NCBI RefSeq assembly: GCF_964355755.1
Contig: NC_092672.1
Span: forward strand, 11,904,001-11,968,000
DNA: 64,000 nt
From: Antedon mediterranea
Lineage: Eukaryota; Animalia; Echinodermata
Direction of reading: 5' to 3'
Positions within the stretch are counted from its first letter, which is position 1. Every line of letters begins with the position of its first letter. A program made the translations under genes and the position numbers. The notes beneath the pieces are model-generated. The model had not been told where the DNA came from, ran no database searches, and saw nothing but the letters and a program-made list of their open reading frames with translations. Below are positions 1 through 64,000 of the stretch, piece after piece.

Positions 1-2847
1 TAAGTGACAAAATGATGTTCTAAATGTACCATCCATGGGTTAAACCAATCGCCATTACGTATTACAATGTGAATTATAAGGCTTAATTGCTATAATTATG
101 TAAATAGTCAAATAAAAAAAGCACCAATTGGTATTGTTTTTGTAAATGTTATAATAATGTTCAATATTAATTTGATAACTGCAAATTATTAAAGGCAAAC
201 ATTTTTAAACATACCATCCACAGTTTGTTCCCCTCTACATCATTATGTATATTATAATGAGGATTATAAATGAATTATTATAATTATGTAAATACAGTAG
301 TTATTATAGCTTACTTTATACGTCTGTATTCAGTAATGTTAACAATGTAGCACAACTTCAAATAAATATAATTGTCATGATTTGTGTTTTTAGTACAGCA
401 CAACTTAAACAACCCCACCAATTATGTATTTATTTGTCTGAATGTGTACAATTACGTAATAATGATCCTCTTAATACTGAATGATAACGACTATGATACA
501 TTGATCTGCAATCGGCCTACATAATTTGAGTTTGTGAAATGTACTGTGTAACTATTTGGACTCATACTCTGTACTGTTCTATGTTCTTTCTTTCTCTATT
601 TACCCATAAATATAAATTATAAACATTGCAACATACAAATAATAATAATTATATCAATGTTAATTTATGAATGACGTAATACGTGTTTATACAATATTAA
701 TAGTAGTTTTTTATATGAAGCACAATATCTAAAATATGATTATTATTTTATATTTTTTAAATGTTATAACAATACGAAACAATGATTACCGTAAAATGTA
801 TATTTTAAATTTAAAATGTGAATCAGTGTCGTTTCTGTCAATATTTTGAATACAATTCATGTATAAACCTAAAAAAAAAATAATGTTAAATCATAGGTTA
901 TTTTCCAAGTCGTCTTGATTATTTACCATAATATTTGAATAGGCCTATGTACGTTTTTGTAAATCTGATTCGATGTTGACATTTATCATTGTAAATATTG
1001 TAAAATAGGCATCAAATAATGTTGTCACTAGTGATAAGGGTAAAGAGTACAGTTTAATAGGATCAATAATTATCTATTTCAGACATGACATGCTTTTCAT
1101 AGTTATAGGCCATATTGCCTGAATAGATGACTCATGAAGACAAGAGCATCGATGCTCTTATTACCAAGAGGATTGAAATCGATGGCTCTTTCCGCTACGT
1201 TGCTTAGCAGTATATTGTGTACAGTAATAAATTATGTAAATTTACAAAATGTATAGAGTTTTTGCTATTAAAATGTCAAGCAAGAACCTGGCAACCAACT
1301 CTTATTACACTATAATTTGCCAGAAACTAAAATGTATGCCCAATAATGTTAGCGAAACTGTGATCTGGATAGAATGACACATTATAATAATATAATATAA
1401 TGTTCTCATGTAATCATTATATTAAAAACGTTAATTTTAAAATGTGGTTACTAGGTTTGTTATCATTATACAATAACCATTTATGTCAACTTAATTGTAA
1501 ATAATTATTGTAGTCTGATATAATTATATTAATAATAGTATGTATTTAGAGATTCTTTATAATAGATTATTGTTACCTTTTAGATTAATATTATTAGTTA
1601 ATGGATATCTGTGTGTGTGTTAATTAAACAAATATTGTTACCACATATTGTACATATACAATGTTATAACATATAACAATATTTAGGCTTCTTATATCAT
1701 AGATATTTTTAAATAGGTCCTAGAGTGTTTTAAATTTTACATACTACCGTTATTATATTCATGATTACTATAAATGTTATTATTGTGTGCACTTAATGAA
1801 TGGAGTAATGAGTGACACCCAATTCATTTTATTGCTGATATCGATATAAAGTTATTTGTCAAATATAATGTACTTGATCCTTGTTTAATTTATATGGTGT
1901 TTGTTATTTTTTTGCTATGTGGCTTGCGCGTACTGGGCTACTATTCGCTAACTCAACAACCACGGTTGCTTTACGACATGTGATGCTTCTATACAATATT
2001 GCCTGATATTGATATATTGATACGTTACGTTATAGTGGACGTTCACTCATCCTCTCTTTTGGCAAGCAAAATTAGTTCTTCTAAACATAACCTCAAAATA
2101 CATTCGATTTTGTAGCTTCTTTGTTTTATTTTCTCTTTCGCTCGTTCGTTCGAGTAACGCCAACGCGTAGTAACACAATTACGTTTTCACCTTTATCTTG
2201 TTGAATAGGTATGTACTGGTCTACGGTCTATTGTCGGTGAATGTTAACACACAATCTTAACATATACCCTGGGATGATTTGGAATATAGAAGTGGGATGA
2301 TAATTTATAGTATTTCTATTAATATCTCAATCGGGGACAAATTTAAGAATGATTCGTGATTTCTCTTTTATTTATTACACTTTGTGTAGTGAATAGAAAT
2401 AATGGTGACGATGATGATGTTAAGATTACACATATACAATGACGGTAATGAATCAGGTTTATTATGCACTTGTAAAATAATTTCAAATTATAATTATAAG
2501 AATATAATTATAACTGTTTATCTTTTAACCTTGGGGAGGGGAGGACATATGGATAGTTTCATGAAGTAAGGCAAAAAACAATTACTTATTACAATGACAT
2601 TACCAGTTATTATTATTGTTTTCTTTTTAATGTTTGTTTTTGTCAACATTTTAGAGTCATTAGTTTTCTTGTCATGTCGACAACTGCATTCAGGTGGCCA
2701 ATGCGTAAAGTAATTATAACTTATTTTGATCTCTTTTCACACATTGTCCTCTTGTATCTTTTTGTTTCTTTTCTAAAGTATAATATATCTGTTATTGTTT
2801 TATTCAATGTGTGGAAAATAAATTAAACAAGCAAACCAGTATTGACA

Positions 2848-2960
2848 ATAATGATGATGGTGGTGATGATGATGATGATGATGATGATGGTAATGATGAT
2901 GGTGATGATGAATAATATTATGATGATGTTGAATATGATGATGATGAACATGATGAAGAC
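2848..2960. repeat. Imperfect (ATG)n microsatellite
   Basis: Direct reading. Confidence 0.9.
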
Positions 2961-3973
2961 GATTTTAATGTTGAAGATGGTTAACAACACTTTAAACAAG
3001 GTTAAAGAAAACAATATGAAACTATGCCAATGCATACAATCAGCGGAAACCATTGTGCAGATGATGGCGACAACAAATTCGATATAGCTCTTTGTTCACT
3101 AATTAGCAACGGTTTATATTACTCTACCTTGTACTTAAGCTATTTTCTAAATGCGCTTCAAAAAGAGTTAATTAACTTGTGAATAAGTGAATAATGCAAA
3201 TGACATTATACAGTTGACGGCCTATCTTATCGATTGGCAAAACTGGAGTATCAAGACCGTGTGAGAATCGAAAATACAATTAGGTTGAATACATTCATGA
3301 GGCGATAAAAGTAAGATTATTTTTAAATGCTGTTTCTATGTCTGATGGCATTTTTTATCTAAAGGACTAAGACTAGCGTTACATGTTACTAAACAATAAC
3401 TGCAGTGAAATAATTCAATGTAACGTCGATATTGGTCGACCTTTCTCGAAAATAAATAATAATAATTTGTGACCATATTCTTCAGTCTACATAATTATAA
3501 TCCATTAAACCCAATATACTTCGCTTAGCGATAAAACAGTTTTAAATCGTTCGATAGCAGCGATATACTGAGTGTGTTATTTTTAAGAAAGATGTTTTAT
3601 TTTACAAGATTAACAAGAACATTACATTTGCAGAGGTTCAATTGGGATATCTGTACAATATGTATGTACCCTGCCAATTAGAAAACCGGGAAGATGGTCA
3701 TGGATATGGAGATTGCAATGTCAATTACACCGACGTGAATTGGTTATAACAATATAGTGGGCAATTCCATCTGATCTATAATGAAATGAAAGGTTATCAT
3801 GGAGCACCATGCATAATTATTACAATTTACATTAATTTTATTGTTACCTTCATTGTTATCAATACATACATATTCAGTCATTAGCATCATAGCAATATCA
3901 TAATAGTTATCATCTTCATCACTATCACGGATATCCATCTACACACACCAGGCATAACACATTTTTGACATTT

Positions 3974-4165
3974 ATCATCATCATCATCATCACCGTTATC
4001 GTCATCGTCATCATAATCATCAAGATCATCATTATCATCAGCAGCATCGTTACCGTCAATATATCATCATCGTCATCATCATCCTAATCATCATTATAAT
4101 CATTATCATCATCCTAACCACCAACATCACCGCCATCATCACCACCACCATCATCATCATCATCA
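3974..4165. repeat. Imperfect (ATC)n microsatellite
   Basis: Direct reading. Confidence 0.9.
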
Positions 4166-5379
4166 ATACGTATTTAGGATAACAAAGCCAATTACCATCG
4201 ATATTTTTAAGTCGTGACACAATCATATCATACCATTTCTTCAAATTTTAAAATATATTCAAATTGGTAATAATATGTGGTCTTAAAGACCCAACAGTAG
4301 ACACGCTACACTTATTTACACAATTATATGCCGTACGTTTTCTGCTTTTGTCATGCATCAGCAGTAAAACGGTTGAATAAATTATGAATATCAGGGTAAC
4401 CACGCAAGCTGCAAGAATTCACAGTTTGTGATAATTAATTATATCATAAACGTATACATTTTCTCAAATTGATTGCTCTTAACATGTCTACCTGGTAGCC
4501 ATTTTAATTTAAAAATCAGTCGGGGAATAGTATTTAAAAGTGGGCTTATAACTTAACAACATAATTTGAAATATAATGTAGGTCTTATAATACAATGAAT
4601 TATAAATACACAGTAACATAAATACATTGTGTATCACTCATTCAAAATGCGTCATTGCATGTTGTTGTAAATGATGCTGGATTAAATAAAATGTAATATT
4701 CATTGAAATCATTTGATGGCAGATAAAAGAGTACAGAGAATGTAAATAAATAGTGTTATCGTGTCGAAGAATAATCGTATCAAGTAAATAAGAGTAGCCA
4801 GATGATGGTAGTGATGACGGGCTGATGGCATCTATTGTGGTTACTAATGTTTGTTTGTTTGATAATAATGTATCCTCAATATAGGAAATTCGTATTAGAT
4901 CGACAACGGACTAACATAGCAGCATTCATGAATCTGTTCTGAATATTTAATGTATTGATATTATTGCGCATAATGTATAATATAATTGGTAATATTTAAA
5001 TTATTCAGACACATTAGTGATTTAAGCCATTGTAAATTATTCAAGAAGTACTCTTTATTTGAATAATTACATTAGGAAAACAGATGGTCCTTAATTAAAT
5101 AATTTATCTAATGCATAAGCAATATATTTTGTTATTGCATTGATTAAAATATAATATATTGGATATATAATTAAATAATTAATATAATAATGGAAACCGT
5201 CACTAATAAATAAATGTCAATAGCAAAACGGCGAAAGATTTTATAATAAAAGCAATATTGATAGCAGTTATATTAAAAAATACTGGCAAAATTATAATGT
5301 TTTTTTCTTCAAATTTAGCCTACACTAGGAAAACGTACTTTCATTCAATCTGACTAAAATGATTTTGAAGATGTTATAT

Positions 5380-5535
5380 AAAACAAATAATGAATGTTTT
5401 ATATTCGTGTTATGGTACAAATAATTTCATTCGGTGAAAGATGAAAAGCTCATATTCTCACTCGGTTGTCCTTTCATCTTTCACCTCTTGAAATAATTTG
5501 AACCATCACACTCATAAATATTTCTTATTTGTATA
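5380..5535. mobile_element. Palindromic MITE-like element
   Basis: Inverted arms (atggtacaaataatttca..ggtgaaagatgaaa / tttcatctttcacc..tgaaataatttgaaccat). Confidence 0.6.
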
Positions 5536-5767
5536 CTAATACCACGTAACGGCTGTGTGTCGACTATCAATGTTTGCACGTTTGTAAAATGGCTGAACCC
5601 CAACTCTTGTGTTGAGTTTGTCTCCGTGAAAACCCGAGACTGTGTGCCGCCTAATATGTATTAAACTGTATATGCAACCATCATTATAACCAATATATTA
5701 AACTTATTATGGAGAAATAATAATAATAATAATAAATCTAAAAGAATAACATCAATTGCATGTAGTA

Positions 5768-5814
<47 letters not shown>
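5768..5814. repeat. (ATG)n microsatellite
   Basis: Perfect trinucleotide run. Confidence 0.95.
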
Positions 5815-5815
<1 letters not shown>

Positions 5816-8800
5816 GTTGGATTCACTAACAGCCTCATCAAACAGGCGCACCATTATAATATAACAACTGAGTTGAAACGAAAACAGTATTAGTTATATG
5901 CAATATCCACATTAATGAAAGTAAAGATATTATGTCGCATGACGAAAATCATGTTTATAATATCAATATGTGAGTATATACGGCATATTGTGTAACATTG
6001 GGGTTACTGCTTATAAAAAAAACATGCTTAGTAAGTGTACATAGTGTTCTTTATATCTTAAAATGGTTCTACCGGTTCTTTAAAGTATGCCAATGATGTT
6101 TTAATATCATTAAAGAAGTTAATTCAGTTATTATAGGCATATTTATCGGATTTATATGATATGACAGAATTGTGAATAATAACTCATGTAAATTTATATT
6201 AGAATAATTATAATTCTTTTAATAAAATTATATTACTATAAGCATAACATTAAAAGTTGAACTGGCAGTTAATAGAGCAGATTGGTAGTAATTTCAAGAA
6301 ATTACTTACAAGAAATGCCATGTTCAAATTATTGATTAAATGGAGGAATTAATGACATTTAGAATTATAGAATACCGTAATACAGTAATGTCAGATACAA
6401 ATTCTAGTGTATTGTGACAGTTTTTTTTTACTTAATCTGCTGTTTTTGTGATTAGGTTTGTGATCCCTGTATATAGAAATGGGAAGGAATAGGCCTACAA
6501 TAAAAAAAAAACAAACAAAAAACTGATTTAAATAAATAAAAGAATGTTTTTATTCAAAGCATGGAGAACAATATTTAAACAACATTCCACAACACATTGT
6601 ACCAGTGCATCTTAAAATCAACACACGGAATTCATGCGTGTGTTTAACGATGGATACTCGACTCATACGAAATAGGATTGCATACAAAATGATATATTAT
6701 ACAAAGAGACTGAACATGCTTGATGACGTACTCAATACGGTGTTTATAATAATTGGAGTTCTTCTCGCGCGCAACACACTGTAATTCTTATCAATGTTAA
6801 ATTGAGGTTTAGCTAATTTTAACAACGTATATCGATATACAATTGACACTCGGATTTCACTCGAAACATACATAATTATTGCACGTGCTGTCAACAGTAA
6901 TGTATGCTTTTGCTGATGCTTATTGTAATTCTCGCTAAGAGAAAGCGAATTATTTGTTTTGCTACAAAGCATCGTCTGATTTGATCGGTTTATTCGGTTC
7001 ATATAAAACACATGTCATTAGTGTAATGTTGATACTGATACTGATATTATTTTAATGTCCATAGTAATACATTTGAAACTGGCATGAAATATAAAAACAA
7101 GCCATATACATGGCTGCAGTCGCGTGCTCAAATTTGAGTTAGTGTTTACCGACCGACCGACTAACCGACCGACATAGTGAGCTGTAGAGTTGCGTTTGCA
7201 CGCGACTAAAAAAGGATATACTATACAAATTCAGAAAATTCAACAAAATACACAAATATACATTAAAAGCTAGGTTATGTATAATACATACATATTAGAA
7301 GCTTTTATCATAAAATTATTAAAACTATTACAACTACAATATTAAAAAGAAAGAATTGCACAATGATACGTTAACACTAGAGTTTCCTATCTTTTTTGAC
7401 GGGTGTTTATCAAATCATTTTTATAGGAAAATATGAATTTTCTTGAATAATCTATGTTTAAATTAAATGTGATCTATGTGTGCACGTTTAACAACTTAAT
7501 TTTCAACGAGTCATTTTCAACTCTTAAACGTGTAAAATGCTATCCACGTTAAAACGCATCGAAACACGTACTTTACGGTATTTTCTGCACACATAATGTA
7601 TGACGTAGTTTAGTTTTACCATGCGTATACGGATACGGAGGCTGTACAAACTGCATATTTTAAAGAGCACTCGCGGCATCTGACCAGAGAATTCAACGTT
7701 ATAAAGTAAATGAACACATTGTGCGCTCTGGTAGACCTATATGATAATATAAACCAAACTCCGAAAAAGTGAGGCAGGTCATGATGGTATTTACTTTGTT
7801 GTTGAGCTTTATTTTATTATCCGCATGAATTCCATTGTGAACTAATTATAGGTACCACCAGGAGTAGAAATGGGAAATTAATTGACCAATCATCAAAATT
7901 TATAAGACAAAAACAATCAAACCAAACAAGAAAAAACAAACAATTAACATAACAAGCCTGGCAATACACCAGCTTTAATAGGCATACTTAATTAATTACT
8001 CCGTTTATCATAATTGTGTATTCACATATTAAATCCTTATTTCAACCAACAGTGTTATGATAAATAGTGTGTAGCATATAACGTATCAGTGTACAATGTT
8101 ACTATAATGAACATACTATTTGCAGCCGTGACACTACAATAAGGCACTAATGCCTTATTACAAATAATAAACCCACAAAATACGTCTATTCTCTTCGTAA
8201 CGATAATTAGGATTAATTAAAAAATGTAAAACTTTTTCAAATTATTAATTAATATTCATTTGTTTTCTATTTTTTTATAATTTAAAAACGCCAACATTAA
8301 TCTTTTTTCCTAGCCCACTTATACAGCCAATAAGGTTATAGGCCAATTGCATACACTATTGATCTCATTATCCATAGGATGGTTATTATTTTTTATGTTA
8401 AACAATTCCTAAACATTCGAAGCACATGATTAAAACTATATATTCTAATGGTTTACAATGTTTTAATTCCACTATTTTAACTGGTTTATATACAGTGTAT
8501 TTTATAAACTGATTTGAATTAATTAAATAGACTAATGGATTTATAAAGGTTGCTATAATTGAATGCTTATAACATTTTTATCATTCTTGTAACAATCAAA
8601 CTATATGTTTCAGCTTATTATTAAATGTACTACGCAAAATTGTATGTACAGAATCAAGTGTAATGTCATTGGATATTGGTTACCGTCAGTATACAACATA
8701 ATAGTATGATCTGTGGGTACAATAATTTTAACTAAAATGTTTCATGTTAAAAATAAAACCCTTAAGTAATTGAAATTGGGTAAAAAAGTAACATAATACT

Positions 8801-10636
8801 ATTATTTGCACACTAACATTTACATTGGTCCTCGGTTGTAACCCGTTATCGATTGTTTGTCGCCTCAAATAGTATCATGTGTTACATTTTGTGTTTTACT
8901 TACTGTTTTGTTAACATTAACATTATTAAGCCTATCATCGACCACCTTTTCTTATTTATTTTTTTAACATAGCATCGATATATGTCCGATAAATAATATG
9001 TTTAAATATGTTTAAATATTAACAATTGTGATGTTAATTATAAATTCGTATTATAATAAGTATTACAAATTCATAATATTATAACAATGACATTTCGATG
9101 CATATCAATGGCAATAATGGACATAATGATGTTTTGTTTATTAAATAAATAAAATAAAAACATTATTAACGAATTCAGAGGTAAAATTGTATAACAAAAA
9201 CATAAAATAATTGTTGTGTGTATCACCTATTGTTTATAGAAGATGTATTTTAAAACAAACATTACACTTAAAATAATATAAGATACACCTAAACGTCAAA
9301 ATAATGTTATGTTTGTTATTAAAATGATACACCAAGGTGACAAGAATGAGGACAAAGAGAGCTCGATATCATCATGTGCATTCTTCTTTTTAAAATTACG
9401 GTCTGTTAACAATTTTGAATTACATTTCAAAGAAGATTCAATTACTCGTACATCTTGTACCATTGATTCATTAATGTACGTACTGTCAGTAAGGCTGAGC
9501 TGTAATTAATTTCAGTCGCCATTGTTAAACCTTCCCATCATCTTCGTTTTTCATTTCAAGCACAAGATGGCGCACTACGACTAATTAGAGTCGTTATAAT
9601 AAAATAGGCGTGGCTTACTTATCCCTCTACGTTCAAATATCTTCTGAACGATTCAGCCCGCAAGAGGGCTCTATATAAATTTGATATACCATTATGTAGT
9701 TCATTCAATATGTATTTTTTTTGTCGCATAGCGTCTTTTTGTCGAATTTTTTAAACCGTTTGATTTTCTTTAAACGGATATTATTGCACCATATTCAATA
9801 AGCTAGTTGATTAGAATGATAACTAAAAGAAAACAGTTTGTCTCAATTCGAATTATTAAATAATCCGAATAAGTGTGAAATCGAACCTGTTATAAGTTCA
9901 ATCAGTTCATTGCTAAATAAGCAAAACCAATTTATATCGTTACCCATTCCATGTTTGAATCAATTATTGTGACCGCTATTATTTGCATATAGTATATTGA
10001 CGATTTTTAAATTATCAAATAATGACATCACATGTTATGTGGCAGATTTATTTTCAAATCTAACATTATGCACATTGAATTTCTATAAGATAATTTTAGA
10101 ACAGTAGATAATGTATGTTTTGTACTGGTGGTACTGAGCTATTATTGTTTTTTTTTATTTTCTTTTTATCATGTATATAAATATATTGTATAATCCGGGT
10201 TGTAAAATGAAAACAAACAAATGAAAATGTGTGAACTATTTTAAAACGGGATAGATGATAATGATGATCCTTTAAAGTGTATAGCAAAATATAAGAAAAT
10301 TAATGAAAAAAGGAATAATACAGAATTCATATATCTAAAAATGTTACTTATGAACTGTAACGACATTTACAAGTTAAATAATACGATTTTATGTAATATG
10401 AAATAATATGAATGTGAATAAAAGTGGTGTTTGCGCCACAAAAGAGACAAAAAAAAATGTATGTTTTGTCATTAAAAACAAACATTTTATTTTACACAAT
10501 AAGAAAGTGATGCACTGTTGTCTAAATCTTCATTAAAAAAAGAAATAATTTATAAATAAGCTAGCCTCAGTTGCTTGTTAATGTTCGTGCTTCAGACAAT
10601 TAATAACTATACTAGATATTATTATAAAGTGAAGTG

Positions 10637-10795
10637 TTTTAATTAATAAGAAAATGAAAATGGTATCAGACTTCTTTTAATTAAGAAAATGAAATTGGTA
10701 TCGGACTTCTTTTAATTTTTAAGAAAATGAAATAGTATCAGACTTATTTTAACTAAGAAGAAAATGAAATGGTATCAGAGACCTCTTTTAATTAA
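10637..10795. repeat. Minisatellite, about 4 copies of a ~36-bp unit (aagaaaatgaaatggtatcagacttcttttaatt)
   Basis: Direct reading. Confidence 0.85.
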
Positions 10796-11487
10796 GATTT
10801 TTTATATACATTATTAGTTAGGCCTTTACGCATTCTTAAAAATTGCTTTTCCGCTGAAATACAGTACACGAATTGTAGATACCATACCGAAACTACCCCG
10901 TATGTCTGTATCTCATTAAACTTGGCTAAAATTGAATGAATACCAAGTGCAATATTAAAGGGAATAGTGTTTCTTAATAATTTCCACATAAAAACAACAG
11001 TATTCATCTGAATCTCGCCTAACTTACCACCATTATCAATGATCTATAGGTACTTTCAAATGGAAGGACAAAACTGCTATTAACTATGTAGTGCAATTAT
11101 AGAGAAAAACCTTTCTTTTAGTTGGATATTTTTATGTAAGAAAATAATACTGTAGGCAGGAGTATACACTCTCGGAGTACCCTCTAGTTTGCTTTACAAT
11201 CAGCCCCGAAATCTTAGTCGAAAGTTATCGAATAATATTTCCTTGCCTTTTATAACTGATTTTTTTATTTGGCGAATTTAAATCAATTAATATAACATTT
11301 ACTGGCTTCAAAGCTCTGTCTACATTATTAAACTTTGAAACAAATTTGATGTACCCATATATGGACGTGATGATGTCTGGGCATATCACACCTTTTTTTG
11401 CTCAAAATACTCTGAGCTTTATATTGTTTACCCAAACACTTGATTGATTTACCGACATTGAGATTGGTAATATACTTGGCATCAATT

Positions 11488-12017
11488 CTAAGCATTATAT
11501 TCTAACTTTTCAGCAGGAACAGTCATGTTATTCTCCTTTAAAAATGCAATAAATGATTGCAAGTTATCCTCCCTTAGAATCCCCCTTTGTTCAAGATCTA
11601 ATATCACAGTCCATTGGTTGTTACTTTGTTTTTTTAGAACACTTTTCAAACGGATGAGATCTCTTGTATTTTCTTTCGAAAGTGCGTCACCAAACTGAAT
11701 TAGGTGTTGTCGATATGTTGAGAAGGATGTGATACACTGGTTGGTTTTATCAAATGTCTCCTTTAACAGTTTGTTGACCTCCAAAACACCATTGGTACTA
11801 GTGACATTAATTGCGTCAATAAGAACTTTCACGTTGGTAGTGGTAACATTGCCAGATCGTTTCAATAAGTTGAAGAAATCTATGCAGTCAGCATTCTGTA
11901 GATCATTGTAAGGTGTTATCAGATCTTTGCATAACACCTTCAGTTTATCAAGAGAGCCATGTTCATCATACCAGCTCGAAACGTTTACCACGATTTTTTC
12001 AAACTCTTCAGATGATC
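11488..12017 (-). CDS. Terminal exon: two tandem death effector domain-like units
   Basis: Patterns FEKIVVNVS...LDKLKVLCKDLI...DFFNLLKRSGNVTTTNVKVL and FSTYRQHLIQFGDALSKEN...ILDLEQRGILREDNLQSF match the DED consensus (YRxLLxxIxxxLxxxD...FxxLExxGxIxxDNL). Confidence 0.8.
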
Positions 12018-15000
12018 CTGCAGTAAGGCATTGTAGAAAGAAAAGAATATTGAATAACATTGTACTTATCATTATAAACAAATACACTTTTGTTATAAAC
12101 AAACGAATAAAGGTATAGTCAAAGAAACACACATTACAATTTTTTTACTTATGCCCGTCTTTTAAATAGCGTAGACAATGTCAGTAGGCCAAGTGCGTTT
12201 ACTATTAGGCCTACTGTATACGGTTTTCTGTATTTATTTTGCAAACCTAAAGTGAATGACTCAATGAACCAATTGAATAAATCTGTGATTAGGATACATT
12301 TATCACAGTTTCTAAAGTGTTAACACATTTTCAAAGTGTGTTCAAATATAAAAGTTTTAGTAAGCTTCCACCAGTATGGATTACTGATACGGAATCTATA
12401 TGATAAAAATACATTTTCAGCGCAATATGTTCAACTTTAATTCTTTTATGAAATGATATGCCACAAATCATGATGAGAATCCTACACAAGTGTTTGTGTG
12501 ACGCAGATTGTTAGGACAGGCTTCCATTGAACTACCCAAAAGTGGGAATCATTAAAGATAAAGATAACTTCACATCACATTTAAAGAGGGTAAATTATAT
12601 GGTATTCAAACGTTAAAATGACCTTGTGGCAATACCATTATTTAAAATATAAAGCTACCTCTATAGTGCAGTGTTGCTGGCTCTACACAACTTCTTCCTG
12701 AAAATGAAAAAGATAATTACGATAATGATTGATAGAAACTGTTTTACTGCTCTTATTTGTTTGGGTTTTCCTACTTCTAACAGTTTCAAAAGTTGTGTTG
12801 GCATCACTATTGATAATCTAGTTTTTAAATTGTAGGGTACAGTAATGGTATTTCTAGGGCTGGTATGTGTAATGCATTTTAACAGATAGTTAATTTATCA
12901 AGACTTTACTCAAATCTTGGAAGAAAGAAGAAAACATACAATAACATAGTTCTTCATAACTTTCGAAAACAAGTTATGTTTTAAAAACACTCATTCATTT
13001 TTAAAAGACTTATGTATGGTCAGATGATAACGTATAGTTCAATATTTCTAATACATGTATTTAATAATAGTGGTTGGTACAGTATGTGAGATAGTACAAT
13101 ATGTGTATAATAATGATCATAGTAAGTAATTATTTGTGTTAGGTTTCATGAATAGATTGCACGTAAAAGTTGAATAATGTTTTCATTATTTATACAGATA
13201 TCATTCCAATAGTAAAAGTGTGAAACTGTGTAATCAACATACATACTTGTTATTTCTGTTGTTGAAGATATGCATGTTTCAAATGTCTTTTCTCTTTCTC
13301 TTTCGGTGACAGCAGTAATTTGTTCAGCTGTAAAAAAAACAATTCATTTGTAAAAAAGCAACATAATAGTTATTGTTTTGAATTCCTTTCCAACCTTCTA
13401 GAATGCTTATAATAAATTCAAAAAATAAGTGTAAACAATACTTTTCAGTTACTTTAGAGAACATAAAATAAAGCAATAAATGTTCAGACAAACGTACCGG
13501 GCAAAAACAGACGCTTGATATGAGCAGTATCCATAGCGTCATTCTTTCCACATTTAACCGAATTCTCGTTTAAACACCTTTTGAGATTGTGTAAGTGATG
13601 TTTATTTGGATCACAAACAGTGCATAATACACGAAGTTTGTAACCGATACCCTCGTATATAGTGCAGACAGTTTTTAGTTGTTTCTTCAAGTAGCTTAGT
13701 ACCTAAAATGAGACGGACATTTTCTCTCAAGATATAATTTATTATTACATGTCATTATAATTATTTAATTTGTTAATTTTGTGTTAATTACCTCCATGCA
13801 GACACTTGGTTGTAGTTCTGGTTTAAATGTCAACGCTATGTTAGTGTCATCAATATCTGTAGTAGGACTCCAGATTCTTAGGCGATATATTTCAAGCTGA
13901 AACATGTATACATGTAAGCATGATCGGGCAATTACGAATTTCAGAATCACCTTTTGTTAAATTGAATACAAAATACAACATTAAGTTCACAACTTTAAAG
14001 TAGGGCTAACATTAACGGACACATTCGATGAGGCAGGTGTTTATTAAAGTAATCCAGATTTTTTGATATTTCCTTTTGCATAATTCATAATTGAAAAATG
14101 TAAATTTTCAAAAGCATGTCAATAGAGATACCGGTACTGAATGTATATACCTTCAATGCATATGGCTTTTCTTGTGTATTGTTAATATTGACGGCACCTA
14201 GACTGACTCTATGTTCTTTAAAGTTGAAGTCACTACGATTCCGATATACTTGTGGATCATCACTGTCGGCTTTCGTCATCAATTCAAGAAATGCAACCAC
14301 TAAAGTGTGATACACAGCATCAGGGAGAAAGTCGGTCGGAGTAAGGTAAATTGATACCATTTGCACATTATCATCTTTGGTGACTTCCAGAGGCTCTTTG
14401 TCAACTTTCATCCGACACGGAACCAAGAACACTCGGTTACTATCTTCAACCCCCTGTTATGAACATAGTTACATAATTTAAAAGACAAACTAATTTTTTT
14501 TATTCTTAAAATATTAAAATAATGTACTAGTTTTAATATGTACAGTTTTTTCTTCTTATGTTTATTTTCATACAATAATGATGTCCATAATAATGATACT
14601 ATCATTTTTATTCCTAAAAATAAAAAACTAATTTAAACATAAAATGATATCAGTCTATTGAATGTAACATATGGAACAACTTCCGGACAACATTACAGAT
14701 TCATCTCCAAAACATGCGTTTCTTTCTTAAAAGATTATTTATTTAACTATAACTGTTATGTTAAAAAATGTGTGGAGAAACAGTACAGTTAATGTTTAGC
14801 TTTGTCTTTGTAAGATTATCTGTACGCTACTTTGTACTTCCATATACAATTTTTAACCTGGTTTAATTTGTGTTATAATTAAACTGTTGATAATTGTGAA
14901 TCAAAAAGTACTTACCGCCATTTCAAAAAGTAACCGAAACTCCTTCATTACTTCTATAAACACTTCAATGTGGCCTTCTTCCTGTTGCCATAGATAACGT

Positions 15001-18000
15001 AGTAACTTCTCCTCGAGAATCCCTTTCTCACTAAGCTTATTCCATAACTGCATCAGTTGCTTCTGTGTAAAAATCGTCTTAGCTGTATCACTAACCACAC
15101 GGTAATAATTATGTTTGACGAATCAATGAAATTAAGTCAAGAACAACAATGCAATTCCAGCCTACCTTTTTAATAGTCGGTTTAACTACTGTGATCACCT
15201 TTGTCAACATCTGAATCATTATGTGAATATTTGTTATCACTGTGTTTTCTAATTTCTTGTTAGTATTTGAATACATGATTGCTCCAATGTCGTTTAGGTA
15301 CGTTAATGCATGTAATAGCCCATCTGTTGAAATTCCACATTCAATGCAAATCCCAGAAGCCTAATAACAAATTGAGATTATTTAAAGAATTTGCGTACTC
15401 TCTATTAAATCATAGATATATTATAGATCTTACTATAGTTTATTATAAATCTCTATGATTAAATGTAGACGATTGTTTTTAGAAATAAAAATAATAAATT
15501 GGGTAAACTTGTCTTTCACATTGTTGTAAAACTTCGTTCTAGTCAGGGAAAGAGAAGTTTTGACCAAATTAAAAAGATTTGAATTGATGTAAAATATATA
15601 AAGAAACCTAAAATTATCAGTGTCTTTAAACTTACTCTATTCTGTCTGATGTCAACTTATTTTATTAGCTGCATTGTGGGAGTTGTTTCAATAGGTGTAA
15701 AACATGACCTGGGTAATAATATGTACAGCGCTTAGAGCATTAAAAAAATGTGGCTCTTTATAAAGATCATCATTATCATTATTATCGTCGTCGTCGTCGA
15801 CACCGTCGTCATCGTCATTTCTAATAACGTTCTACCATTTCTGCAAAATTACAAAATTCTTCTAAAACGGGCAAGCCACAAAGATATACATTGTCCGATA
15901 TATAGAATAGACCTACAGTATATTTTAAAAGCAATAATAGTCAATACATGATTATTATCTGTAAAAAATAAAAACCATACCTCAATGAAGGTAATGCACA
16001 GTCTGGTTTTTCCAATTCCGTGCAACCTTTCTTGCAAATCAAGCCACTTTAATGGAACGGTTCTCACCATGTCCTTCATATAACGACCAACGTTTCTTCT
16101 TAGTTGTTTTATACCTTCATGTGATTTTACAGTGTTATCGACCATGTACATCTCACGATCTACATGATCGGCATATGGCATTCCTTCCATTGTTCTAAAC
16201 ATTAACTGAAACTTATCCTCCACTTCCTTTAATAAAAATATTGTTTCATTACAAGCTTAAACAACACAACACGAATTTAACTTTTATTACAAAATGTTCA
16301 TCCACATTCTGATTTGAATACATCTAGACCGTATACTATTAATTACCATTTTTTCCATCCTACCGTCGCAACATTGCAAAATTATTTAATATAAATGCAG
16401 AACCAATATTACCTTCATCCAAATTTTTGATTTTGACTTTTTCAATTTGTCCATATGTGTAGCAACCAAACAGATAGGAGGTGACTGGATAATCTTGCCA
16501 ACAATTTCAATGGGACTTCCTGGACCATGTCGTTTCACAGTATGTTCATAAATGGACCTTATCCAGAACATATTCATTTCCAAATTGGTCATTCCTAGTG
16601 TACTCTAATATCACAAATAAAATGCAATCTTACAAAGTAAGCTAAAATATTCTCAATAACAAAGATATGCATATTTAATAAAGTGTATTCGAGCAAAATA
16701 AGTAGGTAGTCAACTTACTGTGGTTGAATCTCGCGGATTAGCTGGTTCATCCAAGTTATCACACGCATTAAATGCTACACAGTAGGATACTCTATTTGTG
16801 AGGAAAAACTAAACAAAATACAATTGATAATAATAACTTTTTTTTATACTCCACGACATTTATTAGGGATGTGTTAATTGATACATGCAATCATACTTTG
16901 GTGAACATGTTATACCACAACACAATGTCGTACTGTCACTATGAGCAAATCTCTTTATTTTTTAATAATCATTTAACATATAAAACAAAAACTATGAACA
17001 AAAGAAAAAATACATAAATCAAATAAAATTGTAAAATATAATTTAAAGGTCTGTATAATAGAATAGATACGTAAACAAGCAAATCAATGCCCTTTTTTTA
17101 AACATGCACCAATAAATTTACTTTTTAATTTTTAAGACATTTTTAAGTAATAGCAAATAACAAAATAGGAACATACCCTATGCGTTATGTAGTAGTCCAG
17201 TTGACCTGCGTAGTCCCATATAGTAGTTACGTCACTTGGAATACTTTCTGAATCATCACTTCTTCTTTTTACAAATTTCCTAATCAGTTTCATCGCCCAA
17301 CTATCTTTCTGTCTTCGCTTTTTTATTTTAGCAACAACTTTTCTTTGAATGGAGTCGGGAATTGTCAGATTTTCTTTTAGTTGACTCTCTAAATTCAAAT
17401 AATGACTACAAATCAATGGGGTGTGTGTACATTAGATATGGATATGGATAGATGGACTGGTCTGATATGTTGTGAGTAGACATAATGAATGTTAATGTGG
17501 ATAAAAAAGTGTATACAATAAATAAATACATCAGTCAGGATGATTAAAGAATTGAACGAGCAGTGAATAAACACATTTATTTGTTTGCAACAAGAAAAGA
17601 AATCTCACTCTTTCCTGGTTGGACTAACTTTTTGAGAACAAAATTTTCCAGAATGTTTCATACTAATGGTACAATGCCATACATATTATTTTATCAAATA
17701 TAAAGAAAACCAAATATTGAGTCCAACCCTTACTTGCCGATTCCACTGCCAATGACGTGTAATCAGACTCTCTGGAATCAGATGTAGAAGCCTCACCTAA
17801 AAAAAGTTCGTTGAAAGATGTTCTTTCTTTCATCTTTGATGTAATTTCTTCCACTACAGCCTCTTCAAATATTCTCTGGGTTTGCTTGAATCTGGAGTTT
17901 TCTGTCGGCGAAAATGTATAACTAAAAATGATTATTTGTGTCGTGTTGCACTCATAACGAATAAAATGGTTATATTATTATATACTAGAGCAGTGAAATA

Positions 18001-21000
18001 TCACTTATATGCCTGTATAAACTCCACAGTTTAACAAGTACTACTTTTTTTTTTTTTTTTTTTTTTTTTAATTATTATTTTTTTCTTTATATTAATAATA
18101 ATAAAACAATAATATAAACAACACTCCTATGAAGTTATAGTGTGATAATTTTGTGTTTCTTTCAGTATCAGCATGTATAATACACTACATTAATTTATTA
18201 TTTACATTAAGTTGGTTTATTTACTTTTTTTAAGAAAAGAAATTACTATTTTAGATCTTGTCATGCAATTAATTTGTTGTTTATTAATTCGTGCGAGGAC
18301 TTGTTAGGCCTATTACTATTAGTAAAGTGATTATATGCGAAACGACCACACTTTACTTATGCAAAATGATCGTCAAAAATATTTAAAAATTAATCAAACC
18401 TTCCACTGAAGACACAGAGTCAGAAGATATAGAACATTCGAAATCAGATATTGAATATGTTGAAACTGCACCTTGTAAATGGAATTTGGTTTCAGTTGAC
18501 GTTTGTTTTTCCATCTTTGCTGTGATGTGTTCATGCGTTTTCTGGGATGTTCCTGCAATTCATTATAATATATTTTTGATACAATATATAGAATGTCTAA
18601 CATTTCACTTTTATGTATGTTTCTAAACTGTATGAGTGCATCTTAACTTGATTATGATCACATATACAGTTTGTTTAGAATATTAAAAATACCCTTGTAA
18701 TAGAAATTGTAGTAGATAGTCAGGCAGCATTTGTCACTATATTAACTTTACTTCATATATTTAGCCAAGTTTGATTTTTCACTTTTAAGTTATCAAGGAC
18801 ATCACAAGAAACAACTTCCAACTTGTTGTCCAATTTCTAAACGCGTTTTTCATTCGCTGGGGGCGCTTTTTCAAAATGGCCGCCTATGCTATCAAGTACT
18901 TATATTTCGGCAACCACTAATCGTAGAGACTTGGTTTTAGTCTTAAAATGTTCGTAAGGTACATACTTCTATTCACTATAATGGAACATTTTGCCCTAAA
19001 ATGACCGGAAATACTATTTCTGACCATTTGACCTTTGACCTGATCTTATCATATCTCAATAACTATTGGTCAGAAAGAGTTGACATTTATCCCAAATTGT
19101 TCAGAAAATACATGTTTCTAATTGCTTTAATGCAAAGGTTTGTTTCAAGATGGCCGGAAAAACCATATCTGACCTTTGACCATAACCTGTGTGATATCTA
19201 CAACATGTTGGTTATAGATAACATTTTTCGACAGATTGCTCAGAACATCCATATTTGTAACACATTATTGATTTTTCAATTATTGATGCTTTAAATCATT
19301 CACTTAAGCTTGGAAATTAAAGTTTTAAAATAAATAAAAGCCACTCATTATCTCCATACATAATCCTAGCCTGTGATTGGCTGAAAGTTCAAGCAGATTA
19401 GATTTCATGAGGTTAAATGGTAAGTGTTTTTTAAACCGATTTAAACAGTGTTTGCTGGGAAATCATACTTATTATTAGTACATAGGCCTATACATTTACT
19501 TGTATAATAATGTACCTATGCTGATATAAATGTTGTACAGAGAGGCCTTAGTTAAATAGTTATAAACTATAGTTCCAGCCTAGGCCTTGTCGCTAACACC
19601 TAGCAAACAATGCTAGCCTGGTGAGATCCCCGTGGAACTCAGTGACAAGCCAACTCAGTGCCTGGCATGGTAACCTCCGATGATGTCAGTCAAACGATTG
19701 AAAAGCGAGACCAATTAGGAAAAGAAGCATTGGATAAATTTGTGACTTCACGAATGGTTGAAAAAACCGTAACATTTTGAGACCCTCAAAAGAAAAACAA
19801 CTTCTCTTATTTCAAGCATGTAGGAGCAGTGGTGAAAACCAAAATTAAAGGTCAACTAGTTTCAATTAAGCAAGAGAGAAAGCTGCTGTCTAGATTGTTA
19901 GTTGTGGCGAAGAGCAGGCCAGAGTTCGCTCTAAAGGATGTCATAGGCAACTATGAGTTCAATAGCACTCCACCATCAAATTTCCATCCAGATGGAAGAA
20001 TGATAATGCTTTCTGGAAAATCCAAGGTATTGCAGTCAATAACAGAACTCCCTCTACCAGATAATGTCAGCAGGCCTGTACAGAAAGATGATAAAAAGCA
20101 GCATCAATCCTAATTATTGCTGGCATGTGTGTCGTCAATATGGTAAAAAAGGTGTCTGATAAGTTCAATACTTCTGACTTTGCATCTGAATTTGTTAACC
20201 TGATTGTTGGTATGAGCAAACCATATGATGAAGTTCGTCTTTTATTTGATCAATATCTATCAGGATCTTTAAAAGAATCTACACGAGATAAGAGAACACA
20301 GAAAACAACTACCATTCACTACCATGTCAATGACAACACTGAGATTAAGAACATTAAGACATTTTTATCGCACAAAGAGACCAAAGCTGAACTTACAAAA
20401 TATCTGTCAGAGAAGATACCTAATCTCTTCAAGAACAACACGAAGAAGGTCCTAGTAACACATCACACGTCCATGATGGCAAACTGCAATCTCTCAGAAG
20501 TTATCATGATGCCAGAGATGACACACGGACAACACACATTGGAAGAAGGGGACCAACTGGTCTTATTGTATGCCTTTGATTGTATGAACAAAGACCCAAG
20601 TGCCAATGTTGACATATTTTCTGTAGATACTGATGTCTTTATCCTTTTAACAGGAAGCTATCCTCTACTTCCTCCAATGACCACATTTTGTAGGAAAAGA
20701 GGGGAAAAAATACCTATATGGGAATGCTATTACCGACTTTGAAAACAAATATCAGCAGCACTGATTGGATGGTACGCATTTAAAGGTACAGATAACACAG
20801 GTACATTTGCTTGAAAAGGAGTGTCCGCCCATTTCAAAGCACTTTTGAAATGTGACGATGAAATACTAGATGCATATGCTGTATATGGACTGACCTCTGA
20901 AATACCAAATTGGATTTTCAGGCAAATGGAAAGATATGTTTGCATACTATACAGTACTTCTAAGATCAAGGCAGATTATGTCACAGACTTGAGATGGATG

Positions 21001-24000
21001 TTATTTGCACAGAAAGGCAAGGAAGGACAACAATTACCTCCAACCATGGGAACTCTTAGATCACATGTGGAAAGAGCATACTACATGTCTATTGTATGGA
21101 ATTCATCATGCAAGCCAACTCCATCTATTCCACCAGCAACTGACTACTCCTGGCAACTAGAAGATGGTCACTTGAAGCCGGTATTTTGCAACAATCCACA
21201 AGCACCAAAAGCTCTTCTAGAAATTCGTCGATGTACCTCCAATGGTTCATGTTCAACAAATCGCTGTAGTTGTAAGAAAAACAACTTGCTCTGTACTGAT
21301 GCATGTGAGTGTGGTGATGGATGTAAGAATACAAAGGACTGGAATGTAGAGCTAGTAGACAATATCGATGAACTTTATTGACTGGAGAGGGTAATCTGAC
21401 TATATTCAATATTTATGGTATCTATTTATTTATTATAACAGTTCCATTGGTGATTTGAAAAATTGATTTTGGAACAAGGGATATCATCAACAAAACCACA
21501 AGTACCGGTAAAAGTTATAAACAATACTAGACAAATCTATAGTCTCTCAGTTGTGGATATTACATGCATTAGGGCAAGAGGTCAGATATGGCATTTCTGT
21601 TTGCTTTAAAACAAAACATTTAATTACAGTAAATATAAAAAGGCATACTGCGAACAATTTGAAACAAATTTTAAGTCTGTGTGACCATTAGTTACCGAGA
21701 TATGATGATAGAAGGTCAAAGGTCAAATGGTCAGAAATGGCATTTTCAGTCATTTCTGGTCAAAATATTGGATTAGAGTAAATAGAAATATGTACCTTGC
21801 AAACATTTTAAGATTAAAACCAAGTCTCTACGATTAGTGGTTGCCGAGATATAAGTACTTGATAGCATAAGCGGCCATTTTGAAAAAGTGCCCCCAGCGA
21901 ATGAAAAACGCGTTTAGAATTTGGACAACAAGTTGGAAGTTGTTCGTTGTGATGTCCTTGATCACTTAAAAGTGAAAAATCAAACTTGGCTAAATATATG
22001 AAGTAAAATACAAATGCTGCCTGACTAAGATATTCATCATACCTATTTTTACTGGATCCACAGAAGAGATTGCTGATGATTCCAGTTGGGAATCAGATTT
22101 AGATGTTGACATATCTGAACTTCCTTCACCATCATCCATTTCTTCCTTTATTAACTGTGTTGCAAGTTTTTCTGCAAGTGCATCTTCTCGTATTTTCTTG
22201 TTGAGCTCCATAACTGTTTAAAAAAAAGGTGAAATAAGATTGTACGATAAACATCATAGAGATAAATAAAAATACTAAAATTACAGAAATGAGATACATC
22301 ATCATATCATCATCATCACCTGTAAAATACAATATGTAGGTAATTTATGTAATTATAGACCCAAATGCATTTTTAAGTATTTGATAAAAATATTATTTCC
22401 AGTGTACCTTACCGGTACGTTTTTACCTTTATTATGATACTAATTAATCTCTATACACAAATTGGCCAAAGCAGGCAATTATGCGTTTGTTGAAGGAAGA
22501 AGAAAGAGAGAGTTTCTCTCTTTTGTGAGGACAGCTCACTTTGAACGAACAGTTAATGTGTTATTTGGTATGGTTGAATTCTTCTTTTCAAACTTACCGT
22601 CGATATCTTCCTTCTTCCACTTGTCACACTCTTTTCCAATTGCTTGAAACAATGTCGTTGTGATAGCAATACCATCAGTAGATGGTTCGTTGGATTTAAA
22701 TCTATAATAATGAATAATGAACTCTAAAAGGTCGGATTTAATGAAAGGAGAATGTATCCAATAGTTCATCTTAAAATATTGATATATTTAAAATAAAAAC
22801 GAAGTGAAGATCACAAGTAAATAAGCATATGCTTCACACCTCTTGGGGATATTTAAAACAAACTGAAACTTTCAGCAGCAGAATTTGCATAAACATCGTC
22901 GTCACCATCACCGTCTATGTCACCATCATCGTCATTATCATCATAATTGCCATTATAATCATCATCATTTTTATTATTCGAAAAGGAATGAAAACCCGTT
23001 ATTCAAAGACGAAACTTCATGTATCAACTATTTAAAATAAGAACCTCAATAATGCCAATTTTTGTATTTTATTGAATAATTAAATTAAAATACTCAGCAC
23101 CAAACTTATTATAAACAAGAAATCCAAACAACTCGTTAAATGTTGTCAATTGCATTAGAGATACTTATGAAAAAAAGATAAAGTTTTTTAAATGGTTCAA
23201 AGAACAAAAGATTGATTTTAATATATTTTTTGATAAGGAATGTTATGCCATGACTATTATAGAGAACATGAATACAGGATTAGAAATAAATGAGAACTTA
23301 ATCTACTGTAATGGTAAAAACACCATTCAAATTGTATTATAAATACTTTATATTGATGAAGATCATGTATTTTTTATTGGTGCATCTTATAAAATAACTT
23401 TGTTTTTGTGTTACCTTTGTCCAAGCATGGCCTTTACACAGCTAGTTTTTCCAGCACCTTCTTTCCCGAGAAACATACATCTTGAATTTACAACTGCAAT
23501 CTCACCATTTTCAAGTTCATTTTGAAATGATCTAATTGCGCTCTTACCTCTAGCTAATATTTCAACTGGAACTAAATTGCGATTAAAATAAATGTAAAAT
23601 ATACAAAAACAAATGTACACATACAAATATTTTACATTTAAGAATCAATTCAGAGCCAGAGTTTTAAAACTGTCATTATGACAGCTCATCTTCTTCACAT
23701 TCATACAGTTCAAAGGTTCAGTACAGTGTTCAATATGTGTCATTAGTAATACACAGTTTAATATTCATGATGCAAAAACTCAAGAAAAGTGTATTAATAC
23801 AAACTTACTGTCAAGTAACTTCAATATCTTGTTTTTCTTTTCTTTGGAGATATCATCATTATCCTTCAAAACAGATGCTGGTGTTTGACCTCGCTATACA
23901 AAAAATGTATTAAAGTATTATCCACTGTTACTTTACTAATCTATAGATATACACATTTAAGTAAGGGAAACAATCAGTAAATCGTCCCTTACTTCTATAA

Positions 24001-27000
24001 TTTTTACTCGATGGTATATAAAGTTGGTTCGTACTTTCGGTACTGATTTTAACCACCTTATGTAACTCTGTTTACTAATTAAATTGAGTTAGATAATTAT
24101 TTATTGACGATTAAAGCAAATTTACGATTTGCCCCGAATAGGTTTTTTTCACAAATTGTTTTACATTATATAAACACATATACAAATAAACTTTATTACT
24201 GACAGTTGCTTCTCAACGTTTGTATTAATTAATAATGTAATTACAAAAAAAAAATATAAACGTCGTAGTGTGTATCGTTACATGTACTGTACTGTACATA
24301 CTTCAATCGACTATGACGGTGACAGTTTCAACAAAGTATTAAATCGCAATGTTTTAATGTATTTAGTGATATATTATTTGTAAAACATGAAAACAATCCT
24401 CTTTTCCATCCCTCAACCCTAATGTTACATACACAACACAAATTAAGTTTGTTTAAACTTGACTCAAACAATTGGTCTCATTTTGTGACAAGTTTCTCTT
24501 TCGGAAGTAATTCACAGGGTGCTAATTTTAGTTGAGTACATAAATCACCGTTTTTATTTATTCGTTATTGTAAATAAATGACATTGTCCTGTGGTACGTA
24601 CATTTGAAATCGCCAGTTTTTAGTCGCGTGGACGCAATAGTTCACTAGCCTATGTCGGTCGGTCGGTCTGTCTGTCTGTCGGTCCGGTATCACTATGCGT
24701 TTTATCGCTTTTCTGTACTTTTTGAACTGTTTTGATGTTTTTTCTGAGAGCACTCGACTTATGGCTGTTGGCCTTGTTTAACGCTGAAATTACTATGTAT
24801 TCGAGAAGCATCTGTGGACAACTTAGATGCGAGCGAAGCGAGTAAACTAGTAATTTACATAATCCGGATTGTAATAAACACATGCATAAGTTAATAGTGT
24901 GCACACGTTAATATGACACTATCTGAGTACCTTTGCACTAACAAACAAAATAGTAACTGCTCTACCATTTAATGTTTATTGTGATTGAATACACTTAGTC
25001 TTTAAAAATCTCTCAAAAGCCACATTTTGAATTTTTAATTTTCTAAATTGTTCTGTCTATGTAAAGCGCATTAAGGCTTTCAGCATAATGCGCAATATCA
25101 AGCACCAGTTATTATTATTATTATTAAAAATGCTATTAAAAAAAATATTATAAAAGAATAGTCGATACTGTATTAAATGTAGGCCTACATGTTAATTATC
25201 GCATCTATGAGAATTTACCACCACTAGCAGTAACTCGTGCTCCGCATGGTCTTCGTCGGCTTTAACATATGGTTATATTATACTAATTCGCATGGGATGA
25301 GTAAGTATCATATAAGCCCACTCTTCCCTCATAAAAAGCCATGGATGTTGTTATACACCAAGTATTCCTTCACTTTTAAGTAACTTCGAGCTACAAAATG
25401 AAAGCCTAATATTGGATATGGGACTTTACGAAAATGGACAAATTGTACTGTGTGAATAAGATGATGCGCGCAATAACATAACGAAAGTATAAAATGGTGA
25501 ACTATATTATTTTGGGTGTTTTTCGTGGTGTATTAATTATTTGATACATTGAAATAAATCAAAAAGTGAACAAAAATCGAACGGAATAGAAAGTGCATGA
25601 GATTAAAACATTTTAATGAAGTATTGGAATAAATCAACACAAAAAGTAGTAGCGCTCGGGGTGTATTTTTTATTTTTTTACTTTTTTTTTGTTCATTTAC
25701 ACTTTTTTTATTTCATGGTTTATTATATTTTGATTTTTTGTGTGTGTGAGTGAGGTTTCGTAACCCTTTTGCTAGTTTTGCAATTAGATTATAATATTGA
25801 GGTCTAGGTTTGATTTTTAGCTTTAAGCATGTCGTGGATTCGAACTCGAACGTACTAAACATGGGTACCAATGGTCACGGCGATTTCTCACTGAGCCATA
25901 CCGTGATTTACAAAAATCATGCTGTTCAAACAATAGGTGTAATTAACGACGCGATTATTCGATACGGTTGACTAAAGACTGGTGTTTTGGCGGCCTGGCA
26001 TGGTATTTGTAGATCCGGCCATGGCGGTACACAAAGAGGAGGATGCGTAGTTTATACAGTGACGTAACACGGTCCCTGGGACGTAAAATGACTCCTATTT
26101 TTGCCGTTTTAAGTGTTTATCCTTAAAATTCAGGAAAGTGACATAGCCTATCGAGTGCGGCCCATCAATAAACATCAGTGTGCCAAATGTGAGCACGCAC
26201 CGTTCAGTGGTTTTAGAAGAGATACATAAACATAATAAACAAAATAGTAGCATTAATATAGATGCTAACATACGGTAATGGCTTTAAACATTTGGCGCCT
26301 TTTCTGATATTATTTGGCTCCATCAAGACAATGATTACTGTGTATTAGTTAACAAAAGATTTGTAATATTTTAAGTTGATAGAAACTCCTAATTAAAATA
26401 AGAGTATACCTTGGATATAGGCGTAATGGTTTGCTTAATAAGCACAATTTAAAAATGCAAATGCAATGTTGCTGCATTAATTGACTGTACCTTGTTTCTT
26501 GCTTTAAGTGATGCTCCATGGGCTATGAGACTGTTCACTATTTCTATATTACCACTCCTGCCAGTCCTAACGTGTTCATGTAGCGGTGTGTTTCCCACCT
26601 GGAAAGCAGAAAGTTGTATGTATAATAATATACATTTTACACTTTAGATACTAGAACTAAGGTTTAAACAAATTTAATATGTATTCGTTCTGCTCCTACA
26701 ATTATAACAAGCAATTAACTACTACATCTAATGTATATTTTGCTTCTCGTGGGCTACTCGTCTTTCAGTAGTAACTTCGATGATCATCCCTGCCAAATCG
26801 CCAGGACTTGTCTGGCGTGTGTAGGCGACTATACAAGTACAATTATTTAACCTCTGGTGGCAACGAAATGCGTCTGCCAGGTGGACAGCCGGGAATGAGT
26901 CCAACGGATGTAAAGCATATATGTCTATCGGTTATAGATTGAAAGTTAGATGATAAATCTGAATTAGGGTAATAAATTGACTTCAGTAATGTAAACGGGG

Positions 27001-30000
27001 TCCCATCGTTTTATTACTTTTTATGAAATCATACACATAAGCGCCATTATTCGTTCGGCATCATAGTCCGCAAGGTCTATGGTCAAGAAATTGTTAAGTA
27101 AATGGAGTATGTTGTTAATTGTCTACGATAAACCACAGTATAACAGTAACTGTAAATAATACAACTAGTTGATTTCAATTGGGACGTGGAGAGGTGTTAG
27201 CAATGGACATTATTTTGAAAGTATTGGTATTAACGTCTTGTTAAATGCGTGTCTGTGTAGCGGTGTGTTTCCATCCTGGAAAGAAGAAAGTTAGATTAAA
27301 CTTGACGCATTTTTTTAAAGAATACAGGTATTATTATATTACATATTTTCCTTTTCTATAATCATTTATTAGTCCATTGAGGGTGACTGTAAATTATAAT
27401 ATTAAGACCTGGTATTAAGAAAATAATATAACTTTCTGATTTTAATTATTATAATACAGAATGCTTAGTACTGAACACATTTTAAAAGTATTAATTTAGC
27501 GTCTTGTTCGATCTAAAACGTTACAGCTACACGATATTTAATATATTTGAAATTATATTTTTGCTTTGATAATAACTATACATTTATCCAATGAAAACAC
27601 ATTAAACGAACCTAGGGTTTGCTTATAACGGGAGATAATGTAAATTAACTTGTAGTGTTAACTAATACGAATAATTACGTTAATGATTTTTAAATCAATT
27701 TAAAAGAGTAATTTACATTGTTTGTTGCTGTGATTGATGCTCCGTTGGCTATGAGACTGTTCACTGTCTCTACATTACCACGGCCAAGCCGAAAGTGTCT
27801 ATGTAGCGGTGTGTCTCCATTCTGGAAAGAAGAAAGTTAGATTAAACTTGACGCATTTTTTTTAAGAATACAAGTATTATTATATTACATATTTATCCTT
27901 TTCTACATACATTTTGTAATTATTTAATAGTGACTGTAAATTATAATAAGGTAATAAGAAAATAATAAGAAAATAATACAATTTGCTGAGTTTAATTATT
28001 ATAATACAGATGGGTTAGCATTGAACACATTTTAAGAAAATAATAATACAACTTGTACTATACCCTGGAAAGAAGAAAGTTAGATTAAACTTGACACATT
28101 TTTTTTAAAGAATGCAGGTAGTATTATATTACATATTTATCCTTTTCTATATTTCATTTTGTAGTTTATTGAGAGTGACTGTATTATAAAGAAGACATGG
28201 TTTTAAGAAAATGCTACAGCTACACGATTTTCAATATAATTGTATTTTGCTTTGATAACAACTATACATTTTCCAATGAAAAACACATTAAACGAATCTA
28301 GGGTTTGCCACTGATCACCAACTGGGCCCTCTGGGAGACCAGTCTTTGACTGAAGAGGTTACCCAGTATAAATATAAATTTCAATTCAAATTCAAAATTC
28401 ATATAACGGGAGATAATGTAAATTCACTTGTAGTGTTAACTAATTACGAATAATTACGTTAATGATTTTTAAATCACTGTAAAAGAGTAATTTACATTGT
28501 TTGTTGCTGTGATTAATGCTCCGTGAGCTATGAGACTGTTCACTATTTCTACGTTACCATCGCCAAACTTAACGTGTTCATGTAGTGGTGTATTTCCCTC
28601 CTGGAAAGAAGAAAGTTAGATTAAACTTGACGCATTTTTTTAAAGATTTTAATTACTATAATACAGAAGGGTTAGCAATGAACACATGTTAAAAGTATTG
28701 ATTTAGCGTCTTGTTCAATCTAAAATGCTACAGCTACACTATTTTTAATATATTTTAAATTGTATTTTTGCTTTGATAATAACTATACAATGTTTCCAAT
28801 GAAAAACACATTAAACGAATCTAGGGTTTGTTTATAACGGGAGATAATGTAAATTAACTTGTAGTGTTAACTAATACGAATAATTACGTTATTGATTTTT
28901 AAATCATTGTAAAAGAGTAATTTACATTGTTTGTTGCTGTGATTAATGCTCCATGGGCTATGAGACTGTTCACTATCTCTACATTACCACAGCCATACCT
29001 AACGTGTCCATGTAGCGGTGTGTTTCCATCCTGGAAAAAAGAAAGTTAGTATTATTATATTACATATTTATCCTTTTCTACATTCATTTTGTAATTCATT
29101 GAGTAAGAGTGAATGTAAACACCCAATTCTGTAGCTGTGGAAGTGTGGAAGACTGTCGACACTCTACCAGAGACCTATCTGACTATATTAAGTACTGTAC
29201 CTTTAATACACGATATCGCTGTCATTAATACAGTCAGATAGGTCTCTGGTAGACTGTCGACAGTCTTCCACACTGAGTGTACTAACAGCTACAGAATCGG
29301 GTGATATAAATTATAAAGAAATACCATGGTATTAAGAAAATAATAACTAACTGATTTCAATTAAGAAATGCAGAGGATTTTGCAATGAACATCATTTTGA
29401 AAGTATTGATTTTAGCGTCTTGTTAAATGATGTTTAAAATAATTTTAAATTATAATTATCTTACTTTGATAACAAAAATATTACTTGTGTTTCACAATGA
29501 AAAACAAATTATACAAATACAGGGTTGGTTTATACGTTAGCTCATTTATATTAACTATTGAGTGGGTTCAAGTCCCGTCACATGTCAGGATTTTTTCTAA
29601 GGACCAAATTACTTCACTCCCAAAGACTTGTAATAAGACTTTGTTTATGTAGAGCATCTTGTGTATGTTTGTCTTGTGAACCTCTGAGGGTCCCTAATGA
29701 TCAGCAATAGCTGGATGGATCACCCTCATTAAATATGGTGTTAAAAAAAATTAATACGGACAATAACGTTAATAATATTAATTCATTAATTTAGTAATTA
29801 ACATTCATTTTGTAATTCATTAATAGTGACTGTAAACTGTAAAGAAAACACCTGATAGTAAGAAAATAATACAACTAGCTGATTTTAACTTAGACGTGCA
29901 GATGTGTTACCAATGAACATTTAAAAGCTGATTTTAACTTAGACGTGCAGAAGTGTTTAGCAATGAACATTTAAAAGCAGATTTTAACTTTGAACATGTA

Positions 30001-33000
30001 CAGTAGATGTGTTAGCAATGAACATACATTTGAAAGTATTGATGTTAGCGTCTTGTTTAATCTAAAATTTGACAGCTGTACATGGTATTTAAATATCGTA
30101 ATTTTTATGGTGATATAGTTAATAACTATAATTAATTTAATTATTATTATTATTTAATAAAGGACGTTTAATTTATCATTTTATTACAAAATGTAATGAC
30201 AAAAATAGAGATGGCCGACCAATTTGGTGCTTAGTGAACTTAATATTATTATTTTGTATACTTGATCTTGAAAATGGTTCTATGATGCTACCGGTTTGCT
30301 TAAAACGAGAGCTGACTAAAATTAACTTTTTAACTACTACGAATTATAAAGTCACTGATTTTTAAGTAATAATAAATCTCTGTCTACGCTACCAAACTCT
30401 ATCAATAAAGCATCACATGAAATGTGACTGAACGATATCATTAGTGGAAAGGACACCAACTTGCGGGAAGCGATCCAGCACATCACCTTTTAAGCCTGGT
30501 TTCCAGTCGGCGTAAGACCTGCTTCTGTTTCCGATTGAGCCATTTTCTTACGATAACGCTTGCCTTCCGATCAGTTGACCAAAAACTAAGGTGGACAAAA
30601 AATGATCATGACCGCGTTGGACCGCAAAGATTAAGATGACGTTAGGTCGAGTTGAAATGTTTTCCTGCTTTTACGATGCATGACACGGTTAACATTACAA
30701 GAATTTATTTATGATTGCCTATAAAATTCCGTAGGTAAATGGCATCTTTTGAAATGAAGTGCCTAACAAAACTGGACCCGCAAGGATTTACACAGTACAT
30801 ACGGTAATTAAATTGTGATAGTCGCCGACAAAATTTAATCTTGTTGCTGACAATTTGTTTCATGATTTTACCCGGTTTTGAATTCCTCTTTTTCACACGT
30901 GGCTAATTGAAATGATACAAACATCAAATGATCCTATACATTTCGTTTAAATTCAAGTAAACTTTGTGAATACTGAATGTATTTATCAAACCGCCTTCAA
31001 AAAATAATTGCGAATTCTACCAATACACTCTACGGTGAATTCACTAAATATTGTTTATATTATTAATCTATTATCTATCCCACCTTCATTCTACAATGAA
31101 AAAAGAAAATATATTACGTAATTCGGGTGAACGGTTTTTAAATATTTGTTGCTTTTGTATTTTATCCTATGGGTGTCGTACTGTCTGCATTTTACCCATT
31201 TTATCATATTTTTACTATATTTATATAATAAGTGACAAGAAGGACAATTTATTTTACATTTCTCAGAGCTATTTGGTATTTCATCATTATTACATTTATC
31301 ACGAATTAAAATATTGTGGTTTAGAGCCTAAATAGATAGTTATTGTCAAATATTCTCATATACAGTACTTTGCCTCTTTGTGCTGTATTTCCCCATTCCA
31401 AGCTGTGCTTGCCAACGCCGCATAATTCACCCCCGTCAGTGATCGGCTGGTTTTTACGATCCATTGTTGGGTTTACGCTTCCGAAAGCAGTGACTTCAAG
31501 TCATGTGCATCTACAGTTATCAGTTATCACCAATGTCCGCGTTTCTGTTCTTTCTCTTTATTTTCCAGTTATATGCATTTTATATATTTTATTTGTTGCT
31601 TGTATTTTAAAAGATACTAATAGATATAGATGAGAACTGAGCTAAGAAGAACTATTTTAGGTTCTATTTGTTCGATTTATGATCCATTTAGTTTCGCAGC
31701 TCCTGTACATTACAGGAAAGTTTTACAGGCTATGTGCAAGCAGAATTTACACTTAGACGAACCGTTAGCATCTGAATTACGGACCAGTTGGTTAATTTCT
31801 TTCGTTCCTTTGAATGATCCAAGAAACACTTATTATTATGGTCTTTGGCCGAAATAATATAGGCCTAGGCCTAGGCCTACGTGTGCCGGTGCCAACCCGA
31901 GGTAAGGTCAATAAAGATACACACTATATGACATTTCGGAAACTATTCTTTATTAGTGTACTTTCTTACAATCCGGTGAAAACTAGAAAGAAATGCAACA
32001 CAACAGGATTAAATAAAACCTACAACGTTGCCAGTGTAGCATAGCAAAAAGCTATACAAAACAGCCTTTTTGCTACACATTTCTACAATTGTGTAGCAAA
32101 AAATACAATACAAAACTATGTTTCTTGACTAAAAAATCAGTTTGATTAGCAATTTTGCTAAACAAAATTTTCAAATGAAATTTTCCAATGTACACATATA
32201 CGGAGTATAAGGGCCTCACAATTTGGCTAGCCTCTAGGGCTAGTACGGCTAAAATGCTCGTTTAACTATCAAATAACAAATAAACAAGTAACAAAATCTG
32301 TCTCACCCCATTTGGCCAGTGTCATAACAAACTTTTTGGAATAACAATAAATGCGTTAAAATTGAATCAAACAACAATACTAACAAACTACTAGGCCTAT
32401 TTATCAACTGTGAGATTTAAATGCATGCTTGAGTTGAGAGCAAGCAAAACCGTCAACAACAATGTATTTCGTCTCTTTCCCTCTAGCTTGCCGCAAAGAT
32501 CTTATATACTAAAGATGTGACACTACCCGCGTTTACGCGTAACACTTTAGAAGCGTCAAATTATAGTGCGCCCCCTCGCTTAAACAAGTAACGAACTTTT
32601 GCGTGACGATCGCAGTATTCTTTAGGGATTGAGTATTCGCGCCAAAGTTTGTATGGTTAACAAACAATGAATTAAAAGAGAAAAAGTGGAGGGATGTACT
32701 GTGCTGCAATTAATTGTAAGACAAGAACAGGTAAATTTATGTAATTAAATAAGTAGCCTATACATCTTAACATATGCTATGTAGGGACTAACCTTACTTT
32801 ACTGTATTCAATTTATACATATATTAATAAACTAGGCTAGGTAGGCCTATTATTAATAATTATTATTTAAACGTAGGTATGAAATGATTATTATTATCAT
32901 TATTAGGCTACTACTAGTACATTAATTATATAACAGTGAACTTACACTAATTTCTTCACTGTTCCCTGGTTATATTACTTTATCCTTTAAAATTTAGTAC

Positions 33001-36000
33001 CTTAAACAACTTTTAAAACTTTCAATACAAGAAGCATGTATTGACCAAATATTATATCATTACAATTGTTGGCATATTATAAGTAAAAATTTGGTCGAAA
33101 GACTACAAGAAGCCCAATTGGCATGTCGCTGTAGTCCCTCTTTTTACATTATACAAATAATAATAATAATAATACTTAATATAAACAAATTGTGATCTTA
33201 ATTATTTTATGCTTTCCGTCTCATGGTTAATATTTGCTTTCTGTCTCATGGTTATTTTATTTTGTTTAATTTAACTAGCCGTTACGTATATTACAGTATA
33301 TTAACGCATGGAATGATTATTATTATCATTATTAGGCTAGGACATTAGTTATAATAACAGTGAAATTACACTATTTTTATTGTTCCCTGGTTATATTACT
33401 TATCCGTTGAGTAGCCCTAACAAACAATTTTTAATTGAATCTTATACTTAATATTTATGAAATTCAACCGTTAGTTAGTTAGTGGTTTTAAGTTAGGCTT
33501 AAGTATTTGACTTTAGGCCCTAACCAACTTGAAAATCAATTAGCATGCACGCAGACGTCCTATAATTACGTAAACGTTAATTATGATAAAGCAAAAACTC
33601 ACTGGACAATTATTAATTTACAGGTGTGCAAAATGGGCCCAGAACACACGACGCGCGGATTTGAGAAGGAAACCAAGTTCCTATTTACACCGTAATTGCC
33701 ACTTGATTTCGAGTAATCTCAAATAGTGATGGTCACAGGCAGACTAAATCAAGATTGCATTGAGAACTTATTTTCTATTGTCAGAGGGAGAGGGGGTCAT
33801 CGCTATAACCCGATGGTAGATGAATTTAGAGCCTCCCTGAAGGAAGTTATGTTCAACAGGATGTTGTTCCGTTAGGGGAATTCGAATTGCCTAGAAGACA
33901 CTGATCGAAAGTACAGCTAAATGGAATTGATGCAATAATGATGACCCAATCATCATCATTATCATCAACGCCACAATCGCATCATGTTGCCGATCAAGAA
34001 GACAACGATGCCACCACTGACGACGACTGCTGCTTAGACTTTGAGATGACTCTACTTATACTTTAGTATAATTATGTATAGCCGATTACGTCGTCAAGAA
34101 AGTAAGTGTAAAGCACAACTGCGATATCTGTAACAGTGCAATGCGAGAAACCAATCGAAAACTGGAAGACCCAAAGCAGTTCCTAAAACATTTTAAGTCT
34201 TATATGCCCATCAACCAGTACCGACTTCGGAGGATTAATTATGCCTACTGACAATGTAGTTAATGTCCTATCTATATGTGAAAAGATTTTTGTTTCTAAC
34301 TTTAACAAATACTTATACATACATCAAACATCATCAGAAAAATAAAGTTAAAAATCGCTACCATGTTACATAGATTTGGTATGAAGTTGAATGTTTGTTC
34401 ACCAGCAATTGAAACATTGCTAATTGAAACATAAGTAAACCTACGCATATTCTATGCTGTTAAATTCTTCAACAGAGACATAATCAGAAGAAGAAGAGTA
34501 ACAAATTTACATTTCTTAGGTATGGTAAAGTTGTAGGAGGTCTGTACGCGCCCCGGTCTGTGCATTATCGGCTAGAAATGATGATCATTACGACGGTCTG
34601 GTATGATGAATAATTGTAAATATGATGATTTTAATTCAATGTTTCTACATTTTTTATATTTCCTCTCGGTGGCCCGTGCATCATTTCGCAATAGTTATTG
34701 AGTTAATTTAAAACTGAGACTACTATAACATAACTAATTGTTATCTCGGGTTTTAAATAAATTATAATAATAAATGAATGTCATGGCGAATGATGGGTAC
34801 ATAATACAGTAGGCCTAGTATGAATTATCTCAGAATTGACTATCATAATCTGTTTCATATCATGCCTGTAGGCTTAAGCCTATGATTGTTTATAAATATA
34901 TTCCGAAAAATTACTGCAATAAAATAGTCGAAGTAGTGATTTTAAAAAGTGACTTGTTCTTTTTTAATTGGCAAGGGTTCGAGGCCGACTCGCTCCTAGT
35001 TCTGGTGGTGGAACAAGTCTTCTCGGATAAGGACTATAAACCGTAGGTCCAGTGTACACAGTTATAACCTGTGTGTACTTTAAAGAACCCAGTTCATTAT
35101 TCGAAAAAGAGTAGGGGGTTACCCCGGTGAACTGGTTTACACAATAGCTTCTGTATCAGGGGGATTACCACCTATCTGATAGGACAGTGATTAATTCACT
35201 ATTGGTAATCCTTGGCCACATTGCCTAAAGACATAAAGTAAAATAAATAAATAATAAAATTGTTTATAACACACTATTTGACTAATATATTTTCCTAATC
35301 TGCACTGTTTTGCTGCTGGATGAAAAAGAAGAACACATCAAGAACAAAAACGGAATACGATGCGCTTAGTGTTAATACCAGAGCCGACTCGCATAAATAA
35401 GTAGTAGTGCGGATGAGAGTGATGATTACTCCTAGATGATAATTTTTGAGGATGATAAACATTCAATAATAACAACAATATTCAGTAATTAAAACAAATA
35501 GAGATATACAAAGTACAGGAAATAAGTCTATCATTATAATTTAATCGCACATTACCGCAATTATTGTGATGAAAAAAATTGAGTATTCAGTTACAATACA
35601 GTAGACATATCTGATCCATAAATCTACTTGTTTGAGCGAGAGGGCGCCCTATAAAATGAGCTCCATGTGTGTTACATGAATTGCACGTGAAATTCCGAGA
35701 GTGTCCCATCTTTAGTAGACTTGCCCCAAGTCTGTATTTATTGTCTTTATTTTTATTTATTTGTTTTTATTTCGACCGCGATAAAATACAACTCAAGTAA
35801 TACACGTATGAAACGCCATATGTGCAAACATATTTATATTTTTACAAAACTCCGTCTGGAGCCCAGACTACATCTTTAGTATTATAAGATCTTTGCTTGC
35901 CGTTAAATAATTATTGAGGGGGTAGTTTCAATAAACTTTGACGCAGACGGCAAACATACAATGTATAGAGTGCGTTTAAAAATATTTTCTGAGCTTAGTA

Positions 36001-39000
36001 ATGAGATCAGTATTTGTAGTAGACATAAGGACAATATATTTTAATTTAGATGGATTATTTGTGTAAGAGGAAAACATATACTTAGTTCTACTATCTGAAT
36101 AAACTAAAGGGAATTTATCTTCAATTGATTGTAGAGAGCATAATTTTCATAGTCTATCATTTCTATTAGGCCTAATACGATTCCATCTTCCTTTTTCTAG
36201 TTATAATATTCTTAGTCTTAGTTTAGTCACAATGTGTCTTTGTTTGTAATTTTAATTAAGTATTCTTCCGTTCCAACATAATTTATATTGATTGCTTGTG
36301 AAATATTGGAGCTTATAGAGAGTGTAACCTATTATCTCATAGAATTGTGTCGTTCAATAAGCCTCGCCTTTGTTTAAATTTTGAAATAAAAAATATTGTT
36401 GACCTGTTGAGCATGCCATGTTGCCAAATCCATTTATAGGCCTACATAATAAGTTTTACATCATTCACCCAAATCACTCATTTTGTTGCGCTTTTCTATG
36501 TTGAAAATCGTAAAATTGTTTAATGATTTTTTCATAATCTATTTGGCTTACTCTCAGCCACTAACGAATTCAATTAATGATACTTTGAGTTTGGATAGGG
36601 AATTCTCGATATTCTCCTCTCACTGCATCACTTGGTGCAAAATTTTCTATTCCTAAAAGATATTTTTATTCTAAAATCAAAATAATATAATCCAAGTGGT
36701 ATGAAGACATTGTTCATCTGCTGGAAAACTACAAGTCAGTCGATGCTACAAACCACAAGGGTTCGGAGAAGTCAAGCAGGCAGAAATGCATTTTATCTCA
36801 GATGCTAGTGAAGTAGTATGTGGTCAATGCACGTATTTAAGATTGATGCCCTCATGATAATATTTCTTCTTTTTCGATATCAAGTGTATGTAGCTAACCG
36901 GGTATACAACAAATCAACGACGTACCTTCCATAGAAAACATCTTCTAATCCGAGTGATATAGTCAGTAGAGCCGTGCGTGCTAACAGTAAGCAATTGATT
37001 TCACATACCGGATAGGTGAGTAGTTCTACACTTCTTCACCAGTAGGTAGTTCTTAACAAACAAAGGCGGTTGGCCAAAATCGATGACTAATCGCGTATAA
37101 GGTTGTTGCTTCAGAACTAAAATATATTCGCTCATTCCACACTAATGTTGACAAAGTTGCTTCAGAATGGTTTTATGACAGATAAAATGAACTATAAATC
37201 ACATTAAATGTATTGAATGTTCATTCGCCTTAGAGGAACCAACACGTAGTAAGGCATACTTTTTAGATATGCCTATCAAAGGTAAACTTAACAGTGATAT
37301 AAGACAACAAAACACATGCAGTAATTTAATATGAAAAGATTGGTGTAAATATTGCGAGGAGCCATGTACCGGCAGTATGTGTAACTGAGTTAATGATTAT
37401 GTAATTGTTGTTGAAGATATGCTCATCGGGAATAATTTGCATAAAATACCATGTTAGCCTACGTATATTAGAAATCTCACTAGCTAGTGTAGTTAGTTGA
37501 GACGATGCTATCGTCAGCTGCACCATTTTAAATATATTTTAAATTGTAGTTTTGCTTTGATAATAAATGATTTTAATTATTATAATACAGAAGGGTTAGC
37601 AATGAACACATTTTAAAAATACTAATTTAGGCTCTTGTTCAATCTAAAACGCTACAGCTACACAATTTTAATATATTTTAAATTGTATTTTTCCTTTGAT
37701 AATAACTATACACTTTTCCAAAGAAAAACACATTAAACAAATCTAGGATTTGCTTATAACGGGAGATAATTCAAATAATTACGCTATGGATTTTTAAATA
37801 ATTGTATAAGAGTAATTTACATTGTTTGTTGCTGTGACTGAGGCTCCGTTGGCTATGAGACTGTTGACTATCTTTACATTACTCCTGCCAGACTCAACGT
37901 GTTCATGTAGCGGTGTGTTTCCATACTGGAAAGAAGAAAGTTAGTATTATTATATTTCATATTTTTCTTTTCTACATTCATTTTCTAATTCATTAAGAGG
38001 GAATGTAAATTAAATAGAAATACCTGGTATTAAGAAAATAATGACTAACTGATTTCAATTAAGACATGCAGATTATTTAGCATTGATCATTTTAAAAGTA
38101 TTGATTTTAGCATCTTGTTTAATCGAAAATTCGACAGCTGTACATGATGTTTAAATATCGTAAATTATATGGTGATGGTTAATAACTTTAAATAATATAA
38201 TTTATTAAATTAATAAACATATTCCTACGCCTAGACATCTCGTTTAGATTCAAGTAAACTTTCATGAATACTGAATTTGTAGATCTGTATGTATTTACCA
38301 AACCGCCTTCAAAACATAATTGCAAATTCCAACAATACACTCTACGGTGAATTCAATAAATATTTTGTTATCTATATATAAATTTACGTAAGGGCAAAAT
38401 TCGGTAAATCGCGCCTTACTTCTAGAATTTTTACTCGATGGTATATAAAGTTGGTTCATACTTTCGGTACTGATTTTAACCACCTGATGTAACCCTGTTT
38501 ACTAATTAAATTGAGTTAGATAATTAGTTATTGACGATTAAAACGAATTTAGGTTCAACGATTTGCCCCAAATAGGGGTGTTTTCCGATCGGGGTATACA
38601 CTGTCTAATGGATGTCCAACTTGAAAAATACCCGCACACAATAATACGAGGACGCTTCGCATTTTCCTATCTCCTCCTACGAAAATTGTTTTTAATAGCT
38701 GAAAACCGGTTGAACTGCTCGAGTACAGCATCATAATGTTGAAGACAGGCCGATTTTCTTTAAAAAATACTATTTTGATAGATTTAATTGACGTTTTTAC
38801 AAATGTATTGATTTGCGATGAATGGAACATTCCAATCTCTCAGTCTGCCAGTTTGGTTTAACACAAGTAGGTAAATTTATGAGCCCTTGGAAAATAAACT
38901 TACAATACTTTGACAATACAGTACTGCAAATACCTATTAACCATTTTTGGTCGTCATTTGAATCGAACATTTCTTACTGTGAATACTGTTAGATGTACAA

Positions 39001-42000
39001 AAATATATACAAACATTTCTTACTGTGAATAATGTTAGATGTAAAAAAATATATACAAATAAACTTTATTACTGTGATTATGGGTAGGCTCTACTGTTAG
39101 ATATATAAACACGTAATATACAAATAAACTTTATTACTGACAGTTGCTTCTCAACGTTTGCATTAATTAATAATTACAAAAAATATAAACGTCGTAGTGG
39201 TGTATCGTTACATGTACTTTACTATTTCAATCGACTATGACAGTGACAGTTTTAACAAAGTATTAAATCGCAAATGTTTTACTATATTTAGTCACCGTTA
39301 GTGGTATATTATTTATAGGCCTATAAAAAATGAAAACAATATTTCGTTACTAACGTGGATAAAAAACTGTTCCTCTTTGTACCTATCCTCTTTCCCATCC
39401 CACAACCCTAATTAGGTTTCTTTAAATGAATAAACAATTTGGACTCATTTTGTGGTAAGTTTCTCTTTCGGAAGTAATTCCCAGGGTGCTAATTTTGGTT
39501 GACTACATAAATCATTGTGTCTACTTATTCGTGTCTGTATTTAGTCCTGCGGTACGTGCATTTGAAATCGCCAGATTTTTTACCCTGAAATTACTGTGTA
39601 TTCGAGAACCATCTGTGGGCAAGACCTAGATGGTACGCGAGCGAAGCGAGCGTACCATCTAGTATTAATAATCTATTATCCATCCCACCTTCATCCTACA
39701 ATGAAAAAAAAAAGTTACGTAATTCGTTTCTCCCATTTTTGAATGCAAGCTATGTGTATGTATTGAGTTATATGACATTTGCCTATTTATTATATTTGAT
39801 GCATTTGTATTTTATCCTATAGGTGTCGTACTGTCTGTATTTTACCAATTTTGTTTTAACTACTACGAATAATATCGTTAATGATTTTAAATAATAGTAA
39901 ATCTCTGTCAAAGGCTACCAAACTGTATCAATAAAGTGTCGTACTGTCTGTATTTTACCAATGTTATCATATCTTTACTGTATTTATTTAATATGTGACA
40001 AGCAGGACAATTTATTTTTACATTTCTCAGAACTTGTTGGTATTTCACCATTATTACATTTTTCACGAATTAAAATATTGTGGTTTAGGGCCTACATAGT
40101 TATTATCAAACATTCTCATATACAGTACTTCATTGCCTCTTTGTACTGTATTTCACCTTTCCTAGCTGTAGATGCTTGCCAACGTCGCATAACATACTCG
40201 TTTACCTAACAAATAAACAAGTAGCAAAATCTGTCTCACTACATTTGGCCAGTGTCATAAAAAAACTTCTTGGAAGAGAGATGAGGATCTCAAAATCACA
40301 ATAAATACGTTAAAATTGAATCAAACAAACAATAATAACAAACTACTATTTATCAACTGTGAGATTTAACAACAATGTATCTCGTCTCTTTCCCTCAACC
40401 TTGCCGTTAAATAATTATAGAGGGGGTAGTTTCAATAAACTTTGGCAGACGGCAAACATACAATGTATTGAGTGCGTTTAAATATTTTCTGAGCTTAGTA
40501 ATGAGATCAGTATTTGTAGTAGACATAAGGACAATATATTTTAATTTAGATGGATTATTTGTGTAATAGGATCGAAAACATATACTTAGTTCTACTTTCT
40601 GAATAAACTAAAAGAAATTCATCTTCAATTGATTGTAGAGAGGATAATTTGCATAGTCTATCATTTCTATTAGGCCTAATACGATTCCATCTTCCTTTTT
40701 CTAGTTATAATATTCCTAGTCTTTGTTTAGTCACAGTGTGTCTATGTTTTTAATTTTAATTAAGTATTCTTCCATAATTCCAACATAATTGACATTGAAT
40801 GCGTGTGAAATATTGGAGCTTATGGAGAGTGCAAACTATTATCTCATAGAATTGTGTCGTTCAATAAGCCTCGCCATTGTTTAAATTTTGAAATAAAAAA
40901 ATATTGTTGACCTGTTGAGCATGCCATGTTGTCAAATCCATTTATACATAATAAGTTTTACATCATTGACCCAAATCGCTCATTTTGTTGCGTTTTTCTA
41001 TGTTGAAATCATAACATTGTTTAATGAATTTTTAATAATCTATTTGGCTTACTCTCAGCCACTAACGAATTAATTTAATGATACTTGGAGTTTGGATAGG
41101 GAATCCTCGACATTCTCTTTTCATTACATCACTTGGAGCAGAATTTTCTATTCCTAAAAGATATTTTTATTCTAAAATCAAAATATAATCCAAGTGGTAT
41201 GAAGACATTGTTCATCTGCTGGAAAACTACAAGTCAGTCGATGCTACAAACCACAAAGTTTCGGAGAAGGCTAGCAGGCAGAAATTCATTATATCTCAGA
41301 TGCTAGTGAAGTAGTATGTGGTCAATGCACGTATTTAAGATTGATGCCCTCATGATAATATTTCTTCTATTTCTCTATTATTAGCTGACGCCAAAGTTAC
41401 CCCAGCTAAAAAAACAAGATATCAAGTGTATGTAGCTAACCGGGTATACAACAAATCAACGATGCAACTTCCATAGAAAACATCTTCTAATCCGAGTGAT
41501 AGTCAGTATAGCCGTGCGTGCTAACAGTAAGCAATTGATTTCAGATACCAGATGGGGTGAGTAGTTCTACATAAGGCGGTTGGCCGAAATCGATGACGAA
41601 TCGCGTATAGTTGTTGCTTCAGAACTAAAATATATTCGCTCATTCCACACTAATTGTTTCAGAATGGTTTTATAACAGACAGATAAAATGTATTGAATGT
41701 TCATTCCCCTTAAAGTAGCCAACAAGTAGTAAGGCATAAATTTTCACGCTGCTGCTTTAGCCCGCTACGTCCCAGGAGGATGACTCATTTAGAAACCGAA
41801 AGTAAAGCAGCAGTTATATATCCAAGGTTGACAGTTTTGCTAAAATGCATACTCGACTGTAATTTATAGGTACCACCAAAAAATGTCTGGGAAAAAGTAT
41901 AACGGTTGAATGACAAATCCTAAAGCATTTGTGGTATTTATGAGTCCCATGATATTATATAGTTCGTTGTCATACATTATTCAAAGGTTTTCTTGTTTTT

Positions 42001-42376
42001 CTCCCTTGAGTTTACCGTAAACATGGTTATGATTTATATCATATTCACATTCAAATAAATATAGTTTCTATACCTTATCTACGGAGTTCACAAGATGTGG
42101 ATATGTTTTACATATTTCTTCAATTTCTTCCAAATTTCCATATCTTACAGCTCTTTGCAATACGTTTCTGAAAAAAAAAGAAGATAAAAATAAATCATGG
42201 CTAGAATACTCGGTCGATGATGTTAATATGTTTATTTGTCATGTTTCTAAACAATGATAAATACAATTTTTCTTTGAACTCTTTATAATATTAAAAATTT
42301 GTTGGATATAAAATGTAAAGCTTACTTCTCCATTTAAAAAATGCAGTCAGTTTGAAGAAATAACTTACTCATCCAT
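11488..42376 (-). CDS. Multi-exon gene (25 coding exons, 3813 nt CDS, ~1270 aa): ankyrin repeat - Roc GTPase - COR - tandem DED protein (ROCO family, no kinase)
   Basis: Manual splicing with GT..AG introns and matching phases gives one open frame from ATG 42376 to TAG 11488. Motifs: GxTPLH ankyrin repeats, P-loop GKEGAGKT, switch I STDGI, IWDYAGQ, LVATHMD, COR motifs VPLKWL and ALTYLNDIGAI, and two DED-like helical bundles. The start codon and any further 5' exons are not proven. Confidence 0.85.
12659..12697 (-). CDS. Linker micro-exon (RSCVEPATLHYR)
   Basis: 39 nt, phase 1-1, strong acceptor ttttcattttcag, gtagct donor. Confidence 0.6.
13247..13327 (-). CDS. Linker exon (EQITAVTEREREKTFETCISSTTEIT)
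   Basis: 81 nt, phase 1-1, ttttacag/gtatgt. Confidence 0.7.
13498..13702 (-). CDS. Exon: COR end with Cys/His cluster (CTVC..HHLH..C..C)
   Basis: 205 nt, phase 0 to 1, canonical sites. Confidence 0.82.
13792..13896 (-). CDS. Exon: COR-B (LEIYRLR...PSVCME)
   Basis: 105 nt, phase 0-0, canonical sites. Confidence 0.8.
14151..14453 (-). CDS. Exon: COR-B (FLVPC...FLPDAVYHTLVV)
   Basis: 303 nt, phase 0-0; COR xxVP and P...xxLV motifs. Confidence 0.88.
14916..15062 (-). CDS. Exon: COR (WNKLSEKGILEEKLLRYLW...MKEFRLL)
   Basis: 147 nt, phase 0-0; GIL...LW...MxxFxL COR motif. Confidence 0.88.
15166..15360 (-). CDS. Exon: COR-A (ECGI...ALTYLNDIGAIMY...LENTVI)
   Basis: 195 nt, phase 0-0; LxxLxDxGxI COR motif; not in the ORF track. 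Confidence 0.88.
15981..16226 (-). CDS. Exon: Roc end/COR start (VDNT...GIKQLR...VPLKWL)
   Basis: 246 nt, phase 0-0; PxxW COR-entry motif. Confidence 0.88.
16413..16604 (-). CDS. Exon: Roc G4 region (FWIRSI...PPICLVATHMD)
   Basis: WxxSI and PxxLVxTHxD Roc motifs; 192 nt, phase 0-0. Confidence 0.88.
16719..16808 (-). CDS. Exon: Roc (FFLTNRVSYCVAFNACDNLDEP)
   Basis: Continues the H-xFLT motif; 90 nt, phase 0-0. Confidence 0.85.
17177..17388 (-). CDS. Exon: Roc switch II (IWDYAGQLDYYITH)
   Basis: WDxAGQ Roc motif; phase 1 to 0. Confidence 0.9.
17734..17901 (-). CDS. Exon: Roc insert 3 (NSRFKQTQRIFEEAVVEEI...AVESA)
   Basis: 168 nt, phase 1-1, gtaagg donor. Confidence 0.78.
18400..18552 (-). 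CDS. Exon: Roc insert 2, Ser/Thr-rich (TSQKTHEHITAK...SDSVSSVE)
   Basis: 153 nt, phase 1-1, ttgcag acceptor, gtttga donor; the frame differs from the ORF-track call. Confidence 0.7.
18717..22027 (+). mobile_element. Academ-type (AcademX-like) DNA transposon, internally deleted and degenerate
   Basis: Termini TAGTCAGGCAGCATTTGT...ACAAATGCTGCCTGACTA, imperfect TIRs of roughly 450-500 bp, 3-bp TSD AGA (18714-16 and 22028-30); internal ORF fragments carry XPG/PIN-like motifs and a C-terminal Cys cluster. Confidence 0.85.
19640..21381 (+). pseudogene. Disrupted Academ protein C-terminal half (XPG/FEN-like nuclease plus Cys-rich zinc finger)
   Basis: ORFs 19829-20113, 20125-20742 and 20821-21381 are separated by stops/frameshifts; motifs EEGDQ..SVDTDVF, GTDNTG.F, LPPT..H..RA.Y...W, CSTNRCSCKKNNLLCTDACEC. 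Confidence 0.8.
22043..22213 (-). CDS. Exon: Roc insert 1 (MELNKKIREDALAEKL...SSVDPVKI)
   Basis: 171 nt, phase 1-1, open frame, canonical splice sites. Confidence 0.8.
22598..22701 (-). CDS. Exon: Roc switch I (FKSNEPSTDGIAI)
   Basis: STxGI Roc motif; phase 2 to 1; gtaagt donor. Confidence 0.88.
23415..23571 (-). CDS. Exon: start of Roc domain with P-loop (PVEILARG...MFLGKEGAGKTSCVKAMLGQ)
   Basis: Walker A GxxxxGKT preceded by a PxEIxARG motif typical of invertebrate Roc domains; phase 1 to 2. Confidence 0.9.
23809..23893 (-). CDS. Exon: C-terminal capping ankyrin repeat/linker (RGQTPASVLKDNDDISKEKKNKILKLLD)
   Basis: 85 nt, phase 0 to 1, GQTP motif, gtaagt donor. Confidence 0.8.
23940..24850 (+). 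mobile_element. Non-autonomous Helitron, copy 1, carrying a nested repeat at about 24617-24780
   Basis: a|TCTATA start; ends GCGAGCGAAGCGAG..CTAG|t; long homology to 38371-39662. Confidence 0.75.
25223..26263 (+). mobile_element. Helitron/Helentron-like non-autonomous element containing a tRNA-like segment
   Basis: ACTAG terminus with adjacent imperfect hairpin, ATTAATATAGAT at the other end, tRNA B-box-like segment (ggattcgaac) at about 25835; boundaries approximate. Confidence 0.5.
26491..26598 (-). CDS. Ankyrin cassette exon (VGNTPLHEHVRTGRSGNIEIVNSLIAHGASLKARNK)
   Basis: 108 nt, phase 0-0, ttccag acceptor, gtacag donor. Confidence 0.85.
27247..27275 (-). pseudogene. Truncated ankyrin cassette exon (DGNTPLHRH...), 3' part and donor deleted
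   Basis: Intact paralogous acceptor region followed by about 29 nt of exon that runs into paralogous intron sequence and reaches TAA about 12 codons later. Confidence 0.75.
27717..27821 (-). CDS. Ankyrin cassette exon (NGDTPLHRHFRLGRGNVETVNSLIANGASITATNN)
   Basis: 105 nt, phase 0-0, intact splice sites. Confidence 0.85.
28300..28400 (+). mobile_element. SINE 3' fragment inserted in an ankyrin-cassette intron
   Basis: Absent from paralogous introns (gggtttgcttataacggg); ends in an (AATTC)n-like tail. Confidence 0.6.
28496..28600 (-). CDS. Ankyrin cassette exon (EGNTPLHEHVKFGDGNVEIVNSLIAHGALITATNN)
   Basis: 105 nt, phase 0-0, intact splice sites. Confidence 0.85.
28926..29030 (-). CDS. Ankyrin cassette exon (DGNTPLHGHVRYGCGNVEIVNSLIAHGALITATNN)
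   Basis: 105 nt, phase 0-0, intact splice sites. Confidence 0.85.
29120..29303. mobile_element. Foldback MITE (CACCC...GGGTG)
   Basis: Near-perfect inverted arms of about 70 bp (agtgtggaagactgtcgaca/ctaccagagacctatctgact and their reverse complements); absent from paralogous introns. Confidence 0.75.
29535..29750 (+). mobile_element. tRNA-derived SINE
   Basis: tagctca A-box remnant, B-box gggttcaagtccc, A-rich tail. Confidence 0.6.
31630..31800 (+). mobile_element. Old BEL/Pao pol fragment
   Basis: RRTILGSICSIYDPFSFAAP...DEPL...W is homologous to TRRGILSVVASVYDPLGLITP in the intact BEL in this window. Confidence 0.7.
34970..35260 (+). mobile_element. tRNA-derived SINE with Deu-type core, nested in the P element
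   Basis: B-box gggttcgagg; core taaaccgtaggtcc...taaagaaccc...ttcgaaaaagagtaggggg..ccccggtg; (TAAA)n tail. Confidence 0.7.
35716..35870. mobile_element. 155-bp non-autonomous element (AcademH-like) inserted in the P element right TIR
   Basis: TAGAC...GACTA termini, a hairpin at each end (agactt..aagtct; gtctgg..ccagac), 9-bp TSD CATCTTTAG. Confidence 0.7.
36690..36970 (+). mobile_element. Old BEL/Pao RNase H fragment (duplicated at about 41190-41500)
   Basis: Translates to RCYKPQGFGEV...MHFISDAS...CTYLR. Confidence 0.7.
37821..37925 (-). CDS. Ankyrin cassette exon (YGNTPLHEHVESGRSNVKIVNSLIANGASVTATNN)
   Basis: 105 nt, phase 0-0, ttccag acceptor, gtaaat donor, GxTPLH...LIxxGA ankyrin consensus. 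Confidence 0.85.
38371..39662 (+). mobile_element. Non-autonomous Helitron, copy 2
   Basis: a|TC start, 3' hairpin GATGGTACGC..GCGTACCATC then CTAG|t, no TSD; the empty paralogous site is visible at about 31050-31070. Confidence 0.85.
42074..42167 (-). CDS. Exon: N-terminal capping ankyrin repeat (NVLQRAVRYGNLEEIEEICKTYPHLVNSVDK)
   Basis: Poly-T acceptor and gtata donor; phase 2 to 0; ankyrin-like LxxAVxxGNLE motif. Confidence 0.8.
42369..42376 (-). CDS. Exon 1 coding part (ATG GAT GA) of a 22-nt exon, 42369-42390
   Basis: Acceptor tttttcag and donor gtaagt; the phase-2 end fits the next exon (MDENVLQ). The frame upstream of the ATG is open, so coding could start further 5'. Confidence 0.6.
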
Positions 42377-42469
42377 TGAAAGAGTGGTTGCTGAAAAATG
42401 AAACGTAAACTTAAATTATTAGGTGATCATTTAGAATAAAATGATCACATATTGTTATTGTATGAAATC

Positions 42470-43884
42470 TTTAATATTATTGTTTCTGTACTCTTTTTGT
42501 GTAACAATTATCTCAAAAAGTTTAATGTCAATGATCACAAAAATTTCACAATGTCAAATACTTTAACTTAGTCCAAATAAGCTTTTCAGCGCGATCACTC
42601 ACCCGTGACGTCATTTATACGCCATTTTGTGAAATCACATTATCAATCATATCTCCATAAATTCATTATCACATATTAATGAAATTCACTATACGTAAAC
42701 TTCAGGTCAATGTAAAGATATTAGCAAATCGTGAAATCGCGCGTTAAAAATTGAAAAAGCTCAAAGTTAAGTTTTGATCAATGATTTGAGCATGAATTAG
42801 GATTTACGTGTTTCAAAATTTACTGAGCTTTTTGCGCACGCGATTCTTAGAAAGCGTAAAAAATTAAATTTGATGTATAAATCGCATTCTACTCACAATC
42901 CTTAGTACATTCACTTATTTTGAGTCCATTCCGACTTAAAATTACGCTCTACGAGCACGTTAAAGATAACAAAATGCGCACATTAATTTCACAAAAATTC
43001 CGAAAATGATGAAAAATAGGTCTTTTTTAAAATGGAAAAAACTCTTCAGAATGCAAGATGACCCACTTATACGGGAAGCCATTGAGTTGTAGATATGAAT
43101 TCATGTACACATTTGACGTCCAAAATGTTGTTACGTCATCAAATGGCCACTTGAATTTAAAAATTGGGATTTTTTATCTTTTTGTATAGGTTATCACATT
43201 CAATAGAGCGCATCTCCATTATTTGATCCCAATTTTCGCTCAAATTTTAGTATGTGCTTGCTACATTAATTATCTTTATCATAACTTGCCACTATATTTG
43301 TTTGATGACGTCATCACGCGTAAAAACTTGAGGAACATTGGTCGAGTAATTTCACCTTCAGCGTATATTTGAATATCTCACAGCTCTTCAGAATTACAGG
43401 TGACCTTGATTAATTTAATTTATTGTGAACAGCTGATGAAATTTAGATTAAACAATTAAATCGATCGAATGTTGTGACGTTATGATATGGCCAGTTGAAT
43501 TTAAAAAGTAGTTTTTTCATCTCTTTCGTCACATTTATAACAATTTTAAATAGCGCGCACTGCGAAATTTTCTTCCAAACCTTATATTTTTTTGCTCAAT
43601 TCATTATCTTTCGAAATTGTCATCTTCAAGTTTATTTTATGTGGGTCCCGTAAGTTCATCTATGCTACACTGTATATGGATATACAGTATACTGTACATA
43701 TTATATATGACACATAATACTGTAGGTACAACTCAGCACTATAAGTGTATAATGCATCATGTCATAGGATGACGTACATCAACTTTTTACGATCGTATGT
43801 TAACGTACATGCATGTTTAAAAAAATTTAATTTCATTAAAATTATAAAAATGATCCCGTATAATTCGTCAAAGTGACGAATTAA
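42470..43884 (+). mobile_element. Helitron-like non-autonomous element whose 3' end is split by the Kolobok-like insertion
   Basis: Hairpin aattcgtca..tgacgaatt at 43862-82; the matching CTAG|t lies at 49152-55, beyond the insertion; 5' boundary approximate. Confidence 0.5.
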
Positions 43885-44144
43885 GAGCCATTGTCTGTAA
43901 GAATCAAAGAAATATCAAAAAGAGTGGCAGACTAAAAAAAATGGATTTCTTTCAAATTTTGCACATGGCTATATATGTGTTGAGAGAAATCAAATATGAA
44001 GTATTTTTTATTTCACACGTATATTTCCATGGCAACGGCCAAATTTGTGTTTTTGACAAATTTTTTCCTTTTTTAAGGTTTTTTAAAATGGATATTATCT
44101 CTCACATACTAAACCGCTTTTCCATGATCTAAACACCCTAAATA

Positions 44145-44759
44145 TCTTTGACATAAACAAATTACAGACAGCCCTTTTCATGTATCGACTTTCCAATAAC
44201 ACACTTCCTAATACCTTAAAAAGATTTTTTCAAAAAAATAACGAGCTTCACAAATATAATACCCGAAATTCAAACAAATACGTCCAATCTAACCTAAATC
44301 GAAACTCTTCCCGAAATTCAATTATCCACACAGGCCCCTTACTATGGAACTCCCTTAACAAGTCTTTATTTGATTATAGTTTCATCATATTTAAATCAAA
44401 ATACAAAAAATACCTAATATCAAAATACAAACCAACTTAATATTTCACCCAAATTTTGACCTATTTCAAACACCTCTTTTACCCTTATTTATTTATTTGT
44501 TTGTTTGTCTTGTCTTTGTCTATACTTGGTCTCTTGCGTAGTGTATGTACCGTCTGTAACCCCTGTTTGTCTCTGTCTATGAACATTTGATCCGAATTTT
44601 TTTATACAACTTTTTTCCTGGTGGAACCTGTCGTAAAGCTCTTTGAGCTTATTTGTGTTTTCTCCAGATACAATGCATTTATATTAACTTGATTCATACT
44701 TTGTCAACATATTTTGAAATTTGCTTTGTATAAATAAATGAATGAATGAATGAATGAAT
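44145..44759 (+). mobile_element. 5'-truncated CR1/L2-group LINE 3' end
   Basis: ORF 44180-44440 with HKYNTR...GPLLWNSL...FKSKYKKYL C-terminal motifs, a 3' UTR, and a (GAAT)n tail. Confidence 0.8.
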
Positions 44760-46228
44760 ATTGGTACTATTTTGATGAACGATATTTTTGTTTTGTTCAT
44801 TTAATTATAAAAAATAATTAGTGTATGCATAATAACAATGCATTGTGTACCTGTTTCAAATTGTTTTATTTTTTTTATTTCATACTTTGGGAGATAGCAT
44901 TTATTTAAAAATGGGTGTTTTTCACTTTTTTTAAATTGTTCAATGCAACTAAACTTTACTTCACCATAACGCCCAAATTGTTGTATTTTTTTAGCTGATT
45001 TATTACAAATAGGTAGTTCTAATGTTTCATAATTGATTTCTAAAATAAAATACTGGGGTAAATTTAAAATCTACAAGCAGTGTTGCAAGAAACATAGGCA
45101 TTTTTATTTTTAAAAAAAACATGGTATGTTAGTAAAAACATTTTATTTTCTTTGATTATTTGATTTGAAACTCATTGGTCAGAAAAATTCTTAATGTTTT
45201 ATATAGTTCTAGTTGTGTTGCGAGAAAAAAAACCCAATATTTTTAATTATAGATTCTGTAATTCTCAGTTTTAATGTCATGTTATAGGTTATATCCTCTG
45301 GAAATTTGAATAAATTATCAGATCGATTTTAATCCTTGCAACAGATTACTCCTCACTTATTTTAAAGCTCCTCTTTCATTTGTTTACTTCTTTTATTTGC
45401 TAACCTAAGCAGATCCCACGTGCCCATCCACCACCACTTTTGACTACCACCCCCCTCCCCACCCCGACAATAACCACAAAAAGATAAACTGCAACACTGG
45501 TCGATCATCCACTATAGAGTGTCAAATGCATGCACTCAAGCACCACCCACACTGCCGCTACCATCGCCCCTATGAATAGACGGATTCAAACTCCTCCATC
45601 CCACCCCTTCCCCTTTCTCCAAGACCCCATCCACCCCAAGTTAAAAAGTGCAATGCAAAAGATAGGACATAAAGTTAAGTTTTTAGACCCTCGCCTTCAA
45701 CCCCCTAACTATTTAAAAGTCCTGGATCCACCACTTTCCCCTCCCCAAAATAGAACCAATCAAAAGTCAATGATATAGGCCTACTCAGGTATGTTAATGC
45801 TACATAACAAATATTGAAGCCCTGATTTGAAATTTCATTTTATTTAAGGTCAGCATGTAAAATATCACACTTTATTATTAAATATTGGTTTTAAATTCTA
45901 TATTTTTTTTACTGTGATGGTTGGATTCAGTATTAATTATTAATTATCAGATAATTATTAATAATAGTAACTGTTACTATGGTAACTAAAAATGAGATAT
46001 TCTTTAGATTTTGCATATTTATCTCATACAAATTTTCAAATTACCGTTTCACAATGTCATATTTGTAAGCATTTTCTTCTGTGATTATTTTTATTCATGA
46101 AAACCCCATATTTCATTTACAGCGGCCACCTCCCTTAACGGACGCACTTTGATAAGCCTGTTTGTTCTTCTTATCTAATTAGTGCATTTGGTGCTTACCG
46201 TAAGCAGCTGCGGGCACCTTTTTATACT

Positions 46229-46997
46229 AACAAGGCCAACAGCCATTAAGTCGCGTGCTACAATGCATAGTGATACCGGACCGACAGACAGACCGACCGA
46301 CAGACCGACAGACCGACCGACATAGTGAACTATAGAGACGCGTCCACGCGACTAAAAAGGCATAATTTTGACGAATTTTTGAACTTTTTCATCAAAAACG
46401 TTCGCAAATTATTCAATTCGACGTGCTGGTATGTCGTAATTTTAAGTCGAAATTGTTTAAAAGCTGGTAAAATTATTAGAAAAGGCTGCAAAAACATAAA
46501 TCACGCGAAAAAAGTATGTATTTAACGCTACGTGCGCACGCGCACGTACAAATTTGCGCGCGTATGGGAATTTTTGACGACATGCTCAAAATGACAAGAA
46601 ACGCGTAGAAAGTTGATTAAAAATTAATTGTGCGCATTTTCAAATTTTAAATGCGCGTGCGCGCGTAACTTTGTGTAAAACACACATTTTTTTTTCAACA
46701 GAAAATTAGCGCCTGATATAAATTAAACTTTTGCAAAGTTTCAATTTAAAATGTTATTTGGTTTTTGACCTATGTTAAATACGAGAAAATCGTTAAATCG
46801 CGCGTAAATCACGTTGCGCAACTCTAACGTCATTCACAATAGCACAATTTCACGTAAATGCCCACATGTTAACATCAAAACAGTTCAAAAAGTACAGAAA
46901 AGCAATAAAACGCATAGTGATACCGGACCGACAGACCGACCGACCGACCGAGCGACCGACATAGTGAACTATAGAGTCGCTTCCACACGACTAAAAA
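46229..46997 (+). mobile_element. Helentron/DINE-like element with (GACC/GACA)n microsatellite and 3' stem-loop; relatives at about 7080-7212 and 24617-24780 (minus)
   Basis: Repeated module ccgacagaccgaccgacatagtgaactatagagtcgcg..cgcgactaaaaa. Confidence 0.65.
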
Positions 46998-47329
46998 TGA
47001 GATTTTTTGTAAGCGGCCAATCGAAAAATGTGATACTTATTGCATGGACCTATGAATTAGAGGTGCATGTTTATTGTATTTCTTTATATATTAGCTTTAT
47101 TTTGAAGAGGTTTAAAAACATTACTGTGAAGAGATGAGAAAACTACACAGATTTTGACCGACCATTTTTCATATGATAAAAGTTTTTAAAATTTGTCTGA
47201 AAATGCTAAAAAATACTAAACCACCTGATTATAAATAATAATAGGCCTACAATTAGCTGGAAAATTGAGAGGCTCGTTTCGTTAAGAATATCGTATATAG
47301 CCATAATAAGTGATTTTGGCCCTTTATCG

Positions 47330-47415
47330 GCAGAACCTCCCGTAAGGGATCACCGCCCGTAAGCGGCCACTTTTCCAGGTCCCGAGGGTGGCCACTTACG
47401 GGAGGTTCAACTGTA
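47330..47415 (-). mobile_element. Tc1/pogo-type MITE end
   Basis: TA|CAGTTGAACCTCCCGTAAG terminus with repeated gcggccac/cccgtaag motifs; related piece at about 46115-46215. Confidence 0.5.
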
Positions 47416-49820
47416 TTTAAAAAAACAATTATCCTTAGTTATGCATAGAAACAGGTTCTAAGATAACATAAATAATACATTTTGACATAACTTGACCCAA
47501 CACAAATGACCCTTTCACAAGGTCAGACATTTTCTGGGATTCAGTAGATAAGTAAATTTGGGAAAAGGTAGTAAAGCTATTTAATCAATTGTTTGTAGTC
47601 ATGAAACCCCATATTAAAAATATTGTACTTAGTTACGTATAGAAACAGTTGCTACAATAAACTATAGGTAAAATGTTGATGTCATTTGACCTCAATATGT
47701 AAATTTTTTTTTTTTCATGAAAACTCCATATTTATTTTATTTTTTTTAAATATCATTTAAGTTACGTAAACAGGTTTAAGATAACACTAAAGGTCATTTT
47801 TTTACCTTTATTCAGATTTCTTTCTGAGATTATTAGGATTCAGTATTTAAAGTAAATTTGGCAAAAAGTAGAAATGTAAAACTATGTAGAAAAAATATTT
47901 TGTATTTAGGAAAAACCCCTTATTTTTTTGAAATTTTCGCATAGAAACAGTTACTATGGTAAAATGTTGACCTCAAAATGAATGAATTTATAAGGTCAAG
48001 TTTGTCATTAATGGAATGCAGTAGAAGTAAAATTGAGTAAAATTACAAATGCAATAAATTCTTTGTATTTATAAAAACGCCATTTTTTACGTTTTTTAAA
48101 AATTACTTTCCTTAGTTACACATAGAAATGGTTGCTAAGGTAACACTATAGGTAAAATATGAAAATTGTTGAGAATTGTTATGAACTATCTTGTAAATTT
48201 TGATCAAATATTAATAGTTGTAGTAAAGTGGGGACCTGTCCTGTTTTGCATTCTGACCCCTTTTGACCTCAAATGACCTATTTACAAGGTCAGATTTTTT
48301 TGGGAGGTCTTTCTGTATCTCTTTACACAAAATAGATTTTAACATTTATAAAAACCATTGACGCAATTATTTCCAAGTTTAACATTATTTTCCATCAACT
48401 AAATATTTCAATGCAAAATACTGTTTTTCTGGCAATTAATTGAAATAAACCTGGCAACACATTCTCCTATTTTATCTAAACTATTCGTATGACTCTAGTA
48501 GCATTATGACAAGCCACATATACATTTTATTATTGGATTAGCCATATTTAAATTGTGTTTCATGTGTTTTGTTTGTTGATATTTTGTTATATTTTTTGTA
48601 TTTTTCGTATTTTCGTGGCAACACAAAACCTATGTACGAAATTTACCCCAGTGTTTTTTTCGTGATTATTGTTGACAAACCTATTGACTATCAAATTAAA
48701 AAACCTCATTGATTTAAAAACACCACTTTGGAAGTTATAGGTACGTTTATGAGGTATACTTTAATAAAATTTTTTTTTTTTTTAAACACTCCTTTTTAAA
48801 ATAATGGTATTAACCAAACTCCATTTTGTAATTTTTTTTTTCTACATTAAATGGAACTCAATACATGTTGTTTACACTGTTATAAACAAAAACTGTATAC
48901 TGTAAGTATTTTTGGTTAAAATAAGTATACAAGTTTGTACTTTTTCACTATAGAAAATCGGTGAAAAATGGCAAAAACATCAAAATTTGGATAATTGACC
49001 GTTGTCATGGCAACGGAGGTTAAAAATTGAAATGAATGTTGTAGATATGCTTTTTATTGAAATGTCTATTCTTAGTAAAAATTTGAGAGAAGTCCATTTT
49101 TTTACATCTGCCACAAAATCTTTGATTTTTACAGACAATGGCTCTTAAATTCTAGTTTTTATTATTTTTATTTTGCTGTTCATTTTTCAATATTTCAATA
49201 TTTTTCAATACTAGAAATTCTTCTTCTAATATTTTAAACTAAATTGAAAAATGAAGAGAACACAAAAATAAAATACATTTGTATATATTAGGCCTAATTG
49301 TCTTTAGATGAAATTACAAGATTTGATATTTATTCGAGCAGACCAACCATAAACGGTTTTTTTTTTCTAGTATATCATTTACTGTCAATTTTAGTATTTT
49401 TGTCAAAGCATTGTACCAATAATTTAATAAAAACATGTTAGGATTTATATACATTTTTCAAGTTTGTATTTTAACATAAATTATATAATTCTCGGTGGGA
49501 GCTAATAGATAAACTGCTAATATCAGATATAAGAAGTTTCTTCCCAAAGATAAGAAACATATCATCTCTACTCGCCTTAAGTGAAGTAAGACACTGCTTT
49601 GGTCCTGCCAGACCACAAAATAAAAGTTAGACTAGAAACCCAATTACATTGTAATTAATTACAAATGACCTTAAAGATCTATACATATACACTGCTTTGG
49701 TTCTTCCGAGAACCACACTCCAAAAGATAGACATCCCCTACCTATTGCTGATAGAATGATCTAGCACATTGTAAGGAATATAAAATAAGCTATTACAGAC
49801 TACCTACTTTGCATAGTACT

Positions 49821-50637
49821 TGTGACCTCCAGTCACGTGTAAAAGGCAAATAACAGAAACTTGTAACGCGTTATTGTGTCAAACGGTTTTAACTGAAATT
49901 TAATAGAAAAAATAAACAAGAATTAACATCAAAATACTAATTAAGCACTGTATTGTACATACTGATGATTTCTATAGTCGATTCCTTTATATAACATATA
50001 AACAATCTTATTGGCCTATTCTGCAGCTGCGCACTACTTGTGATCAGTCAAGCGTAACGAACATAATTCTGCACGCCGTGATAACTCACATGGTCTATCC
50101 ATGAAGAATTCTATGAAATATAAGTTTCCAATTACATAGCTAAACTAACTACACATGAACTACTAAAATGTTGATCACATAAACTACAATATCGTGGGTA
50201 AATCTACCACAGAATACGATGAATGTCAATCATAATATATAAAGTTATAATATAATTAAAAGCTTCCAACTAATCTATATAGTCGGGCGAACAGCGCTAA
50301 TCGCATCTTTTAGGCTAGCATAATGCTGTACACAATGGATGGTAACAATCAAGGATGATCGAAACTTAAACTTACAAAATAAAGAAAACTATAAAGTTAC
50401 AAATACTAAATCTTACGTCATATGATTCCTAAGTTATTAATTAAATGTATGATAATAATTAAAAGCATATAAAAACATACATCTATCTGTGACTATGCCT
50501 TTTGGAATGAAACATGGTGAAGATGACTGCTCTCTTTCGGAGAAAACAACACAGTAACCTCGGTAACATGAGAAGCAAGAAAGGTAATTTAAATATAAAG
50601 TATGGGACGCCAAATGCGTCGTACTCAAGCTGTAACA
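49821..50637 (-). repeat. 3' LTR of the BEL element
   Basis: Direct repeat of 56329-57145. Confidence 0.95.
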
Positions 50638-50738
50638 CACCGGCCCCTAAAGGCGCCACTAACCAGCCTTTACAAATTCAAACAATAAGCTTGAGTTACA
50701 CTAACAAAGATTAAATAAATGTTCATAAAGTTCATATC

Positions 50739-51886
50739 TTAAAACAAATCACTTGCGACTTCAAGCGATACCAATTTTGAGATTGGTCGAACGAGAGTTG
50801 ACATTTTAGTCTTCACTTTAGCAGATCTAACAAGACCATCTGCAGTGCTTGTGTATACTTCCACGACAACTGCCAGCGGCCATGAATTCCGTGGAGTTAA
50901 CTCATTCGCAACGATTACAACGTCACCGACCTTGAGGTTTCCATGCTTGTGATGCCATTTGCGCCTTTCCTGTAGAGAGGGCAGGTACTCTCGTTTCCAT
51001 CTACGCCAAAATAAGTCGGCCAGGTACTGAACTTGCCGCCAGCGCTTGGTTGCATGAGCATCATCTTGCGTAAGTGTTGCTGGTGGTAGTTGAGAACCTG
51101 TGCGTAACAGCAATAGGTGATTCGGAGTCAATGGCTCGCTATCCTTCGGATCATCAGACACCTTTGTAAGTGGTCGATTATTGATAATGCTTTCTACCTC
51201 ACAAAACAGGGTTCTTAATCCTTCCTCCTTCAATATTTGTTCCTGTATTAATCCACTTAAAACTTTACGTACGGTTCGAATACACCTTTCCCACACTCCG
51301 CCGAAATGAGAGGCTAGAGGAGGGTTAAATTTCCACACAATATGTCGTTGCAGGAGGTATTGGTGAATTTGGTCTTGATTCCACAGTTCAATTGCAGCCT
51401 TTAACTCCTTATTCCCCTTGACAAAATTTCCTCCATTGTCAGAGCGAATCTCTACTGGAGTTCCTCTTCTGGCAATAAATCTCCTTAAAGCGTTAATAAA
51501 CGAGGTAGTGTCCAAGGAGCTTGATAATTCAAGGTGAACTGCTCTGACAGTTAAGCAAGTGAAGATGATTCCGTATCTTTTAACACTTGACCTTCCCTGT
51601 CTCACGTAAAATGGACCGAAACAGTCCACTCCAATGTTGGTAAATGGTGGTGTAGATTTAACGCGATCAGCTGGTAGATCGGACATCTTTTGTTGCATTA
51701 CTGGCGCTGTATTCTTACGGCACTTAACACATCGGCGAACAACTGACTTCAATTTTACTCTTCCACCGATCGGCCAGAATCGTTGACGTATCGCCGCCAG
51801 TGTATGCTCTACGCCAGAATGTCCGGAAATAGCATGATAGTGTCGTAGGATAAGTAAGGTTACATGGTGATTCTTTGGAAGGATAA
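50739..51886 (-). CDS. BEL/Pao integrase (frameshifted continuation: HHCC zinc finger, DDE core)
   Basis: IILPKNHHVT..HYH..GHSG..CVKC, GVDCFGP, SDNG, GGVWER, LTPNHLL motifs. Confidence 0.9.
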
Positions 51887-54800
51887 TTAATGTTTTGCTG
51901 CATCACTAATTTCAGATCTTTTCAATCTACCACCTACTCGCATCAAACCGTTCATTACAATTGGATCTAGCTTTATGAGAGAGCTACCCTTCTTGACTTG
52001 TTGATTGGTTTGGAGATGGTTAACTTCTGAGTGAAGTGCTTGATTTTGTATGTATCTGAAAATTACTGTCTCAGCGTTTTTCCACTCATCAACGGATATG
52101 AAACTGTTAATGTTGGTACCTTTGTTCTTTACTCTGCGTCGCCATCGTAGTATCCAAGCAAAAACCTTTATCAACTTGGTCCAACTTGAAAAGCGGTTGA
52201 TGAGGTCATTTATTCTGTCGTCATCTAATTTAACGGTTACAGCGTTTACAGTTTTTACTTCTGGATCTTCTACGATAGTATTAAAGTCGGTAGGCATTTG
52301 AGGCCATTCACTTTCATCTTCCATCAAGAAACTGGGACCAGTGAACCACATTTCACTTGTTATCATATCCTCTGCAGACATTCCGCGTGAGGCTAGATCG
52401 GCTGGATTTTGAGCGGAACTGACGTGTCGCCACTGTTCCTTAGTTGTTTGGTTAAGAATTGTTGTCACTCTATTCCCAACAAATGTCTTGAATCTCGTTT
52501 CTTCATTGTTCAAATATCTCAACACGCATGTGCTGTCTGTCCAACAAACTGTTCTATCGATTTTTATTTCATGCAGCTCTTCTCGAATGATTCTGTCAAG
52601 GCGACTTGCCAGGACAGCTGCTTGTAGTTCCAATCTAGGAATTGTCTGGGTCTTGACCGGAGCAAGTCTTGACTTCGCAGTCACAAGGGTCCCGCATACG
52701 TTTCCACACTCGTCCTTCTGGTAAAGGTAGGATGCAGCTCCATAGCTCGTGGATGATGCATCTCCAAAATGATGTAACTCTCTATACGTGACGTTGCCGA
52801 ACTCTGACGGTTTGTAGCAACGTCGAATGTTCAACTTATCGAGACTCTGAAGTTCCTTTAACCATTCATGCCATTTAATCTGTAGTTCTACTGGAATAGG
52901 TTCGTCCCATTTGCATCCAATCAAACACAGTTCTCGGAGTAGCAGCTTTGCCTTTAATATGAATGGTGTTATTAGTCCTAGAGGGTCGTAGACGGATGCT
53001 ACTACAGACAAAATTCCCCTTCTTGTGCTGGGTTGCTTCTTTGGAGAAATAACGTAACCAAGTGCATCTTGTTTTACAAACCAGTGTACTCCCAGTGCTC
53101 TTTGTTGTTCCCCTCCAAACAATGATGTTGAAGCATTCTGTCCACTGTCTGTGAGCGTGGATACAAGTTGGTTGGAGTTTGAGACCCACTTGGTCAAGTT
53201 GAAACCTCCACGAGTCAGCAAATTCTTTAATCCCTTGGCAAGCTCAATGGCTGTCTCTTCGCTGTCTACGGATTTGAGACAGTCGTCTACGTAAAAGTTG
53301 TTGTTGACTGCGTTAGTTACAACAGGATCGAAATCATCCGCATGGTCTTTGGCAACCTTCCGGAGAGCAAAATTGGAACAACTAGGTGAAGACTTTCCTC
53401 CGAAAAGATGTACAACCATCTGGTACTCTTGTGGGTTCATATTCAGATTGCCGTCTTCCCACCATAAGTATGATAGGTAGTGACTATCAGTCTCTCCAAC
53501 CTTTACTTGGTAGAACATCTTTTCGATGTCCGCTGCAAAGGCGATGGGTCCCAGACGAAAGCGCAGTAGTACGCCGACTAATGTGTTTGTAAGATCAGGA
53601 CCTTGGTAAAGTTTATCATTTAAGCAAACACCTTGATACTTAGCTGACCCATCGAACACTACTCGAACCTTTCCTGGCTTTTGTGGGTTCAACACCGGAT
53701 GGTGCGGCAAATACCATCTAGGTTGGTCTTTCTGCAACGCCTTTTCTGCGTAGCCCTTTAACAACAGGTCGTTCATAAATTTTGTGTACTTCGTGTGAAG
53801 TGTACTGTCCTTGATCAGCCTAGATTTTAGAAGATTGAGTCTTTTCAGCGCCACAGCCTTGTTGTTTGGAAATTCCTCAGGTGGGCTTTTCCATGGCATC
53901 GATACTTGGTAATGGCCGTTTTTGAATTTAGTCGATGCTTGCATCATCTGTAGTGCTTGAAGGTCGTTCCGAGACATAACTGTCTTCTCAGTTGGGATAT
54001 CATTGAACTCAATGTTACAAAATTGCTTAAACTGCTCTTCCAGTGGTTCTGCACAGATAAAATTGCAGTTTTGAACTTGGCATCTAGTTGAAGTCAACGG
54101 ACCATTCACAACCCAACCAAGAGCTGTTCGTGTGGCGTATGGCCCACCATTCATAGCTGGTTTCACTTCATATGGTTGGTGTAGTTCTGGTAGGTCTCCC
54201 CCAATCAGCAAATCAACATTTGCATCAATGGTATCTATGTTTACCCCTTCCAGGTGCACCCAATTCTTAATATCATCTATCGTGGCAATTGCACTTTTTA
54301 AGACTGGCAATTTTGGTTTTGTGTGAACGTTTGGTACTGTAAAGACTGCATCACCATTCAGGGTTGAAATTTCTAATGAGATGAGGTTGCATTCCGATGA
54401 TGATTGACCGTTTACTGTGGTTAATTTTAACTGGACTCTCTTGCCTTTCGCATTTAATTTGTGAGCTAGGGCGTCTGTGCAGAAGGTTGCAGTTGATCCA
54501 TTGTCCAGAAATGCGTACGTTTTGATTGTCTTTCTGGTTCCTGGGCACCTTACTTTGACAGGTACTACAGCTAGACCTACTCGTGTCGCATTTCCGTTAA
54601 CTGCCATTGATGACTTTGAATTATTGAGTTGAGTGGTGATTGCACTACTACTTTGATCTGGAGTTGGAACTGCTGCTGCATGTGCAGTCGCATTAGCATC
54701 AGCTCTAACAGGTCGTTTTGGAGTATGAAGGAAGCCCGAATGTTTCAGGGTACAATTTTTGCAAAAACTGTTCTTCGGGCACAAAGAAACAAAATGTCCA

Positions 54801-56305
54801 TGCGTTAAACAGTTCCGACAGAGTTTCTTTTCATTGACAAACTTAAGTCTATCCTCAACAGACTTTGACCTGAAATCCTTACATTGTGACAACCAGTGTT
54901 GCTCATTGCACATCAGGCACTTGATACCATTTCTTGTGGTTGTGGTTGTTGTGGTCGATGCGGTGAAGGACTTTTTAACTTCTGATGTGTTGATCAGAGT
55001 AATGAAGCTTGGGTCATTTCGCATTTTGGCTTCCGACCGTATGAAATCACAAAAGAATCGAAAAGGTGGAAAAGACACTTGATGAGTCGCCTTGTAATTA
55101 GATCCCTTCTTGACCCAACTTTCTCTTAGATTGGGTGGCAACTTTTGTATAATGTGACTTATACCTTGAGACGAATCCAGACTCGCAAGACCTGGATATT
55201 TCCCTGTCTCCTTTACGTGGAGAACCTCCAACAGTAAATGACTTAATTGACGCAGCTTTTCCACGTCCTTCAGATTAAACCTTGAGAATTCCTGTAGTCG
55301 CTTAGTAATGCTTAGCTCAACTGCCTCTGGGGCACCATAAGTTTCATCGAGTAAAGTCCAAATGTGTCGTAAGGCTTCACTAGGGTTTTCTATATAAACT
55401 GCATGTAGAGGAGCAACTAGTGCTCTTGATTTATCGCCAAGCCATTTCATTACAACATTTACCTCTTGGTTCACCGGAACATTCAACTCTTTGATTGTAT
55501 TGGAAAGTGTGATTTTCCAAGCACGGTATGAGGCTGGAGTATCATCGAACTGCCGGAGACTGGTACTTAATAATTCCTTTCGAAATAGTACATTACCAAT
55601 TTCTGTCATAACTATTTGAGTTTGGTCGGGCTGCTTGGTTGGTACTTCATCTCTGTATAGCAGTGGAGGTGCAATCAGTTCGAATTCTGGTGCTTGATCG
55701 AGGTTTGGTAGAGGTGAAGTGAATTTCATTAGTGGTGGTGGTGAAGCTGGCTTGTAATCAGATACTTGATTCAACAATGTTGGTGGTAATTGGTCAAGGT
55801 TTGGTAGAGGTGGAGCAAATTTCATCAGTGGTGGTGGTGAAGCTGGCTTGTAATCTTTAATTTGGGTAAATAATGGTGGTGGTGGTATTGGCTTGTATTC
55901 AGGTACTTGGTTCAACAATGGTGATGGTAATTGTTCAGGGTCAAGGTGTGATGAAGATTGAATTGGTTCAAGAGATTCAATACTAGACTCTTTGCTCATC
56001 ACATCGCTGACATCATCGCACACGCTGTAGGTGTCGAAATCATAATCATCATCTTCAGATGATTGCAAATAGGAGTCTGCTCTTGCCTGACAAACTGCCT
56101 CATCTTCTTCTGCATTTAACAGTTGAACGTCTGCCTCAGCTATAGCTTTGATTCTTAATAGAGAAACTTTCTTCTTAGCAAATTCAACACGTGCCTTTGC
56201 CATGGCCAAATCAGCTCTCGCACGAGCATGGCTTATGCTCACATGACTACCACTCCTGCTCACTGACGATCCCGCTTGTGACATCGTATTCTTGCAAGTT
56301 TCCAC
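51887..56305 (-). CDS. BEL/Pao Gag-Pol (triple CCHC-type knuckles, protease FLDNGS, RT YVDD, RNase H FGDAS)
   Basis: 1472-aa ORF; first ATG is at about 56284; ends at a frameshift. Confidence 0.93.
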   Translation of the reverse strand: METCKNTMSQAGSSVSRSGSHVSISHARARADLAMAKARVEFAKKKVSLLRIKAIAEADVQLLNAEEDEAVCQARADSYLQSSEDDDYDFDTYSVCDDVSDVMSKESSIESLEPIQSSSHLDPEQLPSPLLNQVPEYKPIPPPPLFTQIKDYKPASPPPLMKFAPPLPNLDQLPPTLLNQVSDYKPASPPPLMKFTSPLPNLDQAPEFELIAPPLLYRDEVPTKQPDQTQIVMTEIGNVLFRKELLSTSLRQFDDTPASYRAWKITLSNTIKELNVPVNQEVNVVMKWLGDKSRALVAPLHAVYIENPSEALRHIWTLLDETYGAPEAVELSITKRLQEFSRFNLKDVEKLRQLSHLLLEVLHVKETGKYPGLASLDSSQGISHIIQKLPPNLRESWVKKGSNYKATHQVSFPPFRFFCDFIRSEAKMRNDPSFITLINTSEVKKSFTASTTTTTTTRNGIKCLMCNEQHWLSQCKDFRSKSVEDRLKFVNEKKLCRNCLTHGHFVSLCPKNSFCKNCTLKHSGFLHTPKRPVRADANATAHAAAVPTPDQSSSAITTQLNNSKSSMAVNGNATRVGLAVVPVKVRCPGTRKTIKTYAFLDNGSTATFCTDALAHKLNAKGKRVQLKLTTVNGQSSSECNLISLEISTLNGDAVFTVPNVHTKPKLPVLKSAIATIDDIKNWVHLEGVNIDTIDANVDLLIGGDLPELHQPYEVKPAMNGGPYATRTALGWVVNGPLTSTRCQVQNCNFICAEPLEEQFKQFCNIEFNDIPTEKTVMSRNDLQALQMMQASTKFKNGHYQVSMPWKSPPEEFPNNKAVALKRLNLLKSRLIKDSTLHTKYTKFMNDLLLKGYAEKALQKDQPRWYLPHHPVLNPQKPGKVRVVFDGSAKYQGVCLNDKLYQGPDLTNTLVGVLLRFRLGPIAFAADIEKMFYQVKVGETDSHYLSYLWWEDGNLNMNPQEYQMVVHLFGGKSSPSCSNFALRKVAKDHADDFDPVVTNAVNNNFYVDDCLKSVDSEETAIELAKGLKNLLTRGGFNLTKWVSNSNQLVSTLTDSGQNASTSLFGGEQQRALGVHWFVKQDALGYVISPKKQPSTRRGILSVVASVYDPLGLITPFILKAKLLLRELCLIGCKWDEPIPVELQIKWHEWLKELQSLDKLNIRRCYKPSEFGNVTYRELHHFGDASSTSYGAASYLYQKDECGNVCGTLVTAKSRLAPVKTQTIPRLELQAAVLASRLDRIIREELHEIKIDRTVCWTDSTCVLRYLNNEETRFKTFVGNRVTTILNQTTKEQWRHVSSAQNPADLASRGMSAEDMITSEMWFTGPSFLMEDESEWPQMPTDFNTIVEDPEVKTVNAVTVKLDDDRINDLINRFSSWTKLIKVFAWILRWRRRVKNKGTNINSFISVDEWKNAETVIFRYIQNQALHSEVNHLQTNQQVKKGSSLIKLDPIVMNGLMRVGGRLKRSEISDAAKH

Positions 56306-56328
56306 TCACAAAGATTTAAAACTTAAAA

Positions 56329-57145
56329 TGTGACCTCCAGTCACGTGTAAAAGGCAAATAACAGAAACTTGTAACGCGTTATTGTGTCAAACGGTTTTAA
56401 CTGAAATTTAATAGAAAAAATAAACAAGAATTAACATCAAAATACTAATTAAGCACTGTATTGTACATACTGATGATTTCTATAGTCGATTCCTTTATAT
56501 AACATATAAACAATCTTATTGGCCTATTCTGCAGCTGCGCACTACTTGTGATCAGTCAAGCGTAACGAACATAATTCTGCACGCCGTGATAACTCACATG
56601 GTCTATCCATGAAGAATTCTATGAAATATAAGTTTCCAATTACATAGCTAAACTAACTACACATGAACTACTAAAATGTTGATCACATAAACTACAATAT
56701 CGTGGGTAAATCTACCACAGAATACGATGAATGTCAATCATAATATATAAAGTTATAATATAATTAAAAGCTTCCAACTAATCTATATAGTCGGGCGAAC
56801 AGCGCTAATCGCATCTTTTAGGCTAGCATAATGCTGTACACAATGGATGGTAACAATCAAGGATGATCGAAACTTAAACTTACAAAATAAAGAAAACTAT
56901 AAAGTTACAAATACTAAATCTTACGTCATATGATTCCTAAGTTATTAATTAAATGTATGATAATAATTAAAAGCATATAAAAACATACATCTATCTGTGA
57001 CTATGCCTTTTGGAATGAAACATGGTGAAGATGACTGCTCTCTTTCGGAGAAAACAACACAGTAACCTCGGTAACATGAGAAGCAAGAAAGGTAATTTAA
57101 ATATAAAGTATGGGACGCCAAATGCGTCGTACTCAAGCTGTAACA
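56329..57145 (-). repeat. 5' LTR of the BEL element
   Basis: Direct repeat of 49821-50637. Confidence 0.95.
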
Positions 57146-57942
57146 GTACTGCCTTAGTTCTATCATCCCCATCTGAATATAGGGTACAATATCTCATCTG
57201 AGCTATACTTTGGTACCAGAATATAATTACCAATTTTCCCGCAAGAAATAAAACAAATTTAATTGAATAAAGTTGATGTATATCAGTACATTCATCTATT
57301 TGCAAATTAGAGTCATTAAAATGATCATAAACAAAAATAGATTAAAGCCATTATAAAGGGAAACTTGTTTAACAGTTTCTTTTAAAATGTATAAGCTAAT
57401 AAGAAAATCTCAGTTTCCAACGTATGATGAGGTTGGAATCCACTATCTAACATTTAAACATATTCACTGACCAAACTCAATTTTACAGAAAATAACTTTA
57501 AAATAATAGTTTTGTTTAGGTTCAGTATATATATATTTATATTAAACCGATGGCAACCATAAAATCGGTATATGAGAGAAATATGGGTTATTCTGTAAAT
57601 TTACACGATTAGATGGTTACCTAAAAACAGTATATTTTTACATTTAAATTTGTCCTGTCCTAGTCATTGCTCAGAACTTGTATCATCTTTACTGTTTTCG
57701 GTCACAGATACATCTTCAAAAAGGTTGTCTGAATGCCTAAACCAGTCAGACATATAAGCGAATTAGAAAGCTGTATTTTACAGTATTGAAACCGTATACA
57801 TAGTAGAAACTCACAGCCGTCACTGCATTATAGTAAATGTATATGTACTATTCATTATGTATTCATGTGTGCGAAATCCTAAAATTGGTAGCCGGTGGCA
57901 TATGCAATACTGTATCTAAGGTAGGCTCCATTGGTCCAGGGG

Positions 57943-58426
57943 GCGATTTTTTTTTCGTACATAAGTTGGGGACCCCATGTGAAAGATAGCCGAACGACTT
58001 CCTAAATATAACTAAACCTAACCCTATAAATAATCTCTCTCACTATGTAATCATTTATTTATTTGGAATTACACCTTTAGATCGGTGGCACACTTAGCAC
58101 AAATGTGCATCCTTCACAATAACAATATAAAATATAACAATTAACAGAAGAGTAAAAAGGCAAAAGTAACTATCAACCCCTATACTATAAAGTAAAGCAA
58201 ACAGCTCATGGGAGTCGAACCCCATACATCGGCATGTAAAGTCCATAGTGTTATCCACTCGACTACACAGAAGGTTCGACAGAAATCGTTTGCATTAGCG
58301 AATTGTAGTTATCTTAATTCTTACGTCACACCTTATAGATATGACTAATGAATATTCATGTTTATTTTGTGACGTTTCACGAGGGGTCCCCCCCCCCCCC
58401 AACTTATGTACGAAAAGAAATATCGC
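57943..58426. mobile_element. MITE with an internal tRNA-like segment
   Basis: Inverted repeats ttttcgtacataagttggggg / cccccaacttatgtacgaaaa; gggagtcgaaccc B-box-like segment at about 58210. Confidence 0.6.
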
Positions 58427-59596
58427 GTCCGGGGGTTTGTAATCAAAATTAAGCGGGTCCTTTGGTATTCCAATGTGCTAGATCATAATGGTTTCTGATG
58501 CTATCTACAATAGAATAGCTTAGTTGGGAGAAAGGGGGTCTCTATAGTCAAATTATAGAGCGTCTGGTACTTGCGGTGCCGTGGACAATTAGTCTGTTGT
58601 TACCCATTTAGTACTGTATGAACTCAACTTATTTATTTTACATTAATTGTGAGTGGTATCTTACTCATATATACTGCCCATTCTTTAGGTCCTCATTAGG
58701 GGATCTGGCGGGCTTATTGCAAGAGATAAAATAAATGTCGTTTGTGAATTTGGTAGGAGAATGTCATAGTATATAGTGATGAATTTACAGTAGGTGGTAT
58801 CCCACGTCTATACGCAGCAGGGGATACCCGACAGGGCATAGGGAAATATGTAATAAAAAAAAAATACATATACAAACAAAAAAGTTAATTGTCTACAATT
58901 TATTTGACAAATTTGCACATAGCAAGATACGATACCTACCCAACCATGTAGCATAGCATTAGCAATAAAATAAATTTAGCGATTCAATATTTAATAACAA
59001 TAGCAATTTTAGGCTATGGATACGAAACTGCATTATGAAATATTTAGATTATTTTTTATACCAAACTAATAATATTTGGAAATTTGATTTCGTATTATTT
59101 ACATAATAAGTAGTGTTTACTTATTTACTACATAAAAAACTTGGTCGGAGATTTTTGACGGTTTTCCCCCTCTAAATCTCATTTCTTTATGTCTCAAGTT
59201 ATTCTGCATTTGAACCATTTTATTGGATTGTCATAATCTTTTTCCATTGTATTTATTTTATTTACTTTTATTATTTATGTTTTATTTGTTTTTGTAATTA
59301 GCTATCGTTCTAAACGGTAGTATCCTAAATTTATGCATAAATAAATCAAGAGGATTCATACACATTTATTTCTGTTATATTTTTGGATCTTATGAATGAA
59401 AAGACTGATAAGACAAGAGCACGGTCAGTGCCAAACACTAGTATTATATGCGGACGGTGGTGGTATTATTATTCACGAAAAGCGTGGCACAAGCTTCGAC
59501 ATGATAGCAAACTTAATTGTTGTATTGTATAAACTTGGATGTTAGAATATGTTCCATTGTTTCCAACTGATCGAAACGTGTATTTATTAATAAACC

Positions 59597-62500
59597 CATC
59601 AATCAATCAATCAATCGTTCGATTTATATAGCGCCATTCCAACATTCATTGCTCATGGCGCTGTAAAAAATCAGAAAAGGTGAGTTTTGAGTAGTGACTT
59701 AAAGTGACTCAATAATGATGTATGTTTAATGTTCAAGGGTAGGTGGTTCCAGAGCCTAGGTCCAGCAACACTGAAAGGCCGATCTCCCCAACTATGTTTG
59801 CTCATTGGAATGCCCAGTAGCACCTGATGACTAGATCTTAGTTCTCGCTTTCCCTTCTTGACTGTCAACAATTCTGAGAGATATTTTGGAGCGCAACTAT
59901 TTAGGCATCGGAACACCAGCAGCAGGATCTTAAATTTAACACGTGACTCCATGGGTAGCCAATTTAACTCTTTGAACAATGGTGTGACGTGATCATACTT
60001 CTTGGCACACATCACCAAGCGAGCTGCCCAATTTTGCACCTTCTGGAGAGTCCGCAACTGCTTCTTTGGCAGACCATACAGCAGGGAATTTCTCATATCA
60101 AGCCGACTGGTAACAAAAGCATGTACAATCTGCTCTGTTGCACAATGGTTCAAGTAACGTCTGATCTTGGCGATGTTACATAAATGGAAAATAGCAGATC
60201 GGCAGATTTTGTTGATATGTGATTCCATGGTCATTTTACAATCAAGTTGTACACCAAGGTTACGAACTTCTGATAATAGATTGACTAGTACGCCACCAAT
60301 ATGTAGGCCATCAAACCGGATCTTTTTTCTCTGCTGAAAAGAACCAAATAGGATCACCTCGGTCTTTTTATCATTTAGCTTGAGGAAGTTGGAGCCCATC
60401 CATTTTCTAATCTCAGCAGTGCATACTTCTAACCGTTTTACGGCGGACAGAAACTTGGTCTGGCAAGGCTTGACAGAAACGTAGATTTGTCATCTGCATA
60501 GAAATGATGACATAATCCGTGTCTTCGTATTATTTCAGCAACTGGGGCAACATAGATGGAAAACAGCTGTGGTCCAAGCACCGACCCTTGTGGGAGGCCA
60601 CATAATAGAGGAAGGTCATCTGATGAAACATCACCAATGCAGACGGCCTGGGTTCTGTTCCTTAGATATGATGTGAACAAAGACAATGCTTGATCTCTTA
60701 CCCCAATATCATGTGACAATCTATGAAGAAGCAGTGAGTGATCTACTGTGTCAAAAGCAGCCGATAAGTCTAGTAAAACTAGAATAACAAGTTCTTGATT
60801 ATCTATTGATGTCAAAACGTCATTCTGAACACGTAGAAGCGCTGTCTCCACACTGTGGTTAGCTTTGTATGCTGATTGGTAAGTTTCATGGAGGTTGTGA
60901 TTTGACATATGCTTAGAGAGTCTAACTGCAACAACGCGCTCAATAAGCTTCGAAACAAAGGATAAATTTGACACCGGTCTATAATTTTTAAGAACTTCTG
61001 GGTTGAGGCCAGTCTTCTTCAGCAAAGGCCGTACATGCGATTTCTTTAAATTCTGCGGTACTGTGGATGTGATAAGTGAAAGATTAACTAATTTCATTAG
61101 CACTGGAACTATTACAGGAGCACAATCCCTTAAAAGCCAAGTTGGAATAGGATCTAGCTCACAAGACTTTATCGGGGATGCCTTGATCAATTTCTCGATC
61201 TCCTCATCTGTGGTTGGTTCAAGAATAGACCGTTGACAGCTTAAAGGAGCCCTTGTACTAAATGTATGCGCATCTTGGAGAACAGATTGAGGAAATCCTG
61301 ATCGAATTTTAGTGATTTTTTCATTAAAAAACTCTGAAAAACGTTCAGCAAGAATACTGATTGATTTACAGGTAGGTAAGGGTGTCTTATTTCCTCTATG
61401 CAGTAACGTGTTTACAATTTTGAATAATTGCTTCTGGTCGCCTACAGCATTATTTACTAGAGCTGAGTGATATTCCAACTTTGCAGTATGAATATGTGAT
61501 GATACACATTGGCGTTGATGTGTGTAAGCATGCCAATCAGTTTCGAGACCTCTCTTACGCCATTTCCTCTCCAGCTGCCTTCTTACTTTTTTCTGTTTTC
61601 GTATTTCATCAGTATACCATGGAGTTTGCGGTCGAATAGTCACCAGACGTGACTTAGTTGGAGCAAGTTTATCTATGATTGAACGCAATGTAGAGTTGTA
61701 AATACATATAGCATCATCAATGTCACATGGAAGAGATACAGTCAGTGTTAGTGGTAGTAACTCGCTGACAACAGAGTCAGCACAGAGATTCTTGTAGTTA
61801 CGACTAGAAACTATTTTCTGAGTTGGCGGCGGTTTATTTAACTGTAACTTACAATGTACGGCTGAGTGGTCAGATATACGTGGGATGCCCACATTGACAT
61901 CAGTTAGAAAAGTGCCAGTTGATTTGGTAATAAGCAGGTCAAGAGTATGACCTGCCTCATGGGTTGGTTGCTTAACATGTTGATTAAGATCATAAACTTT
62001 AAGAAGGCTCATAAACTGCATAACCTCCCTATTCTCGGATTTGTCAAGGTGAAAGTTGAAATCCCCGGCAATGAGCAAGTCGGAATGTACTAATGCAATG
62101 GTATCAAGCATGTTAGAGAACTCATTGAAGAAATGTGAGACGGTGAAACCATTTTTCTTGCTAGGAGGAGGACGATAGATAACTATAATTTGCAGTGTTC
62201 GAATTCCGTTACTAAATTGAATTCCCAACGATTCAAAAGTACTACAGTCAGGTAAGTCCAGAGAGCGTGTTTTTAGACCAGCTTTGTACATGAAGGCGAC
62301 TCCCCCATGACGACCATGTTCTAGGAACATGGTTAAACATGTAACCATCTGGAGTTATGCAGCCAGCAGAAATTGAGTCATCATCACGCAACCATGTCTC
62401 AGTTAGCGCAAAAATGTCCAAATCGTTATCTATAATGTGCTCAAATATTGAAGTGGATTTTCCGGTTTGATTCGGATCACAAATTGATCTTGCATTAAGT

Positions 62501-63075
62501 AAGCAAAAAGAAATTCTGGTTTGTGCACTGCTTGGATTTGGGATGTATTCTTGAAAAAACGATATATTTTGCTTTCTCCGCTTTGATGCGCCGCCACGGC
62601 ATCTCCGTCTCGTTCGTTTTTTATTGTTAAGTCCAAGCCTACATATGTAACTCCAAGTAGATGAATCCAATCGGATAGATTTCAAACAGCAGCTAGATAT
62701 GCTGTATAAAACTTTTGATGTGTAGTTGTACATTGAACCAAATAAATAAATAAATGATGAAGAGTACACATTCCTAGCTAGGCTAAAGAATGTCAGCACA
62801 TATCAGCACAAACAACAACAAAGCAGATAGGCACACAACAGCCTACACAGCCTATGCTACAGAACAATAACAGCTAAGACAATGGTAGCTTAGGTAAGCT
62901 AAAAACAGCCTAACACACAGTTCAGGTACAAAATCTCTGATTAATTATTATACTGTTCATGTAAGTCACTAAGATGATACAATATATAAATAACTTTATA
63001 TACTGGTGAAATAAGTGTAATAAGCGTATAAATGCGATCAACACTGTGCTGCCAGAAGCGCTCAGTGTGGCATTC
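59597..63075 (-). mobile_element. Near full-length CR1/L2-group LINE (APE + RT, no evident ORF1), with two frameshifts
   Basis: LLNARS/LTETWL, YRPP, GDFN, SDH endonuclease motifs; LLDLSAAFDTV, PQGSVLGP, YADD RT motifs; 3' stem-loop and (GATT)n tail; 5' end approximate. Confidence 0.9.
59671..62799 (-). pseudogene. LINE ORF2 broken into three ORFs (62248-62799, 60438-62348, 59671-60399)
   Basis: Frameshifts near 62320 and immediately after YADD (about 60488). Confidence 0.85.
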
Positions 63076-64000
63076 AATGATCGGTTATTTGATAAAAATG
63101 TTATATTTGTGAAAGTACCTTCTCGAATTCATTAAGTGTCAAGACAAGAAATCGGTTAGAACCATGTTGCAATAAGTAGAATTCGTTTCTTCTTCGACTT
63201 AATTTAATTCAATATTTGGATTCAATTCTCTCGATATGTCATTCCCGGAGTGACAATTCTATTTTACTACATATCAACATCGTGCCTGTATCTGCCATTC
63301 CATGTTGACGATATGTATCTAGCTTACAACATTTATTTTCATAGTTGTGAGTACATCTGTGGGCACTTATAAAAGTTATTTTTAATTTCGTAAACATTTC
63401 AAAACATTTAGGGCAGCCTAAGAATTGGGCGATTATGTAATATACCCCAGTTTTTAATATGTTGCTAATCTATAGTAGATAATAATATGTTATGTTAACT
63501 GTTTATTGTAATTCATCATTATATTTTCAAAACAGTAATTATAAATCACAAATTTAAAATTGTCGGTAACTAAATTATATAACATATCATTTACAATCAA
63601 TTGTATTTGTTTTTAGAAACAATTTAAACATTATAATTTAACTCTAAACTATAACGAATATCCTGTGAGATAATTTAAAGTTCATCTACTGTAAAATTAA
63701 ATATATTGTGATTTATTTATCATTATAAAATTGTTTATAAAATATATTGATTTAGTGTTTTGAGAAATGTTTTCGTCTAACAAATCTGTAAAAATTACAC
63801 GGTCCGCTAAGAGACATTTAAGGCTTACCAATCTATAATAGAAAATTTAATTTTTGTTTTACTGTCCGTTATCTGTTTATGAGAAGTTTCACCAATTAGG
63901 CCTACTTGTCTACTAAGTAATACATTGTTTTGCTCTATATTGAATTTAGTAGGCCTATAACATTATGTTCAAAACAGGTGGAATTTCACTTTTTATATAT

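Follow-up and report, generated by a model that had tools for sequence, protein, structure and literature searches.

A gene on the minus strand of the window (the whole 64-kb stretch of Antedon mediterranea DNA that was analysed) joins, in one frame, an ankyrin cap, five ankyrin repeats, a Roc GTPase, COR and a tandem DED. On balance, we think it probable that this is a kinase-less crinoid Roco gene, one member of an expanded family that exchanges modules, and that its product is an intracellular immune or danger sensor which signals through DED partners; the immune role itself we infer. The model consists of 25 exons running from the ATG at 42376 to the stop at 11488 (Table 1), which amounts to 3813 nt and 1270 aa with 0 internal stops, and all 24 of its introns are of the GT-AG type. 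From residue 15, the A. mediterranea RefSeq protein XP_071943867.1 (1110 aa; hereafter P0001) corresponds to exons 7-25 and is identical throughout. The RefSeq model begins in exon 6 in a different frame, with a single annotated ankyrin repeat; exons 1-6, which lie outside that model in the present frame, were placed by splice signals and phase. The single spliced ankyrin-Roc-COR-DED-DED frame of the preliminary description is thus confirmed. Chance joining of open reading frames was rejected as the origin of the 25-exon frame. The reading frame stays open through the 14 nt ahead of the ATG, which makes a longer N-terminus possible, and the acceptor 14 nt upstream implies a putative additional 5' exon. 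Downstream of the stop, the first AATAAA lies at about 11269. Intron 3 measures 8.8 kb, and four upstream donors read GTAAAT. An Rfam search of the 64-kb window returned no matches.

Table 1. Exons and related features of the gene model, in positions of the window.
Feature	Position	Strand	Basis
Exon 1, coding part, ATG at 42376	42369..42376	-	sequence
Exon 2, ankyrin N-cap-like repeat	42074..42167	-	splice model; by-eye likeness to paralog N-termini (P0006, P0014, P0015)
Exon 3, ankyrin repeat 1, 105 nt, phase 0-0	37821..37925	-	splice model, Pfam Ank
Exon 4, ankyrin repeat 2, 105 nt, phase 0-0	28926..29030	-	splice model, Pfam Ank
Exon 5, ankyrin repeat 3, 105 nt, phase 0-0	28496..28600	-	splice model, Pfam Ank
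Exon 6, ankyrin repeat 4, 105 nt, phase 0-0	27717..27821	-	splice model, Pfam Ank
Truncated copy of an ankyrin exon, with acceptor and about 9 codons followed by unrelated sequence	27248..27275	-	excluded from model
Exon 7, ankyrin repeat 5, 108 nt, phase 0-0	26491..26598	-	splice model, Pfam Ank
Exon 8, ankyrin C-cap and linker	23809..23893	-	
Exon 9, Roc start with G1/P-loop (aa 274-282, about 23467-23441)	23415..23571	-	
Exon 10, switch I STDG (aa 298-301)	22598..22701	-	
Exons 11-13, low-complexity insert within Roc	22213-22043, 18552-18400, 17901-17734	-	
Exons 14-16, Roc second half (G3 at aa 547, G4 at aa 638)	17388-17177, 16808-16719, 16604-16413	-	
Exons 17-22, Roc end and COR (about aa 704-1050)	16226-15981, 15360-15166, 15062-14916, 14453-14151, 13896-13792, 13702-13498	-	
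Exons 23-24, flexible linker	13327-13247, 12697-12659	-	
Exon 25, both DEDs in a single exon, then stop	11488..12017	-	

The preliminary description had claimed an intact Roc followed by COR, and no kinase. On P0001, Pfam detected Roc at 41.2 bits (cut-off 27) and, directly after it, COR-A at 55.6 bits (cut-off 35.3), and the motifs GKEGAGKTS (G1), STDG (switch I), WDYAGQ (G3) and ATHMD (G4) are all intact. The Roc-COR model matched the C. tepidum Roco 6hlu (E 4e-14) as well as LRRK1/2. Roc is interrupted by a long Ser/Lys/Glu-rich insert, mostly of low confidence in the predicted model, which brings the G1-G3 spacing to 273 aa versus 104-107 in five paralogs; the earlier account does not mention it. 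Pfam recognised neither a kinase domain nor NACHT or NB-ARC on P0001, and a tblastn search for a kinase exon with 190 proteins, two of them with kinase domains, gave no match in the window outside the 25 exons (E<1e-4), in agreement with that claim. A DAPK1 fragment with its kinase upstream in the window was rejected, and so was membership of the NLR family; the protein is at most NLR-like in its working.

Each ankyrin repeat is encoded by one phase-0 exon. All 5 ankyrin exons exceeded the Pfam Ank cut-off and cover the full 33-position profile; the N-cap-like exon 2 gave no Pfam Ank match, and a search of introns 2 and 3 for extra ankyrin exons returned nothing apart from the truncated copy. 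The matches of a PDB sequence search with full-length alignment were dominated by DARPins. Six DARPin-type surface codons were fixed before the repeats were compared. Among the five repeats, which are not independent of one another, pN was 0.37 at these codons versus 0.11 over the remaining 29 (p=0.004, exact test), and the four closest repeats gave 0.30 versus 0.10 (p=0.019). Overall across the repeats, pN (0.16) is lower than pS (0.18). Three of the six named codons barely vary, and the unnamed codons 8 and 14 are variable. When contigs from the whole genome were aligned to one ankyrin exon, codons 8 and 11-14 of 35 accounted for 25 of the 37 variant letters listed and for all 8 multi-allelic sites; variation in the paralog P0015 is greatest at the same helix-1 end of the repeats. 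Divergence of exons relative to introns gave a mixed picture: in three of six pairs the downstream introns differ by about 4%, in the other three by 25-29%, and upstream introns differ by 6-37%. This contrast was dropped as proof of selection, holding for 3/6 pairs and downstream only. Amino-acid changes in the repeats are concentrated on the predicted concave face, the face of binding according to the consulted part of PMC8229355.

Three of the five listed sequencing runs (X1, X2 and X4) were compared, and splicing was deduced from piece ends and loose ends of contigs. Run X1 contains contigs with head-to-tail ankyrin-to-ankyrin and ankyrin-to-cap exon junctions; these contigs are 80-99% alike and may derive from paralogs, none of them reaches from ankyrin to DED, and no transcript covering the complete gene was seen. 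No splice joint between 11000 and 30500 is among the 15 joints listed. Intronic sequence is also present in run X1.

At the C-terminus, Pfam DED scored slightly below its cut-off (32.6 versus 35.9) over two stretches, and a family profile matched the caspase-8 prodomain across both DEDs (E 9e-6). An AlphaFold model of the tail reached a pLDDT of 89.6 and a pTM of 0.86, and with this model all 23 rows listed by Foldseek were tandem DEDs of caspase-8, cFLIP or vFLIP (TM 0.54-0.72, rmsd mostly 4.4-5.8). The tail is therefore predicted to adopt the caspase-8/cFLIP-type tandem DED fold, as the earlier naming of two DED-like domains had it. Of the domains proposed for checking by profile and structure prediction, Ank, Roc and COR stand above cut-off, and DED, just under it, is matched by the family profile and the model. 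No RxDL motif is visible in the alignment. Among the 190 proteins there is no crinoid protein combining DED and caspase; a caspase motif occurs in three, all Roc-COR-caspase proteins from other phyla. The buried FL-type site of DED1 is hydrophobic, V-L here, with V in 53/75 and L in 53/75 family pairs. By sequence alignment, the DED2 site corresponding to caspase-8 F122 is Arg (R-L), and Phe is found in only 1/75 family DED pairs; the exposed DED2 FL motif is lacking here and across the whole crinoid DED family, the NLR P0054 included. This motif is required for chain extension in human caspase-8, as described in a part of PMC3477315, and the proposal of caspase-8-type filament nucleation is weakened accordingly.

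The paralog count, suggested earlier as a check, came to at least 24 named Antedon COR proteins, a lower bound from protein databases that includes partial models; 16 lie on a single 38.96-Mb contig, and in 21 of the 24 a tandem DED follows COR. In a COR tree from which P0164 (COR incomplete) was left out, the 25 crinoid rows group as a single clade apart from 10 other animals, with support 97/95. The DED pair of the window is 85-93% identical to those of four paralogs, yet in the late COR exons (19-22) identity to these paralogs falls to 41-59%. Forcing this DED group together in the COR tree was rejected (p-AU 0.001, two models), with groups chosen after the identities had been seen and with COR and DED trees of 15 rows each, 19/34 COR and 16/31 DED rows being left out. 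P0039 and P0040 share 94% in DED and 27% in COR. Chimeric gene models can arise among paralogs of a tandem cluster. The COR and tandem-DED trees are discordant, and modules have therefore been exchanged between paralogs. Other tails on related Roc-COR proteins are a death domain, HEPN, DD-TIR, CARD, caspase and trypsin, and the NLR P0054 of the crinoid Anneissia carries five DED pairs of the present type ahead of NACHT-LRR.

How might such a protein work? The ankyrin groove would bind a ligand that changes, whether a protein of microbes or an altered one of the host. Binding could then shift the nucleotide and dimer state of Roc-COR, by analogy with other Roco proteins, for which a nucleotide-dependent dimer cycle and GTP hydrolysis are described in the consulted part of PMC4104024. 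The shift would cluster or expose the tandem DED, which would most likely dock a partner through the DED1 pocket or other surfaces without itself extending a caspase-8-type chain; docking is preferred to chain extension because the exposed DED2 FL motif is lacking. Candidate partners are a caspase-8-like protein or a crinoid multi-DED adaptor, and the output may be cell death or inflammatory signalling. The sensor/switch/effector logic put forward in the preliminary description gains from the binding-face variation, the expansion, the exchanged tails, the caspase or TIR found at the same position in relatives and the NLR with the same DED type, and its caspase-8-type filament step is weakened. 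It is also less new than it seemed, because kinase-less Roco proteins with death folds and proposals of Roco immune receptors have already been published.

A DED2 without its FL motif could also belong to a FLIP-like regulator, with a tandem DED that caps or diverts DED chains begun by NLRs or death receptors and so restrains death or steers towards NF-kB. Caspase-8 FL mutants are recruited yet halt the chain (PMC3477315, in part), the structural matches of the tail model include cFLIP and vFLIP, and a second Atlas cluster carries the automatic name v-FLIP-like. We nevertheless find such a regulator unlikely: the motif is missing family-wide in crinoids, even in P0054, which points to a lineage-specific interface rather than a decoy, and activating outputs (caspase, TIR or HEPN) occupy the same position in relatives. 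Less likely again is a non-immune scaffold in membrane traffic, development or arm regeneration, comparable to LRRK or Dictyostelium Roco, whose expansion would reflect neutral tandem duplication and gene conversion. The non-immune roles of characterised Roco proteins are many (PMC4104024 and PMC11378527, in part), gene conversion in a tandem cluster would produce the same COR/DED discordance, and the overall pN lies below pS. Against this, replacement changes concentrate on the ankyrin binding face, all recognised tails are death, immune or nuclease modules, and a kinase is absent.

It is similarly improbable, by a shade more, that a product shorter than the 25-exon model is expressed, with upstream ankyrin exons skipped, alternatively used or decaying as in the one-repeat RefSeq model. 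The annotations of P0001 and P0011 show a single repeat and odd N-termini, and the 8.8-kb intron 3, the truncated exon copy within the array and GTAAAT at four upstream donors would fit. However, frame, phase and splice sites are kept in exons 1-6, head-to-tail ankyrin exon junctions occur in X1, and on another contig the annotation of P0006 and P0015 places a cap, ankyrin repeats (4 and 8, respectively), Roc, COR and DED within a single protein.

An immune-receptor role has been suggested for the Roco proteins of brown algae, bacteria and Trichoplax, with neither a ligand nor a direct test given in the parts of those sources consulted. As an animal test case the crinoid gene is compact: its tandem-DED output module can be read, its P-loop is intact and its variable surface is mapped. 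If it is indeed an immune sensor, a Roc-COR switch can substitute for the NLR STAND ATPase in animals, the gene would provide a kinase-free model for the coupling of input to output by the LRRK2/DAPK1 switch, and it would point to a large, little-described receptor class in marine invertebrates. It is tempting to speculate, though we hold this more tentatively, that crinoids, and marine invertebrates more widely, possess, beside NLRs, a second class of intracellular immune receptors, which is built on a GTPase switch. In crinoids, single-repeat ankyrin exons would form a natural DARPin-like library through duplication and through diversification of the binding face, recombination between paralogs would reshuffle COR and effector exons, and a pool of non-FL tandem DEDs would be common with crinoid NLRs, both classes feeding one death pathway.

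DAPK1, a conserved single gene, consists of a kinase, ankyrin, Roc, COR and one death domain. As far as architecture goes, it has ankyrin, Roc, COR and a death fold in the same order, but with one death domain and an N-terminal kinase that the crinoid gene is missing. NLRs share the three-part sensor/switch/effector layout, analogous in its variable repeat sensor, expanded family and death-fold effector, and one crinoid NLR has the same DED type; here, by contrast, a GTPase-COR replaces the STAND ATPase and the domain order is reversed. With caspase-8 and cFLIP the tail shares the predicted fold of the caspase-8 prodomain, but it has no DED2 FL motif and the crinoid protein no protease domain.

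Among published Roco systems, each seen in part of its source, the ROCO expansion of Trichoplax adhaerens (at least 17 genes) is likewise an expansion within an animal lineage, in which repeats and death-fold domains (CARD, death) flank Roc-COR, whereas its repeats are TPR or LRR and neither an ankyrin sensor nor a tandem DED nor variation of a binding face is named in the consulted text (Civiero et al., 2014; PMC4104024). Sponge and coral AP-GTPase architectures are also kinase-less with ankyrin or DED, such as the Amphimedon table entries DED+TRADD-N+Ankyrin+AP-GTPase+COR+Death and AP-GTPase+COR+DED+TRADD-N+caspase, but they are centred on TRADD-N, and Ankyrin-GTPase-COR-DED-DED is not among the 11 rows listed (Kaur et al., 2021; PMC8195603, supplement file 4). 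Prokaryotic LRR-AP-GTPase-COR-effector systems, whose counter-invader role is predicted only, resemble the crinoid family in fast-evolving N-terminal repeats, a Roc-COR core, swappable C-terminal effectors and several paralogs per genome, and differ in being bacterial, with an LRR sensor and enzymatic or EAD effectors (PMC8195603). The candidate LRR-ROCO immune receptors of brown algae share the repeat-per-exon layout, exon duplication, diversifying repeats and an expanded family, but their LRR exons are 72 nt in phase 2 versus 105 nt in phase 0 for the ankyrins here, and the text consulted gives them no death-fold tail; the present combination may be among the roughly forty animal ones in Figure 2 of the same paper (Teng et al., 2024; PMC11378527). 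A literature search, with subscription papers and figures outside its scope, found no description of an Ank-Roc-COR-DED family from crinoids or echinoderms. Roco proteins that lack a kinase and carry death folds (Trichoplax, the sponge table) and exon-shuffled Roco sensors (brown algae) were thus already known; new here are the phase-0 repeat-per-exon ankyrins, the concave-face variation, the at least 24 Antedon COR proteins, the COR/DED exchange, the alternative tails and an NLR with the same DED type.

On six-frame translation, the minus strand between 42.4 and 11.5 kb yielded a P-loop and pieces resembling ankyrin, COR and DED. A query with the last exon retrieved, at 100% identity, P0001 (RefSeq XP_071943867.1), a protein that its source assigns to Antedon mediterranea. 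Exons 7-25 were set by fitting splice sites to P0001, and exons 1-6 were placed by splice signals and phase. The resulting gene comprises 25 exons and 24 GT-AG introns and encodes 1270 aa, matching exactly both ends of the single spliced frame proposed in the preliminary description. P0001 starts in exon 6 in another frame, retains one ankyrin repeat and lacks four repeats and the cap; it is probably a truncated annotation. In the paralogs P0006 and P0015, which lie on another contig, the annotation unites the ankyrin array with Roc, COR and DED as a single protein. One contig each of sequencing runs X2 and X4 joins across the element in intron 11, pointing to an allele or paralog without it.

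Positions of the Roco gene and of other features in the window
Feature	Position	Strand	Description
Roco gene	11488-42376	minus	ATG at 42376, stop at 11488
Exon 6	27717-27821	minus	contains the start of P0001
Sixth ankyrin exon copy	27275		truncated
Segments flanking ankyrin exon 3 on both sides	35896-37264 and 40400-41744		1.4 kb, 86% alike; a repeat, or what remains of a local duplication
Element in intron 11	18717-22027		~3.3 kb; ~480-bp inverted ends 83% alike; ORFs broken, no Pfam match
Bel/Pao-type LTR retrotransposon	49821-57145		817-bp LTRs 100% identical and 5-bp target-site duplication, hence a recent insertion; two long ORFs in different frames joining near 51900
Degraded LINE	59674-62802		endonuclease and reverse transcriptase matches in several frames

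The Roc GTPase motifs (G1, switch I, G3 and G4) are intact, as had been claimed, and are split by a low-complexity insert; the G1-G3 spacing of 273 aa is the joint largest among 74 rows (range 91-273). The P0001 structure model has a mean pLDDT of 63, mostly below 50 in the insert, and matches Chlorobium Roco (E 4e-14) and LRRK1/2. The last exon scores slightly below the Pfam cut-off for DED. A 12-sequence DED profile had the caspase-8 prodomain as its best match, spanning both DEDs, and the last-exon model (pLDDT 89.6) found only caspase-8, cFLIP or vFLIP tandem DEDs among the 23 Foldseek matches listed. Profile and predicted fold both match the two proposed DED-like domains to a tandem DED. 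The best Atlas cluster for this tail is mostly echinoderm, and 51% of its members have a DED. Nothing resembling a kinase exon was detected in the window, in line with the kinase-less architecture described. In all features open to testing the product is a Roco, and identity as an NLR or as DAPK1 was rejected.

Each of the five ankyrin exons encodes one whole Pfam repeat, with phase 0 on both sides, and was duplicated along with adjoining intron sequence. The framework is almost constant among the five repeats, with replacements concentrated where helix 1 ends and at the tip of the hairpin. At six DARPin-type surface positions, chosen before counting, replacement differences per site (pN) reached 0.37 versus 0.11 elsewhere (exact p=0.004), and 0.30 versus 0.10 (p=0.019) when the older fifth repeat was dropped. 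Overall, pN is below pS, its silent counterpart; three of the six positions are nearly invariant, and variation also occurs at codons 8 and 14, which are not among them. In exon 5, 25 of the 37 variant letters listed from contigs of three runs, and all 8 multi-allelic sites, fall in codons 8 and 11-14, in a list that omits contig-end variants and may hide variation in codons 1-3. The repeats of P0015 show a diversity peak at the same helix 1 end; those of P0006, P0014 and P0018 are too few to show a pattern. Excerpts of PMC8229355 support the location of DARPin-type surface positions on the ankyrin concave face, and only that.

A Roc-COR search returned 27 proteins (11 Antedon, 15 Anneissia, 1 mussel). 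COR is present in at least 24 named Antedon proteins; 16 of these lie on one contig and 21 have a tandem DED after COR. A COR tree of 35 rows, with long branches meeting in its outer part, unites the 25 crinoid rows in one clade (97/95) and, within it, groups ten Antedon rows (100/100). The tails of close relatives include two distant DED types, a death domain, HEPN, DED-ZU5-DED and a second Roc-COR. Identity to P0003, P0004, P0012 and P0013 is 82-98% in most Roc exons, falls to 41-59% in exons 19-22 and returns to 85-93% in the DED exon; judged from these sequences, the gene is a mosaic. AU tests rejected matching COR and DED histories, with p values of 0.001 (repeated under a mixture model), 6e-5, 3e-11 and 2e-93, for groups picked after the data were seen and with some paralog models possibly chimeric. 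Among crinoid models, all unchecked, P0014 has two tandem Roc-COR units, P0059 has TAZ-KIX ahead of Roc-COR-DED-DED, and P0035 consists of four DED pairs.

Whether these modules are joined in transcripts bears on the possibility of a shorter expressed product, the least probable of the alternatives. None of the listed runs is recorded as RNA, and the type of X1 was guessed; X1 behaves partly like cDNA. Three of its eight displayed pieces end within 2 nt of predicted splice sites (exons 20, 22 and 25) with overhangs unaligned, and four of six loose ends displayed at an ankyrin exon read as exon-exon junctions (three ankyrin-to-ankyrin, one ankyrin-to-cap). A 12-mer across one such junction is found a single time in the spliced frame and is absent from the gene's strand of the window. 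Read by eye, none of 12 loose ends displayed for X2/X4 is a junction. The X1 junction contigs share 80-99% of their sequence, the cap junction is similar to paralog P0011, intronic and transposon sequence is present in X1 as well, and no contig among those examined spans ankyrin to DED. On this footing, tandem ankyrin splicing is shown at the level of the family, and the full-length transcript of this gene is a prediction.

The tandem DED bears on the other alternatives. Excerpts of PMC3477315 state that chain extension by human caspase-8 requires the exposed DED2 F122/L123 motif. R-L stands at the aligned site here, Phe occupies the F122 position in 1 of 75 family DED pairs, and the buried DED1 site stays hydrophobic; the proposed caspase-8-type filament nucleation was corrected accordingly. 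A partner may supply the motif and this protein accept it, or crinoid DEDs may work through a different interface. That the DED pair acts as a FLIP-like brake is unlikely, and that the protein is a non-immune scaffold is unlikelier still. We moderately favour a receptor, in which a variable ankyrin groove would sense ligand, the Roc-COR switch would then change state, and the tandem DED would draw in DED partners for death or inflammatory signalling. Anatomy, ankyrin variation and family history are the observed part of this sensor/switch/effector scheme, in which the caspase-8-type chain step is weakened.

A profile search over 1.84 billion representatives gave 412 matches (E up to 1e-30); the best 150 held 138 new proteins, of which 59, mostly the longest, were Pfam-scanned and 20 named. 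Among these, ankyrin-Roc-COR-DD occurs in crinoids and acorn worm, and Neuralized-Roc-COR-DD-TIR in amphioxus, starfish and octopus (P0074, P0093, P0116). The latter are of similar length and form one clade (100/96), a conserved Roco in contrast to the crinoid expansion. Enzyme effectors are fused directly to the Roc-COR switch in three unchecked models: Roc-COR-caspase in the anemone Exaiptasia (P0148), Bcl-2-Roc-COR-caspase in the annelid Owenia (P0174) and NACHT-Roc-COR-trypsin in Actinia (P0156). P0054, also unchecked, is an Anneissia NLR carrying five DED pairs of the same type. In the Atlas, Roc-COR has mollusc and sponge clusters as neighbours, and death or CARD domains occur in some of them. 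Together with the profile-search relatives, they place the gene, as one crinoid form, in a broad class of invertebrate Roco proteins that mostly lack a kinase.

No published description of the crinoid Ank-Roc-COR-DED family turned up among literature listings and the excerpts cited here, and a PMC11378527 supplement gave zero matches. As far as excerpts of these sources go, related designs include Roco proteins of Trichoplax that carry CARD or death domains (PMC4104024), bacterial LRR-GTPase-COR-effector systems and, among supplement rows, a sponge DED-TRADD-N-ankyrin-GTPase-COR-death protein (PMC8195603), brown algal Roco genes in which each exon encodes one LRR (PMC11378527), and Roc-COR-TIR genes in Aplysia and anemones (PMC9334734, PMC5094078). 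It is a tentative suggestion that these crinoid genes represent a class of receptors built on a GTPase, which would run parallel to NLRs and hold a natural sensor library of DARPin-like type.

Follow-up and report, generated by a model that had tools for sequence, protein, structure and literature searches.

In silico analysis of 64,000 nucleotides of the genome of the crinoid Antedon mediterranea (the window, i.e., the whole stretch of DNA that was analysed) distinguished a gene combining ankyrin repeats, a Roc-COR module and predicted death effector domains (ANK-Roc-COR-DED), in which each diversifying ankyrin repeat has its own exon. On balance, we favor the reading that this gene encodes a germ-line-diversified intracellular sensor of non-self.

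Structure of the gene and its RefSeq models

The reconstructed gene is encoded on the minus strand and comprises 25 exons with canonical splice sites, forming a fully open frame of 1,270 codons. It is composed of the following modules: (i) an N-cap, (ii) five one-repeat ankyrin exons (A1-A5), (iii) a C-cap, (iv) Roc-COR, and (v) a predicted tandem DED (Table 1). The first-pass annotation had set the range at 26491..37925, which does contain all five ankyrin exons, but the gene extends well outside it, from 42376 to 11488. Its description of the array as five phase-0 exons of 105-108 nt, each carrying one ankyrin repeat between fixed cap exons, proved accurate: A1-A5 are bounded by AG and GT, are in phase 0 at either end and lack stop codons, each exceeds the Pfam Ank cut-off individually (25.1-28.1 bits vs. 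21.1), and the N-cap is confirmed by the model of a paralogue, P0027. The five exons share 80-89% pairwise nucleotide identity, and the repeats are 35-36 residues long, with a two-residue inter-helix insertion relative to designed ankyrins. Exons of 99 nt are frequent in vertebrate ankyrin genes.

Table 1. Features of the ANK-Roc-COR-DED gene and its surroundings (positions within the window).
Feature	Position	Strand	Evidence or remark
Micro-exon start: first coding bases (ATG, 8 nt), upstream acceptor	42369..42376	-	P0027 begins with matching residues
N-cap exon, phase 0 at end	42074..42167	-	29/34 identical to P0027 N-cap
Ankyrin exon A1, 105 nt, phase 0-0	37821..37925	-	Gene model, Pfam Ank
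Intron upstream of A2, collinear duplicate of the intron upstream of A1 (37934-41744)	29304..37264	.	~75-92% in pieces
Ankyrin exon A2, 105 nt, phase 0-0	28926..29030	-	Gene model, Pfam Ank
Ankyrin exon A3, 105 nt, phase 0-0	28496..28600	-	Gene model, Pfam Ank
Dead cassette: exon body lost, upstream intron flank still present with its acceptor	28064..28240	-	Bare acceptor at 28065
Ankyrin exon A4, 105 nt, phase 0-0	27717..27821	-	First part read out of frame in RefSeq P0001
Dead cassette: an intact acceptor and nine initial codons survive, followed by unrelated sequence and a stop	27249..27275	-	Half exon at 27275
Terminal ankyrin exon A5, 108 nt, phase 0-0, own flanks	26491..26598	-	Present in RefSeq P0001
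C-cap exon, phase 0 at start	23809..23893	-	Present in P0001
Roc GTPase with long insertion and COR start, nine exons	15981..23571	-	G1 to G4 motifs; Pfam on P0001
COR region, five exons	13498..15360	-	Pfam COR-A on P0001
Two short linker exons	12659..13327	-	Present in P0001
Last exon: predicted tandem DED, stop codon	11488..12017	-	Pfam, structure model, Foldseek

Residues 175-1270 of our model are identical to the RefSeq protein P0001 of the same locus, from which A1-A3 are absent and whose start lies out of frame inside A4, so that four of the five ankyrin exons are omitted. The paralogue model P0024 likewise retains the terminal repeat alone. Since both lack the upstream repeats, splicing of the array at this locus is not evident from the annotation. 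The model of P0027, a paralogue (or second haplotype), carries the same N-cap, six repeats on the same scaffold and a C-cap, joined to Roc; its part just downstream is identical to the window gene at 166 of 170 residues, yet the two have no repeat in common. We consider splicing of the gene as modelled to be quite probable. The donors of the array match the consensus at 6-7 of 9 positions, compared with 6-8 of 9 for the remaining donors of the gene; as they score alike, the idea that weak donors hint at regulated skipping was rejected.

The ANK-Roc-COR-DED architecture recognized in the first-pass annotation was retained, with Roc and COR passing the Pfam cut-offs and DED remaining below its own. 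In P0001, Roc (41.2 bits, cut-off 27) is directly followed by COR-A (55.6 bits, cut-off 35.3), and the G1-G4 motifs occur at residues 274, 298, 547, and 639 of the model; judged by its sequence, the gene encodes a ROCO protein, with Roc then COR. Pfam searches revealed neither NACHT nor NB-ARC in P0001, and neither P0001 nor P0027 matched a kinase. The last exon matched Pfam DED with an E-value of 9.7e-8, below the cut-off, its structure model has a pLDDT of 76.6, and all 25 of the 25 Foldseek matches listed are DEDs of caspase-8, cFLIP, or vFLIP (best E-value 0.015; TM 0.46-0.66). A tandem DED of the caspase-8/cFLIP type is likely, but not secure.

Gain and loss of ankyrin cassettes

Cassettes are born and lost in this array, as shown by two dead relics and by the duplicated intron flanks (Table 1). 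The earlier claim that exons are gained and lost over evolutionary time is also borne out by the number of repeats, five here and six in P0027. Apart from the two relics, the 64-kb window contains no additional cassettes, intact or degraded. The excerpted text of PMC1553488 describes the duplication of single repeats as uncommon for ankyrins. The introns also contain remnants of mobile elements.

Exonic divergence between the copies is 11-20% and intronic divergence 4-12%, and the copies form nested duplications of differing size. These differences, together with the relics and the occurrence of the same array at an independent locus, make it extremely improbable that the array is an assembly artefact created by merging haplotypes or paralogues, even though near-identical paralogue models are placed on the same 38.96-Mb sequence.

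Diversifying selection at five codons

Codon comparison of A2 (28926) and A3 (28496) showed that replacements are confined to codons 1, 8, 11, 12, and 14, exactly as first described, while silent differences occur at codons 3, 5, 16, 18, 25, and 26. This clean pattern is the best pair rather than the rule, because other exon pairs have framework differences at 2 to 8 codons. The same five codons (hereafter hot codons) are exactly the paralogue sites with at least four residues among seven repeats. The hot sites were picked from paralogue proteins alone, and the selection tests use the DNA of five exons of one gene.

In A1-A4, the first and second positions of the hot codons accumulated 14 changes at 10 sites. 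The intron alignment, with 29 changes in 159 columns, changed 7.7 times more slowly (P = 1e-7), and third positions, with 10 changes at 35 sites, 4.9 times more slowly (P = 1.4e-4); with the control restricted to codons 1-14, P was 0.002. Our own codon models, for which one A5 codon was dropped for alignment, favored M2a over M1a with an omega of 8-12; depending on which of two frequency models was used, p was 3e-5 or 1.7e-4. Fixed-site tests, which exclude A5 (A1-A4), gave an omega of 11-12 (p ~1e-6). When the hot codons were compared with synonymous sites alone, 4 of the 10 exon pairs were non-significant. The codon models, the fixed-site tests and the rate relative to introns support the diversifying selection claimed for the named codons, and we hold it to be real with high confidence.

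The same counts might instead reflect plain tandem duplication of exons whose surface residues came under relaxed constraint, with small numbers, conversion tracts, or multi-base mutations mimicking selection. The dataset consists of five sequences of 35 codons, ankyrin surface positions are variable in general according to excerpts of PMC4308713, and A3 has a silent excess over its intron flank (A2-A3 pS 0.24 vs. 0.04 for the intron), a sign of conversion. Yet under relaxed constraint the hot codons should change as fast as introns, not 7.7 times faster; the third positions of the hot codons themselves change little (2 changes at 5 sites), counting each hot codon once still leaves 13 changes vs. 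1.8 expected, the test sites came from other genes, and the observed fixed-site value was reached in none of 149 recombining null simulations. We regard this explanation as largely refuted and very unlikely to be correct.

The framework codons appear to be under weak purifying selection (omega 0.39-0.49, p = 0.04), although their constraint was non-significant relative to introns (ratio 0.73, P = 0.28) and to third positions (P = 0.13). The framework omega, the two dead cassettes inside the array, the mobile-element remnants in its introns, and the retention of only the terminal repeat in P0001 and P0024 would all suit a history in which A1-A4 were formerly selected and are now unspliced and decaying, as a pseudogene-like 5' end or a conversion reservoir, with the terminal repeat or nothing expressed. 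Such decay seems doubtful to us, given that all five exons keep their frame, length, and splice sites amid introns carrying many indels, that the array donors fit the consensus as well as others of the gene, that the entire 1,270-codon frame is open, and that the annotation of P0027 has a full array.

Predicted fold and position of the variable residues

Residues 1-274 of P0027 were predicted to fold into a stacked, capped array of ankyrin helix-loop-helix units (pLDDT 89.5), which superimposes on a DARPin with a Z-score of 30.1 and an rmsd of 1.7 over 255 residues. Placement of the named codons on the ankyrin binding face agrees with this predicted fold and with library numbering: codons 1, 8, and 11 correspond to the randomized positions 3, 10, and 13 in excerpts of PMC4308713, and codon 12 (library position 14) is variable among solved DARPins. 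The label "natural DARPin" given to the array fits in part. Like the DARPins (ANK-N5C) described in that paper's excerpts, it is a capped array with a constant scaffold and variable positions 3, 10, 13, and 14, i.e., four of the five hot sites; unlike them, it is natural, it shows almost no variation at library positions 2, 5, and 33, and the fifth hot site (codon 14) sits in the two-residue loop insertion, which DARPins lack. With its lengthened, variable inter-helix loop, the scaffold is a natural variant of the binding surface found in DARPins.

Proposed function

The candidate contact residues evolve some eight to twelve times faster than neutral DNA and lie upstream of a GTPase switch and predicted cell-death domains, so the gene is likely to encode a fast-diversifying immune sensor. 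In the proposed mechanism, unequal crossing-over and conversion between similar flanks would add, delete, and mix cassettes, and selection would retain new residues at the beta-turn tip, on the exposed face of helix 1, and in the lengthened inter-helix loop. The five exons would be spliced in series between the N-cap and C-cap. By extension from the known behavior of ROCO and DED proteins, Roc-COR would be switched by a ligand held in the ankyrin groove. The DEDs, once clustered, would then bring in either a caspase-8-like protease or a DED adaptor and so trigger cell death or inflammatory signaling.

An immune role is likely, reasoning from architecture and analogy, and we judge a role in defence or non-self recognition to be reasonably probable. 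These two lines are also the gene's sole ties to immunity. An expressed gene under genuine diversifying selection could instead recognize something other than a pathogen, namely a symbiont, a gamete, a selfish genetic element, or, in self/non-self recognition, another individual or cell; fungal receptors with the same repeat pattern serve allorecognition (excerpts of PMC4986451). A lineage-specific expansion of an intracellular GTPase with DEDs fits marine-invertebrate defence, as far as the excerpted parts of PMC8195603 and PMC9334734 go, and a non-pathogen partner appears improbable. A bolder version of the sensor hypothesis is similarly improbable: the crinoid ROCO-DED multigene family might constitute ankyrin-based variable intracellular receptors, with one-repeat exons exchanged among loci by recombination and, in addition, skipped or rearranged inside a single animal. 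Cells or individuals would then differ in the binding surface wired to a caspase-8-type death switch, which would make this a Dscam- or lamprey VLR-like intracellular system in a deuterostome.

Comparison with known systems

In DAPK1, a single chain carries an N-terminal kinase, ankyrin repeats, a Roc-COR module, and a death-fold domain. To our knowledge, the role of ROCO proteins beyond LRRK2 and DAPK1 is largely open. Fusions of TIR or death domains with ROCO occur in Aplysia and an anemone (PMC9334734; PMC5094078). The comparisons in this section draw on excerpts of the cited papers. Like DAPK1 and these fusions, the Antedon gene joins a Roc-COR module to repeats (ankyrin or LRR) and to a death-fold domain (predicted in Antedon), but it has no kinase, and its predicted DED pair replaces a DD or TIR; a diversifying one-repeat exon array is not described for the fusions in the excerpts.

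The brown-algal ROCO-LRR proteins, encoded by one-repeat exons and proposed as immune receptors (Zambounis et al., 2012, PMC3341825; Teng et al., 2024, PMC11378527), share with the Antedon gene a repeat array preceding the Roc-COR core, exons of uniform phase that each hold a single repeat, gains and losses of such exons, and positive selection on the concave face. They differ in having LRRs in 72-nt phase-2 exons rather than ankyrin repeats in 105/108-nt phase-0 exons, and in ending at LRR-ROC-COR, whereas the animal gene adds the predicted C-terminal DED pair. Alternative splicing of repeat exons is a further feature reported for the algae. The Antedon array works like these exon-shuffling receptors but is not a member of them.

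Fungal NLRs contain ankyrin repeats of high internal conservation with a variable face (Dyrka et al., 2014, PMC4986451). Near-identical repeats and variation in repeat number (here between loci, five vs. six in P0027) are common to both systems, and each has five selected positions, in fungi mostly in the inner helix and beta-hairpin. The fungal output is cell death, which in Antedon is predicted; the fungal switch is NACHT or NB-ARC, whereas Antedon has Roc-COR with N-terminal repeats, each in its own exon. The internal identity of P0027, 0.81 by our own measure, is slightly under the fungal threshold of 85%. Because fungal NLRs already possess such arrays, the principle is not new; what stands of the proposal of an ankyrin-based variable receptor in an animal, analogous to the algal ROCO proteins, is its anatomy, selection, and architecture. 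Our literature search, which covered few subscription journals, found no precedent for an animal or crinoid one-repeat-exon ankyrin ROCO family.

If expressed as modelled, the gene would extend to an animal the algal design of one-repeat-exon ROCO proteins and the fungal design of variable-face ankyrins, in a new combination of ankyrin cassettes, Roc-COR switch, and DED output. It would provide echinoderm immunology with a concrete family of variable intracellular receptors, and ROCO research with a clear sensor-switch-effector case.

Family and distribution

Of 46 candidates, 22 matched the family (18 Antedon and 4 Anneissia proteins); the family tree includes the 15 of 26 proteins from which the stretch could be excised. 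A word search with the 35-residue scaffold in other species yielded one match among four candidates. In a scaffold profile search of 1.84 billion representatives, P0027 was the sole close match, the rest (some of which were inspected) matching via many ordinary repeats. A search with the array of another protein, P0005, returned mostly generic ankyrin proteins among the matches listed (120 of 373). P0005 itself contains eight long-loop repeats, which vary mainly at codons 11-15.

Organization of the ankyrin-ROCO gene

A six-frame motif scan revealed five intact ankyrin repeats and one broken repeat on the minus strand. Each intact repeat occupies its own exon (A1-A5), exceeds the Pfam Ank cut-off singly and shares 80-89% DNA identity with the others. 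The gene carrying them has 25 exons (splice sites read by hand) and an open frame of 1,270 codons running from 42376 to 11488 on the minus strand. A query with one COR exon gave a 100% match to XP_071943867.1, the RefSeq model of this Antedon mediterranea locus, which agrees with our model at every residue from 175 onwards. By domain tests the product is a ROCO protein, with Roc (41.2 bits; Pfam cut-off 27) and COR-A (55.6 bits; cut-off 35.3) domains and all of the Roc motifs G1 to G4. The DED match scores below the Pfam cut-off. The predicted structure of the last exon (pLDDT 76.6) gave 25 listed matches, all of them tandem DEDs of caspase-8, cFLIP and viral FLIP (TM 0.46-0.66), with weak E-values (best 0.015). 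The modelled order is: (i) N-cap, (ii) five ankyrin repeats, (iii) C-cap, (iv) Roc, (v) COR, (vi) linker and (vii) a probable DED pair. Both the 3' end of the N-cap exon and the 5' start of the C-cap exon are in phase 0, so that, by simple arithmetic, any subset of A1-A5 would keep the frame. Between 22213 and 17177, Roc is split by a low-complexity insertion of ~230 residues across four exons, which is far shorter in the paralogues P0005 and P0010.

Ankyrin exons and dead cassettes of the array
Feature	Position	Strand	Description
Ankyrin exon A1	37925-37821	-	105 nt, AG/GT ends, phase 0 both sides
Ankyrin exon A2	29030-28926	-	105 nt, AG/GT ends, phase 0 both sides
Ankyrin exon A3	28600-28496	-	105 nt, AG/GT ends, phase 0 both sides
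Ankyrin exon A4	27821-27717	-	105 nt, AG/GT ends, phase 0 both sides
Ankyrin exon A5	26598-26491	-	108 nt, AG/GT ends, phase 0 both sides
Dead cassette	27275	-	acceptor and nine codons remain
Dead cassette	28065	-	acceptor alone remains

Growth of the array

A2, A3 and A4 each lie in units of 430 to 1,200 nt with common flanks, and the intron 5' of A2 is a collinear copy, over several kilobases, of the intron 5' of A1. Together with the two dead cassettes, this indicates repeated duplication and loss of intron-plus-exon units. A5, whose flanks are unlike those of the other cassettes, looks like a dedicated last repeat. The array is a real feature, and it is highly improbable that misassembly produced it.

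A3 and A2 differ at 24% of silent sites, yet their downstream introns differ at 4%; A3 may have been converted by a different locus, though informative four-way patterns are scarce. Segments of the intron before the C-cap exon (at 23947-24842) recur in the intron before A1 (at 38374-39650) with 75-88% identity, and are either a shared mobile element or the trace of an older duplication. Directly upstream of A2 lies a short, MITE-like palindromic insert (29120-29303; 50-nt arms, 96%).

Selection at five codons

The first-pass annotation had stated that A2 and A3 carry replacements at codons 1, 8, 11, 12 and 14 and otherwise differ silently. This proved correct (six other codons differ silently), the remaining nine exon pairs also carrying differences at 2 to 8 framework codons, i.e., those outside the five hot sites. 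To avoid circularity, variable sites were picked from seven repeats of relatives by a single untuned threshold (at least four residues per codon), which returned the same five codons. Among the window exons, pN was 0.46-0.72 at hot sites but 0.00-0.13 for the framework; the corresponding divergence was 0.08-0.29 for silent sites and 0.04-0.12 for flanking intron. Of the non-independent exon pairs, six of six were significant against the intron control (P at most 0.0013) and six of ten against silent sites alone. In four-way counts across A1-A4, the hot-site rate was 4.9 times that of third positions (P = 1.4e-4) and 7.7 times that of intron (P = 1e-7); with each codon counted once, 13 were observed against 1.8 expected.

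The proposed diversifying selection withstood a site-wise check. In our own implementation of the site models, applied to the five window exons, M2a was preferred to M1a (p = 3e-5 with F3x4 and 1.7e-4 with F1x4; omega 8-12), with posteriors above 0.95 at codons 1, 11, 12 and 14, and of just 0.68 in one run at codon 8. A fixed-site test on A1-A4 gave omega 11-12 (p about 1e-6) under all three topologies. In 149 simulations of the null, which allowed for block recombination and variable rates, the observed value was never reached; this result, together with the 7.7-fold excess over intron, makes purely neutral duplication very unlikely. The framework is weakly constrained (omega 0.39, p = 0.04), with no significant difference from introns; 12 of 35 repeat positions, among them ones in TPLH and the helix-2 core, are invariant across all 12 repeats.

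Predicted binding face

The array of XP_071944626.1, a six-repeat relative, is predicted to form a capped ankyrin stack (pLDDT 89.5), which superimposes on a DARPin with Z 30.1 and rmsd 1.7 across 255 residues. Codons 8, 11 and 12 (i, i+3, i+4) lie in helix 1, codon 1 just before GxTPLH and codon 14 in the loop following helix 1. In the ANK-N5C library, positions 2, 3, 5, 10, 13 and 33, described as a continuous beta-turn/helix 1 surface, were randomised (PMC4308713). Mapped by alignment and secondary structure, codons 1, 8 and 11 are library positions 3, 10 and 13, and codon 12 is position 14, variable among solved DARPins. Four of the five hot sites thus fall in these seven of 35 positions (naive chance 0.003, an overstatement given that buried positions are not free to vary). 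The earlier likening to a DARPin fits only in part: codon 14 sits in a two-residue insertion absent from DARPins, and positions 2, 5 and 33, randomised in the library, are nearly constant in these repeats.

Relatives, annotation and proposed function

A COR search yielded 22 proteins among 46 candidates: 18 of Antedon, on four large sequences, and four of Anneissia japonica. A tree built from 15 cores places the window gene with P0002 and P0024 (100/100); the P0005 group and the proteins of Anneissia fall elsewhere. A further model, XP_071944626.1, ranked clearly first among 1.84 billion representatives; it has the same N-cap, six repeats on the same scaffold (probably one per exon, judging from repeat register), C-cap and Roc start. 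Directly after the array it is identical to the window gene at 166 of 170 residues, and the two have no repeat in common. It maps to the same 38.96-Mb sequence and is either a paralogue or a second haplotype. P0024 contributes the seventh relative repeat, a terminal one. A second subfamily is represented by P0005, with eight repeats of 37-38 residues on their own constant scaffold, varying mostly at codons 11-15. C-terminal parts are swapped among the crinoid paralogues P0003, P0006, P0005 and P0018; the variants include a second Roc-COR unit, a ZU5 domain that follows the DEDs (by precomputed Pfam) and long proline-rich tandem repeats before the terminus.

The RefSeq model of the window locus begins at an out-of-frame ATG within A4 and omits A1-A3, and that of P0024 begins in sequence homologous to the intron preceding A5. 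We read this as annotation lacking reads that span the array; low expression, multi-mapping and silence would each account for it equally well. At a sister locus the gene model of XP_071944626.1 does join a full array. A decaying 5' end of the window gene is in our view unlikely. Splice donors of the array are as strong as those elsewhere in the gene, so donor strength gives no hint of regulated skipping; diversification within the animal, by skipping or rearrangement of ankyrin exons, is improbable.

On balance we favour, with some reserve, an intracellular sensor that is diversified in the germ line. The altered cassette number and order would be explained by recombination between similar flanks, and the renewed ankyrin binding face by selection. 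From established ROCO and DED biology, a ligand on the ankyrins is predicted to switch Roc-COR; the DEDs, thereby clustered, would recruit a DED adaptor or a caspase-8-like protease. That a non-pathogen partner drives the selection seems to us rather unlikely.

Comparison with known systems

Brown-algal ROCO genes are described as having one LRR per exon, exon shuffling and concave-face positive selection (PMC3341825, PMC11378527), with alternative splicing reported in the later paper (PMC11378527). Fungal NLRs are described with near-identical ankyrin repeats, number polymorphism and five selected binding-face positions, internally conserved ankyrin repeats being given as 0.8% in metazoans (PMC4986451). 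The window gene works like both systems but belongs to neither. ROCO fusions to TIR or death domains are recorded in Aplysia and sea anemones (PMC9334734, PMC5094078). A literature search covering main texts and few subscription journals found no animal family of one-repeat-exon ankyrin ROCO genes. New here is a deuterostome gene that combines ankyrin cassettes, Roc-COR and probable DEDs, and whose own introns served as the yardstick for selection.

Caspase-nSTAND3-ankyrin and ankyrin-TIR proteins of Haliotis rufescens (P0028) and Lingula anatina (P0046) have internally similar repeats that vary chiefly at the two residues preceding the helix-1 glycine; going by these proteins, many marine invertebrates may have immune-domain proteins with ankyrin arrays of variable face.

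Mobile elements

A BEL/Pao LTR retrotransposon (49821-56628), whose polyprotein is in two frames split near 51900, has two identical 300-nt repeats and is therefore a very recent insertion. A non-LTR retrotransposon (59674-62802, minus strand) has its endonuclease and reverse transcriptase spread over two or more frames. In an element at 18747-22007, inside a Roc intron, 473-nt inverted arms (83%) flank broken ORFs with a cysteine-rich stretch at the end; three ORFs have no Pfam matches, and the element is probably a DNA transposon remnant.
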